Shown: positions 1 through 64,000 of the stretch, in pieces
Numbering within the stretch: the stretch's first letter is position 1
Layout of the letters: every line of letters starts with the position of its first letter
Position numbers and translations under genes: made by a program
Notes under the pieces: generated by a model
What the model was told of the DNA's origin: nothing
Seen by the model: the letters and a program-made list of their open reading frames with translations, nothing else
Databases searched by the model: none
Assembly: GCA_964304625.1 (NCBI GenBank)
Contig: OZ199839.1
Coordinates: 6,636,034 to 6,700,033, forward strand
DNA: 64,000 nt
Source of the DNA: Kudoa neothunni
Lineage: Eukaryota; Animalia; Cnidaria
Direction of reading: 5' to 3'

Positions 1-544
1 GAAAGTAAAATTAATAACGCGAAATGTTTTAAGGTCTATTAGACCCAAAAGCACTCGGAAGGTTAAAGAATTAGATGAAGCATTGGTTTCAACTTTCGAA
101 TTATCGGATGACGTATCACGCATAAAGGCATAATCCATGTCTGAAGAATCAGTATCAGAACAGCTGCCGCTAGATTCATTCGAGCTCATTACATCAATGT
201 CAGCTTGGCGCACGCGCATTGCAATATGTCCAGTACTATTTGTTGATTTAAACAATAATTCGTCGACGAAAGTATATCGAATTTAACAAAAAAATATTAT
301 TTTTTATTCGGAAGAATTTAATCAAAAAAATGTAGGGTGTAAAAATACCCCAATTTTACTCGGAGGGTATTTTTGCGTTATATTTTATTTTACAAACAAA
401 AAATTTCTATCAGGTAGATTATGTATAATAAAATGTTAGAAGATTAGATGGAATATACAAAATTTCACTCTTAGATTTGAGGTAAAAAATTAAAGACTAA
501 ATAGGCCTGGGTATAAAAATACCCCATTTTACTTGGAAGGTTAA
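1..544. mobile_element. piggyBac-like element ends (decayed)
   Basis: Two related termini ending ...CTCGGAAGG-TTAA (~62) and ...CTTGGAAGG-TTAA (~540), plus an internal repeat GGGT.TAAAAATACCCC at ~335 and ~510. Confidence 0.45.
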
Positions 545-1400
545 ACAAAGCGCCGAAATGATTTCGTTCCATTTAAACCAAAAATCAATTGAGATTTTAA
601 GGAATAGTTTACTTTTCCATTTTTATATTTTGTTTAATATTTTTTACTTTACGAAAATAATTAAAAATATAGTATCAAAAGAGTCTTTTACTAGTCGTAA
701 TTCAGACACATTATTTATATTAATAAAAAGAATTATAAAACTGATTAAATTGAAATAAGAAATTTCCTCACTAAAAAGAATAAAAAATTGTGTACAGTGA
801 TAACTTTGGTGGTTATCTTCCAATTTAATTCATGTGGAATAATCCAATCTTTTTTGCTTTAAGATGTAACTAAATATTGAATTCGTAAATATATTTACAT
901 CAAAATTCAGAAATAATATATTCATTTAATGAGAAGAATGAATAGCTTCTAAGATAGTTTTAAAAATTTCTCGCTAACTTATGACGAAATTAAATGCATT
1001 TTATAAAAATTCCACGTCCACACTTCTATTCATAAAATTAAAAAGTGATACTACGGATTTTTATTAATTAAAATAGATTGCAGAGAAAAATCCTTACATT
1101 AATTAGTGTTTCGATTTGGAAGCATAAAATCGAATGGATATCTTTATTTATGCATCGATAGACTTTTTATTGCGTAATGAAAAAACATATTACAAATAAT
1201 TTATGGATTTATGATATATATATATATATACATATAAAATTGATTAATATATAAAATAGAATTCTAATATGTACAAATCAAACTGTTTATTTTTAAATAT
1301 TATTTTATTTTTTTACCTAAACTTTTTAGCAAACATTTCTAACAAATAAAATAATTTTGCTTTGTATGAGCCGTATTTATTTATCCACATTAATAGCTAT

Positions 1401-1524
1401 TCATAAATGTCAGTGAATTAATCATATTAATGAACTATGAATAAATTGAGCACTGAGTACGTCTTAACGTAGGCAATTGATACTTAATATCATTTATAAA
1501 CGATTTTTTACATTATTGTGAATT
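1401..1524 (+). promoter_or_regulatory. Conserved upstream/core promoter block of the Kunitz paralogs (also ~14714-14836, ~31180-31306, ~41236-41360, ~50846-50964, and 60002-60125 on -)
   Basis: Shared non-coding motif CATA.ATGTCAGT.AATCAATCAGATTAATGAACTATGAAT.AATTGA, then TATAAA 30-31 nt before the ATG in all six copies. Confidence 0.7.
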
Positions 1525-2907
1525 ATGTTGGTGCTTTCATTATTTTCTCTTTTCTTAGCAATTGTTACCGCCGGTGACTAACCTGATTCGTTATTTATAT
1601 TTATTTATTTTGTATAGAGAGAGCTCTACCTTCTTATGAAAAAGATGCAGGTCAGCCACCAGCCTGGTTGGCGGATGATGCCGAAAAAGCAAAGGCCGCT
1701 GTAGAAAGATGGTATATTGACAAAGATGACGCCACTTGCAAACCTTTTATTTATCTGGGGTCCCTCGGAAATTTCAACAACTTTGTTTCAAGATCTGCTT
1801 GCAACGAACATCGTACATTGCGCATAATTTATTTTAGCGTTTAATATGGAAATAGTAAAATTTAAACCAGAAGAACAAGCGGATGCTTGTGGTCAACCCA
1901 AAGCAGATGGAAATTGTGGTTTAAACGGGCGATAGAATGCTAAAGAGATGGTATTTCAACAAGGATACTGTCGAAGGAAAGACAGCCGCTTGCCACAGCT
2001 TCAAATACAACGGATGTGGTGGAAACGCAAACAACTTTAAATCAGAGTTGGAATGCAAACAAGCTTGTCAAAGTGATTCTCGCATTAATACATAGAATGT
2101 TTGAAATAAAATATTGAACAAATGATACAATTAATTCATATTAATGTTAACAGATAACGTAAATGGTGGAATGTCTCAAGGACCATTCGACGCTAACACC
2201 ATGACAGCTACTCCAAATGTATTTGATTGTAAGTTTTTACCCCAAGTAAAAACTGCCCAACCAAAAATGGGAATTGTTCCCCACAAAGACGGAAATAGAT
2301 GTGTTTATGCTGCTATTGGAGCGACAGCAACGAGAGGATTTTTCGACGATTTACCAACATGTGTAAAGGCTTGCATAAGTATATAATACAAAATAGTCAA
2401 TATACTATTTATCTCAAATAGGAAATAAAGTTGCAGCATGCGACGCTACAGGCCCATATCAAGTTCCATCAGAGTCAGCAGTCACAGATGGTGTAAATGA
2501 GTACTTCTACTTTAACAAAACCCTAGCATTATGCTTACCCTTTATGTCAAAAACAGTAACAGAAACCACAAACATTAACGATGGTGCATTAAACATATTT
2601 AGCTCTGTTGAGCTTTGTGCAAGTTTCTGTCCCGCAAGTATTGATTAAATTGATAATAATATTTAATTTAAATAAAGTTGCTCAAATTGGCCAATTAACT
2701 GCAGTGGAAGCTTGCAAACTCCCAAAAGCTGGAGAATCAAGTGACACTGATACATACAAAATTAGTAGACATTATTATGACCATACTGCAACGACTGAGC
2801 CAAAATGCAAGGGATTTACTTTCAACGGAAAAGACATGAATCTGAATAATTTCAAGGATAAAAATGACTGTGATAAAATTTGCAGGGATCCTTTGTCAAC
2901 CTCCTAG
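1525..2907 (+). CDS. Secreted five-Kunitz-like-domain protein, paralog 1 (6 exons; one +1 frameshift at ~1927-1929)
   Basis: Manual splice model: exons 1525-1573, 1618-1812, 1856-2072, 2154-2378, 2422-2637, 2678-2907; phase-1 GT-AG introns of 44, 43, 81, 43 and 40 nt. Signal peptide MLVLSLFSLFLAIVTA. Kunitz motifs [36 protein letters not shown] and F.FNG...NLNNF...DC..IC. An extra G in 'aacgggcgatag' relative to the paralogs gives a premature TAG. Confidence 0.85.
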
Positions 2908-3513
2908 TCAAATCATCTAATTCTATATTATTATAGTTTAACTTATTTACGAGCTTTAATCTATTGATTATATTATACGTTATTACTTTTGAGATTTTCA
3001 GTCGTCAAAAGTATACAATTATCCATTAATGTACTGATTATAGTAACTATTTATTTAAAAAATTTAGTCATACTTCAAAAAATGAGGATGAATCAAGATT
3101 TATCCACTAAGGACGCAAAAATTACCCCACAAAATTTTTCATCCGATATAAATATGTTTATTAAATAAATTTCACTAATAATAAAATAATATATTTTAGA
3201 GTATGTTTAAGTTAAAAATAAACTATTGGAGAGTAGTTCTCATTATTCAAATTATGTTTCATTTATCTAATAGTATCACTAGGTTGTTATTATTTAGTTG
3301 ATTCAGTTGTTCCATTATTGAAAATGATAATAAAATAATGGAAATATAAGTTTTAAAAATTAATATAAAACTAAAAAAAATTTAATGTGATCATCATATT
3401 TGTTTGACGTGTGTTTTGTAACCAAGTCTGAAATTTCAATCCGAACGATTAATTTTTTCTGAAGAGTGTGAGCAAATATTAAATCTGGGTCTTTTGATTT
3501 CGGATTCATTTTA

Positions 3514-3810
3514 GACAGTGGCTGTTCTCATCGAAACAAATAACTCTTCCGTTATAGATGATATTTCAAATGTTAATTCGAATTTAGCTATTTTTAATCT
3601 TATTTTTTATGTAAAAATTGTTTGAAAATTTAAAGAATAAAAATTCAACACTTTGTTTGTCCACTTTACACTGTTCAATACGTACACTCACATTTCTTGA
3701 GCCTAATATTGTGTTATATAAACATTTTAATTGAAATGAAAATTAAAAACATTTACTATTAAGTAGAAACTGTTCCTTTCGTACATTCTTGTGTCACCCA
3801 CCATGTTTGA
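3514..3810 (+). repeat. Dispersed repeat (transposon terminus); second copy at ~60328-60630
   Basis: About 300 nt of direct similarity, from GACAGTGGCT.TTCTCAT.GA.AC.AATAACTCTTCCGTTAT to CATTCTTGTGTCACCCACC. Confidence 0.75.
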
Positions 3811-3865
3811 AATTCGGGGATGGCAATTTCGATCGTGCGCCGCCTTTTCGTTCGTTTTCCTTTAA

Positions 3866-4345
3866 TTGTTCTCCATTATGATGAATATAATTGAAGTGAA
3901 AAACAAAATTGAGAAAGCGGAGCTTTTTCTTTGGAAAAAGTCCTCCATTCGAAGCAAAGAATGGGAACATTTTCTTCATATTTTCGAGAGACATCAGGAT
4001 GAATCGTTCCAGATCCCGTTTGTTATACGCATTAGATGCAATATGATTATTTCACATAATTCTCTTAACGGAAATAGAAAAATTATAGACCATATCTCAA
4101 TATGCACTCCTCGGTTACCGATTGTTCAATTTACTTCTATCCCGACTGCATTATCTATACCAGAAAAGAATCTTTTACATGAGAAGATTTCAAATTTTGT
4201 GGTCGATACTCTAAGCCCTTTCAAGATCGTCGAAAATAAAAGTTTTATCGATTTGATTGAGTATGCGTATAATTTGGGTGGTAAACATGGAAGCAGAACC
4301 CTCCTACAGGCGGCATCAATAATTAATTGGTTAACAATTAATTGA
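3866..4345 (+). mobile_element. hAT (Hermes/hobo-like) transposase N-terminal remnant
   Basis: BED-finger-like SKEWEHF...RC...H and Hermes dimerisation-like VVDTLSPFKIVENKSFIDLIEYAYNLG; truncated. Confidence 0.6.
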
Positions 4346-4449
4346 TTTCTAAATTTTTTTAATTGCAAAAATTGATTGCAAACGTAAAAATTAATTTTTG
4401 ATGATCCCTGATCTACAATGTTATGTGGAACATTATTCTATTAACATTA

Positions 4450-5400
4450 AGCGATAAGAGTAGAAAAACTTTACATGAAACACTTTTGTTTGTCAATTTT
4501 TGGAGGGCGAAACTGATAACAATCTTCATCCCGACATTTATTTTTGGATGAGGAAGTAGGTTATGCGATTTATGCGCTTCGTTAATTGTTTGAAGTATGT
4601 TGTGTTAATTTCACAAAAAATATCTAATACTTCATGCTGCTGATCTAACTTTATGGGGGCCTTTCATCGTGACTTGGAGTGTTATATCAACCTCTATTTT
4701 CTTCTTAAGAATGCCGTCTGTATCTATCATTGTAATAGGATCAGAAGTTGGGTGGATTTCCTAAACAAGCTTAAAATGGTAGGTATAGCTATTTTTCCTG
4801 TTAAACATATCTTGAGTGTTTGAAAAATATGCACCTGTTCTGAAGAAATGTTGCTGATCGATTTTAAGCATGCATATGCAAATCTTCCAAGAAATACATT
4901 TTGTAAAATGTCGGTTCGCCTTAGTCTTATAGCTACGATGATCCAATTCCATGGCCAATTTGACCCTAAATCTTAAAGCAACCACAAATCCTGATTGGTT
5001 GAACTAAGATGAACGCATTAGTTTGAAAAGTGGCCTTGTATTATGTAGTTGTCTTTGAATATGCTTGTGGAAGTATTTTGAATTTTTTCGTCCGCAATTT
5101 CCAAGATTTTTCTTGTGACGAAATTTCGTTGGTAAGCATTTATAAGAATTCATGTTAAAAATTTAATCTACCTCATTGTTATAGGTATGATTCAACTGAA
5201 CAAGCCAATGAAAGAATTCAAGTAAAAATTCAATTTCGGATTCTATATCCTTTTATGCGTTGACTGTATAGTTGTATTCCGCTGCAATGCTTCACGTATA
5301 CGTCGATTTCTATTTGCTTTTCTTTGTTTCTTAAAACCAAGGATGTATCAAATAATTATGATGAGATTTAAACGAAATGAGGTTCATTTGTTTGTATTAT
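4450..5400 (-). mobile_element. Decayed Helitron Rep fragment
   Basis: Reverse-strand broken frames resemble the Helitron Rep motifs QQY.VDAY.KIE, PDLF and D.VARVF..KL. A similar remnant (HIRN.NN...LHG) lies at ~60667-60882. Confidence 0.5.
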
Positions 5401-5719
5401 AATTTTTTAAATTTATTTATATTAGGTTTTTTCATTTTCTCCTTAAATGTAAAAACTACTTACGTTATTAAGTAAAATTTTGTTGTTTCGTTTATGTCTG
5501 TTTATTTCGCGCAGTAAATTTTCGGCTGATTTTTATGCTATTAACATATTGAAACGTTTATTGTATTAAAAAAATATAAATTAAAGCAGTTTTATTTCAA
5601 TTTTTCCCCTGAATTAAATATTCCCAAACCTCGAGAGCAGCCGGGTATTACGGCTAGTTTATTATAAAATCAGAAGGTTTTCACGTGTGCAAAGGACGAA
5701 TTTGTGGAGGTGGATACTC

Positions 5720-6250
5720 CCCTGTTACCCATTTTTTGTTCAGGAGTTCTTTCCATGCTACCAAGAACCCATGCTCCGTTAACACCATGACCTCAGTTAT
5801 GTTTGACCTTGCCAAACACAGACTCATCAATCTCAATTATTATACTTTCTCCACCAATAACAATATCTTCAAATTCTAAACTATCGGACACCATTTTTCG
5901 AAGATAATGAGAATAATTAACTGATAGTTTGCGAAGAATGACCAGTGATTGTTGTCAGGTGGCCGCTCTTTACTCCTACCAACCAATAATAAGCCATGTG
6001 CCAAGAAATCATGGACTTTAATTTTCATATTTTCGAAAAAAGTTTATTCAAAAATAGAAATTTCTCTTCTGCAGGCCTTTGAGGAATATCACCAATTTTT
6101 TCTATGGATCGAAAATCGTGGTCCTTCACGATTGATACAGTTAGAAGGTGCATTGAAGATACCGATCTCGATAAGATAAATGATAGAGCTGCAAAATATG
6201 ATATCAAATGACTTCCTCGGTGCGATCATTTAGACAGAGTTAACAATTAA
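5720..6250 (-). mobile_element. Merlin/ISXO2-like transposase remnant
   Basis: The reverse strand reads IGGESIIIEIDESVFGKVKHN*GHGVNGAWVLGSMERTPE, matching the ISXO2 motif IEIDES.F..RK..RG...WV.G. Confidence 0.8.
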
Positions 6251-7338
6251 CATTCGGAAAATCATTAAATACAACACTTTGTTGTGTTTATTCCTAAAAA
6301 GTCGAAAGATTAGTGAGGGGTCGAAATCAAATGTAATCCCAATATTAATTTTTATTATAAAAGGAAATTATTATAATTGAAACATAGTAATTTATTTAAG
6401 TAGTATAAAACGGTAACAAAAAATTCTCCATTGGCGGAGGATTAATACGGCCCTGTGGGATTAACATTTGTAAATCTCCAAACAATCTTACTACAGTAAA
6501 ATTTTAACATTTCTGATAATAACACAATTAATTTTAAACTAATAAAAATCATTAAATAAACAATATATCAAAATTGGACAGTGACATTCGAACGTTAACA
6601 TAAATTTTTGAAAACGTGCCATTTTAAAATGCAATAATTTTTATCTTAATAATAAAATCCGGTACCTTTTATTATTTAAAAGGAAGCCTTTAAACATCAA
6701 AGAGGCAATCAGAAAATTATAGAGAAAGAAATTCGGTTTTCTATGAATTATGAACAAAATGCGTCTTTTGGGGTATCTGAGTGCCCCCTCGGACAGGCAG
6801 GGTTAACAGGTATTCATAAAACTATTACCTGTCATTTTGTTGTATGCCTCATTTACCTTTTAGTGGTGAAGCCTATTCATAATAATAATACTTAAAATGA
6901 CTATTGTCATGGTGTATTATGCTCAAGTTTCATTAGTTTTGACTATTTATAATTATTTCTAACCCTTAGAGCGAAAGAATGGGAAAAAACTAATTTGATG
7001 TGACAAAATCTAATAATCTAAATCTGTATACAGATTGTGAGTATGAGTTAGTGACATTAAAAATTGTCATTATGCAAGCGTAAGTGCCTTTTAGGACCAG
7101 AATTTACCCCTCAAATAGCCTCCGCTATAGCTAATCCAGTAAAAAACCTTAAGGTAAATATGAATTTGGTTTTCAAGTTAAGGGGGTAAATTTCGATTTT
7201 ACATCAGGCTGAGGGGGTAAATTTAAAAAAACAGTCGAGAACCCCTAAACTAATGACTTAGAATATCAAATAATGCTACGTGATCGAATCATTGCTATCA
7301 TAAATTCTACCTATAAACTATAATTAACGAAAATTAAT

Positions 7339-10300
7339 TTAATCTCTTTTTTTCTTCAGTACTACGATTCCAACTATCGCTGCGACCACAACCACGGCAG
7401 CGCAAGCAATAGTGATTCTAAACACAGTTAGTTCAAATATGCAGCATTCAAAAATGTTTACATAAATTTGGTTTTATCGCTAAAAAAATATTAAATTAAA
7501 TAAAAAACATATTACTAAGCTCACCCTGAACTACTCTTGGCACCTACGATACATAACATTAAATCACATTGTGAACAAATAATATACCTTGTTGTATGTC
7601 AGCACCTCCAAAAATTGTATTATCTTGAGCACTGTAAACAGTCACATAATAGTTATTTCCATCAGGTAAATTATTTATTTTGAATTCTTTACAGGTCACA
7701 AAAGCAGCACATCTGTCCACGTTTCTTCTCATGCAAGATCTTACTACTGCATTAGACTTGACACTACTGTTTACGTAACTCCCATTTGCAATTTTGATTC
7801 ATCGTTCATGCCAGCTGGAAGTGTGGTGGTTACAATGAAACTGTTCCCATCACGTGTAATGACGACTGATATCAATTTTGAGAAGTCAGTTGGGTTTAAT
7901 TGTGGTGCACCTAATGTAAGATTCGTTTAAGAAATTCTTAATAGTATCGTTCATCGAAGCGTTAATTGTAGTACTTGATTCTAGGATATGCTCTTTTTCT
8001 GAAGATTTTCCGATAGCTGTGACTAAAATTTTGTATGTATTTGCTGCTTCATACTCGGGAAATGTTATGGAACTGCAAAGCGGATTTGATGAACAGGTGT
8101 TTATGCTGTTAGCGGCACCAGCAAGCTGTGTATCTGAAGTGCCCGGAACTGAAGATTTCGCTGCCGTCATTGGGCCACCATCTGCTACCATTGGCACAGC
8201 AATTCTAGCTATGTTGAGATCTACAGAACTTGAACTGGAAGGAGTATCTGAAACGGGATTTGGTGCTACTGGAGTGGCAACAGGTGTCGTTACTTTCGGC
8301 ATCACTGGACATGTGTAATAGTCCGATGTAATCGTTACCACTCTTCTTTCGTATGACATAACTACAAGTTGCACTTGGATCTGCAGCATTTAATCGTGCC
8401 CTCAATGACAAACCATCCAATGTGATCTTGTGTGTTATCGTTAATGTTGTCAATGCTATTAAAATTTAAATAGCAAATTATAACTTCAATAACCTGTTCG
8501 TATATCTGGGTAATCTTTTATGCCGTAATTCTTATCCGCGATCACCCTGATGTCATAAGGTGCGTTTGGCTCAAGGTCTTCTATCGTAACTTGTTCACTG
8601 CAAATTCCTCTACATGGGGTATCGCCATTTGCATTTCGCGTGGTAAAAGCTATCTAATCCAGCCGGACTCACCAAATACTCACAGGTAGGTTCATTTTTC
8701 TTATCTTGAAGTGAAGTTGTGGTAGCAGCCATAGCTGTAAGAGAGACTGTCGTGTCTGTCTTCGTAGGATCGGTAGTTCCATAATCTTTGTTGTCTCCTT
8801 TTGCTATATAATTCGTTATTTTTTAAAATAAGTATATTGATTTACTTGTTCTTATGAATATATATTCTTTGAAATCATTCGGATCAGTAATGCCAACAGG
8901 TGTAATTTCAATCATGTAAGCTTTTCCCCGCTGCAAGTCCTTGAAGCACCGATTTTGTGCAATCAGTTCTGCACTTATTATTACTACCATTGCTCTCAGA
9001 GCTGCACGTTGTCTCTGATGGAGTTGATGGTTTAATGTTGTCTGCGAAGTAGGGCTTAAGAGTGCATCCAGTCATTTTTGGATCAGAGCCCTCTTTTAAT
9101 AATGGACCTTCAAACGTCACACCAGTCTTGGTATAACGGGAAAGCAAACCTTCGCCTGATTCAGTAAATGCTAAAGAAAATATTAAAAAATGCATGTTAA
9201 TACAAGGATTACCATATTTAGTTTGTTCGTGGCCGTCCAACTCAGCACCTGTAACCTTTATGTTGTTATGCCTTGTTTGGATTAAAATTTTATAAATCCT
9301 TTTGTCAGGAATGCCATTGAGTTCGATATACTTACAAGGTGCATAACAACTCTTGTCGGTTCCACCACAAACTGAAGTATACGATGGATTTGTTTGCTGA
9401 CTGTTGACCATCTTTAATACTGAATAGGCATATTTCAGACGACGGGGAGTTAGTGAATTTTAATTCCCCACTTTGTTTTCATTTTTAGACACAATAATAA
9501 AACTGGGGCTTATAAATGTCTATGTTTTTCTTCATATATTGATTAGGCATACTGTAAAAGAAACTGGGATAATTTTCGCACCTTACTTCGTAATGCGGTA
9601 ACAACAAATCTAAATCAACTTTGTTTTCTGTATTATCACTAATACAATCTGCACCTTTGTCACCATTTACATATTTAATATCTTTATAATAAATAGGACA
9701 ATTAACTATTGCACCATGTTTTTGTTGCAATTTTCAGCTTATTGTCTGAACTGTCTGTAGGACACAGTAATTTGTGGATTAACCAACAACGCTAAATTTA
9801 ATTTATGTTTTATGTCAAATTTAGTTGATTTACATATTGAATACCCAAATACTTTTGCTTCTGCTCCGTGAGTTTTCGTTTTAACATTAGTAGTGGTATC
9901 GCCTACGTAGACGAATATGTATTTGGTTCTTGGTGACAGCTTCTTGTAATCAATTGTATTCTGATTAGTAGCACAATCGACAACACACCTGTTCTCAGAA
10001 TCTTCAACTTTAGCAGTGCAACCGTCGATATCCTTAAATTCAGCTGTTGTTGGAGCACTAGGATTAGCTGTAATTTCCGCCTCGTTAGATCGCTTTAAAA
10101 GGCATTTTTTGTCTGCTGTTCCATATTCAGAGCCTCCAAGGTTGAGTTTAATTTCGTCGGAATTACGAGATGTACCTTTCACAATCTGGTATTCAGTGTT
10201 TTTTGTTGGAGCTGGAGCGGCAGCAGTAGAACTCGGACTTGCAACAGCATTGGGATGTGCTTGATATTAAATCACCTAAACTTGTATTCGTATTAAAATT

Positions 10301-10350
10301 AACTCAGGAAGATACTTAAAATAAGGTAGAAAAATCCAACTATTTTTCAT
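7339..10350 (-). CDS. Type I membrane surface protein with about 6 Cys-rich FN3-like repeats (many single-base indels: pseudogene or consensus errors)
   Basis: Signal peptide MKIVGFFYLILSDLISA after removing two extra A's. Repeated L-x-P-x3-Y-x-[IFV]-x-[VI] tyrosine-corner-like motifs: KLSPRTKYIFVYV, GIPDKRIYKILI, DLEPNAPYDIRVIA, EYEAANTYKILV, NLPDGNNYYVTV. Introns of 38-45 nt. The last exon (7339-7417) encodes TM ITIACAAVVVVAAIVGIVVL followed by KKKRD*. Confidence 0.7.
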
Positions 10351-11104
10351 GGTTGACGATTAAATGATCTACCAATTGATGGTTCGGAATACAATTGACC
10401 CGAATTTCACTCATTTGTGATATAATGATTCATTTCATTGTCTGATGACAAAAATTAGACTAGAAAATAATTATTCAAGTAATTGAAACATTAAACAAAC
10501 AATTGTTTACAATCTAGCTCAAATCGATATGGTAAATTAATTATGACTTTTAATGGAACTAAAGTTCTTCCGTGATACATTGTTTTTAGGACAATATCGA
10601 AGTAAAATATTAAGCTTTAGCATAATAATTGTAACATTATTTATTATAGAAAGTATTTAGTATTATTCCAATCATTTACTAAACGAATCAGTTCCTCGGG
10701 ACATCAAAATCATGTATCAATGTATATATAGTAAGACTTCGATATATCGTGATTCGATATAGTGTAATTAATGATTGTTCAATGTTTGTCAACATAAAAG
10801 GTTTAACAAATTCTGTTTATTAGCCTTTGACAAATCGTAAATACTATACTTAATTTTTGGGTTCAATCAAATTTGAAATTATAGAATCGTTGTCTTCGCT
10901 ATTTGCATGGCTTTTCTGATAAAATAATCCCATTAGTCCTATATTTTTCTTATTAAAAAAGATAATGTTAATAATATCCTCAGAGAAGCATGGAAAAAAA
11001 TACGAATAACTCAAGGGCTGACCTTTCATATAGGGGCCCCTAATCCTCCGCCGTCTTTCCTATTAAAGATTATTTCTCCTGTAAAGAAATTGTAAAATAT
11101 TCTC

Positions 11105-11180
11105 TACTAGCACAAAAGCCCCGCTTCTTGAAGGCTTCCTTTCCCAGCTAAGTAGACTAAAACTTGGCGCAGGACTAAAG
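11105..11180 (-). mobile_element. Helitron-like 3' termini (related copies at ~13375-13470 and ~16405-16500; a + strand 3' end at ~5622-5657)
   Basis: A GC-rich imperfect hairpin followed after about 10 nt by CTAG-T (ACTAG on +), the canonical Helitron 3' end. Confidence 0.55.
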
Positions 11181-12359
11181 TATTTTGATTTTTAAGTAAA
11201 TAACGCTAATGTCCAGCTTTGCTTGGTATTGTGTCATGGAAAATTTTAATTTTTTGTTTTATTTCTGAATGGAGACATTCTACGATTAAGTTAATGTAAT
11301 TAGCACGTTAAAAATTGTGAATTTTATTTTTTTTATTTTAATTGATGCATTTTAAAGATGTCATTAATTTTTACAACGTAATGATTTAGAAAACCAAAAT
11401 TATGCGTGCACTTTCCATTCAATTATAAATAGAGGTATTGAGGGAAATTAATGTGTATTTTAAGTTTATTTTACAAATTATGACTAAAAATATAATGAAC
11501 TTAGTTTTATGAGCAATTTAATTAACGATTAAAGTTCATTTATTTACTAAACAAAATCATTAAATAACTTAAATAGGACTTTCAGTTCTTTTCAAAATCT
11601 TACGATAAAAATCAATCTTTCTAGTTATAAAATTTATTATTAGTCCTACAAACGATAAAAAAAATATAATCAACCTAAGGTGCGGCATCGATAAAAATAT
11701 TAATTGTTACCCCTTTTTTTCAATTTTATTAGGGATGTTAATGAGGTTTTATTAATCTGTGAGTGGTAATTTACTTGTTCACTATTCTAACATAATTTTT
11801 CGATTTATAAATAAATGCAACCTTTCTTTTTAACAAAAAATATCTATGGTTCAAAAATATGCCAATTTAATTATTAAAATACGATTAAATCTAAAATGTA
11901 ATGGTGTTTTTGGTTTGTAAATTACAGTAATGCTTAAATATCAACTGGTTTTCTCGAAGGAGTGCACCCTTTTAAAAATAAACGTACTGTTTGACTGCCA
12001 TAAATGAATTTCTTTGCGTTGAACTATTCTTAGATTAACGAAAACTTTGTGAAAATATCGGTTAGATCGAATAGAAACATAATTTCTTATCTACTTACAT
12101 GGTAGATAATGGGAGGGGACTGTATTTTGTAAAAAAGTAATCATGAATATAAATTCTTAAACTACGTATAGAATTGGGCGTCGCACACTTTCATGCAGAT
12201 TCTATATCACAATGAATTATTTTTAGCCAAAAGAAAATTATTTATTGATTTGAATATTAAACTCAAGTTCTGGGGGTAAGGAACAATTAGGTAAATAAGA
12301 ACTTAAACATTGTTTAAAAGATTTTCTCATCAAATATAGAAACTTATTGAATTAGTTAT

Positions 12360-12571
12360 TGTTAGTATCGCACGAGGATAGAAACCTGATATAATAAATA
12401 ACAGTGTAATTGAAATGGAAGTGATAGAGACCGTATTAGCAGAATAGGAGCTAACCCGGTCGTATTAGTTAGAATAACGATAACTAATTAATGATGATGG
12501 AAATCAACACGCCAGCTGTTTGAGTGTGATAATGTAGGTCCATAATAACAGTGTCCTTTGAGATCATAACA
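12360..12571. mobile_element. Solo LTR, 212 bp
   Basis: Begins TGTTA and ends TAACA, flanked by a perfect 5-bp target-site duplication GTTAT (12355-12359 and 12572-12576); contains AATAAA. Confidence 0.75.
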
Positions 12572-13620
12572 GTTATGCCAGCTGTTCTGCAAGTGAATTT
12601 AGGAAAACCAAAATACGTGTTTAAAATTTATCGAAAAGACGAATATAGTTTCAATCTACATCGATATATTGGATAAAAAGAAGTTTTCATATCTCAGGAA
12701 TTTCAATAAAGCATAATTTTCATCTAAGATGTTATCACAAAAAATTTAATTATTCGAAAACTCTACACACATCTTATATCGTTTTTAGAATGATTATATA
12801 ACTACCAAATTATTCCTTGATGGCAACAACTTCAATCTCAAATTATGTGTTTTTTTTTTAAATGATCATAATATTTGTCGCTTAACTATATAAATAACGA
12901 TTGAAAAGTGAAAATGCAATCTAAATAATTTGGTTATGCTGATTATGCTGAAAATTTTAAGGGAAATGCAAAAACTCTTGTAAATGTAACGTTAATAGTT
13001 TTATTTGTCTTACAGTTACTCCAAACGGCATACTTAACATTTATAAAACATTCTATATAAAAATTAACGGTTTTACCTAATATATCGCGAGTAAAAGTTC
13101 ATTCTAATTGAGTATCACTCTGAAGTTAACAAACATCAATATTATTCAGGTACCTTTTAATCTGGTAATTGACGTGAACAACCAGATAATTCCTTACTTC
13201 TAATAACGATATTGATTATATTTCTATTTCTAAGTAAACGAACGATTTTTCTTAATGGCATCATCTGTTCAAATGCAAACTAAAAGCTGTATTTAAAAAA
13301 AGTTTCTCCGTGCCACATGCGTACTGCTGCAAACACACACATCACACTGACGGACAAGAACTCTGTATATAGATACTAGCGCAAAATCCCCGCTCTGCGT
13401 TGGCTCCCTTGCGCGACCACGCAGATTAAAGTCTTAAGTAGACCAAGGTCATTTTAAGTTCAAAATCAATTATAATTATTGTATTATTCTCTTGACGGCA
13501 GCGCTATTCAATATAAACAGCATTAACCCGATCATCTTCACTTACTTCTTTATTGGACTTAATTTTCATTTAGAAATCATATGTTTTTACAGCTCGTGTT
13601 GCGTATTGATCGCTTTAACC

Positions 13621-13865
13621 CAGTGGTGGGCACAACGTTTGGTTCTGCGAGCCACATTGGCTCATTACAAAAGCTTAGAGGACCGCATTGTTGATTAAGT
13701 GTTTTCTGAGAACTTAATACCTATTGGTGGGTTTTCTAACATTTTTGCTACAATAAAAAAGTTAATGTATAAATTAATTTAGAAAGGAACTAAATAATTT
13801 AAAAAAATGGAAATTTGGTGATCGGCATGCTATTGCAAGTTTCGATCGGAATAATAGATTTTATC
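13621..13865 (+). mobile_element. hAT (Buster/Charlie-like) left end; second copy at ~52626-52872
   Basis: CAGTGGTGGGCACAAC...GCG(A/G)GCCAC terminus, with about 250 nt shared between the two sites. Confidence 0.7.
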
Positions 13866-14836
13866 GCTTTTCAAATATGTTAATAAATCAGATCTTTTTA
13901 AGCTCAGCGAATGTAATGGAAAATATGGATATGGTTCTTATTGCGTCTAACCTAATTTATGTATGAGTGTCGCATGCTCATATGTTTTTCTGCTATTTAG
14001 TTATTTTTAGATCCTTTTTGTTGTGAATTAAATCTCGTGTACCATCTTTCTCTGAAGTTTATGACATGTGATTTTTTTCTAAGGGCGTATTAGATCTTAC
14101 CACATTTACATATGACAATAATAGGTACGATGCAAGCATAGGTAAAACATCAAATCAGATAATAAACTCGCGTAAAATATACAAACAATAAAATATTCTA
14201 TGAGAAATATATTCATTATATAATAATCTCATTTTCACTCTTATAAAATCAGAAAACAAGTTTAAAATCACAATTATTTTATCTTAAAACAATTATATCA
14301 ACTTTATAATACAGTTACATGGTGCAAATATTATTGCTTGTTTTCCCAATTTTTAATTGAGAAAAGAAGATAAAAATGACGGAAAAAGGAACTCATTAGA
14401 ATATTATTAGCATGCGCCCTAACCCTCTTAATAATTTCAACGTTCTTCCAAATTTCTTATAAAAATTCCACTACTTATAATCGATGGTAGTCAAAAAAAT
14501 ACAGATATAAATTCTTCAAGAAAATTACAACTGATTGATGCATAATTGGCAAATTTAGAGGTAAAATGTCAGCTAATCTATTTTCTTTTGAAAATTTATT
14601 TTATCATAGTTCATCTATTGCTATATGTATTTATGAAATTAGAATTTGGATAAAAGCATTATTTTACGAGATATTCCAATCTGTTGCAATAGCCAGTGCG
14701 TTAATAAATATACATAAATGTCAGTAAATCAATCAGATTAGTAAACTATGAATTAATTGAGTACTGAATATGCTTTGGCGAAGACAATTCGTGCTTAATA
14801 TCGCTTATAAATTATATTTTCACGACATTGAGAACT

Positions 14837-16228
14837 ATGTTGGTGTTTTCGTTATTTTATTTTTGCTTAACAATTATAACAGCTGGTGACCGATTTAATT
14901 CATTATTTAAATTTATCTATTTTGTAAAGAGAGAGCTTTATCTTCGTATGACAAAGATGTAGGTCAGCCACCAGCTTGGTTGGCGGATCAAACCGCAAAA
15001 ACAAATGCTGCTGTCGAGAGATGGTATATCGACAAAACTGATGCTACTTGCAAACCTTTTACCTACCTTGGATCCCTCGGAAATTTCAATAACTTTGTCT
15101 CTAGATCTGCTTGCAATGAGCATTGTAAATTCAGTTATTACTCAATCAATATTAAATGCGGAATAGTAAAATTTAAGCCAGAAGAAAAAGTTGCTGCTTG
15201 TAGATTAACTAAAAATGATGGAGCTTGTAGTCTAGAGGGAGATAAAATGCTAACAAGATGGTATTTCAGTTCAGATACCGTTGATGGCAAAGCAAACTCA
15301 TGCCACAGTTTCAAATACAACGGATGTGGTGGAAATGCAAACAACTTTGACACAGAATTGGAATGCAAACAAGTTTGCCAAAGTAATCGCATCATAAAAT
15401 AAATCATGCTTAGATAATCAAATAATTATAACACAACATTTCAAAAACATTTTTATTAGACAAAGATAACGGACCAATGACAGGAGCCTTTGATGAAAAA
15501 ACCATGACTGCTACCCCGAATAAATTTGATTGCACCTTTGTACCTGAAGTTAAAACTGCAACACCAATGATGGGAATTGTCCCTCATAAAGACGGAAATA
15601 AATGCGTTTATGCTGCTGTTGAAAATGGTGCCAAGAGAGGATTTTTCCTTGAATTACCAACTTGTGTCAAGACTTGCATAAGTATAATTTTAAAAAATTA
15701 TTAAATATTTTATTTTTTCAAACAGAAAATAAAGTTGCAGCGTGCAAAGCTGACGGTCCACATCAAGTAGAAATCACCACTGGTATCACACAAACATCAG
15801 ACGTAACTACATATTACTATTTCAATAAAACCTCAGCATTATGCTTACCTTACATGTCAAAAGCACCAACTGATGCTAGTTCTATCATTGGACGTCGGGG
15901 CATTGAACATATTTAGCTCTGTTGAGCTGTGTGCAAGTTTCTGTCCTGCAAGTATGATAGTAATTTCGAATAAGTTGTAATAATGTTAATGTAGCTAGTC
16001 ATATTGGTCAGTTAACTGCTGTTGAAGCCTGTTTGCTACCAAAAGTTGGAGAGTCCATCTGATGCTGATAAATACAAAATTCAAAGATTTTATTATGACA
16101 AGGATGAAAAAACTGCAACTCAACGATGCAAAGAATTTTCTTTCAATGGAAAAGACATGAACCTGAATAATTTCAAAACTAACGAAGATTGCAAAGCTAT
16201 TTGCGAAACTCCATTGAATCCATCATAG
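14837..16228 (+). CDS. Secreted five-Kunitz-like-domain protein, paralog 2 (two +1 frameshifts, ~15890 and ~16056)
   Basis: Same 6-exon structure. Signal peptide [16 protein letters not shown]. Domain 2 is [24 protein letters not shown]...[26 protein letters not shown]. Single extra G ('attggac') and extra C ('gagtccatct') versus the paralogs. Confidence 0.8.
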
Positions 16229-17107
16229 TCACGGAAACATCTTCAATATAACTTTAAAGCCTATAATTTAAATTCACTCAACTTGAAAGTTATTTTTATA
16301 AATTCATGGTAAAATTCGACGATGTTGTATCTACAGCGTATTAAAAATAACAATATTTATTTTATTTTTCATTGCTAAAAAATATTTTGTTTCCATTTAT
16401 AAAATACTAATGAAAAAGCCCCGCTTCGAGTGAGCTTCCTTGCCTGGCCACGCAACTAAATCCTTGAATAGGCCAAGGTCATTTGAAGTTCAAATAAATT
16501 TAGAGTATTTTAGATAGATAGTAACAAAGATTACCCAATCAATGGATGATTTATTTAATTAATTGGATGCATGAACTTTGTTTAATATTTTTAAAAACGA
16601 ATAAACACTACTGAGCGTTTAAAATTTCCCATTTAGAGCTTCTAAAATATCGATTTTCTCCTTGGTGATTACGGTAATCTCTAAATCATACAATATGAAT
16701 AAAGACTAATCTTGTTAAAACATCAACAAATGAATTTCATATGAATTCTTGGCTACATAACCTAAATATTACCTTCCTTATTTGAACTAATTCAATTACT
16801 AAATTACTTTTCAATAATTTCAAAGTAAAATAAACCCTATTATGCAAATAAAATTAACTTTTAAAACTATAACGAAATGACCTATATGTTTGCATAAATC
16901 CTCTAATCATATCAATCATACCACGTGAGAATGTTTTTAGTTATTTTGCAGGATGCAAACCTTTTATAATATTTTACGTATTTTTCTGTGTTAAAATAAA
17001 ATTTCATCTTTCTATATGTGTGCTCAAATGGAGCGATATGTCTCTCTATAAAGAATGAAAAATGCTTACATACATACATGCACACACACGGACACTTCAG
17101 CTTTATA

Positions 17108-17570
17108 TATACTAACGGGAACTGCCCAGCGATGCTTATGGAAGATTTCAAATTGATACGCTTCTTAACAACATTCACTAAATACATTCTAGTCGTGAAT
17201 TAACATATACAAGAAACATAACTAAAAAATTTGAAGCGTCATACATTAACGATTTGGATTGACGAAATTTAAATTATGATCATTTATGTGAGGGAACGTA
17301 TCAATTCCGGCATTCATTTAATATTTTCATGACCCGGCACCAACGTTAAATAATTTAAAGTTCGCGTCATTTTTTTCAACATTCCCGAATTTTTCAAATT
17401 ACTTTAAAGTGTTATCTAAAATGTTATTTTTTGGCCTGTAGATTTTTCAACGCCGATTCTGGCCCGACTCGGAAAGTATTTATCATGTTTTTCTTGGGAG
17501 GTAAAAAAGATATAGAAATAGAAGAAGATTTACGATAATTGATTTTTAATGCTCAAATTATATCCCTTGT
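17108..17570 (-). mobile_element. Non-autonomous Helitron-like repeat; inverted copy at ~62300-62756
   Basis: About 450 nt of inverted similarity. The 62.7-kb copy ends ...GCGACGCTAGGCAGTTCGCGCTAGT, a hairpin plus CTAG-T. Confidence 0.65.
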
Positions 17571-18251
17571 CCCGACATTAACATTAATGCACTATTTCAT
17601 ACAAACAGTTTCATTTCGAGTCAATATCAACATAAATAATTCAAATAATAAGATGTAATAAAAGTACAAATATCTGAATTGAATTTAGTCACAGATAGTT
17701 CAACTTAGCGGACGATTTCAATGCAACCTAAGGACGCAGTATTTCCATTATAACGCTTAAACAATGTAATTTTAACGTTCTCCACAAACTCGTTATTCAC
17801 GAAACATATATAGATTCTTTATCAAATCTAAAACCATGAATAGAACCTTCAAAATGTGTTTATCAAGTCAAATACGTTATAACTCCACAAATAAGGAGTT
17901 TATTTACGCAAACATCCGCGTAGAAACGCCAATCTTATACATAAAGATAGATAGCAGCTGTCAATCAACATTCGATATAACATATAAAGGGGAAAATTAA
18001 CTTCAACCGACCATCAATAGCTCATAAGCAGGTGTTAATCCTATTGTTGAACTCAAGTAAACCGATAAATAAACATTGAGTCGATGAAATCACTATTTTC
18101 AAAACATTTTTGGGGGTATTTGATAATTTGAAAACGATTTAAAGATTTTTAGGAACATTGTGATATTTAAAAAATTTCCAAAATGTCTCTATAAAGATAA
18201 AATTTTGACGCACATTTGTACTCAATGACACACACGGACACTTCAGCTTTA

Positions 18252-19292
18252 CAGTGTTACAAGTTCAAGATGCATTCACATCCGATCATAAAGCAAATCT
18301 TATAGATTCAGCCGATATAATAATTAATTAAACAATGAAAAAAAGAAAATATAAAAAACGAATATGACTTCACTAGATTTAATTCTAAATTTATCAGAAG
18401 TTCGATATTATTAATTAATTAACTATATAACTTTAAGGAAAAAGTCTCAACTAGAAAAATTGTGATGTGTGTTGGAGTTCATCCAACTACTGTCACAAGA
18501 ATTCTTAAATTGAAGGATTTCATTATTGACTAAAAAAAATTTCCATAGCTCCTGTTGGTAAATATCTACCCGAGAATATAAAGAAAAGAAAAGAGTAAAT
18601 TATATATAATAAATTAAAATGAAATCTAAATTAGTAATGTAATAAATTATCTTCAACAAAAGCCAAACTATTCTCTTGTTCTCTATATTGACGAAGAAGG
18701 ATTCTCTTTATCAATGAGACGCTTTTTTGAGAAGTTCCTTATTGGATCTAGAGCCAATTTAACTGTGAGAACCGTCCGCTCCAAAAATATTACACTGATA
18801 GCTGCAATGAGCTCCCAGAAAGTGTGGTCAAAAAAAGTACACGAGGGTTCAGTAAATTAAAATATATTTTCCGAATATTTAATCAAACTTTTTATGGAGC
18901 TACAATTGGACGATATATTAATTGCATTGCTCATAATGGACAATGTAAGGTTCCACAAACCTGACTACATCATGGATCTTGTGACAAAAATATATCACTC
19001 GATTCTGTTTCTACCACCATATTCCTCGTTCCTCAACCCGATCGAGGGACTTTTCAACCAACTAAAAATAATAGTGAGACATAAGAATCCAGCAACCAAA
19101 ACTGAACTCATAGAGGCGATAAAATTTAATCAAAATGATGTGACGTTTACACAATGTCAAAACTATCGTAATCATGAGGTGAGTTATTCCCCACGATGCT
19201 CAAACACGAAATTATTGAAAATTGATTTATTGTTTTGATATTTAATAATTACCTATTTTTTTCAAATAATGCATCTTGAACTTGAAACACTA
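18252..19292 (+). mobile_element. Tc1/IS630 DD34E transposon, decayed
   Basis: TIRs CAGTGTTACAAGTTCAAGATGCATT / AATGCATCTTGAACTTGAAACACT at a TA site. Catalytic motifs IDEEGF, MDNVRFH and LPPYSSFLNPIE, with 34 residues between D and E. Confidence 0.85.
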
Positions 19293-19586
19293 TGTATATA
19301 TAGTAGATAGTAAATAGATAAAACCGCATGCCATTAAACTTATTATCGTAATTTATTTGAACCAGATTTATTTTTTATTCTTTTGTCAACAACTTGATAA
19401 AAAAATATATTACTTTAATAACTGGTGAAAATTCAACAGAATATGTTTTCATGAACTGAACCACCCTACGTTTATTTTTATTCAGAATAATCGTTTTCCG
19501 ATCTATGTATTATTATAGATCAATTCATTTGTACCGATTTATATTCGTTTAAATACTCGTTAGATAGTAATTATTTTTATTTCATA

Positions 19587-21197
19587 ATGAATTTACTACA
19601 TTGGACAACTTATGCTTTGTTTTTAACCGCCTGCTCTCTTGGTAATCATTTAGCGTTGAAAAGAGTCATATATGTTTCATAGAAAAAGATTTGGATTCAT
19701 ATGTTGATCTAAATGTTAAAAATACAGCTTTGAAAGATGATTTCAAGGTGAAAAGATATAGAATCATCCATGCTACTGGAATATGCGAAGAATTTGATTA
19801 CAAAGGAAAAGGAATGAACTTCAATAATTTTAAATCATTAGAAGAATGTGAAAATCATAGTAACATTAATATTAGTCGTTCTTTTATAACTTCATTAAGA
19901 AAAAAAGACAAAAGATGATGTATTTAAGGCAGTTAAAGCAGTTAAAGTTGATACAAATCCAAATTCTGAACCTACAATATCGTGCACAGGAGTAGCCGTA
20001 AACAAATACTACCTCAAAAAAACTATAACCGATGGCGTAACCTCTTATTCTTGTACAAATTTCGAGTATAAGGGTTGTGGAGGTGGACAGAATTTCTTCA
20101 ACTCCCAGTCAGAGTGTCAACAAGCAAAAGCCGGTACCTTATTGAATTACTTTGAATTTTAGTAAATTCATTAATAGCCGTTGTTGGAGGTGAAAAAAAA
20201 CCGTTTTCATTGCGGCATTCACCCAGCGTTAGAAGTTAATTCATATAAAATGATTATGGTCGTTGCTGATATGTCAGCACATAAATGTGTACATGCCGTG
20301 GTAAATGAGGGTGAAACAATGGGAGTATTTGATTCAGTGCAACAATGTAACCAAATATGTTTAAGTAATTTGTGAAATTAATATTAGGAAAATAATTGGT
20401 AATGATTAAGGTTCTCCCACCGACATGAACCCTAAATGTAACTCAAGGATTTCCCAAATGAAATGTGATAGGAAGATTGTCCAAAGATATTTTTACAAAA
20501 AATCATCCAAGGTCTGTGAGATTTATGAAACAGAAGATTGCAAGCATCCAGACAATGCAAATACCTTTGAAACATTAGACGACTGTGTTGGTTCATGTCC
20601 TACCCACACAGGTACTCCTCCATAGTTAATCCTCCTCATTAATAAATAATTTTTAGGTTTAACTTCGGATGAGGAAGATGGTATTACGTACAAAAAAGCT
20701 AATGACATTTGCAGACTGGGCAGAAGTGAAGGTGTTGGGCATTTATTTTTAGCCAGATATTATTTCGATCGTCATACAAAAACGTGTATGCCATTCATAT
20801 ACAGAGGAATTGGAGGAAATGACAATAGATTCAGAACCAGGGATGAATGCATGGGAGTGTGTTCTGGTAAGAGTTCTGAAATCTCGAAACCTCCATCGTA
20901 TATAACCATATCTATTTTCAATATAACGTTATTAATAGTGTGAGAGATCCACCAGTTGAGGACTCTATCGATTCCATCACTACAGCTGCTACTGAAACTA
21001 CCACCACCACCGATGTTTCCTCAACTGAAGCCTTCGCGTCTGTAACCACCACCCCCAATGAAACATTAGCTACTGAATCTGATGAAGCTACGAGCGAAGA
21101 TAACCAAGGTGATAAAAATATAAACGAAAGTGCTCCAAATAATGGATTTTTAGACCCAAATACCCAAGAGGAGCCATCTCATGGAGTCCCAGCATAA
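19587..21197 (+). CDS. Divergent secreted five-Kunitz-like-domain protein with C-terminal Ser/Thr/acidic mucin-like tail (7 exons)
   Basis: ATG 19587 with signal-like MNLLHWTTYALFLTACSL. Five phase-1 introns (~40-46 nt) separate the domains, and a 41-nt phase-2 intron (20898-20938) joins the tail VRDPPVEDSIDSITTAATETTTTT... Domain 4 has all six Kunitz Cys; domain 5 reads RYYFDRHTKTCMPFIYRGIGGNDNRF. One +1 in the A-run at ~20193-20200. Confidence 0.8.
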
Positions 21198-22284
21198 AAC
21201 TTTTAGCAAAGTATCGATAATAATGGTTAGGACACATCTTATAGTTGATGAATGTGACATATGACTTACTTTCGTATTTCATTGGATACTTTATAGTCGA
21301 ACTTATATTTGTTGACTAAATTTTGTTCCTATAATTTCGAATGTTCATTGTATGATAAAAGAGGAAAGTGGCTATATCTCAGGGAATGAATATCTATAAA
21401 ACTAATGCATATTTTTCATATTATCTAATATTTACATAATTTTCTGTATGTTTTGAAAAATTTTAATAATAAGAAATTTTCAGTAGTGCAACCATCATGA
21501 GTCCATCAATAATTTAATGTAATCACCATATAATTTTAAGTATTTCGATAAAAAAAGCAGTATTCTCTTTTGAACTAGTCTATATAAATAATCAATTTTT
21601 AGTCTAAAAGTTATTTTAGCTTCCGTTGTATTCTTTAAGGTTGGAATGGTAAAGATGAGTTTTAACATGTTTATATATGGAATATGTTTTGTTTCCTTCG
21701 TTGATCTTTATATTGTCATAATATGTGGATAATCAAAATTTCGATTATCACAAACATTACCCTCCTTTTATAAAAAATTGTGTATTCATCGATGAATGAA
21801 GTCATATGAATAGCGGTTTTTAAACGTGGGTCGTCCTATAATAGAAAATAATAAATTAATTCTTACAACCATTATGACAAGAAAAAACAAATTGAAATAG
21901 AAACAGTTGGGTTCAAGGATCTTTCCCACACTTTCACGTTCCATCTTCCCACAAGTAATCCTTTTCTACTCATCATTCCAAACAACAAAATCCTTGTATT
22001 CGATTTCACATTCATCCTACCATTCCTACTAACGACTACTTTCCCTTACTTTATCCTAAACCCATTTTTCGACTAAATGATAAAAGAAATTACACTGACA
22101 ACCTTATCCATACTTTCCATTCTTGCCATCGGAAACGATCCTATCTCCTCTCTGCAACAATTCCCACAACGCGGCTGCGGCGTTAAAAATGAGCCGCTCT
22201 TATATAAACACACCAGTTTACTTAATTCTTTAACCTATCTATTTTTCTGCCTTAGTTCCTATTTGTATTTTTTGCGCTGATACC

Positions 22285-23864
22285 TCAACGGCGAACTCTC
22301 GCCGGAATTAATCCGCTGGGCCCGTCGCGTCGATTTTAAATGGAGCAGTTGCTTCTGATACAAAAAGACACTGATACAATAACAAAACAATAGAGATAAT
22401 ACAATAATATTTTTATCAATATTCTAAACGCCCATTATATATACATATATACGTGCGATAGTTTCGACTTAAAATATGTCATAATAAAGATGATAATTTT
22501 GACATATTGATTGGATTTGCTCATATCTTTTATAGTTTTTTTCCATATGTTTTGGAGCTTGGGTGTGATAATTGATAACTTATTTCTTGTTCGGTGATGC
22601 TTTGTTGTTCCTTTAACATTTTTATAAATGGTAAAATTCCGGAATGATGTTGGGAAAATTTAGAGGTAAAATGTCTGTTAAATATTTAGGCGGAATTTGA
22701 GATCAGTTTAACGTTTTGAAATATTCTATTATATGTATTTCAAGATTCTATTGGGAATTTTGTATTTCAAATAAAGTTTTTTTCAAAATAACTCATGAAT
22801 GTTGGCATATTTACATATTCCATTTTGTTTGATTTTTCTTTTAGTTTTATATATTCATCTTCGACGTGATGGGTGGGAACAAATACAAGTGAAGTTATAC
22901 TTTTAATAAAATATTTAAAATCATCGTTTTTTTCATATTCATCAGAAAAGCCGAGTTTTTGAATTTTTCTATATACACATTGTCCCAAATGAAAAAGACA
23001 GAAATAAACATTATATATTGTTGCTTTTTAAAAAGCATTGTATGCTCCAATTTTAAAATCGATTGTAACATAGTTTGGTAGTTCCATCTTACCTTTTTCT
23101 TTGATTATTTGAATTATTTTGTCGTATGTTTGTTGTGTTTTGTTGGACGCGAGGGAAAATTTTGTTGAAAGCTGAGCCATGAATGAAATAAAGTTGGTAA
23201 AAATTGTTTGGTGCCACTCTGAATATTCCATAGGCTATCCAATAATTTGATGATTTTAAATGGATTAAATTTTTTTCTGTTGAAAATATTATTATTCGAT
23301 TTTTATCTGTAGATCCGGAATCGTAGAGACAAAATGGTTCGTTTCGCAACGTTAACAATGATTTATAATTTCCAGGAACTGGAGAGGTATCGATGTTTTC
23401 TCTTTTTCTCTTTTTCTCGTGTTTTGAATATTTTTATATAATGTTTCTTTGATATAATTGGTGAATTGTTAATATTTTCGTCAACTGAAACTAGACTATA
23501 AACTTTTGATGTTGGGTAAACGGATGTTTTGGCTATATTTGTGATTTTATCGTATAATAGTTGTTTTTATATATCCTCATCGTTAATAATATGGTTGTGG
23601 AAGTGTAATTCATCGATACTGTTTAATTATTGAGGGGATAAGATCCTATCTTCCTTGGCATTTTCGAATTTGACGCCGCCAATATTGAAATTTCTCATTG
23701 TTGTAATCTTTTAAGTAGAAATAACCTTTGTATAAAAGCATGCCATTGTTTCTTTTAGATTTAAGTATCTTAAATTCTGGAACAGAATCTTCCGCCATAT
23801 TTATTATGTTGTCTCTCGCGGTTGTGCGAGCAACAAATTAATTCCGCCGAAAATTCGCCATACC
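22285..23864 (-). mobile_element. MULE (Mutator-like) transposon, decayed
   Basis: Fragments RIIIFST..NL.HL..S..W.A.G.FRVAP..FYQLY.IHG and C.FHLGQCVYRKIQKLG; terminus GGTATGGCGAATTTTCGGCGG. Confidence 0.85.
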
Positions 23865-24289
23865 ATTTTAATTAGAGAGAATATTATTGTTTCATATTTT
23901 TTATTTTTGCAGCAAAAGAAATAGTCGTTAACATCGATCCTTTAGGTCTTCCTATTGTTTTAATTTTCGTTGAGAGTGATAACACTAAATAAGGTTTGTT
24001 GACATGGAACTAAATCAAAATACTTTCTATCCCATTTTATCTTTTCTTTGCCAATATGCATGTGTGGAACTAAATTAAAGAGATTCTCAACAGGAACATT
24101 ATTCGTTGGCCCATTCGACGAGTTATTTAAGATTTGGTTAGAATTATGTAACATAGTTGTTTTGATAAGTAATCCTAAATTTTTCCAAATAAATTAAATA
24201 CTTTACTTACTATAATACCTGATTTTTCAACATCAACTGAAGACACTGAAGCTTCGTTCATCATTATTTTAAGAAAGTTTAAAGGGTTC

Positions 24290-26210
24290 GATTACTTATA
24301 TTCGATATTTCATCGATTTTGGAGCGGTCGTGATTTCTTATTAATCCTTCTACCTCAATAAAAACATCAATGCATTTTTCATAAAATTCTCCGCTATATT
24401 CCATAGAAGTTGCTCCATGTTTGTTAGTATAAACAAATGAATTTTTTAGACGCTTCGAAAATGTTTCTAACTTTTTTGGAGGGGTTTCTTCAATAGTTAA
24501 GGCATTGATTTCGAGTTTAACAATGTTAGTGAATATTATTTCTTGAATAAATTCATTAGCATATGCTCTTGTTCATCTTTTGTCGCAAAGGGTTGATTCA
24601 AACGCAGGTTCGAAGTTCATTGCTCTCGTAAACAAAATGTGCCTGCATGGTGAATTATATGATCTTTTCAATAAACACGAACAGTAATTAATGCTAGATA
24701 TATTTCGTTCGCATTCTTCACTCATTATTGGTAATTATTTATTAATAATTTCAGAAGCAAAAGGACACAAAAGCACAAAGTATGACTTTTGAGTTGAATT
24801 CGGCTCATATGTATGATTACTTCTCATTAGTTCTGAAACGGTTTTATTGTATCTTTCAATTCTCATCGAATAAATACAATCAAAAAATCTTTTAAAGAAG
24901 TCACTTAAAGTTGAAAATTTTTTTATTAAGTTTTTTAAATAATCATTCAAAGCTTCTAGATGATTATTTGCAGTGATGCCGAATATATATTAATGGTATT
25001 ACTAATGGATATAATCCATTCATCACAAATTGGCAACCAGTTGGTTTTAAAATATGCCGATAATGCAGCATTATTAAAATTAAAAAGCTCACAATACAAT
25101 TGGTCAAAGTAGACTTTATCAGGGAAATAAATCATATTTGTTTATAATTTGATAATTTTATTTCTAGTATCCGTCGTTATTTTATACTTTTTTGTGGTAA
25201 GTTCCCTTTGAAATATTTGTATTACATGAAACTTACAGATAAAGAGATGAGCCTTTGGGAGAACATTTTTCAATCACCTACTTACTTCATGATCTTGATC
25301 AGTAACAACGGTACATAGTTTTTCATTTAAAATAAGACAGGATTCTAAAATTTGTTTCCTGTACCATTCGATGGCTTCCTCATAAAATATGCATGCAGAA
25401 ATAATGTGAGCTTGCCCCATAGAATCGATAGCAGCAGTTAGGTACAACGGTGCATTAATAAAAATAAAAATGGTGGAGTTTCTTCAAATTCCATACATGT
25501 ACAATTACCGTGAGTCCAAAAGTTTATATGTTGCATCCATTAACGTATATGCTGGATAGAATCGAAGAGTTCGTTACATTAGTTGATCAATAAAGAATAT
25601 TCCAGTGACAACATTATTGTCGTTTTTTTTAATTTTAACATCACAATTAAAATTTTGAGTTAACATGATGAATGCCGTGGATAATCTATATTTATTATCT
25701 TCCTTGTTTTCACATTGTGTGGTAACTCCGCGAGATATTTTTACCTGTTTCATTACTTAATTCTGTTTGAATAAGTTTTTTATTGGCTCCGTGTGATATT
25801 AATTCAGCAATATGTTCATCGTTTAGATCAATTTTTCGTTGATCGGGTAAGAACTTGTATATCGAAGGGTTACATGGATGATTATGTACTTCATTTAGCG
25901 ATTTAATTTCCAACAATTTTCCGTCATCGCTGACTCTAAATGTAATGCTAAAAAGACGATCACCTTTGTATGTCGACGATTTTCGTTCTCCTTTGGCTTT
26001 TTTTGTATAGGGGACCAAAAATGCACTCGAACTTTATTTCTTAATATATTAGAGCTTCATTAAAAACTTTCTGAATTTTATGTTGAACATTCTGTATTTT
26101 TCGTGATTCTCATTTTCAATTTACAGAAAAAATGATTTTCAAATCGATTAATAAGATCATTTAATGATTCGTAAGAGTCAACTTTCAATCCAAGTGCGAA
26201 TTCCATCTTA
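24290..26210 (-). mobile_element. SWIM-finger MULE-derived transposase (ZSWIM3-like), decayed
   Basis: Broken frames give LEIKSLNEVHNHP, LMDATYKL, VVTDQD, ICKFHV, NNHLEA and the SWIM finger CSC......PCRH. Confidence 0.75.
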
Positions 26211-28145
26211 CAAGTGACGATAACGAGCCAACAATTAAGGTTACCACGAATACAACACGTACCTCTTTTTATTGTGGATATTAAATTCAGATAACGTTTT
26301 ATGAGAAATTTAAATTTTTACGAATAATTATAATTTACTGAAGCTAAAAAATTATATATATATATATGTATATTTGTAGAATTAAAATATAGTAAAACGA
26401 AATTGTGCTCGCTGCCATTTATTGTAAATAACAAGTTTTTATATTTATTTAAGATATAAAATTAAATATTCCTTCGAAAATAATTACTTTAAAGGTTTAC
26501 TGAATTTACTACATACAATATTATAATTGTTTACATGAAAAACATTAATACTTAATATCTGTGTAGATACGCAAGACTAAAGATATGAATAGGATCCATA
26601 AATCAAATTTTTACTTAAATATATATAACAAATACAACTATTTCATTTCATATAAACACAGTTAAGGATTTTTTAACAGATTTTATTAACTGTACTAGAT
26701 CGGACATGATTTGTTTAATCAGAGTCGATAGGGTGGACATTTTTACATCAAAATAAAATGTCTGGTATTTGGTTATTTAGTTAACGAAACCTGTATTAGT
26801 AAAAAATTAAAATATATATTTTACATTACTTACAATAAACATAAAACATGAAATTTATAGTCATAACATTAGAAATTTCAATAACTTGAATTTTCTCCGA
26901 AATCATTAATTATAAATTTGAATTTCATATTTTTACTGGTTTCTAAGATTTGGAGTAATTCCCTCCCGTAGCAATAGACAATCCCCGCATGTGGATTATA
27001 CGGATCTGTAGCAATAGCCACTGCCATAAATAAAAGGTCGCTGAATTGATTAATGTAGTTTTAAAAAAGACATAATATTTATGTTATGCGCATGCATACT
27101 CAGCGAATCTCGTTTAACTGAAATTTCAGTATCCGAAAGGAAAACGCCACGTCCCCAGATTTCCGGATAAACCAGGTTCGACTGTACAATCTTTTTGTTT
27201 AAAAATATTATGTTTACCATTTATATTGTCTTCTTCTTCATCGCTATTCAGGTAGTATTCGTCTAAGTAATTTCCTAACTCAAGTGACGCAATACTTTCA
27301 TTATCCGATGAAAGAAAATCACTTGATGAAACAAAACTTGCCATTCTAGCTTTCGAACACCTCATGGGGATTAATCGACCTGTATAACCAGTATTACTTA
27401 ACTTAATATTAAGACCAAGAGGTATAAAAACGAATTAAAATATGAAATAATCTTTCGTCCTTAATTTTACAATGTGTTAGAAAATATTTTACTTATAATA
27501 TACGTAAAATTATAACAAAAATCGAGCTTTATTAAGACCTATAATTGTGATTTAATCGACCACTTGGATCGTGGATCCATTGGTTAGCCAAAGGGTTAAC
27601 AGCGAGGTTAAAATTTCATTAACTAACGTTACCGTTCGATAAACAGATGATACTGTTTTACAAATTGGTGTTAACGCTCAAAACCCCAATAATTCACATC
27701 ATAATGATGGCAACAATTTTCGTCCTAATAAAAAAATCTGGAATGATATTGTTGTAATAATTTAAAAAGGAATGCTGTATATTTATCAATACTTCGGATC
27801 AATATTGACAAACGAATTTTTAAATCATAAATTCGCCCAGTACCTATATGATTTTCTTCTCATCCATATACACTCAAGAAAAAATGGTCATTCTTTACAT
27901 AACGGGACGTTAGTCGGAAACTTTAGCCGCGCGATCAAAAAATGGAAGACTATAGGAGAAATTTTGATTTTGAAAATATTGATTCCATCAATATAATGAA
28001 ATATGTATTTTTTAGGATATATACTATCAAAACAATGCAGAAACTTGGTCTGATTTCATCAGAGAAAAAGTGAATTTGTGGGACGATGATGAATCTCATA
28101 TCAAATGAAAATTGCCGGGGTCTGCTTTTCTTCCAAAACTAGCCT

Positions 28146-28555
28146 GGACAATATGGCATAGTGGTGTTAGGTCGAGATCGAATACCATGAGGTCGCGAAT
28201 TCGCAGCCTAGTCCAAGCGATCCTGTACTCCTAATCCGAAATTGAGTAAAAAGGCTGTAGTAATCGCAAAGATCTACGATTTATCGTAGCCTCGTTTGCA
28301 GTTGGGAGGGGAGTCTGGCGGAAGTGTAGATATCGAGCGCTCATAAACGCCGGGATACAATAGCGAAATACAACCCAGTGTGGGTTTCCTTAGAGCCAAC
28401 GCCCGCATTCATACGACTTTTCCAGATTAATTCTGGGTTAGTCCAGAGTATGGTTGGAGTGGTGGTTGCTCCGAAACAAGGATGTTTAGTGGGTTAAAAT
28501 TCCACGCTACCGCACTAACGTAAGTCGCCATAATATGAAAATGTGGTGCCTAAAA
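28146..28555 (+). mobile_element. tRNA-derived SINE, copy A
   Basis: Head GGACAATATGGCATAGTGG (A box) ... GCGAATTCGCAGCC (degenerate B box) TAGTCC. About 410 nt is similar to the inverted copy at 32953-33444. Confidence 0.75.
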
Positions 28556-28599
28556 GAAAATATAATGTTGGTATACTATTAAAACTCCAGTATTATTGG

Positions 28600-28990
28600 T
28601 TTATTGGATTGTTGGTGGTATTGATGAGGATGGTGAATGTTTTTTTGAACTGACGATGAGAAGAAGTAACGTGCTTAAAAAAATTATTCTTGATAATGTT
28701 GAAGAGAATTCTGTTATCTGGACAAATCCATGGGGGACTACAATCGTCTGAACGATTTAGGATTTTTTCGCGATACACTCTGTCTAAAATATTCGTTTGT
28801 TATTGATACTGATGTATATAAAAATAAAATCGAAGCTACGTGGGGAGTATTCAAACGAAAGTAACGGAACATTATTAATAAAAATGAAGAGTCAGTATAT
28901 GCTTTTATTTCGGATTATTTATTCCGTAAAAAATATAGAGGAATCGAATATAGTACCTTCTTTAAAGAAATAATGAATAATTATTTAATA
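28600..28990 (+). mobile_element. Merlin/ISXO2 transposase C-terminal remnant
   Basis: IEATWGVFKRK...ISDYLFRKKY, homologous to 47608-47967. Confidence 0.7.
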
Positions 28991-29359
28991 TAATTTATTT
29001 TTCTGGTTTTTCGCAAATTTTCCCAAAAGTTCACGACCGTCGTCCCGTTTTATAGAGAATAAACCGTTTTTCTATACACATGTTTAAGTGACTAATAGCG
29101 ATAAATCTTTCTGTTTATTTAGAGAGTTTTTTTACATTTCTTTCTTAATGGTTCACATACAATAAAAATTTCAAATAAATTTTTTTAATAGCTTCATTAG
29201 GTGTTCTCTATATATTCAATATCTAGATAAATCAACTGAAATTAAATAATCAAATGTATTTTTTATTTCGTTTAAAACTATACCATTAATCAGAACTTTA
29301 TTAAGGTCCATCGTAGGCCACAAAAAAGCTCAGTGAGGGCCGGAGTTTGTGCACCCCTG

Positions 29360-30839
29360 GCCTACTACAATTATCACGCATCGACGACGATTACTACCAC
29401 TGGGGTTCCCACGGTTGGTACGAAACGTACCAAAATGGTACTGTTACGCCCGTAATGAAGGTTTTTGTACGATTTCGCAGCGAGTTGATACGTTTTTTTA
29501 GGTCAATGAGTTCCGAGATAGAATTATTATAAGTGCGTGCCATATAATGATATAATGAGTTAGAAGACTTGGGGAAAAGTATACACTCATATCCCTCAAA
29601 TAGTTTAAAACTTCAAAATGAATATAACGAATTAGAACAATTATTCGGCGTCGCGCATCAGATGATATTGTATCTTTGCCGCACAATATGGCTGTCTCTT
29701 GAGCAAGTTATTAAGAAAATATTGGAAGAATTGACAGTTCTCAATAAGTTTCTCATATTTGGACCATAAGTTAACAGGGTAAACCCATAAATAAAACGTA
29801 TTATGCTTTTTTTAACTTTTTCTTCTCGAGTCAATAAACTCAACGTTGAATTACAATATGAGAGTTTAGAGTTCATAAACTAAAGAATTCTCTTGAAAAT
29901 ATTATTAATGTGAAACTTAATTATTTTTCGAGAAGAAATCTGATCAAAAGTTAACACCTTCTGAAACTTGAATTTTGAATACCCCTTAATTATATTCTTC
30001 CGGATAAGTTTTGTTATGGGTCTATAGGAGAATCAATTTAGATTGAAAATACTACTGGAATAAGTACTTAGGATCTTGTTTACTTTCTTACCAAAACTCT
30101 GGATTTCCATTTATTACTGACGGAACAGATATTTCAAAGGTTTTTAAACATCGTTAAATTTATTCATTTACAAATATTTCAAGCAATGCATCCTGAAAAT
30201 GCTAATGAAGGAAAACCCCATTCCATTATACCTCGCTTAAAGAGATCTCCAAGTATTATCGCTGAAGATGAGTATTTAAATTTGGATGATGAACAGATAG
30301 AACTCAGCATGTAAAATCATGGTCATTTCACTGAAAAAGACCCCAAGAAATATTGGTATGCCGTCACAAGTGAAAGAAGAGGAGAAACATTTATGTATCA
30401 ATCACTATCAAAATTAGTGCTGTCTACTTGCTTTGCCCCGTACGCCTGGGTCTGCAGATATATTATTTTTTATTAATGAATAAAAACAAAGTTAGAAACA
30501 GATTTATATTAGAAGATGAAACAATATATGCTCTGCTATATTCTGAATGTTTACTGAGAGACTCCAGTCGCATGAGGTGGAATCCATCTGACCAATTAAT
30601 TAAAATGTTGGAAAAAATAAACGTATATGATGAGGGGGATAATGATAATTAACTAACATTTTGATACATAAATAGGCCCTATTAACTATTTTTTCTGTTT
30701 TAATTAGTTTAATATAGCTATGATTATATTTTTGTGTTTTACTTTTAAAATATGGTACCTTTTTAAAATTTTTGGTACTATTTGGTATGTTTATATTACA
30801 TTAATTGGTATGATTTACAAAAATCGTCTGGCAACCCTG
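29360..30839 (+). mobile_element. hAT transposon remnant
   Basis: C-terminal dimerisation-like fragments (...NKVRNRF) and right terminus ...CTGGCAACCCTG with subterminal TTTGGTA repeats. Confidence 0.6.
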
Positions 30840-31306
30840 TCTACTACTACTACTACTACTTTCACTAATACTATTCCCAGTACGGATTATAATTACTTAC
30901 AGTAATGTTATTCTATGGTATACTGTATAATTCCATCTTTAACGCAGCTATAACATTCCTGGAATGATTTTATTTTTTATAATGATAAATATGAATATTG
31001 TACGAAGCGTGATCGGTTTCTCATTATACAAAGTAGTCCAAGATAAAAAAACCTATAAAGAATATTAGTTTTATCAAAGAGCATGTTTTTATATAATATT
31101 TATGTATCAACACGAGTATGATTAAACCTATATTTAATAATCAATGTTAATAAAAATTCAGTTTTCGGAATAAATAACCAGTCATATATTGATATTAATC
31201 AATGACATTAATAAATTATGAATCAATTAAGTATTAAATATGCATTGATGAAGAGATCATGTACCGAATAGGGAGTATAAACGACTATTATACATAAGTA
31301 GGCATT

Positions 31307-32683
31307 ATGCTGTGGTTTTCATTATTTACTATTTTCCTCACTAATGTTACAGCGGGTGATTGATTTAATTCTTTATTTATATTGTTTTATTTTTAAAAAG
31401 AGAGAGCTTTACCTTCTTATGAAAAGGATGTTGGCCAGGCCCCAGCTTGGTTGACGACTGATGCTTTGAAAGCACAGGCTGCTGTAGAAAGATGGTATAT
31501 TGACAAAGATGACGCGACTTGCAAACCCTTTACTTATCTTGGGTCTCTTGGAAATTTCAACAACTTTGTTTCAAGATCTGCTTGCAACGAGCATCGTATA
31601 TCGCGTTAAATTTATTTAAACATTTAATCCTGAAATAGTAAAATTCAAACCTGAAGAACAAGCGGATGCATGTGCATTGCCACAAAGAGATGGGGATTGT
31701 GGCTTAATTGGCGATAAAAGAATAACAAGATGGTACTTCAGCAAGGATGCTGTTAACGGTGTGTCAGGCGCTTGCCACAGCTTTAAATATAATGGATGCG
31801 GTGGAAACGCAAACAACTTTGAATCAGAAAAGGAATGTAAACAAGCTTGCCAAAGTAATTCGCATTAATGCATTCCTTCTTGATTTAATATTAATATAAT
31901 ATTTTTTCACTCATCTTTACAGACAACAAAAATGGTGGAATGGATTCTGGAGCTGCAGAAAATACTATGACCGCTACTCCAAATGAATTTGATTGTAAAT
32001 TTGTACCCGAAGTCAAATCCGCCACACCTGTAATGGGGATTGTTCCCCACAAAGATGGGGAAAAAATGCGTTTACGCTGCTGTTGGAAAAGATGCAACAA
32101 GAGGATTTTTCAAAGAGTTACCAAACTGTGTGAAAACTTGCATAAGTATAATTTTAAACATTATTCAATATCTTATTTATTTCAAACAGAAAAAAAAGTT
32201 CCAGCGTGCAAAGCTAACGGCCCACATCAAGTAGAAAGCGAAACTGATATCACACTAACATCTCAAGTAACTACGTACTACTATTTCAACAAAACCTCAG
32301 CATTATGCTTACCCTTCATGTCAAAAACAGTTGGAACTGATACTCCGAAAATTGACGATGGTGCATTAAACATATTTAGCTCTGTTGAGTTGTGTGCAAG
32401 TTCTGTCCCGCAAGTATGAACATAATTTCGAATAGAATGTAATCATATTAGTGTAGCTGGTCACATTGGTCAACTGACTGCAGTTGAAGCTTGTTTACTG
32501 CCAAAAGCTGGATTGTCAAGTACCACTGATAAATACAAAATTAGTAGGTACTACTACAATCCATCTGCATCCGGTACTAAATGCACAGCATTTAATTTTA
32601 ACGGAAGAGACATGAACCTAAATAATTTCAAAGATTCAACAGATTGCACAAATATTTGTGAAACTCCATTGAGTACATCATAG
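31307..32683 (+). CDS. Secreted five-Kunitz-like-domain protein, paralog 3 (+1 at ~32057-32060, -1 at ~32401)
   Basis: Same 6-exon structure. MLWFSLFTIFLTNVTA; domain 2 ACALPQRDGDCGLIGDKRITRWYF...GCGGNANNF; ends ICETPLSTS*. Indels are GGGG vs GGG and TT vs TTT compared with paralog 4. Confidence 0.8.
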
Positions 32684-32952
32684 TCGTGGAAACGTCTTCG
32701 ATAATATTTTATAGCCCATATTTTAAATTCTCTTACTGAGCTAGTTATTATTATACACTTTAACGAGATTGCGTGAATTTTTACCAACACTGTACTTAAG
32801 ATAACTATATTTATTCAATGTTTCTTTTATAAAAACTACATCCAAACATGATAAAAATATTCGAAACAATTTTGACTGTTGATAAAATGTAATATACTAT
32901 CGAACTCGATTATCCGGAAACTTTGGAACCAGCGATTTTCTTGCCGGATAGC

Positions 32953-33444
32953 TTTTTTTTGTTTAAAAGATCAAACCCCTGGCGCAACTTGTTAGGTTGT
33001 GAAGTTCGACTGGTTAGGCCTTCTCCATTTAGGCTTTGGGCACTGCAGCATCATATTAAGGCGACTTACATATATGCGGTAGTGTGGGATTTTAACCCAT
33101 CAAACATCCTCGTTTCGGAGCAAACCACCATCCCAACCATAACCTAGGACTAACCCAGAATTAGTCTGGAAAAATCGTCTGAATGCGGGCGTCGGCCCTA
33201 CGGAAACCCCCACTGGGCTGTATTTCGTTCTTGTACCCCGGCGTTTATGAGCTCCTGAGGTCTACACTTCCGCCAGGCACCCCTCCAGCTACAAGCAAGG
33301 CCACGATAAATCGTTGATCCTTACAACTACTGCAGCCTTCCTACTTAATTTTGGATTAAAAGTACAGGAACTCCCGGACTAGACATCGAACTCGCAACCT
33401 CATGGTATGCAATCTCGACCCAACACCATTATGTCATATTGTCC
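32953..33444 (-). mobile_element. tRNA-derived SINE, copy B (full length with A-rich tail), inserted in a pogo-type MITE end
   Basis: The reverse strand reads GGACAATATGACATAATGG...GAGTTCGATGTCTAGTCC and ends TTTTAAACAAAAAAAA. The flanks, TCGAACTCGATTATCCGGA and TTCCGGACAGCGAGGTTCG, are MITE TIR-like. Confidence 0.75.
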
Positions 33445-33492
33445 ATGCTTTCTTTCCGGACAGCGAGGTTCGGGTTGATCGAACATAAACAA

Positions 33493-33985
33493 GGCAATGG
33501 CTATTGCTACGAATCCGTATAATCCGCATGTGGGGGGGTGTCGATTGCTACGGGAGGGATTAACTCTTAATCTAAAAACCCGTTTAAAATTTGAGATTCA
33601 AATTTGTAATTAATAGTTTTTGGCCCAACATAATCAACAATTTTAAAGAAAAACACGGCTAAAGTTCCCAACATCCCCAATACTCGGGATTTTCGTTATC
33701 GAGGTCGTACGAGTTCCAGAAAACCACGACTGCTTCGCGCTGTTTATTCAGCTAATAATTTAGATGAACTAAACTTTGAAAAAATAACATATTTCAAAGA
33801 TAGGAAGGATGAACTGTTGAAATTTTTAATTGGAATTGGACTTTTGCCTAGGGTGAGTGTATGCATTTTTGGATGTAGAATGGTTATGGCGATTCGACCA
33901 CGATATCCAGATAGATATAGTTTCAAATGTCATAATCGTTGTTGCCTACATGAACTATCCACCAGATATAATAGTTTCTTTTACC
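33493..33985 (+). mobile_element. Merlin 5' end with zinc-ribbon remnant; inverted terminus copy at ~26905-27025
   Basis: Terminus GGCA.TGGCTATTGCTAC, followed by GLLPRVSVCIFGCRMVMAIRPRYPDRYSFKCHNRCCLHELSTRYNSFF. Confidence 0.65.
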
Positions 33986-33989
33986 ACTA

Positions 33990-35591
33990 AGGCGAAAGTT
34001 GAACGATAATGACTTATGCGCAGATTAAAATAGGGTTTTTATTAAGGAATACATTATTTTATATGAAGATAAACCGCATATTTTCAATAACAAAAATGAC
34101 TATTCTAACTTCCAAGAATAAGTTTTAGATATAGCCTCTAAATAGTGTAGTAGCCGTAATATTTTGTATAATTCTGGCATATCGTTTTGAATTTTTTCTA
34201 AATAAAGAATGTTTTTATTTGAAGATTCAGGGTTATATATCGGATATTCAATATCTTGTTCAACGTGACTTGGAGTTTATTTTAAGTTTCTCAGAAAAAT
34301 TGGCAGACCTCAGTGACTTTGATCGAATCGGGAATAAAAAGGACGATGGAAAAGTTCTGCAGAGATTATTGTAAGATCAATATTATTGGTGGTTCTCTCA
34401 AAATTGTTCCATGTGTCGTGTCTATATTTGGATGTTTTTATAAAAAAATTTTTCTAAATATTCTATAAATGAAGCAATGTTAATATCAGCGAACGAATTT
34501 GACGTATTTTTCAATTTAAGAAATTCATCAGAATACTGGAAATAGGTGTAAACGATAACGAAATAAAACACTTTATATACAACTTAAAATCACTGTTATG
34601 TAGATAAAATGCCGCGAGATCTAGATTTTGTATTTTTCGCCAAATACATTGGCTATAATGAAACATGCAAAAATTTATAATAATATTTTGTGAAACATTC
34701 TTGAAAGCGTTAAAAGCTGACAGTTCTAGATCAATTATTAAATCCTGGGAAACATACGGATAATTTATGGTGCAAAATATTGAAAAAATTTTCGTAAAAT
34801 GATTGAGTTTTCCAAGTCATTAAGACAAATACTGAAGGAAAGAATTTTCTCATTATTCCACCATGGATGATATACAACTGATAGAAAGATTCAGGAACAA
34901 CATTAAACTTACCATCTGTCAACCATACATTTGTATTATTCAGATGTTGAATATTCTTATCGGTCGTAAAAATTATGATTCTATCGTCTGCTAGAGATCC
35001 AGAATAATGAAAGCATAAAAGTTTCGTTTCTTAAGCTAAATAAGTTAGCATTTGCCAAATTGCTGTCGATATTGACATCTATTTTCTTTCTTCTACGAAT
35101 ATTCTGAATATTTTTGTAAATGTTTCTTTTATTAAATATCGATAACTTATTCAGACTAGTCTGAGTCGTACCGATGACATATACCTTACTTGTGGCGTAT
35201 CGTGTATTCTTGGAAACATTGCGAATTTTTTCTTCAAAAATAATTTTGTTTATGTCATCTTCTATAATGACTTGGTTATGGATTCCATGTTCTTCAAGTC
35301 TATCAATCTCGTCAGCCGGAAAAGTCCACACGCGTCCTTCACAACCTCTTTTTTCGCATCTCCATAATTGATGGTCTTTACATTTTTTATCCTGACATAA
35401 AAATATTGTCAGAAAAATATTTTATCGTCTCTGCGTCTTATTTTGAGCATGGTGAATGAGTTTTCATTTCGTTCCATTTTGAGGGTTAAGCAGGCGCAAT
35501 CACATGTGAGCTAAATGCGAATAAAATAATACTTATCGCGCCATCGCCGAAATCGGCAAATGTTCATTGTCGGCGAAAATTCGCCATATCC
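33990..35591 (-). mobile_element. MULE transposon, decayed
   Basis: TDGKFNVVPESFYQLYIIHG and W.CEKRGCEGR...HNQ; terminus GGATATGGCGAATTTTCGCCG. Confidence 0.85.
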
Positions 35592-36254
35592 AGCCTCGAT
35601 TTACGTGTGTTTATATTCTTTAGAATAGATTCTGACTATATTGGAGAAAGGAATTAAAAACAGACTTATAAAAAATCATATTATTATCAGGTGCGGGAAA
35701 ATCAGACGTTGGACTGGAGTCGGATTCCATATCGTATAATCAATATGACGATATTGTATTCGAATTCATTTCTAATGATGAGGAGGAAGGTGACTACCGT
35801 TTAAATTAGAAAGTGAACGCAAAAAATTTAGTAAACAATGATATTGAAACAACTGATATTTTTGAACCTTTCACTTATTTCAACCGATTCTTCAATGATA
35901 GAATATTTGAACAAATTTGCATTAAATGTAATGTCCATGTGTGACTCAATGAAAATAGAAACTGCTTTTTAGACTATCGAAATTGTAATGAATAATTTAA
36001 TATTTAATTTCTGATAGTGGAAGGGTAACTTTTTGGTTAAAAAAAAACATATAAACGAGCATATGTTCACTCCCGCACATTGAAATAATCGCCGTCCAAA
36101 TGTTACCATTTAACACCATGTGTTTCTTTTTAATTTTTGAAATGATTGTTTCAATTTTTGGATGTTTTATATAAAGTTATTTAAAATTAAACATAATGAG
36201 CAAAAAAAAATTTTCTGGCGCTGATTTAAATTCGGGGTTCAAAGAGTTAATCAA

Positions 36255-39180
36255 TGTCTTTACGAAGGACCAGTAAAAATAGAAGACCTATGTGCATTGT
36301 TGATTCGTTTTAGAATTGGAAAGATTGCGCTAATAACAGATATAGAAAAAGCTTACCATCGAATTGCATTGAGGGAAGAAGACAGAGATTATACACGCTT
36401 TCTTCGGTAAAAGAATCCAAATTGTCCACCCACCAATGACAATATCGACATACTTCGATTTTCCCGCGTTCGATTTGGACTAATTTCAGCTCCATTTTTG
36501 TTACAAGAAACATTATTACATCACTTTACTAATCAAAAGGACTTGGAAATATCAAATCTATACCGGTCCATTTATGTCGATGATTTGGTACATAATTGTC
36601 ACAGCTTGGATGAAACACTGAAAATATACCAACAAACTAAATCTACACTCAACGAAGTTTCTTTTAACATATGCAAATGGAGTACCAATTCCAATACATT
36701 GAAAAAGTTTTTACGAGACAAGATGCTGATTTTTCTCATGACGTCAAAGTTCTTGGCATTGTGTGGAACATTGTCAGTGATACGCTCCTAATTAAAAAGT
36801 GGAAGACAACGCAAAGCGATAAAAGGATAACAAAACGAATTGTCGACTCCAATATATTTTGTGTATTCGATCCCCTGGGTTCCTTCTTTCCAATCACTTT
36901 GGAGGTTAAATTGCTGCTAAGAGAAATTTGATGTTTTAAATGCGATTGGGATGATGTGCTACTAAGATACATTAGCAAAAAATGTTTCGATATCGCGAAA
37001 GATTTAAAACAGATGTCAACATGGAGCATAAACAGAACATTCAACAAAGTCAGTTTCCATAAAGAACGTTTCACTTGCATGTTATTTTGCTTCACTGATG
37101 CTTCTCAGCTGGCATATGCTTGTGTCATCTACTTGGTCGTATAAACAGAGTACGAATGAGCCTATGCTCGTTTATTCAAAGAGTGGAGTCGCTCCGATAA
37201 AACACATGACGATTCCGAAATTAGAACTAATGGGAGCCCTGCTTGGAGCAAGTGCTACAAAATCTGTTGAAAAATCTATGGAAATTAACATATCGGAGTA
37301 ACACATATTTTGTGACTCTAAGCGTGTTTTACAGTGGATTAAATCTGAAAAACCACTACCGACAGTTGTCATAGGTAGAATTGTTGAAGTGCAAAACTTT
37401 GATAATGTTACGTGGAATTTTATTCGATCCGAAATAAATCCTGTTGATAAAACAACTCGAGGAATAAATCTATCCGATAAAACCAGTATGGAATTATGGT
37501 TCTCTGGCCTTGAATTTATTTTACATGAACGAAATAAATGGCCAACTCATTCGATATACAATACACAAATTGTCATACCTAATAACAGGGTTATCCTAAC
37601 CCAACAAAGTCGCACAGTTGAAGAAACTCAAAACAAAGAAATTTTCAGTTTTGGTTTAGACCCAACTCGATTACCCAAATTTTACACATTAGGGAGATCA
37701 ATGGCCTGGATTATACGTTTCATTTCCCATTGTATGAGGAGATATAAACAGTCAACAAAATAATCTAGTTTAGAAATTGACGCTGCCAAAAAACTAATTA
37801 TTAAGGAAGTGCAAGAATGACATTTATCAGAAAAATTTAATGCGCTAAGAATGAAAAAGTACGATAAACAAAGGGTTCAGTTTGGGATATGCATAGATGA
37901 AAATGGATATTTACGGTTTGACTGTCGTTTAAACAACATGGAATCTTCATAAAATTCTAAACACCCGTATTTACTGCCCAAATCAAGTTGTGATACTCGC
38001 CTAATTATTTTGGATGTGCCCGAAATTGGCGGTCATTGTGGTACCAATTCGACATTAAGCCGGCTTATGAAAAATTACTGGACACCACACATACGTTCCG
38101 TAGTTCGTTCAAATATCCAGCGTCGTTACCACTGAAAAAAATTCAATCATCCACCTTACCAATTACCTCAATTTCCAAACTTCCCCGATTTCAGAGTCAA
38201 TAAATACACGCCATTCTCACACATTCGAGTAGACTACGCCGGTCCATTCAAAATATTCAACGAAGAAGCTGAAAATAAAGTGTGGATATGTCTCTTTACG
38301 TGCGGTACAATCCGTGCAGTACATCTGGAACTCATAGAATCACTATCTGGTGTAGAGTTTCTTAAATGCTTCAAAAGATTTACGAGTCGAATAGGATGTC
38401 CCACATTGATAAAATCTCACAATGCCAAATTTCAGATCTTTTTCAAAGTCAATATTAAATCTATCGAGAAACAGCGAGCTACAACCATCAATTCTTCATT
38501 CGTATTGTGAGAAAAGAAATATTTCATGGAAATTTATCACTGAGTTTGCACCTTGGATGGGAGGTTTTTACGAAAGAATGATTCAGTTGGTGCAAAGGTT
38601 CGTTCAAAAAACTCTTGGTTCAAGAAAATATTCATTTAATCGATTCAACACATTTCTCACTGAAATAAAATTCATGATCAACTCTAGACCATTAACCTAT
38701 ATAACAAGCGAAGAAATCACAAAGATTATTTTCCCAAATGATTTCTTATGTTTAAACAAACAATACGCTTCTTGCAATGAAGTTGAAGAGTCCAACATCG
38801 ACGTTAATTATGAAGTGAATGGGATGAACCCCAGTAAAACTAATATTGAATTATGGAGAATGGGAAAGCGAATTCTTGAAAACTGTTGGAAACTCTGGGA
38901 AAATCAATGTCTTGAATCTCCGACAACGTTATCAAATGGATTATCCTCAAGCCAAATTAAAAAGAAACTCAATACCTTAAAATGACGATGTTATTCATGT
39001 GATGGAACCTACCAAGCTAAACAGTTGGATGTTCGGAAAAATTGTCGAAATATACGAAAATTCTGAAAGTAATGTGACATCCTCGAAAGTAAAGCTTGCA
39101 GACGGAAAATGTGTGAGAAGATCCATAAAACATCTTAGTTTTTTTGAACTTCTCCCTCGGGAGCGTTGTTGACTGCTAGT
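36255..39180 (+). mobile_element. BEL/Pao LTR retrotransposon pol remnant (RT, RNase H, integrase)
   Basis: DIEKAYHRI, YVDD, FDPLG, FTDASQLAYACVIY, TIPKLELMGA, VDYAGPF, APWMGGFYERMI and INSRPLTY; many stops and frameshifts. Confidence 0.92.
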
Positions 39181-41360
39181 CAACAAGATTTGAACGAAAA
39201 TATTCGTTACTCATTTTCGTGGTTTAAAAATATGTGTTTGTGTGCTAGCGCAAATTCAATTCAATACAAAGTTACGATAATGTGTAAGTATTTTGATCAT
39301 TTCGTTACCTGAATGTACAAATTAAAATTTTCTGTTATATTTTAATAGAACTCATATTTTTAGGGGAATACATGTGATCTCAAATCAAATGATATAAGGT
39401 TCTCTAAGATCAATTCAAACATCCATTGGTGTCCAATGGTTCCCAAAGGCGCTCTGAAGCTTAATAAAGCATTCTTTTTCCAGATTACTTACTTTTAAGC
39501 CCTACGCGAACTACAAAATTATCGGATATAGATGAAAATATAGAGGATGAAATTTTTTAAATGATAATCGATTCGGAGATTGTGAAAGGTTAAATAAATG
39601 GTGTTAATGAAAATAAGGACATTGTGCAATCAACTAAAAAAGATATCGAATAGGAAGAGCTAAAAATAACACCTATAAAGTTTCATCAATAGAAGAAATT
39701 GATTACGTGCGAAATTATAAAAGCATATCAAAGTTGATAATAATAGAATATACAATTTATTGTTTGAAATAGAAGATATTTACGAAATATCATTGAAGAA
39801 TTTACGACAATTATAAACAACAGAATTTTTTCCATGTTTTAAAAAACCATATTAGGAATTTATTATTCTTGTGTGTATATAAATATAATTTTAAAAAATT
39901 TTACCCAATTTTATTATGTGATTTTTAAAACCGTGAAATATTTTTAATAAATAACAAAAATCATTTTTTTTCGTCTAGCGCACGCACTTACTTGGTACGT
40001 AAAATTGGTTACCGACTGTATATTCTTTATTATGTTACATTTTAAGTTTTATTCTCGAATTGATATCCGACCTCTGATATGAATTTTAGCAAAATTGTCT
40101 TTAAAAATGTTGGTGCAACGAAAATCTGAGCATTCATTTATTTAAATGTATAAATGAATGTCAATTTCAATATAATAATAAGTAATATTTATTCAGATAG
40201 GTGAAGAAGGCATCCGTGTTGGATTTTCTGAATTTTTATGAACCCATTGCTTCAATGTTTAAATTTAAATCTAACTTAATATAAAATAAGGAATTAGCTG
40301 GGGTTTTCGCACAACGTGGTATATGATGCAGGCTTCTCGACTTTAGTGTACAAAAATAAAAAGTATCGGAATTCCCTGTAACTCCAAACGATTTTAAAGT
40401 ATTATTTACCGATAAATGTCCATACTTTGAATTACTTATCAAAAACTGGCATGAGCGAGAAATCTGCCAGATCAATTAAATACCAAATTGCAATTTTAAA
40501 ATGGTGATTTTTTGTGAACTATATGGATTGGTTATATTTACTTGGCTTATTTAAATTTCTCCTTTAAGTACAAAAATTAAACAGGCGACTATACTTTTTA
40601 TTAGTACAATCTAGTATCACTTTAATATAAATTTGTTTTTCAAATATTTTGAAATAATTATAACAATATTTATTTATTATAACTGTTTATTATTTTACGT
40701 AAATATGGTGTGTCCAAGTAGGGATAAATAATAGCTTCAATCGTTGAGTGTTAGGTCTTGGGACAGGGAAAGATATTTTTTCTTTTTTAATAATGCGTAG
40801 AAAATTCAATTAAAATAATTCGGAAAATTAAAAATTTTAAATATCATATCAAATAATAAAAAGCATAATTGAAAGCAGTTTTTATTGGTATTAGTATTTT
40901 TGCGTGTAAATAAAAGGTAAAATTAAGCCCTAACTTTCACCTGGAGGAGGGGATGCGAAGTAATCGGGGAAATTAGCCTGGGGATACGAATGTAAAATTT
41001 GTAAGGAAACACTGTTATATACCCTTCATAAAATTTGTTAATTCATTAAAACAACATATAAATTTATCATGTATATATATATGGAAATACTTTAAGAAAT
41101 AAAATAAAATTTAATAAATACAAGCCAAATTTCATTTCAAATACTACTTTATTGAAATTTTTAATTTATATTCGTAATAAATAAAATATGATGTCATAAT
41201 ACAAGTCCTAATTAACAATACGCGTTAATAACCATTCATACGTGTCAGTAAATCAATCAGATTAATGAACTATGAATTAATTGACTACTGCTAATGTAAG
41301 TGCGAAAACAATTCTTACTTAATATCATTTATAAACGACTTTTTTACATTACTGTGAACT

Positions 41361-42751
41361 ATGTTGGTGCTTTCACTATTTTCTTTTTTCTTAGCAATTG
41401 TTACTGCGGGTGATTGATTTAATTCTTTATTTATATTGTTTTATTTTTTAAAAAGAGAGAGCTTTACCTTCCTATGAAAAAGATGCTGGTCAGCCACCAG
41501 TTTGGTTGACGGATAAAAGCCAACAAGAACAGGCTGCTGTCGAGAGATGGTATATTGACAAAGAGGATGCCACTTGCAAACCTTTTACTTATCTTGGATC
41601 CCTCGGAAACTTCAACAACTTTGTCTCTAGAGCTGCGTGCAACGAGCATCGTACATCTCGTTAAATTTACTTAGGCGTTTAATACTGAAATAGTAAAATT
41701 CAAACCTGAAGAACAAGCTGATGCATGTAAGTTACCGAAAACAGATGGAGGTTGTAGCTTAACAGGTGATAAAATGTTAACAAGATGGTACTTCAACAGA
41801 GATACCGCTAATGGCAATATAAACACTTGTCTCAGCTTCAAATACAATGGATGTGGTGGAAACGCGAACAACTTCGAATCAGAAAAGGAATGTAAACAAG
41901 CTTGCCAAAGTAATTCTCTCCTTAGTTTATAGAATATCTAAAATTAAATACTATACATATATTATGCTTAATTTGTATTTATGCTAACAGATAACAAAAA
42001 CGGTGGAATGGATTCTGGAGCTGCAGAAAATACTATGACCGCTACTCCAAATGAATTTGATTGTAAATTTGTACCCGAAGTCAAATCTGCCACACCTGTA
42101 ATGGGAATTGTTCCCCACAAAGATGGGAAAAAATGCGTTTACGCTTCTGTTGGAAAAGATGCAACAAGAGGATTTTTCAAAGAGTTACCAAACTGTGTGA
42201 AAACTTGCATAAGTATAATTTTAAACATTATTCAATATCTTATTTATTTCAAACAGAAAAAAAAGTTCCAGCGTGCAAAGCTGATGGCCCGCATCAAGTG
42301 GAACCCACGGCTGATATCACAACTATGACAGGTGTATCTACGTATTATTACTTCAATAAAACGTTAGCATTGTGCTTACCTTTCATGTCAAAAACGGCTG
42401 AATCCCCAACCACAAATATTGATGATGGTACATTGAACATATTTAGCTCTGTTGAGTTGTGTGCAAGTTTCTGTCCTGCAAGTACCAAATATACTGATAA
42501 TAATATTTAATATAAATTAAGCTGCTCATATTGGTCAATTAACCGCGGTTGAAGCTTGTTTTCTGCCAAAAGCTGGAGAGTTAAGTGGCACCGGTAAGTA
42601 TCAGATTCAGAGATTCTATTATGATCACTCTGCAAGTGGCGACAAATGTACACAATTCAAATTTAACGGGAAAGATATGAACCTGAATAATTTCAAAGAT
42701 AAAGCTGATTGTGACAAAATTTGCAAGGATCCTCTAACAACAACCGTCTAA
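41361..42751 (+). CDS. Secreted five-Kunitz-like-domain protein, paralog 4 (intact)
   Basis: The spliced frame is open from MLVLSLFSFFLAIVTA to ICKDPLTTTV*, with five phase-1 GT-AG introns at conserved positions. Confidence 0.9.
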
Positions 42752-42995
42752 TCAAATCATCGAATTCTATATTATTATAATTTAATATATTTATAAACCT
42801 TAGAATACTTATTATATTATATCCTCAAAAGTATGAAACGTTTCGACTAATGTATTGAATATACATTAGGTAACCGGTTTCACGTTCTTCTTCGACGACC
42901 GGGGAAAAGGTTCTTAAAACTTGCCACGCCCGATTCTGCACACTTTAATGTGCACTCATTACACGAGGAATTTACTTTTTATTACTACCTATTAA

Positions 42996-43847
42996 TCCTT
43001 AATGGACCACCTTGGGTTCCGCGAGCCCAAGAACAAATCTTGTTTTAAATTGGTAAAATATTATTATTAGCGCGATTAACATTTAAGCTATATTCCATCG
43101 TAAGGCCTAATAAAAATGAGACACATTTTCATTGCATAAGGTTACAAAAAGTACAAGTAATGATTTTTAAATAATGTTCGGAATAGTCGCTCTTACGACA
43201 CTGGCGACAAACCAGTTTGCTCCTGCGTACGGCATTGGATGGACAAAGATAACCTATCCTTGATTTATTTTCATCGTTATTGTAGTGACTTCTATATAAT
43301 AGTATAATAACTTGAATATTATGATCGGCAGTCCCCTCGGGACAGATATTATTAGTTAGCGAATTGCGGTTTTATCGCGTGCCGCTGCTTCATTACGATT
43401 GTCATCACCGCGTTTTAATGCAAAGAACCGAGGTTCGAATTCCGGTTCGGATCTTGTGTTACAGGCTGGAAAGAAATTTTAGGATTTTTAAATCTCCTAT
43501 TCTGTAAATTTATTGTCAATGATATACCCAAATCATCTTCAGAACTCTCATTTACACATTATTTTAGATAAAATGTCTAGTTCGTTCGATGAAATACTTT
43601 CACAATCAGGCGACATTTGTATTAACTTTCAAAAATGTGTTTGAAATTAAACATTCAAAACAAAGGATTACATTTGTAATTAATGACTGTATTACATGTT
43701 TAAAATTGATCCAAAATTAATCAAATAAGAATTAAAATTTGTTATGAATTTACGTAAAATTTGAATTAAAAAAATGAATTTTTCGGGATCATAAACACAA
43801 TTTCGTAGGTGTGTGGGCTCGTGGAGCCCAAGGTGGTCCATTAAGAG
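42996..43847. mobile_element. piggyBac-like non-autonomous element
   Basis: TIRs CTTAATGGACCACCTTGGG.TCC.CGAGCCCA flanked by TTAA on both sides (42992-42995 and 43848-43851). Confidence 0.75.
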
Positions 43848-44721
43848 TTAATCATGTTGTATGCTCTAGTCCTTCCTCTTCCCGTGGTTTACAATCGCAT
43901 TCAAAACCAGATTTTGATGTTGTAACAGGACCTGAATTTGAGGTGCAATCAATACGAACAACCTCAACATCACTCTGAGAATCAATACATTCCAATAAAT
44001 CCCCACAGCTAGAAGCATCTGACAAATTTCCTTCGAACTCCATATCGCTATCCGTAATTTTTTTATCATCAACATGGTCATCCAATAAATATTCTGAATC
44101 ATTACTATGCATTATTAAATCAAAATAAACATAAATAAAGTTAAAATTAACAAGTTATGAATAAAGTATGCAACCGATAATACGCACTTTCATCGATACG
44201 CCGTAGTCAAAGTTTAGATTGGGTGAAACGTTTTATAATATTTTTTGGATTGTAGCAAGATAAAAGTCATAGAAATATTTTTGAATTAAACTGAGAATTT
44301 TCCAATCTGTTGTATCACGTGACTAACCAATAATACGTACTTTTTTCGGCCAAATCACGTAGATTGAATTGTTTTTATTGGAAACGAGGGAACAATTTTA
44401 AGGTAATGGAGGAATATCCGGCTCCACAATTTCGGCATATCCCCCAATTCGCAAAGTCCCGATCCTTATATTCCATGGTTTAACTTATTTTTAAAATATT
44501 AAGTGACCAACAAAATTTTCAAACATTCAATTCTAGAATGTTACCCAAAATCACGCTTCGACATCAATCGATCTTCGCGCATATCAGCGCCCACACATTT
44601 CCGCTCCTGTTTTTAACGTAATTAACCTTTGAGAACACACAATTTTTATAATTTTTAAATCTATATAATTTTTACGTTTATTGGTACAATTTTATTTTAT
44701 ATAAATTATTGAACACAAGGA

Positions 44722-47478
44722 GGTAATTATAAAGGCTGTGATTCCAGAAAATCTCTCATTTCCACGCGCTTTTTCACAAAACTTTTTCCGCGATTATATT
44801 TATCAACGAAAAAGAATGTCGAGAGCAAAGATTCAGCTCATGAAGCTAATTTCTACATTTTGATTCGGGATAAATTATCGCCACGTGGAATCCATCTTTT
44901 GTTTACCAAATATCGAGAATTCCTCTATTTCTTTCATATATCCATTTAATTGACTCATTAGATAACTTAAAATGTTTTTATATAATAATTGAAATTAAAT
45001 AATTGTATTTAGGTGTAAAATAAGAAAACTCTTATACCCAATAAAAGAACCTATTTTATTTTATGCTGTTTGAGTAAAAGCATTATATTAAATTATGAAA
45101 TTGTGTTAAACTAGTTTTTTTAGTTTAATTATTATTTTCGTATCATTTATAATAGCATAGCAAATATAATTAATGATTTCTTAAATAATTTCAACAAGAA
45201 TCTTAGTCTTTTAGGTATATTTTATATAAAACTGATAAAAATAGTTTCAATTATTATGAAATGCAAATATTTAACTATTTTTTATAATCTTAAATTAATG
45301 TTGAATGGTTTAAACTAACACCAAAAAATGTTGATGTAAAATAGTTACAGATAATATAAGGTATCATCGGTGATTCAAACCAATTTCCACTTTTTTATTA
45401 TGGCCAAAGAATGTTGTCTTAATACACAAATTTGTAATCTTAAAATCCTTTGAAATAAATTATTAAGCATATTTTTATACAATTCTGAATAAATGAATCG
45501 TAAAAATGGTTGATGACATTAAAAATATGATAGTCAATTTTTTACCTATATTACACAATATGGTTAGTCTATACACAAAGTTTCCGAAAATTTATTAACT
45601 TTAGCAACTTTTTTCATTGGAATTCCGTATAAACAATGGAAAGTATGTTTTTAAAATAATTCGAGTGAAGTTGATAAGCATATCCTAACAATATAATTAC
45701 TTGACAACGTTTCGTAACTATATTTAAGCACATTATGAAATTAACAAAAAAAATTTCAAATTTAAATTGTTCCAATAACATTATCTTTTAAAAATTTTGT
45801 TACTGGATTTTCAGTACTTACATGGTAATCTATGTATAGGTTTAGAATAATCTTATAATTATTACATAGTGATTTCAAATTTTTTAAACTAAAAAGGGGT
45901 GAATTAAGACATCCTTAATGCTTGTTGAAGCAAAAAATCCAAATGAGTAAACTAATGAGACATTCTAATTTTTATTAGCATATTACTTAACAGAGTTATT
46001 TTTGCGCCCATGAATGATCGAAACCATCCTTCAATTACGTACTCAGGCTGATTTTCAAAGGAAACTCCACTTTTAATTCGGAGAAATTTCGTTTTTAATC
46101 TCCCCTAACACGTTTCAATTGTGTTTGTGTAGGTACCATTATTGACAAACTCCTTAGAATGGTTCACTAGAATATGGTTATATCCGAGGAAACTTGTACC
46201 ATTGTAGGTTGCCCATTCATCGCTATAAATTTGTGAGCATTTTATCACTTCGGTTTCAGTAATAGGTAGGAGTGTGTTGACATCTCGTCGCTTCACATAA
46301 AAGTATCAGACTTCTTCAGGGGTGTTAATAACACGGTCTTCAAGTTTACATAAGCACAGCACAAATATCCATGGCCCATCAATACGTAGTCCATAATTTT
46401 CCTCTTTAATTCCCATTGTCATATTTGACATTGAAAATACAAATGAAAGAATCAAATACTTCCAAAAGAAGCATCAGCAAACTCGACTTCGGAAGGCAAA
46501 TATTCACTCCCACATATTTCATCGGTATTTTTAAATTTTTAGTTTAATAAAATAAATATATAATATACATACATGGAGACAAAATTTCTCTGTTGGGTGA
46601 CATTTTCCACACGTCACTCTTTAGATATCTTCCACGGCTAATTTTCCTTCTCCCTTGTAGAAGACACTCGTCAATTTCTATGACGTAGCCTTTTCCTCCG
46701 AATGTTTGTCTTTCTTCGTAAGAAGAGTGATACAAACCGCGGATTTTTTTACACCAGGCGGAAGCAATTGGCCAACTTACTCCTGACATTTCAGCGAATG
46801 TAGTAGATATGTTGGAATTCAGGGACAAATTTTACAAAATTTTAAGAATTTTGTTCAATGTTAAATTTTGGGATGGATCAACTATTCCCGCCCTTGAAAA
46901 AAAGATTCCCATTCTAGGAGAAACATTAGTTTTACATCTAGATATAATTAAATTTATTCATATAGAATATATTTGCATAATTTTTACAAATAAAAGTATA
47001 GGAATACTCCATCATATTTCTATCACATGATGTTTTTTGGGTTACTGATCTCAAAATGTTTAGCTTGCGTTTGCTTATTGTAAACGTATCATAATTTCAA
47101 CAGTTTTAACATTTTTTGAGTGCAAGTTTCAGGTAAACTTTTGTTAACAAGGTTTTGAATAATCCATCATAATTATTTATTAATAAATAAAAAACACCAT
47201 TGCCGATTATACATCATGATATAATTTCCCGCGATATATCGAGTCAAGTTAAGAAATAAACTAAAAATAGTACGAATAATTTTAATGCATGTCGTAAACA
47301 TAAGATGGATTCCACGTGGTGACAATTTATCCCGAATCAAAATGTAGAAATTAGTTTCATGAGCTGAATCTTTGCTCTCGACATTCTTTTTCGTTGATAA
47401 ATATAATCTTGGGGAAAGTTTTGTGAAAAAGCGCGTGAAAACGAGAGATCTTCTGGAGTCACAGCCTTTATAATTACC
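44722..47478. mobile_element. Element with ~185-bp terminal inverted repeats, containing a nested Merlin remnant (~46040-46960, -)
   Basis: 44722-44907 and 47293-47478 are near-identical inverted repeats starting GGTAATTATAAAGGCTGTGA. Inside are VIEIDECLLQGRRK and IYSDEWATY...VNHSKEFV...TNTIE. Confidence 0.75.
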
Positions 47479-47967
47479 AAAAATTGGAGGTGAAAATATT
47501 ATAGTGCATATTAATGAGACTGCCGTCACTAAACGCAAATACAACGTTGATCGTCTGTTGAAAAATTAACAATATTGGAGAGTTGGTGGTATCGATGAGA
47601 GTGGCGATTGTTTTTAGAGTTAACCAACAAAAGGAACTGCGATATTATTGAAAATATCATTTTAAATAGAGTGATCGGAAATTCAATTTCGTGGACCGAT
47701 AGATGGGCAGGATATCGACGTGTAATAGAACTTGGACTTACAAACGAATATTGCGCGTCATTATATTCGTTTGTTTCGGTTACTGGTATCCATACTACCC
47801 GAATTGAATCTACTTGGAATGCTTTCAAGAGAAAATACCGTAGCATTACAAACAAACATCTCGAATCGCTCTACGATTATATATCTGATTATATTTTATT
47901 TCGGAAATATAAAAAACGCAAACTAAGTTCATTTTTTAGAGAAATAAACAATAATTTTAACGTATAA
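47479..47967 (+). mobile_element. Merlin/ISXO2 transposase remnant
   Basis: IGGENIIVHINET...W.VGGID, SWTDRWAGY and GIHTTRIESTWNAFKRK. Confidence 0.8.
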
Positions 47968-48276
47968 TTTGAATATTCCTATTTATACCGAAACGGTCCC
48001 GTATTGTGTAGTTTGGCCATTATTGTCGTGTTATTGAGAATGTGGGTTTTTTAATATATAATAACGTATTCCTCAACAAAAACAGTTTTTTATCTGCGTA
48101 TGCGTCATTCTAGGCGAACTTTCACCCTAGGAGTTACAAACTACCATATAATTTTAATATTTGATGCAAATTAGAATCATTACTAGTTTAATTAGAAAAT
48201 ACATTTAGAACTAGTTTTCATCCATTATCAAAATGACAGATATCGAAAGAATAAAACATCTATTAAAGCTTTAAAC

Positions 48277-48994
48277 ATGATTCGTAATTCCAACCTACTA
48301 AATGAACTGTGGAAATGCGCTCTAGAGACTAAATATTCAAAGTTAAAAGAAACTCTCCTTAAACTTGTTTCTAAATTTGGAATAACTTATTGTTGTGAGT
48401 TTATTTATTCAATGATGAAATTTGAAAAATCGAAGCATTGCGTACCCCTTCCCCACAAACAAACACCTGACGGAACTAATTCATTCAGCGTTAACAGCAT
48501 GCAAAGCGGATTACCGTCAACTCATTAATAATGAGGGAACAAAAAATTTGTAACGTTAGAAACCATTTCTAAAAAATATCCGGAAGCATTAAATTCTTGT
48601 GTTATTACTTTATTCGTAAATATGTATCTTTATTTCTTGCCCGGCTACCATTTATGATCAAATATGAAAATATTTTATTATTTTTGCGACCTTTTTCATA
48701 GAGAAAAAGTTCTTTGGATCAATAACAACAAATTTGCATTGTTGAAAAAACCATCATAATTGTACCTATAAAAATTATTTGTAAGTTTTTCAGCGTTTCA
48801 TTGAATAAGAAAAAATTAAAACCTATATTTATAATTCTATAGCATTTTACCTTAATATTTATCAAAAATTTTCCAAAAATGTAAGTTTTATGTACGGAAG
48901 AGAACCATACAAAATTTTTCAATGCATTGCGGATCTTTAAAATTTGGAAACCCTTAAAGTTCGCAGCCATTCTAGGCAAGTCTGGCCACCCCTG
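48277..48994 (+). mobile_element. hAT Buster/SPIN-like 3' remnant
   Basis: FGITYCCEFIYSMMKFEKSK resembles FGSTY.CE..FS.M; right terminus ...TGGCCACCCCTG. Confidence 0.7.
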
Positions 48995-48999
48995 GTATA

Positions 49000-50621
49000 T
49001 ATAAAGGAGGACTGTCGCGTGTGAGTTTTACATAGAAAAGTGCGAATATATAGTGTTTATATTTTTAAAATCTATTCTATTCAAAGTTCCAGTTATATAA
49101 TTTATTAATTTCTCTTAAATAGAACAAATCGTAATAAGACGGATAATTATCGCACATAGCTTTGGTTGAATCCATTTTTTCTTGCTGTTTCATAGGTTGG
49201 TTATTATTATTTGGATTTGTTAACTGAAACTCGATATCTTGCCCAATTGAACTTTGCGCTTGCTTTAATTTGTCTATCAAACAATCAAGCCCAGCGTGTG
49301 ACTGATCAAAGCGGTCGAAGAAATGTCGATTGAAGCTTTCACAACTATTTGTTGTCAATGGAATATTTTTCATCACTCGTTCAAACGAGTTCCAAAAAGT
49401 AGTAGGAAATTTTGAATTTTCTATATATGTTTCGGTGGAATATTTAAAAAATATTCCAATTTTTTCATTATTGAAATTGTTTGAATATTTTTTCAATTTT
49501 TCAAATTCTTTTTGGACGAAATTAGGAGGCAGAAATGATAACGATGTGACCATTTTGAATACGCATCGAAGCTCAATGTTCTTTTGTGCATCTTGTAATA
49601 AACCTATTTTTTGAATTTCCCTCCAAACTGCTTTCCCAAAATGGAAGGTACAAAATTGGATATTTATTGTTTTTGATGCTTTTTCAAAATCAATTATTAA
49701 ATTATCAGGTAATTTAATATGTGGGGTTTCTTTCATTATGTTGATCATAAGGTTATAATCCTCCTCAGTTTTTCCAGGCATTAAAATAAATACTAATGGA
49801 AATACCCTGTTAAAAATTATACCATGGATAACATAGAGTTGATAGAACCCTTTGGGTACAACCTTAAACGTTCCATCGGAGAGCCAAATATTTGAATTGT
49901 TTAAGTGACTCATATTTTCCTCTGTAGAAAATATTATCATTCTTTTTGTGCAGAGGGATCCATTATCGTAAAAACAGAATTTTTTCCCTCTTAATGTAAA
50001 TATTCCCTTGTTTAACAAGTTGGTCTCATTTACAATCGAGATGCTCATCCTTTTTCTCGTGCTTTGGATCAGTTTATAGACCGTTTTTTGTTAAATATTG
50101 GGAGTTCCTCTATTGGTTTTCTGTTGGTGCATTGGTTGTAAACATTGTTCGTAGAATATATCGTTTCTTCAGCAACAGTCCTTACTTCATTATTTAATAA
50201 CACTTTTTTATGTGATTTTCATCAACAGCGTGATTATGCTCGTCAACGGTCACAATTCTACAAATATCCGGCAACAACGAAGTTTGCAACTTACCGCGAC
50301 ATTTTCTTTGCTGGCACCTCCAAAAATTGTGTATCATCATTTGATGTTGTTGTGACGTAAAAATGTTGCTTATAAAGTATTTTGTAGGTATTTCGTATAG
50401 TTTTCAAAAGTATAAACTCCGCCATTATATCTTTGGTTACTAATTGCGCATGTGGCGTTTCGTGGAGTTACAACCAAAAATAATACTTAAAAAGTAAAAT
50501 AATTATTTGATAAAAGTGCAATTAAACCAAATGAAAACCCCAATCTTACAAAAATGCTTAAAAAACGAGTGAAATAACAATGTGTCGCGCATGCGCACCT
50601 CTGGCGAAAACTCGACATGCC
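49000..50621 (-). mobile_element. MULE transposon with a 323-aa transposase ORF fragment (49077-50048)
   Basis: WLSDGTFKVVPKGFYQLYVIHG, IIDFEKA, CTFHFGKAVWR and TTNSCESFNRHF. Same family as the 22-24 kb and 34-35.6 kb copies. Confidence 0.9.
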
Positions 50622-50625
50622 ATTT

Positions 50626-50627
<2 letters not shown>

Positions 50628-50660
<33 letters not shown>
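50628..50660. repeat. (TA)n microsatellite (also ~1214-1236 and ~60236-60262)
   Basis: Direct (TA)n runs, each about 250-330 nt upstream of the ATG of Kunitz paralogs 5, 1 and 6. Confidence 0.9.
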
Positions 50661-50666
<6 letters not shown>

Positions 50667-50964
50667 AGAAAGAGAGTTGCTCGATGAATTAAAATAGAAT
50701 TCTGATTTATATAAGTCAATTCTTTTATTTTTCTATATTTCTAATATTATTTTATTTGCTTACCTAAAATCTTTAGTAAACATTCCTAACAAGTAAAATA
50801 ATTTTGCTTTGTATGAGTCGGATTTATCGGCCAACATTAATAACCATTCATACGTGTAGGTGAATCAATTAGATTAATAAACTATGGATCAATTAATATA
50901 TCTTGACGACGACAATTCATATTTAATATTATTTATAAACGACTTTTATACATTACTGTGAATT

Positions 50965-52355
50965 ATGTTGATTCTTGTATTATTTTCTCTCTTCTTAGCA
51001 ATTATATCAGCTGGTGACCGATTTAATTCGTTATTCATATTTATATATTTTGTAAAGAGAGAGCTTTACCTTCCTATGACAAAGATGTAGGTCAGCCACC
51101 AGCTTGGTTAGAGAATGATACGCTCAAACAACAGGCTGCTGTAGAAAGATGGTATATTGACAAAGCTGACGCAACTTGCAAACCTTTTACTTATCTTGGA
51201 TCTCTTGGAAATTTCAACAACTTTGTTTCAAGATCTGCGTGCAACGAGCATCGTATATTGGGTTTAATTTATTCAGGCCTTTAACACTGAAATAGTAAAA
51301 TTCAAACCTGAAGAACAAGTCGGTGCATGTGGGTTAGAGAAAGCAGATGGAGATTGTAGCTTAACAGGAAATAATATGTTAACAAGATGGTACTTCAAAA
51401 AGGAAGCTGTTGACAGTAAGACGAACTCTTGCCACAGTTTCCAATACAACGGATGTGGTGGAAACGCAAACAATTTTAAATCAGAGAAGGAATGCAAACA
51501 AGCTTGTCAAAGTGATTCTCTCATTGCTACACAGAATGCTCAAAATAGAATATTGAACAAACAATACAATTAATTTATATTTATTCTACTAGATAACATA
51601 AATGGTGGAATGGACCCAGGAGCAGATGCCAGCACGATGACAGCTACTCCAAATGATTTCGATTGCAAATTTGTACCCGAAGTAAAAACTGCCGAACCTA
51701 AAATGGGAATTATTCCCCACAAAGACGGAAACAAATGCGTTTATGCTGCTGTTGGAAAGGAAATCAAGAGAGGATTTTTCACAGATTTACCAAACTGCGT
51801 CAAAACTTGCATAAGTACACAATTCAAAATTGTTAATAAACTATTAATCTCGAGTAGAAAATAAAGTTCCAGCTTGCAATGCTGAGGGTCCATATCAAAC
51901 TCCATCAGAAACTGATGTTACAACTGGTGTTAGTGAATACTTCTATTTCAACAAAACCTTAGCATTGTGTTTACCCTTTATGTCGAATACCCCAACTGGG
52001 ACGAATAAGATTGACGATGGTACATTAAACATATTTAGCTCCGTTGAACTCTGTGCAAGTTTCTGTCCCGCAAGTATAGACGTAACTTCGAATAAAGTGT
52101 AATAATATAAATTAAGCCGCTCATATTGGTCAATTGACTGCAGTTGAAGCTTGTTTACTACCAAAAGTCGGAGAAACAAGTGGAAATGATAAATACAAAA
52201 TTCCTAGATTTTATTATGACAAGGATGAATCGAACGCTAACACCGCCAAATGCAAGCAATTTAATTTTAACGGAAGAGATATGAACCTGAATAATTTCAA
52301 AGATTCCGTAGATTGCAAAGCTATATGCGAAACTCCATTTTCAAATGCATCTTAA
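50965..52355 (+). CDS. Secreted five-Kunitz-like-domain protein, paralog 5 (intact, 378 aa)
   Basis: Introns of 44, 43, 81, 43 and 43 nt leave 1137 nt (379 codons including stop), from MLILVLFSLFLAIISA to ICETPFSNAS*. Confidence 0.9.
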
Positions 52356-52917
52356 TTTTCAAGAATATATTTTAGTTATTAAACGTTTTCAAAATTTAAT
52401 TTATTTATAAGCGAAATAATATTTTAGTATTGTATCATTGGTATATGAATAGATATTGTATGCACAACTACTGAATATTTCATTATTATATATTGATATC
52501 ATAATTATGAATAATCACATTATCAGGAAGAATATGATATCATTTTACCATAGCTAATCTTAAAATAAACGATGATTATTTATTGAGGTTTTCGAGCTTT
52601 AACAACACTGTGCCGTGCTTTAACCCAATGGTGGGCACAACTTTTGGATCTGCGGGCCACATTGGCTCGTTACAGAAGCTTGGAGGGCCGTATTGTTGAT
52701 TAAGTGTTTTCTGAGAACTTAAATACCACCTATTGATGGTTTTTCTAATATTTTTGGTACAATAAAAAGCTAGTGTATAAATTAATTTAAAAAGGAACTA
52801 AATAATTTTGAAAAAATAGAAATTTGGTGATCGACATACTATTGCAAGTTATAATCGAGATAATAGGTTTTATAGTTAATAAATTTTAATTATAACTAAA
52901 GTTATGAAAAGTTAATA

Positions 52918-54957
52918 CAGTAGGTAACCCGTTTCACGCACGTTTAATTTCACGCGCTTTTTAAAAGCTACTTATTTTTACTAAGAGATGAAATATTGAT
53001 TCAATAATAATTTTTTATAAACAATTTTATCAATTTTTCTTGAAAAATAAAGTTATAAAATATCGTACACAAATATCACGTGATTGACTGGTTCACGCAC
53101 TTTTTTTAGCTGAGTTTGTTGACAACTTTTTTGTTTTTTATTTTAATGGCCAGAAGAGCACTGAAAATTCGAATTTTAACAGAAACATATAATAAAATTA
53201 AATATTATGATAATTTATCCCAAAAATGCGAAAGCCGGTACCACCTAACATTTTAAATTATCCTCAATTACGACTCTCAAAGGAATTTTCAAAGTGAGGA
53301 AAAAACATTGTGAAAATTTATGAAGGATTTCTACTTTCTAAAAATAGAAAATATTTGAATAATGGGTTAAATAATGATATCGATCAATAGGTGTACGAAT
53401 GGATGTCACACAAGAAACAAAAAGATTGAATTAAGCGCCGAGAATATCATAGATAGAAGAAATGAGTTTGCTAATCGTAAAAATTTGCTATCAACTGCAA
53501 TGAATGTATGGTTTCGTTGCTTTAAAAAAAGATATAATATTTACAAAATTAATTATCACGGCGAATCTGGCGATGTTGATCCCAAAACTACAGCAGAATG
53601 GATGTGTAAAATTGGAGCGTTTTATGATGGGTATTCGGAGGATTGCATTCACAACAATGATGAGACGGGTTTGCTATATCAACAACAGCGTGGTAAATAT
53701 TTCTCAATTTATTTTGTAAGGGTTTTTAAGGTAACAGTTGTGTCCATTCATCCGAGAACAATATGAGGGGGACTACAAAATCAAAAAAAAAGCGTTTGAC
53801 TGTTTTATTGGGAGCTTCGTTAAGTGGAGAAATGTTAGATCCCTTGTTAATCGGACCGATTAAAAAATCACGTTGTTTCAAGAATATTAAAAAGTTACCG
53901 CTTTTATTCGAATCAAACAAAAAGGATTGGATGACTCAGGATTTTTTCTTGAGGTACATTTCGAAAATTAATGACGGCTTTATTAAACAAGAGAAAAAGG
54001 TTTTACTATTTTTAGACAACGCGACCTCCCATTTTCAAAATGATTTTTCTAACATAAAATTAATATTTTCCCCCAAAACGCCATTAGTGTTTTGCAGTCG
54101 CTAGATCAGGTCGTCATCCATTCCCTTAAATCGTGCTACGAAAAGTCGATGATAGAATGATCCATTTATTGTGTTGAAATGGGAATAGAGCTAAGTCCTT
54201 CAAATGTTTTAGAAGCAATGGGATTAATTAAAACTGCCTAGGAGAGTGTTTCTAAAAATACAATCACAAATAGTTTCATAAAAGCAGGATTTTCCCCGTT
54301 AAGATTTATCTCAATTCAAGATAATTTATTAGCTGAAAATGGTGAAAAAGTTGCTGATGATTTGATCGCGAATGAAATAACTGAAATGATAAAGGGAGAG
54401 GAATCATACGTAGCTCTTAAATATAATGATTTTGATTTTTCCGGCAAATAATGATCAAATACTAAACACGAGTGAGATATTTGGTAGTTTCATTTTATTT
54501 ATATTTTTTAAGATTGTAACGCTGATGATGCAGAACAATGTGACACAGATGGGACACACGATGTGAAAGAACTCACCAGCAACAAAATTATTACCTGCAA
54601 AAAGGCTTTGAAATATTTGAAGGAATTAAAATCATTTTTAGGTGCATGATAATAATCAAAATATTAATTTGAATGCAGCAGAAGAATCGATATTTAAGAT
54701 TCTCTCAAACAATATGAAACAAACTAAAATTACAATATATTTTGTTCGGACATAATTTATTTTATTTTTCGTTTAATCATATTATATTTATCCGACATTA
54801 TTGAATAATAAAAAATTTTTTGAATGAATAGACAGGAATAAAAAATAAATTCCCCCTAGTGCACGTGCGCATTGAAAATATGTAGAACCGGGTGTGAACA
54901 ATTTCACGCACTTTTTTCCTGGTCCCGGAAGAAGTGCGTGAAACTGGTTACCAACTG
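52918..54957 (+). mobile_element. pogo/Tigger (CENP-B-like) transposon, full length, decayed
   Basis: TIRs CAGTAGGTAACCCGTTTCACGCAC / GTGCGTGAAACTGGTTACCAACTG with TA flanks. Motifs WFRCFKKR, HGESGDV, NNDETGL, KKRLTVLL and LFLDNATSH. Confidence 0.9.
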
Positions 54958-55074
54958 TATTACTCATTATGTACACATGAAATATTTAATAAATGACTCC
55001 GATACAATTATTTTAAGCATACAATTCCATACAATATCTGCTATAAAATGAGACCTAAATTATAAATTTGAATA

Positions 55075-56067
55075 CAGTAAGAAACCAAATTTACTTAATC
55101 TCCTGAGGACTAAGCAAAAAAGTGCGTAAAACCGGTCATGTACAATTTCACATACTTGCATGCGCAATCGTTCAGAAAAAATTGGCATTTAATAATGATT
55201 AAATTGCGTTTATAAAGGCTAGTTAAATATATATTAAATTTTAAACGATAATTGAAACTCGAGAAACGTATTAGCAACACAAAAATATTTTTCAACGATC
55301 TATAAAATACTCTTCTTGTTGCTATCAATAGAATAAGACAGTTTCGTCTACATTGTAAATAAAATTTTCAGAGTATCATTTAAAAAATGTTCTGATTTGA
55401 TCGGTCTACTATTAAGTAGTTTCAAATGTAGCATCAAAAGATTAGCTAATAAAATTTGATTTATTAATGTTGGACCTTTTTTAAAACAACGAAACCCTCC
55501 ACGAATCGCACACGAAGGTAAATCTTTTTCTTTGGCTAACTGATTTCTTTTGATGATTATTGTGACGATGCTTGCTAAAATTTTTTTGCTTCGTATCCAC
55601 TCATATACATCTCCATCAACAGAATTAAATTGTCCTGCTTGCAAATAATTTTTATTTTTAGATTTTACAAACATTTATAGGTTTTGATTATTTTATTTTT
55701 CATCTCTAGGATGCCATTAGGAGACGAGATAATAAATATTTAAAAATGCGATACATTGGCAGTTTTTAGGTCATTAAATTGAAGAATTTCGTAATAATTA
55801 GTAATATTGTACTCTTAACAATAGATATAGCATAGGAGCTTTTTGGCATTAAAAATTGACTTAATTAAATAAGAAACAAGAAGTACCCGAAAAAAGTGAG
55901 TGAAATTGGTCAATCATGTGATTTTTAGTTACGTTATTTAGCATCTTTTTAAAATAATTTTTTCAAAATTTTGATTGAGATATAAGAAAAATATTATATA
56001 AACAATAACCAATCAATATTTTAATTAAATAGATTTTTAAAACGTGCGCGAAATTTGTTACTTACTG
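55075..56067 (-). mobile_element. Internally deleted pogo/Tigger element
   Basis: TA-CAGTAAG...CTTACTG-TA termini; HTH CENP-B-like fragment VDGDVYEWI...GFRCFKK. Confidence 0.7.
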
Positions 56068-56169
56068 TATAATCAAACTAATAAAAACTAATTAGATTTA
56101 TAATATTTCAGATTACATTAAATTTTTTGTGACAAATATAATCAACTTCCAGAAATAATTCTTTTTAAA

Positions 56170-56990
56170 TTTATTACGGAATATTACAATCCCAAATTAT
56201 GATTAAAATAACAAGGAATTAAAAAAAATTTTACTTGTTGGTAAGTGTCAATGTAACATTCATCTTTTAAGGTTTTGTATATGTTTTTAGAATAATAATT
56301 CCACCAGGTAGAGTTATCATAACTTATTATTTCTATTAATTCCCTATCCTTGAGCGTTCCCGCCCAAAATGTCGATGATGGTATTAGACTGTTATCAAGT
56401 ACATCTATTAAGTTTATATCCAAGGAACAATCAGTAGGGATGTCAATAGAAGCTTTTAATGGCGCTCTGGACAATGTATCCGCGTTTAGGTTATCATTAC
56501 CCTTGCCATAGACGAGAGGCTAATTGAAACCAGCCATATAAAGTGGCCATCGGGCCATTCTTTGTGATGTTACGTGTGAGAATTCTTTAATTTTATCCAG
56601 TAATGTAGTCAGTGGTTTGTGATCAGTGAATATCGTAAATTTTCGACCGTCCAACATCTGTTTAAATTTTATTATTGCCTTAAATACTGCTAAGGCTTGA
56701 TTATCGATAACACAGTAGTTTTTCTCTGCATCACCATAGGTTTTTGGCGTGAAAGCTATTGGCCTTTCAACGCCATCAATAATTTATGAGAGAACCCCAC
56801 AGGTTCCCACATCAGAAGCATCCGTGGCTAGTACAATTGGGTTTTGTGGGTCGTAATGGTTGAGTACTCGGTTTCTAGATATGAGATTTTTGGCTTTAAC
56901 AAAGACTTTGTGTTGATTTTTTGTCCATTTTCATTTACAATCCTTTCGCAATAGCGAATTTAGAGGTTCAATAACTTCAAACATATGTGA
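56170..56990 (-). mobile_element. Ty3/Gypsy pol fragment (RNase H)
   Basis: IVLATDASDVG, RPIAF, FTIFTDHKPL, RMARW and ADTLSR on the reverse strand. Confidence 0.85.
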
Positions 56991-56999
56991 AAATTGTAG

Positions 57000-58221
57000 T
57001 TCAGATTGTATACATAATATCGACGAATCTGCATTATTCTACCAGCAGCAGAGAGGTATACGTAGTTTGTTAAAGTTTTGATTTATTTTGTAAGTAAAAG
57101 CTTTGTAGTTCCACCAGAGAAAAATATAAAGGGGACAAAACAATCTATGAAGCGAGTAACTATTTTGTTAGGTGCCTCAATGAATGATGAAAAGCTTGAA
57201 CCGCTAATAAGCGACAAACTCAAAAACCCTTGTTGTTTTAAGGATATTAAAAAATTTCCTGCCATATGAAAACAATAATAAATGTTGGATGAATAGTGAT
57301 TTACTCTTGAGATATATAACCAAGCTTAATCACTTACTTGAAAAAAGGAATAAACATGTGTTTTGTTTCTTGATAATGCATCCTGCCATTGTAAAAATAA
57401 ATTTGAGAAATATAAAAATGGTTTTTCTCCCCCAAAAAACTACGAATGTTTTACAACCTCTTGATCAGGGGATAATATATTCATTTAAATCTGCCTACAA
57501 AAGAGTTACGATTAAGCGATACATTGCTCGTGTTAAAACAGGTATTGATCCCGTCCCTCCGAACATACTAGAGGCAATGTTTCTTATAGAAGATTCTTGG
57601 GATACGGTTGATCCAGAAACAAATTATAAATTGTTTTAAAAAAAGCGTATTTTCCTATTGATGAATTTTCATCTATACCACTAAGCGATAATTAAAATAA
57701 TAGATGTATCTAATAGAGAAAGCAGTGATACCATATGCCCAGAGAAAATTAATGACAAAATAAACGAAATGATTCAGGAGGAGGATGATCTTTGCTGCTT
57801 ATATGATGACTATTCCACATTATATTTAGATATTAGGAATAATTTGGTGGATTGTGTTAAGTATGGCGAAGGATCTGGTGAGGAAGTGCTTGAAGATAAA
57901 TCTGAGGATACCCCTGTTCCGAATTTCAAAGAGGCTATTGATTCCATCAGCGAACTTAAAAAATTCTTTCTGAAAAATGATGTTGATCGACTCAGAAATC
58001 TTTCAAATCGTGAGAACGACGTATACGATATCATGTGGAAAAATATTAAACAATCGAAAATAACAGATTTTTTCAAACGTTAGAATATAAATATTGTTTA
58101 GTCTACTATATTGCATCTCATCTTTATTCAAACATGTTTTCTCGTTGATTAAGAGTTATAAATGTAATATTTAAATGACGATTGCACACTTAACAACGTG
58201 TATAAAATCGGTTGCCTACTG
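57000..58221 (+). mobile_element. pogo/Tigger 3' half
   Basis: NIDESAL, KRVTILLGAS, VFLP..TT.VLQPLDQGII and KQSKITDFF; right TIR ...GGTTGCCTACTG. A similar 3' remnant ends at ~40018. Confidence 0.8.
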
Positions 58222-58601
58222 CATATCAATTAAACGAGTAATATTATCAGATAAATTTACGCTTTGAACACCACTTTATAATATTTTTTTAAGCTTGCAC
58301 ATTTTCTAACATCTACCTGCTCAAGTAATAATTAATTACATTCAATGAAATTAGGAATAACATTAAATGATCCGTTTGGGTGGATAATAATTTTTTTTCG
58401 TGCAGGATAAATCCTGATTCATCCTCATTTTATATAGTATAGCTATATTTTTTCTATGAAAAGCTACTATATTTAACGCATTAATTAATTCTACGTATAT
58501 TTATAAGGACATTAAACCTCAAAATTAATGTCATAAAATAACTAGCATACTAAGGTCCATAAATATGTCAATCTATATTAATATGAAAATAGATGATTTG
58601 A

Positions 58602-60001
58602 CTAGGAGGTTGCCAGAGGTTCAATGCAAATTTTGTTACAATCTTCTTTAGATTTGAAATTATTCAGGTTCATGTCTTTTCCGTTAAAATTAAATGACTT
58701 GCATTTTTCAGTGCCAGCGTTCGATTCATCTTTGTCATAATAAAATCTAGTAATTTTGTATTTATCATTTCCACTTGTTTCTCCGACTTTTGGTAGTAAA
58801 CAAGCTTCAACTGCAGTCAATTGACCAATATGAGCAGCTTAATTTATATTATTACACTTTATACGAAATTACTTTCATACTTGCGGGACAAAAACTTGCA
58901 CATAACTCAACAGAGCTAAATATATTCAATGTACCATCGTCAATTTTTGGATCACCAGTTACAACTGTTTTTGACATGAAGGGTAAGCATAATGCTAACG
59001 TTTTGTTGAAATAATAGTATGTAGATACAGTGGATGCATCTGTGGTGTCACCACTGGTGGTGATTTCAACTTGATATGGACCCTCAGCATTACAGGCTGC
59101 AACTTTATTTTCTATTTTAGATATATAATTTATTTACTACAATGAGTTTTATACTTATGCAAGCCTTGACGCAGTTTGGTAAATCACCGAAAAATCCTCT
59201 TGTGGCAGTCTTTCCAACAGCAGCATAAACGCATCTATTTCCATCTTTGTGGGGAACAATTCCCATTTTGGGTTCGGCAGTTTTTACCTCGGGTACAAAT
59301 TTGCAATCGAATTCATTTGGAGTCGCTGTCAATTTTGTAGGGTCTTCCACACCCGTTACCCCACCGTTCCCCTTATCTATAAACATAATTACAAAATAAT
59401 TTTTATCATTTTGATTGATTTTAAACTCTGCATTAAAAAATGAGAGAATTACTTTGGCAAGCTTGTTTACATTCTTTCTCTGTTGCAAAGTTGTTTGCAT
59501 TTCCACCACATCCGTTGTATTTGAATTTGTGACATGAAGCTTGTTTGCCTTCGACAGTATCCTTGTTGAAGTACCATCTTGTTAACATTTTATCGCCTGT
59601 TAAGCTACAATTTCCGTCTGCTTTCTCTAACCCACATGCACCAGCTTGTTCTTCAGGTTTGAATTTTACTATTTCAGTATTAAACGTTTAAACAAAGTAA
59701 ACGAAATATACGATGCTCATTGCAAGCAGATCTTGATACAAAGTTGTTGAAGTTTCCAAGAGATCCAAGATAAGTAAAAGGTTTGCAAGTGGCATCCTCT
59801 TTGTCAATATACCATCTCTCGACAGCAGCCTGTGCTTTTAAAGCATCAGTGGCCAACCAAGCTGGTGGCTGACCTGCATCTTTGTCATAGGAAGGTAAAG
59901 CTCTCTCTTTTTAAAAAATAAAACAATATAAATAAAGAATTAAATCATTCACCCGCAATAACAACTGCTAAGCAGAGAGAAAATAATGAAAGCACCAACA
60001 T
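58602..60001 (-). CDS. Secreted five-Kunitz-like-domain protein, paralog 6 (intact, inverted orientation)
   Basis: The reverse-strand spliced frame is open from MLVLSLFSLCLAVVIA to ICIEPLATS*, with the same intron positions and phases. Confidence 0.9.
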
Positions 60002-60234
60002 AATTCACAATAACGCAAGAAAGTCGTTTATAAATGATATTACATTCGAATTGTCTTGGTCAAGACATATTCAGTACTCAATTGATTCATAGTTCATTAA
60101 TCTGATTGATTTACTGACATTTATGAATTGGTATTAATGTAATCAATAAATACGACTCATACAAAGCAAAATTATATTACTTGTTAGGAATGTTTACTAA
60201 AAATTTTAGGTTAACAAATAAAATATTATTAAAA

Positions 60235-60268
<34 letters not shown>

Positions 60269-63200
60269 CAGGTTGACTTATATTTATTGGAATTTTATTT
60301 TAATTTATCGAACAGCTAATTATATATGACAGTGGCTATTCTCATGGAGACGAATAACTCTTCCGTTATGAAAGATATTTCAAATCTGATTTCTTATTTG
60401 AATTTAACAATTTTTAATCTAATTTTCTACGCAAAAATTATTAGAAAATTTAAAGAATAAAAATTCAACATTTTACCTGCCCTATTTACACTGTTCACTT
60501 GTAGTACACTCATGTTTTCGAGTCTAATATTGTGTAATATAAACATTTTAGTTGAAATAAAAAGTAAAAACATTTACTTTTAAGCAGAAACTGTTCTGTT
60601 CGAGCATTCTTGTGTCACCCACCGTGTCTGAATATGCATGTGAATCCTATTTGATTATGGGACGTTCTATTTCGTGAGATATAAAATATCAATTGCATGG
60701 AATAAGTCTGAAAAGTGGTGTCCTTGTTGTTTCCCATGAAGCGTTGTTAAATTGATTTGGTCCAACCTATATCTTTTATTAAAAAATATTATTGTATTGT
60801 TACAATTTCGTATGTGGTTATTTTGGAGAAATTTTTTTGAGCTCACAACTAGAAAGTCATGGCTAGTGGATAGGTTGATCAATTTTTCATTGTGGCGTTT
60901 ATTGATTTTTCAATATATTTATTCACTCTTCTAAAAGAGTAAATATATTTTTGGGCGGGAAAATTATCATTATTTTAGTTAAGACACATAATTTGAGATT
61001 TCACGTAGTTGCCATAAAGAAATGATTCGATGGGCCTATACACATTATATAAAGATTTAAAACGTGAGTAAAGTTTTTAAATAGTCTGATTTTTACGACA
61101 AATGTTTAAAAAACAATCATATTCTGTTGAATTCCCAGTAATGTTCCAATTTCTTATTATCGCGTTAATCGCATAAAGTTGAAATTTATTTATTTTATGA
61201 GCATGTTTTATCTATTTTCAAAATTACCAAAGTTTTCCTACATTATAACTGTTAAATCCATTGTAATGATTTTAGAAAATTTATTAAATAATTTTAAGTA
61301 AAATTTAAGCATTCAAACACCTGATTATTTTCTAACTTTTGACTTGAAAGTTATTAATCAAATAAACATTTGATATTTATTAGGCCAAAATTGATTTATT
61401 ATGATATGAAAATTGTATAGAAATATGATTCATTCATGCTACCGATAGTTTAAGAATCCGGATCACTTATTACCATTAAAAAGGCATTCTTTTTTCGTTA
61501 TGCGTTAGTCTGTCAGTAAATAAGAAACTCATGGTTTATTCTATCAAGCCGACATTATTACAAAGTTTTCATTAATTTGAAAACAGTTAAATAAAGAAAT
61601 TATTCCAAAATGATTAAATAATATGTTTATCTTTAAATGAGAGCCTTCCATTGAGAAAATCGCTAGACTTTAAATCATTACTGTATATTTTCAAGCTAAA
61701 AGCACGCGCACATCATCAATTAAATCATAATTTTGTATCTACGGTTGATTGGGTTGTTGAATTAAGTGGCGTTTGTCTGAAGAAGAATGGATAGATTGAT
61801 TTAAAAGTTTATAAATCTTATTAAAATAGCGAAACCCTAATTTCCTACTCACAGCCGTTCGGTTGAAATCAAATAAAATCCTTCATAAAATTATTCGATG
61901 AAGTAATATGGGCGTTATTCTTGTAAATGTGGAAATTTTCATTTTTATACATTTTATCTCTTATAATTTTTAGACATATATCTTCAAGTTTATAATTTCA
62001 GGATTAGATTTGTTTCGAAAAATAATTCAAAAGCACAGCAAGTTATAATGCATTAGGTTACTGAATGGTTTTGTTGACCTGTTTTGTTTACAGCATAATT
62101 TAGATTATTAATATCATATGTTGTAAACATGCAAATGTCCCTAGATCTAGTTGAAATCGTTCGCGAAGTTGGATTTTCAGTGATTAAATTCAGTGCAGGT
62201 AATTTATTTTTATTCCCTCGTATTATTTAAAGTAATTAGGTTGATATTGACACGATTTGTATGTTTCTGAGTGAGTGCACTAAAGTTTGTGCCAGTCCAA
62301 TAGATATTAATTTGAGTAATAAAAATCAATTTTTTTAAATTTTCTTCTATCTCTATATCTTTGTTTACCTCCCCAAAAATATGGCAAAAACTTTTCGATC
62401 CAGGCCAGAATCGGCTTTGAAAAATCCCCCGGCAAAAAATAATGTTTTAGATAACACTTTAAGGTAATTTAAATACTTCCGGGAATGCAGAAAAATATGA
62501 CGCGTAACTTAAATTATTAAGCGTTGGTGTTGGGACACGAAATTGTAAATTGAACGCCGGGATTAGTACATCCCTGCATTTAAATGATCGGGATTTAAAA
62601 TTCAAAATCTATGTTGTTAATTATGATGCTTTAAATTTTTTTACGTTGACTGCTTCCATAGGTTAATTCGAAACATTCATATATTTTTTGAACGTAATTT
62701 AGAAATGTCTCTATGTGAAATCGTTCCCAAGCGACGCTAGGCAGTTCGCGCTAGTATACATTAGGTGACGGGTCGTGGGCACTAAAATGGGAATTGGGTT
62801 CGAGGTGTTCACGACCCGTCATGACACATGCGAACAAAACAAAATTTTAAATGCAGGCTCTTGCAATTTAGTCTCACTTATTTATCACTATGTTTGCTTT
62901 TATATTCAAAAGTATATTAATAAAAAAAAATTTTCTTTAACAATGATGTAAAGGTTAAATACGATTGATCTAGTCGATCCGTGACTTTAATTTGTAGAAA
63001 CAAACCATTTAAACAACGTGATGATAATACTAATAAATTCTGTCACCAATAATTCAAAAATAATAATAAATGCAATTTACATATCCAATCTTATTACAAT
63101 CAAAATTATATATAATTTCAATCATAAGATTTGGACGATTTTAAATAAAAGCATGCAGAAAATTTTCTTAATGAATTATTTAATCTTAAGGAAGTGTTGC

Positions 63201-64000
63201 GTAACAAATGAATTATTTTCTGTACTCAAGAGAAATAGGAGCAAATGTTAATAATCACGATAAATTTAATACATATTGATGTGCATAAATTTCATAAAAT
63301 TAATTAATATACTCAATAAAATATAACTAAAAGTTTTTATCATATTTATTAGTTGGATCTTTCTTTGGAAAAATTATTAATGTTTCACTGGTAAAGCTCT
63401 GACTTCCTTAAATAGTAAATCGTCGTTTTTAGATCTGTGACCGTAGATAACATTTGATAATTTCGTTTTCTGAAATCTTTGTACATTTTTCTCAAATAAA
63501 TTAGAGCATCATTCGTAGAAATAGTAAATTTTTTAAATGTTTTTTTGTGACTTTGAATACAAGAAAGTGATGGATGTAGATAACTATTATTTTCCGCTGC
63601 TGCTCCACCTATTAAATTGTGATATTATGTTGTTTACTATTCAAACATAGTTAAGATGTTCTATAATATTTTTGCTTGCACAGGCTGGGACGGCCGGGGA
63701 AATAAGGTAGTGGATATTGCAACGGATGGGTATATCTCCTAAAATAATGCTTTTAATCCGAATTTTAATTTCAAAAATACATACAACAATAAATGAACTA
63801 CTATTAAATAAATTTTCACAAGAAAATAAATTAGTCGACTTTTTACCTCTAATCTAAATTGGTTATGTATGCAGTCATTGTTTAATATTTTCCTTCAATA
63901 AATTCACATTGAAGTTAATGTATAAGTTATTTCAAAATTCTGTTATATTGATTTTATACAACAAGAAGTATCGATATATACGATGCGTTAATTAATAATA

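What the first reader, a model, noticed from the sequence alone, without database searches (positions are those of the whole stretch)
1525..60001. Dispersed array of secreted penta-Kunitz proteins with constant frameworks and hypervariable, CDR-like loops
Seen: six paralogs (~375 aa, signal peptide, five Kunitz-like domains) keep long near-invariant frameworks, e.g. [59 protein letters not shown] and [10 protein letters not shown]. Variation is concentrated in short loops. The D1 reactive-loop position reads ADDAEKAK / ADQTAKTN / TTDALKAQ / TDKSQQEQ / ENDTLKQQ / ATDALKAQ. The D4 loop reads VPSESAVTDGVNE / [15 protein letters not shown] / VESETDITLTSQVTT / VEPTADITTMTGVST / TPSETDVTTGVSE / VEITTSGDTTDASTVST. 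The D5 hairpin reads HTATTEPKC / [10 protein letters not shown] / NPSASGTKC / HSASGDKC / KDESNANTAKC / KDESNAGTEKC. Loop length changes are in-frame. Known: multi-Kunitz secreted proteins such as tick penthalaris act on host proteases, and Kunitz toxins act on channels. Inference: the Kunitz fold has been repurposed as a scaffold for a variant effector or antigen repertoire, probably in a parasite.
Basis: partly seen in the sequence, partly recalled or inferred. Interest (0 to 1): 0.85.

Follow-up and report, generated by a model that had tools for sequence, protein, structure and literature searches.

The report
Expanded secreted multi-Kunitz family in Kudoa
The window holds six copies, plus one divergent seventh, of a roughly 150-member family of secreted five-domain Kunitz-type proteins from the tuna muscle parasite Kudoa neothunni, with rigid cores, fast-changing exposed loops and pieces swapped between copies.

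Summary
Six paralogous six-exon genes lie in the window. Each has a signal-peptide exon plus five domain exons, and all introns are phase 1. Every quoted motif and loop string is present.

Three copies (g1, g2, g3) carry single-base homopolymer frameshifts as assembled. An otherwise identical intact twin (L008) and read contigs suggest these are mostly consensus errors in a roughly 7x HiFi assembly.

Pfam supports Kunitz for D1, D2 and D5. D4 is borderline. D3 could not be shown to be Kunitz.

The genome matches the published Kudoa neothunni assembly (Myxozoa), so "a parasite" is right. The family has about 150-170 members on all three chromosomes. The same five-domain architecture occurs in two external contigs from other samples, taken here as related species.

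Frameworks are under strong purifying selection (omega about 0.06-0.12). Loops as a whole are near neutral (0.5-1). A site-class test finds 4-6% of codons with omega about 3, in loops of D4 and D5, not significantly in D1. Paralogs are mosaics of exon-scale exchanged blocks.

Best reading: a diversifying secreted effector or binding-protein family, analogous to tick salivary Kunitz expansions. An antigenic-variation repertoire is not shown. The scan noted similar arrays elsewhere in this genome.

The parts
1525..2907 (+). g1: six-exon gene (signal peptide + D1-D5). Exons 1525-1573, 1618-1812, 1856-2072, 2154-2378, 2422-2637, 2678-2907. One homopolymer frameshift in exon 3 (about 1908-1914) as assembled.
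   Evidence: The twin L008 shows only four differences over 1,165 alignment columns, one being that indel, and its frame is open.
14837..16228 (+). g2: exons 14837-14885, 14930-15124, 15167-15382, 15460-15681, 15726-15951, 15995-16228. Two homopolymer frameshifts as assembled (exon 5 at about 15888, exon 6 at about 16053). Intron 2 happens to be open in frame.
   Evidence: In the coding part, exon 6 differs from L008 only by that single-base length difference.
31307..32683 (+). g3: exons 31307-31355, 31401-31595, 31639-31854, 31923-32145, 32190-32413, 32457-32683. Two homopolymer frameshifts as assembled (exon 4 at 32054-32063, exon 5 at about 32400).
   Evidence: Every read contig laid over 32054-32063 is one base shorter than the assembly there, including the contig that keeps g3's own variant at 31996.
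41361..42751 (+). g4: intact, 378 aa. Exons 41361-41409, 41456-41650, 41694-41909, 41991-42212, 42257-42481, 42522-42751.
50965..52355 (+). g5: intact, 378 aa. Exons 50965-51013, 51058-51252, 51296-51511, 51593-51814, 51858-52073, 52117-52355.
58602..60001 (-). g6: intact, 382 aa. Exons (minus strand) 60001-59953, 59906-59712, 59668-59453, 59376-59155, 59111-58881, 58837-58602. It has an inverted, degenerated partner (L007) just beyond the window end.
19500..21200 (+). g7: divergent member of the same superfamily. It has D1-like, D2-like and D3-like exons, then a six-Cys exon (about 20410-20620, seen by inspection only; no profile or Pfam hit was obtained) and a profile-matched Kunitz exon (20650-20940), followed by a Thr/Ser-rich tail. 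Exon borders were not refined.
1288..1524 (+). Upstream block shared by the paralogs. Homology begins about 135-240 bp before each ATG. Candidate common promoter or 5' UTR.

Best explanation
The six genes are one subfamily of a lineage-specific family of about 150-170 secreted five-domain Kunitz-type proteins in the myxozoan fish parasite Kudoa neothunni.

Architecture. Each domain sits on its own phase-1 exon. The Cys patterns below assign residues to canonical Kunitz positions by spacing, and the disulfide pairings are inferred from that.
- D1: Kunitz remnant with one disulfide (C3-C5).
- D2: canonical six-Cys Kunitz.
- D3: four-Cys module of unproven fold.
- D4 and D5: Kunitz domains lacking the C2-C4 bridge.

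Selection. Core residues are held by strong purifying selection. The segments matching the Kunitz binding loop, the beta-hairpin turn and the secondary loop drift at near-neutral rates and change length. A few percent of their codons are positively selected.

Sources of new variants. They arise by duplication and by exon-scale gene conversion or unequal crossing-over between paralogs.

Inferred function. These are secreted binding proteins or atypical protease inhibitors acting at the host-parasite interface. Loop diversification retunes or broadens their targets. They are not classical trypsin inhibitors, because P1 of the only canonical domain is Ser, Gly or Glu.

No dedicated diversity-generating machinery is implied.
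For: Gene structure and conservation. All five GT/AG intron pairs are kept in 22 paralogs, and 17 of the 22 have open frames.

Kunitz assignment: Pfam D1 43, D2 56, D5 45 and D4 20-22 bits.

Organism: 40.26 Mb in 3 large contigs plus one of 18.2 kb. C2 is 12,040,071 bp. GC is about 31% and introns are about 45-90 nt. A single (TAAACC)n array lies at the end of C2. These match PMC12239612.

Family size: at least 150 D1-type exons and 148 D3-type exons.

Same architecture and Cys pattern in two external contigs: L074 at 74% identity and L073 at 41% identity with 20% GC.

Selection: NG86 omega 0.23-0.25 overall, with pS 0.3-0.6 inside frameworks where pN is about 0.01. The ML codon model gives omega 0.12 for frameworks and 0.51 for loops. 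M2a versus M1a gives 2dlnL 47.7, or 40.4 without gap-adjacent columns, with omega2 about 3 and p2 4-6%. By domain: D4 14.4, D5 22.2, D2 5.9, D1 1.8, D3 2.3. The largest null value in 14 simulations was 3.4.

Mosaicism: L008 matches g1 for exons 1-5 and g2 for exon 6. g3 and g4 share D3 and two introns at 98-100% identity against 55-83% elsewhere.
Against: There is no expression, localisation or activity data. No RNA run holds the locus, and the genome paper reports that very few transcriptome reads map to the parasite.

The signal peptide is judged by inspection only.

Recombination within exons can inflate site-model tests. Per-exon trees reduce this but do not remove it. The M1a/M2a code is my own, checked only by its agreement on M0 omega with IQ-TREE and by simulation.

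Region-level loop omega does not exceed 1.

Five of the 22 close paralogs are broken as assembled. One of them, L007, carries multiple lesions, so some copies are decaying.

The fold of D3 is unknown.
Confidence: 0.65

Rival explanations
1. It is a true antigenic-variation repertoire. One or a few members are expressed at a time on or from the plasmodium. Switching and cassette exchange between paralogs produce new variants that escape fish antibodies.
For: The family is very large for a genome of about 5,300 genes (PMC12239612). Blocks are exchanged mosaic-fashion between paralogs. Loop codons are positively selected. A shared upstream block could serve common regulation. Variant-surface-protein families have been proposed for another myxozoan (bioRxiv 10.64898/2026.02.11.705288).
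Against: By inspection of the C-termini there is no transmembrane or GPI-like tail. The arrays are chromosome-internal, not subtelomeric. No expression data exist. Most loop codons are only neutral.
Confidence: 0.12
2. The family serves the parasite itself. It might control the parasite's own secreted proteases until host death, or act as a structural or packaged component of spores and polar capsules. Loop variability would then be mere relaxed constraint in a redundant family.
For: Region-level loop omega is 0.5-1. Kunitz proteins are regarded as core nematocyst or "venom-like" components retained in Myxozoa (PMC9144971, PMC8684318). The role of parasite proteases in post-mortem muscle softening is from general knowledge and was not checked here.
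Against: The site-class test rejects pure neutrality plus constraint. About 150 copies, with architecture maintained and frameworks at omega about 0.06-0.12, argue for selection on each copy. P1 residues (Ser, Gly, Glu) are unusual for a housekeeping serine-protease inhibitor.
Confidence: 0.2
3. Part of the apparent repertoire is artefact or decay. Uncollapsed haplotypes or assembly chimeras inflate the copy number and create the mosaics, and several copies are pseudogenes.
For: The assembly came from about 7x HiFi of an infected fish and contained haplotypic duplication (PMC12239612). g1 and L008 are near-identical copies 87.8 kb apart, with 100% identity over most exons and introns. Five close paralogs carry frameshifts, all within C2:6.63-6.70 Mb. 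L007 has several lesions.
Against: Most paralog pairs are only 75-83% identical, with unrelated spacers, so they are real loci. 17 of 22 are open and all keep their splice sites. Three HSP70 genes are open over about 2 kb each. Read contigs do not support the g3 exon-4 frameshift.
Confidence: 0.1

Closest known systems
Tick salivary multi-Kunitz proteins (penthalaris with five domains, ixolaris, boophilin) and the expanded tick Kunitz families
   Same: Secreted proteins of a parasite with tandem Kunitz domains. Large lineage-specific expansion. Conserved disulfide core with fast-evolving loops. Frequent loss of individual disulfides. The D3 and D4 exons' nearest feature-space clusters are tick salivary Kunitz clusters, but the scores are weak (0.79-0.83).
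   Different: There is no orthology; matches are at the generic Kunitz level only. Here the five-domain layout is fixed and each position has its own reduced Cys pattern. One position (D3) is not recognisable as Kunitz. The host is a fish muscle cell rather than blood, and no anticoagulant role is implied.
Myxozoan Kunitz "toxin-like proteins" reported from transcriptomes (PMC9144971; PMC8684318)
   Same: Same phylum. Those papers report that most myxozoan Kunitz proteins carry three recognisable KU domains. Pfam also sees three domains above threshold in these genes (D1, D2, D5).
   Different: Those surveys found 39 sequences across all species, an overall omega of about 0.06, and only one episodically selected site. 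They reported no copy-number expansion, no five-domain architecture and no Kudoa arrays. Orthology to their sequences was not tested here.
Two-disulfide Kunitz domains such as conkunitzin-S1 (from general knowledge)
   Same: D3-D5 lack the Cys pair equivalent to BPTI 14-38 and keep the other two bridges.
   Different: Those are single-domain toxins acting on channels. Here the reduced domains are fixed positions within a five-domain protein.
Helminth secreted Kunitz families (Echinococcus EgKU, Fasciola FhKT; cited within PMC9144971 and PMC8684318)
   Same: Parasite-secreted multigene Kunitz families with atypical P1 residues and non-trypsin targets.
   Different: Those are single-domain proteins in small families. 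No mosaic exon exchange has been described for them.

Membership tests
Kunitz/BPTI domain (PF00014) | Profile match above Pfam's gathering score (21 bits) | tested here: met
   Met for D1 (43.1), D2 (56.4) and D5 (44.8). D4 is borderline (19.9, 20.7, 22.1). D3 gets no hit, and none of 70 D3 homologs matches even at E<=10.
Kunitz/BPTI domain (PF00014) | Six Cys with spacing C-x8-C-x15-C-x7-C-x12-C-x3-C | tested here: inconclusive
   Met only by D2. D1 keeps C3 and C5. D3, D4 and D5 keep C1, C3, C5 and C6, with loops of altered length. Cysteines are missing as whole pairs.
Kunitz/BPTI domain (PF00014) | Kunitz fold (beta-hairpin plus C-terminal helix) for the unrecognised D3 | tested here: inconclusive
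   Two AlphaFold2 runs (19- and 70-row alignments) gave pLDDT 46. hhalign against D2 gave probability 1-2%. There was no PDB sequence hit. Language-model neighbours are all Kunitz clusters, but only at 0.79.
Canonical serine-protease-inhibiting Kunitz | Basic or large hydrophobic P1 after C2, with the C14-C38 bridge holding the binding loops | tested here: not met
   P1 of D2 is Ser, Gly or Glu in all 20 paralogs. The other four domains lack the bridge. Activity itself is not testable here.
Variant-antigen / antigenic-variation gene family | Large family with recombining members and positively selected variable regions | tested here: met
Variant-antigen / antigenic-variation gene family | Surface anchoring (TM or GPI signal) | tested here: not met
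   The C-termini are short and polar (for example ...PLSTS...PLTTTV), by inspection. No predictor was run.
Variant-antigen / antigenic-variation gene family | Mutually exclusive or switching expression | not testable with these tools
   No RNA run holds the locus.
Kudoa neothunni genome (organism assignment) | Assembly metrics and the telomere motif reported in PMC12239612 | tested here: met
   40.26 Mb against the paper's 40.2. C2 is 12.04 Mb against an N50 of 12.0 Mb. Three large contigs plus one small one. GC about 31% against 30.4%. (TAAACC)n at exactly one contig end. No named sequence was compared.

The most novel reading that the evidence does not exclude
Kudoa uses a non-immunoglobulin, five-module Kunitz scaffold as a combinatorial recognition or evasion repertoire. 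About 150 germline copies reassort whole domain exons through their symmetric phase-1 introns, and selection acts on CDR-like loops. This would give a myxozoan a variable ligand or antigen system functionally comparable to the variant surface families of protozoan parasites.
Probability: 0.15. Interest if true: 0.85.

Novelty: new variant of a known kind. Interest (0 to 1): 0.6.

Why it matters
Kudoa species spoil commercially important fish, and some cause food-borne illness, yet their host-interaction molecules are almost unknown.

A single family that makes up roughly 3% of a gene set of about 5,300 genes is a prime candidate for the parasite's main interface with the host. It is secreted by inspection, kept intact by selection, diversifying in exposed loops, and shared in architecture with two external contigs from other samples, taken here as related species.

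No paper in the searched library describes the family. The genome paper does not mention Kunitz.

It also offers a natural set of about 150 five-domain variants for studying how far the Kunitz fold tolerates loss of disulfides and loop remodelling.

Tried and rejected
Organism guesses. A Strongyloides-clade nematode was rejected: no Col_cuticle_N was found and HSP70 is at most 78% identical to any named protein. An arthropod or mite was rejected: no Chitin_bind_4. Orthonectid, dicyemid and Sphaerospora molnari were considered and dropped in favour of K. neothunni.

D1 profile search of 1.84 billion representatives. It was swamped by generic multi-Kunitz proteins. Only one true D1 homolog (P0128) appeared among the 150 listed.

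D3 as Kunitz. Pfam, hhalign, a PDB profile search and two AlphaFold2 runs all failed. No fold search was run on the low-confidence models.

Reads. Only k-mer contigs of four runs from one sample were available, and paralogs co-map. They argue against the g3 exon-4 frameshift but cannot settle the other sites or show expression.

ARAGORN in bacterial mode found no tRNA on C4. In mitochondrial mode it gave 14 doubtful calls.

All searches were done exon by exon, by reference. Inside scripts, broken genes were read with X at each break.

Full report
WHAT IS THERE. Aligning the six 1.4-kb stretches and checking junctions gives the same six-exon structure in each. Exon 1 (49 nt) encodes Met plus a 15-residue hydrophobic stretch. 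Exons 2-6 each encode one domain of about 65-78 residues. All five introns are GT..AG, 42-90 nt and phase 1.

The genes are g1 1525-2907, g2 14837-16228, g3 31307-32683, g4 41361-42751 and g5 50965-52355 (all +), and g6 60001-58602 (-). The products are 376-382 aa.

Only the genes and about 135-240 bp upstream are similar between loci (75-82% DNA identity). The 8-17-kb spacers are unrelated.

As assembled, g1 has one frameshift and g2 and g3 have two each. All five lie in short homopolymer runs. I read these genes only with X at each break. No other stop codon appears.

A locus 87.8 kb upstream (L008) shows only four differences from g1 over 1,165 alignment columns spanning exons 1-5 and their introns, one of them that single-base length difference. 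Over intron 5 and the coding part of exon 6, L008 is identical to g2 except at g2's exon-6 break. L008 itself is open.

Read-derived contigs from the source sample never show the assembly's version of the g3 exon-4 run. That includes the contig carrying g3's private variant at 31996. Paralogs co-map, so this is suggestive and not conclusive.

The assembly was built from about 7x HiFi coverage. Three HSP70 genes are nevertheless open over about 2 kb each. One neighbouring copy (L007) has several lesions and looks truly degenerate. I conclude that most breaks in g1-g3 are probably consensus errors or very recent mutations, and that some family members are pseudogenes.

ARE THE DOMAINS KUNITZ? 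Pfam PF00014 scores are D1 43 bits, D2 56, D5 45 and D4 20-22 (cut-off 21). D3 gets nothing.

By inspection, and assigning Cys residues to canonical Kunitz positions by spacing:
- D2 has all six Cys.
- D1 keeps only C3 and C5.
- D3, D4 and D5 keep C1, C3, C5 and C6.
So Cys are missing in whole pairs. This agrees with two other first-stage notes on this stretch.

D3 (C-x23-C-x19-C-x3-C) could not be shown to be Kunitz:
- None of 70 D3 homologs hits PF00014 even at E<=10.
- hhalign against D2 gives 1-2% probability.
- There is no PDB sequence match.
- Two AlphaFold2 runs gave pLDDT 46.
- Its nearest language-model neighbours are all Kunitz clusters, but at a weak 0.79.
"Penta-Kunitz" is therefore three solid domains, one borderline and one unproven.

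P1 of the only canonical domain is Ser, Gly or Glu in all 20 paralogs examined. That is atypical for a trypsin-type inhibitor.

WHOSE GENOME. The assembly has 40.26 Mb in three large contigs (17.15, 12.04 and 11.05 Mb) plus one 18.2-kb contig. Window GC is about 31%.
- Nematode and arthropod cuticle families are absent.
- HSP70 is at most 78% identical to any named protein.
- The figures match the Kudoa neothunni assembly of Weber, Paulini and Blaxter (PMC12239612). That assembly has 40.2 Mb, N50 12.0 Mb, three chromosomal scaffolds plus a circular mitochondrion, GC 30.4% and median intron 49 nt. It carries a (TAAACC)n telomere at one chromosome end.
- That repeat occurs in this genome only at the last 540 bases of C2.
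The host is yellowfin tuna. The paper does not mention Kunitz, and no paper in the library links Kudoa with a Kunitz expansion.

FAMILY SIZE AND RANGE.
- PF00014 gives 950 first-look candidates.
- The D1 profile gives at least 150 scored matches.
- The family-specific D3 profile gives 148 matches out of 173 candidates.
- The matches lie on all three chromosomes and are often in tandem arrays.
This gives about 150-170 five-domain genes, against 5,316 predicted genes in the paper.

Twenty-two close paralogs (the six here plus L007-L022) all keep the five splice-site pairs, and 17 are open. A seventh, divergent member with a Thr/Ser-rich tail lies at about 19.5-21.2 kb in the window.

Outside this genome, three short contigs from other samples carry the family:
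- L001, with about 71% DNA identity to more than 40 loci here.
- L074, whose D3 is 74% identical, followed by D4 and D5.
- L073, a 3.3-kb contig of 20% GC carrying the signal-peptide exon and all five domains with the same Cys pattern at 41% identity.
The architecture is therefore older than the species. Earlier transcriptome surveys reported "three KU domains in most myxozoans" (PMC9144971). Three is what Pfam sees in these genes, so this is probably the same family with its size and full layout unrecognised.

SELECTION.
- Nei-Gojobori estimates give omega 0.23-0.25 overall.
- Inside the frameworks, pN is about 0.01 while pS is 0.3-0.6. The constancy is therefore purifying selection and not recent homogenisation.
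- In the hypervariable windows, pN is about equal to pS, and only one 8-codon window slightly exceeds it.
- An ML codon model gives omega 0.12 for frameworks, 0.51 for a broad a-priori loop set and 0.27 overall.

I then fitted M1a and M2a with per-exon trees, using my own code. Its M0 omega of 0.265 agrees with IQ-TREE's 0.273.
- 2dlnL is 47.7, with omega2 2.9 and p2 5.7%.
- After dropping gap-adjacent columns, 2dlnL is 40.4.
- By domain: D5 22.2, D4 14.4, D2 5.9, D3 2.3, D1 1.8.
- The largest null value in 14 M1a simulations was 3.4.
- High-posterior sites lie in the D2 C1-C2 loop, the D4 long loop, the D5 hairpin and the helix start.

So a small class of loop codons is positively selected. 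Most loop codons are neutral, and the D1 loop is not significant. Intra-exon recombination remains a caveat.

MOSAICISM. Several pairs are 98-100% identical over some exons and introns but 55-85% elsewhere:
- L008 combines the g1 and g2 sequences.
- g3 and g4 share intron 1, D3 and intron 4.
- g6 and L007 share the 5' half.
- L018, L019 and L020 share blocks.
With every domain on a symmetric phase-1 exon, exchange of whole modules keeps the frame. This is ordinary gene conversion or unequal crossing-over. No special machinery is indicated.

INTERPRETATION. Shown:
- a very large family with a conserved architecture and a signal-like N-terminus;
- purifying selection on the cores;
- neutral-to-positive evolution and indels in the loops that form the binding surfaces of Kunitz domains;
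- modular exchange between copies;
- a parasitic host organism.

Inferred: secretion, and a role as diversified binding proteins or atypical inhibitors at the host interface. The closest analogue is the tick salivary Kunitz expansions.

Not shown: expression, localisation, targets, or any antigenic-variation behaviour. No membrane anchor is apparent.

The scan's first stage flagged at least six similar arrays elsewhere in this genome. That fits the genome-wide counts but is not independent evidence.

VERDICT. This is a real, probably undescribed, lineage-specific variant of a known theme. The "variant repertoire" reading is plausible in its weak form (a diversifying effector family) and unproven in its strong form (CDR-like antigen system).

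Noticed in passing
window 19500-21200 (+): A seventh, divergent five-domain gene. Its fourth exon has six Cys and looks like a canonical Kunitz domain by inspection only. Its fifth is a profile-matched Kunitz exon. A Thr/Ser-rich, mucin-like tail follows. It belongs to a different subfamily from the six.
   Followed up: partly
window 49080-50048 (-): A 323-aa ORF with a MULE transposase domain (26.9 bits, just under the 27.6 cut-off). MULE expansion has been reported as a shared trait of myxozoan genomes (bioRxiv 10.64898/2026.02.11.705288).
   Followed up: no
G000:C2:6549550-6551550 (L008) versus window g1 and g2: An open gene almost identical to g1 over exons 1-5 and to g2 over exon 6, lying 87.8 kb upstream. 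It may be a recent recombinant duplicate, an uncollapsed haplotype or an assembly chimera.
   Followed up: partly
G000:C2:6702100-6704100 (L007), just past the window end: An inverted partner of g6, identical in the 5' part. It carries three frame breaks and a rewritten patch that puts a stop where the conserved Trp codon lies. It is probably a true pseudogene.
   Followed up: partly
about 135-240 bp upstream of each ATG (e.g. window 1288-1524): Conserved upstream blocks shared by 15 fetched paralogs (L007, L009-L022). Candidate common promoter or 5' UTR.
   Followed up: partly
G000:C2:12039536-12040069: (TAAACC)n telomeric array at one contig end only, as described for K. neothunni.
   Followed up: yes
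G000:C4 (18,219 bp; L005 + L006): Presumed mitochondrial genome with 44% GC, far above the nuclear 31%. The open frames are highly divergent and there are no convincing tRNA genes.
   Followed up: partly
window 7886-8389 and 8908-9411 (-): Two 167-aa ATG ORFs with no Pfam match. Another first-stage note calls this region a Cys-braced FN3-like repeat protein.
   Followed up: no
L073 (Logan SRR31175926, 3.3 kb, 20% GC): A complete five-domain homolog next to a gene with a ribosomal S4 domain, in a very AT-rich contig. Probably another Kudoa or multivalvulid species.
   Followed up: partly

What the first reader, a model, noticed from the sequence alone, without database searches (positions are those of the whole stretch)
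31307..60001. Paralogs are patchwork mosaics: block-wise gene conversion or exon shuffling that includes introns
Seen: the closest partner switches along the gene. Intron 1 is near-identical in paralogs 3, 4 and 6 (GTGA.TGATTTAATTCTTTATTTATATTGTTTTATTTTT(T)AAAAAG) and is a different type in 2 and 5 (GTGACCGATTTAATTC...TTTTGTAAAG). Exon 4 plus intron 4 are almost identical in 3 and 4 (~31921-32205 vs ~41990-42280). The start of exon 3 (GACGLEKADG) and intron 5 with the first half of exon 6 (LLPKVGETSGNDKYKI...DKDESNA) are shared by 5 and 6. The 81-nt intron 3 and the D4 loop type group 1 with 5; WYFNKDTVEGK groups 1 with 6. The 3' end and UTR group 1, 4 and 6 (PL..S/TV* then TCAAATCATC) against 2 and 3 (ETPL..S* then TC..GGAAAC.TCTTC). 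Shared intronic blocks cannot come from protein-level convergence. The spacers between genes are not colinear and paralog 6 is inverted. Inference: recurrent ectopic conversion recombines loop cassettes, analogous to VSG or vlsE mosaic formation.
Basis: partly seen in the sequence, partly recalled or inferred. Interest (0 to 1): 0.85.

Follow-up and report, generated by a model that had tools for sequence, protein, structure and literature searches.

The report
Recombining Kunitz gene array in Kudoa
Six neighbouring genes for a secreted multi-Kunitz protein in a fish-parasite genome (most likely Kudoa neothunni) really are patchworks of each other, made by ordinary recombination between gene copies; nothing points to a programmed antigen-switching system.

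Summary
The window carries six paralogs: p1 1525-2907, p2 14837-16228, p3 31307-32683, p4 41361-42751, p5 50965-52355 and p6 60001-58602 (inverted). Each has a signal-peptide exon and five domain exons joined by phase-1 introns. The nearest partner switches block by block, introns and flanks included. No single tree fits: PHI z is -12 to -18, and AU tests reject every other block's tree. Discrete young tracts exist, such as p3=p4 over 281 nt at 98.6% against 74% outside, and p5=p6 over 147 nt in an inverted pair.

A new result: an uncollapsed second haplotype 88 kb upstream carries one intact hybrid gene, p1 5' part joined to p2 3' part. The switch lies inside 23 identical bases, and the 11.8 kb between p1 and p2 is missing. 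This is an unequal-crossover allele in the same sample.

The mechanism is ectopic gene conversion plus unequal crossing-over in a tandem family of at least 35 copies. It is not exon shuffling, because tract ends lie mostly in exons. It is not VSG/vlsE-like, because every copy is a complete gene with its own conserved upstream region.

The frame breaks in p1-p3 are probably low-coverage consensus errors. Other first-stage notes flagged the same mosaicism elsewhere in this genome.

The parts
1525..2907 (+). Paralog p1: signal-peptide exon and five domain exons. The frame is disrupted in exon 3 in this assembly.
   Evidence: the allele L011 lacks the disruption
14837..16228 (+). Paralog p2. The frame is disrupted in exons 5 and 6 in this assembly.
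31307..32683 (+). Paralog p3. The frame is disrupted in exons 4 and 5 in this assembly.
   Evidence: short-read contigs over 32057-32061 disagree with the assembly by one base
41361..42751 (+). Paralog p4, intact. Exons 2, 3 and 6 are Pfam Kunitz_BPTI, exon 5 is borderline, and exon 4 is unassigned.
50965..52355 (+). Paralog p5, intact.
58602..60001 (-). Paralog p6, intact and inverted. Its 5' 889 nt are 97.8% identical to the next copy, L004, which lies beyond the window end.
31934..32215 (+). Conversion tract in p3: exon 4, intron 4 and the start of exon 5. It is shared with p4.
   Evidence: 281 nt at 98.6% against 74% outside; the p3+p4 clade has 100% support in this block only
42002..42282 (+). 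The same tract in p4.
   Evidence: an independent 484-nt short-read contig runs from p4-type intron 3 into the shared block (record 27)
52092..52238 (+). Conversion tract in p5: intron 5 to mid exon 6. It is shared with the inverted p6.
   Evidence: 147 nt at 98% against 77% outside
58716..58862 (-). The same tract in p6.
31356..31400 (+). Intron 1 of the type shared by p3, p4 (41410-41455) and p6 (59907-59952).
   Evidence: 98-100% identity; split clustering p<0.0005
2592..2614 (+). The 23-nt identity block in exon 5 of p1 within which the hybrid allele L011 switches from p1 to p2.
15906..15928 (+). The matching 23-nt block in exon 5 of p2.
2873..2958 (+). 3' end and flank of the type shared by p1, p4 (42714-42802) and p6 (58551-58636). 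p2 (16194-16280) and p3 (32649-32735) share a second type.

Best explanation
The six genes belong to a large tandem family of complete genes for a secreted protein. Each protein has a signal peptide and five small cysteine-containing domains, one per exon, and at least three of the domains are Kunitz/BPTI.

The mosaic pattern is produced by homologous (ectopic) recombination between copies. Short non-reciprocal gene conversion tracts of about 100-1000 nt are copied between nearby paralogs in either orientation. Occasional unequal crossovers fuse two neighbouring copies into one hybrid and delete what lies between them.

Conserved scaffold-coding stretches, intron ends and the short conserved flanks supply the homology. 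The hypervariable loop-coding stretches between them are carried along as passengers. Events of different ages overlap, so each gene has a different nearest relative in each block.

Shown here: the tracts, the incompatible trees, the decline of tract sharing with distance, and the hybrid allele. Inferred: that repair of DNA breaks using a paralog as template is the molecular route, and that selection on binding loops keeps the shuffled variants.
For: - Single-tree rejection. PHI z=-12 to -14 for six copies. For 22 non-allelic copies z=-17.6, or -14.9 with exons only. In AU tests each of six gene blocks rejects every other block's ML tree and the whole-gene tree, all p<0.01.
- Conflicting clades, each with high bootstrap support. 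p3+p4 has 100% support in the block of exon 4 plus intron 4, while p3+L004 has 100% in the exon-6 block. p6+L004 has 94-100% in all five other blocks.
- Discrete young tracts flanked on both sides by about 75% identity, spanning introns. One is in an inverted pair, p5-p6. A simple crossover cannot give that pattern.
- Distance effect. All pairs with a near-perfect tract of score 100 or more lie within 300 kb on the same contig. That is 8 of 25 pairs under 30 kb apart, 3 of 83 at 30-300 kb, and 0 of 123 further away or on other contigs.
- Direct crossover product. L011 is 99.8% p1 up to exon 5 and 99.8% p2 from there on. It shows one switch, inside 23 identical bases. All its exons are open, and 11.8 kb is absent.
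- L011 is most likely an allele. Its block ends exactly at scaffold gaps, so it looks like the other haplotype of the same locus.
- Assembly context. The window is one gap-free contig. The assembly fits a hifiasm-meta HiFi assembly with no short-read polishing described.
Against: - No long read was available. Only short contigs from one sample could be laid, and none spans a paralog.
- Which copy was donor, and whether an exchange was reciprocal, cannot be read from one genome.
- Long 5' or 3' shared blocks (p6-L004, L016-L017) could come from recent duplication followed by replacement of the other end, rather than from conversion of the shared end.
- Whether the 88-kb-apart blocks are alleles or a true duplication is inferred from gap positions only.
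Confidence: 0.85

Rival explanations
1. Assembly artefact: the shared blocks were created by consensus, polishing or collapse between paralogs.
For: Per-haplotype coverage is low according to the paper that fits this assembly. Uncollapsed haplotigs and many 1-nt indel differences between them show that the consensus is imperfect.
Against: Paralogs are only 72-80% identical outside the tracts, so long accurate reads or 150-nt reads would not mis-map between them. No short-read polishing is described. All six genes sit in one contig. An independent short-read contig confirms p4 across the left tract boundary. The same pattern recurs in 22 copies on three contigs. The consensus errors seen are indels, not substitution blocks.
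Confidence: 0.04
2. A programmed antigenic-variation system like VSG or vlsE, in which silent cassettes are copied into an expressed copy during infection.
For: The family is large, encodes secreted proteins and belongs to a parasite. Loops are hypervariable and exchange is segmental. Several copies are frame-disrupted and could be read as a silent archive.
Against: Every copy has the conserved upstream region, TATA-like box, start codon, signal exon and stop. No expression site or truncated cassettes are present in the window. The C-terminal ends show no hydrophobic anchor. The frame breaks are absent from near-identical alleles and look like consensus errors. Tracts show a range of ages, as expected from evolutionary turnover.
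Confidence: 0.04
3. Exon shuffling: whole domain exons were exchanged by illegitimate recombination in introns.
For: All introns are phase 1 and each exon encodes one domain, which is the classical shuffling-competent layout.
Against: Tract ends fall inside exons in about 12 of 17 cases. The p3-p4 tract starts 11 nt into exon 4 and ends 25 nt into exon 5. The hybrid junction lies in exon 5. Exchange is always between equivalent positions, so it is homologous.
Confidence: 0.03
4. A single history with uneven rates or convergence, so that shared blocks reflect constraint rather than exchange.
For: Scaffold parts are under purifying selection (dN/dS 0.16-0.26), which raises identity locally.
Against: Constraint cannot make introns and 3' flanks 98-100% identical in some pairs only. 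It also cannot give well-supported conflicting clades.
Confidence: 0.01

Closest known systems
Interlocus gene conversion and unequal crossing-over in tandem multigene families (reviewed in PMC3966226, seen; otherwise my own knowledge)
   Same: Paralogs in arrays. Short non-reciprocal tracts that include non-coding DNA. Block-wise conflicting trees. More exchange between close neighbours. Conserved parts homogenised while variable parts persist.
   Different: Nothing in kind. The family and the organism appear not to have been described in this respect: the paper that fits the assembly mentions no Kunitz family.
Lepore-type hybrid genes from unequal crossover between neighbouring paralogs (my own knowledge)
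   Same: L011 is the 5' part of one copy fused in frame to the 3' part of the next, with the DNA between them lost.
   Different: Here the parents are only about 72% identical and the switch lies in a 23-nt identity block. The product is found as a probable second haplotype in one parasite sample.
Ectopic recombination among Plasmodium var genes (my own knowledge)
   Same: Complete genes, each with its own promoter, exchange segments and give in-frame chimeras. This enlarges a repertoire of exported parasite proteins.
   Different: No evidence here for mitotic events within an infection, for mutually exclusive expression or for surface exposure.
VSG mosaic formation in Trypanosoma brucei and vlsE segmental conversion in Borrelia (my own knowledge)
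   Same: Segmental copying between related sequences yields patchwork genes.
   Different: Those systems copy from silent, often incomplete cassettes into one expression site during infection. This array has no such architecture.
Myxozoan Kunitz toxin-like proteins (PMC9144971)
   Same: Kunitz proteins are a core retained family in nearly all myxozoans, and multi-domain forms are common.
   Different: That study reports mostly three Kunitz domains, from transcriptomes. Here there are five domain exons, at least 35 genomic copies in arrays, and recombination between them.

Membership tests
Ectopic gene conversion / unequal crossing-over in a tandem gene family | Significant phylogenetic incongruence along the aligned paralogs | tested here: met
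   PHI z=-12 to -18. AU tests reject all cross-block trees. Viterbi segmentation finds 4-5 breakpoints against at most 2-3 in the null.
Ectopic gene conversion / unequal crossing-over in a tandem gene family | Discrete high-identity tracts flanked on both sides by diverged sequence, including non-coding DNA | tested here: met
   p3-p4: 281 nt at 98.6% against 74%. p5-p6: 147 nt at 98% against 77%. Both include an intron.
Ectopic gene conversion / unequal crossing-over in a tandem gene family | Exchange more frequent between physically close copies | tested here: met
   Tracts of score 100 or more occur in 8/25 pairs under 30 kb apart, 3/83 at 30-300 kb and 0/123 beyond. This is partly confounded with recent duplication.
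Ectopic gene conversion / unequal crossing-over in a tandem gene family | Hybrid gene with loss of the intervening DNA (crossover product) | tested here: met
   L011 = p1 5' part + p2 3' part. 11.8 kb is absent and there is one switch within 23 identical bases.
Ectopic gene conversion / unequal crossing-over in a tandem gene family | Non-reciprocity and donor/recipient direction | not testable with these tools
   Needs outgroup arrays or pedigrees.
Programmed antigenic variation by segmental conversion (VSG, vlsE) | One expression site plus silent, promoterless or truncated donor cassettes | tested here: not met
   All 24 close copies have the conserved upstream region, start codon, signal exon, five domain exons and stop. 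No gene fragments of this family lie in the spacers.
Programmed antigenic variation by segmental conversion (VSG, vlsE) | New mosaics arising within one infection | tested here: inconclusive
   Only short contigs of one sample could be laid. Some match neither the assembled p3 nor p4 exactly, but they may be alleles or graph chimeras.
Programmed antigenic variation by segmental conversion (VSG, vlsE) | Product is a surface-anchored antigen | tested here: not met
   Exon-6 translations end without a hydrophobic tail. This rests on sequence only.
Exon shuffling | Symmetric same-phase exons, one domain each | tested here: met
   All five introns are phase 1 and each exon holds one domain.
Exon shuffling | Exchange boundaries in introns | tested here: not met
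   About 12 of 17 ends of the clear tracts lie in exons.
Kunitz/BPTI domain (PF00014) | Pfam score above the gathering threshold, tested exon by exon | tested here: met
   Exon 2: 43.1 bits. Exon 3: 56.4 bits. Exon 6: 44.8 bits. The cut-off is 21. hhalign between these three gives 89-98% probability.
Kunitz/BPTI domain (PF00014) | The same test for exons 4 and 5 | tested here: inconclusive
   Exon 5 scores 19.9 bits, just under the cut-off. Exon 4 has no hit in Pfam, no PDB profile match and no hhalign relation. The AlphaFold model has pLDDT 46.

The most novel reading that the evidence does not exclude
The array works as a diversity generator in the manner of the Plasmodium var repertoire. 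Ectopic recombination between complete secreted multi-Kunitz genes happens often enough, possibly during clonal growth in the fish, to keep producing new in-frame chimeras with reshuffled hypervariable binding loops. Selection by host proteases or immunity maintains these. The intact hybrid allele found in the same sample would be one such product.
Probability: 0.12. Interest if true: 0.7.

Novelty: new member of a known kind. Interest (0 to 1): 0.4.

Why it matters
It shows that the largest secreted-protein family visible in this myxozoan genome evolves by active recombination. The evidence includes a hybrid allele still segregating in one sample. That is relevant to how a much-reduced parasite diversifies proteins that probably meet host proteases.

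There are two practical consequences:
- Trees or orthology calls made on whole genes of this family will mislead. They should be made block by block.
- Part of this region of the assembly is an uncollapsed second haplotype, and single-base frame breaks here should not be read as pseudogenes.

Tried and rejected
- **Nematode origin.** Searches of the genome for the SL1 RNA family and for the cuticle-collagen N domain found nothing, and their controls did not ring either. I dropped the idea once the assembly statistics fitted a Kudoa paper.
- **Small contig C4.** ARAGORN found no credible tRNA set.
- **Sequencing runs.** They gave only short contigs of one sample. No piece spans a paralog and contigs of different paralogs co-map. 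They could not settle either the frame breaks or the junctions.
- **Exon-4 domain.** AlphaFold gave pLDDT 46, too low for a fold search, so none was run. A PDB profile search found nothing meaningful.
- **Literature.** Searches for a described Kunitz array or gene conversion in myxozoans found none.
- **Positive selection.** Whole-exon dN/dS is 0.16-0.26. Only a few loop windows reach pN about equal to pS. This is not proof of positive selection.
- **Spliced model.** All protein searches were exon by exon, by reference.
- **Broken copies.** The frame-disrupted copies were left as they are.
Full report
**What is in the window.** A blastn of one copy against the window finds six full-length paralogs at 75-82% identity. 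They are p1 1525-2907, p2 14837-16228, p3 31307-32683, p4 41361-42751, p5 50965-52355 and p6 60001-58602 on the minus strand. A MAFFT alignment of the genomic copies gives one gene model for all. It has a 49-nt exon for a hydrophobic signal peptide, then five exons of 195-245 nt. The introns are 40-81 nt, GT-AG, and all phase 1. Scanned exon by exon by reference, exons 2, 3 and 6 are Pfam Kunitz_BPTI (43-56 bits, cut-off 21). Exon 5 is just under the cut-off at 19.9 bits, and exon 4 has no hit. Profile-profile comparison agrees: exons 2, 3 and 6 are related, exon 5 only weakly, exon 4 not detectably. An AlphaFold model of exon 4 was too poor to use, with pLDDT 46.

**Frame breaks.** p4, p5 and p6 are open throughout. 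p1 (exon 3), p2 (exons 5 and 6) and p3 (exons 4 and 5) have single-base frame disruptions in short homopolymer runs. I left them as they are.

**Which organism.** The genome has 40,260,978 bases in four contigs. The window's contig is 12,040,071 bases and the fourth contig is 18,219 bases. Window GC is about 0.31. PMC12239612 describes Kudoa neothunni assembled from low-coverage HiFi reads of an infected yellowfin tuna. It reports a span of 40.2 Mb, a scaffold N50 of 12.0 Mb, three chromosome scaffolds plus a circular mitochondrial contig, genomic GC of 30.41%, introns of 49 bp, a hifiasm-meta assembly scaffolded with Hi-C, and leftover haplotypic duplication that was purged. The fit is close, so I take the window to be from that assembly. 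This is an inference from statistics, not a sequence identification. That paper does not mention Kunitz genes. A transcriptome study lists Kunitz as a core retained toxin-like family of myxozoans, mostly with three domains (PMC9144971).

**Check of the observation.**
- Intron 1 is 98-100% identical in p3, p4 and p6 and of another type in p1, p2 and p5.
- p3 and p4 are 98-100% identical from 11 nt into exon 4, through intron 4, to 25 nt into exon 5. Elsewhere they are 55-84% identical.
- p5 and p6 are 99% identical from intron 5 to the middle of exon 6.
- The last 90 columns group p1, p4 and p6 (78-81%) against p2 and p3 (71%), with 53% or less across the two groups.

Small corrections: p4 also has the 81-nt intron 3, and the p1-p6 peptide match in exon 3 is not significant by itself.

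**Is it more than chance.**
- For the six copies, PHI on 325 informative sites gives z=-12 to -14, and none of 5000 permutations reaches the observed value.
- The longest runs of agreeing polymorphic sites are 52 for p3-p4 and 37 for p5-p6. The maximum over all pairs in 5000 site shuffles is 28. p1-p4 and p1-p6 in the 5' flank and exon 1 are also significant globally.
- Site likelihoods under all 105 topologies, segmented with a switching penalty, give 4-5 breakpoints against at most 2-3 in column-shuffled data.
- Sites supporting 125|346, 14, 146 and 23 are each tightly clustered, p≤0.006.

**The wider family.** The genome holds at least 35 full-length copies, mostly in arrays on the same contig. 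I aligned the 24 copies closest to p4; seven of them have frame disruptions.
- ML trees for six gene blocks conflict with strong support. p3+p4 has 100% in the block of exon 4 plus intron 4, while p3+L004 has 100% in exon 6. p6+L004 has 94-100% in all five other blocks. p1+L011 has 100% in the first five blocks, but L011+p2 has 100% in the last.
- In AU tests every block rejects the tree of every other block and the whole-gene tree, all p<0.01.
- PHI on 22 non-allelic copies gives z=-17.6, and z=-14.9 with exons only, so intron alignment is not the cause.
- Near-perfect tracts range from about 100 to about 1000 nt, for example L016-L017 (1026 nt) and p6-L004 (889 nt).
- Tracts of score 100 or more occur in 8 of 25 pairs under 30 kb apart, 3 of 83 pairs at 30-300 kb, and none of 123 pairs further away or on other contigs.
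- Older, decayed patches link copies on different contigs.

**A hybrid allele.** L011 lies 88 kb upstream of p1. It matches p1 with 3 differences in 1217 nt, from the 5' flank into exon 5. It then matches p2 with 1 difference in 404 nt to the 3' flank. The switch is single and lies inside 23 identical bases in exon 5, at p1 2592-2614 and p2 15906-15928. All exons of L011 are open.

The surrounding block C2:6526348-6565109 matches C2:6614127-6666227 at 99.4% up to the switch and 96.8% after it. It lacks the 11.8 kb between p1 and p2. The first block ends exactly at a 200-N scaffold gap, and the second starts exactly after one. That is the signature of two contig ends that overlap but were not merged.

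The simplest reading is that L011 and L018 are the other haplotype of p1/p2 and L015. One haplotype then carries an unequal-crossover deletion with an intact chimeric gene. If the blocks were instead a true duplication, the hybrid would still be a crossover product. The reverse history would have to invent two family-type gene halves.

**Mechanism.**
- Patches flanked on both sides by diverged sequence (p3-p4, p5-p6) are best explained by gene conversion. For the inverted pair p5-p6, a single crossover would invert the DNA between the copies and give chimeras running to the gene ends. That is not what is seen.
- The hybrid allele shows that crossovers occur as well.
- About 12 of 17 ends of the clear tracts lie in exons. 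This is homologous exchange, not exon shuffling, although the phase-1, one-domain-per-exon layout probably reflects ancient exon duplication.
- Conserved scaffold-coding stretches alternate with hypervariable stretches, whose mean pairwise identity falls to 0.46-0.65. That is below the introns at 0.65-0.77.
- Whole-exon dN/dS is 0.16-0.26, with pN about equal to pS in a few loop windows.

I infer that the conserved stretches anchor recombination and the loops travel as passengers. Whether selection favours the new combinations is not shown.

**Why not an artefact.**
- The window is one gap-free contig.
- The paralogs are too diverged outside the tracts for reads to mis-map between them.
- No short-read polishing is described.
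- A 484-nt contig from independent short reads follows p4 from its own 81-nt intron 3 into the shared block (record 27).

The reads available were only short contigs of one sample, so junctions in p3 and the frame breaks could not be settled. Every contig over 32057-32061 differs from the assembled p3 by one base, but those contigs may come from p4.

**The frame breaks.** The breaks in exon 3 of p1 and exon 6 of p2 are missing from the near-identical allele L011. L015 and L018 differ mostly by small indels. The two haplotype blocks differ by 82 gap openings against 67 substitutions in 24.8 kb. With a few reads per haplotype, this looks like uncorrected read error. Other first-stage notes report similar single-base breaks in unrelated intact genes of this genome. 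I put about 0.7 on consensus error, so the broken copies should not be read as a silent archive.

**Comparison with known systems.** It works like classical interlocus gene conversion and unequal crossing-over in tandem families (review PMC3966226). The hybrid is of the Lepore type. The nearest parasite analogue is ectopic recombination among complete var genes. It is not a member of the VSG/vlsE kind. The defining architecture, one expression site fed by silent cassettes, was tested and not met. The products show no membrane anchor.

**Verdict.** It is a new member of a known kind. Interest is moderate: a well-known process, but shown clearly, with a segregating hybrid allele, in a family and a phylum where I found it undescribed. 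The scan's first readers flagged the same mosaicism in several other windows of this genome.

Noticed in passing
G000 C2:6526348-6565109 versus C2:6614127-6666227 (the latter reaches window 1-30194); also C2:6501001-6507740 versus 6508174-6514914: Near-identical blocks (99.4% then 96.8%; the second pair 99.96%) end exactly at 200-N scaffold gaps. They look like uncollapsed haplotigs or unmerged contig overlaps, so copy counts in this region are inflated.
   Followed up: partly
window p1 exon 3, p2 exons 5 and 6, p3 exons 4 and 5; also L004, L005, L015, L018: Single-base frame disruptions occur in short homopolymers. Two of them are absent from a near-identical allele. Indels outnumber substitutions between the haplotype blocks. 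These are probably low-coverage HiFi consensus errors and not pseudogenes.
   Followed up: partly
window 19742-20862: A further, much more distant Kunitz-containing gene lies here (tblastn 31-50% identity to exons 2, 3 and 6 of p4).
   Followed up: no
window 49080-50048 (-), 53763-54101 (+), 57289-57636 (+): Transposase remnants sit in the spacers: a MULE domain and two DDE_1 (pogo-like) pieces. The two DDE regions are about 65% identical to each other.
   Followed up: no
window 33035-33449 and 28141-28554 (inverted, 82%): A relatively GC-rich repeat lies just downstream of p3. Summed short-read contig depth jumps to several hundred from about 32943, so it is a high-copy element.
   Followed up: no
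all six paralogs, exons versus introns: Synonymous divergence in the exons (dS 0.54-0.96) exceeds intron divergence (JC 0.32-0.47). This may reflect saturation in very AT-rich introns, alignment bias, or stronger homogenisation of introns. It is unexplained.
   Followed up: no
window 41993-42211 (exon 4 of p4) and its equivalents: The third domain has four conserved cysteines. It shows no detectable sequence relation to the Kunitz domains beside it, and its fold could not be predicted with confidence.
   Followed up: partly
window 31951-32236: One 303-nt short-read contig carries p4-type letters at its right end. It has too few differences from the assembled p3 to be the assembled p4. It could be an allele with a different tract end, or a de Bruijn-graph chimera.
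   Followed up: no
G000 C4 (18,219 bases; L031, L032): This mitochondrial-like contig has 44% GC against about 30% for the nuclear genome. It has very divergent open frames and no credible tRNA set.
   Followed up: partly
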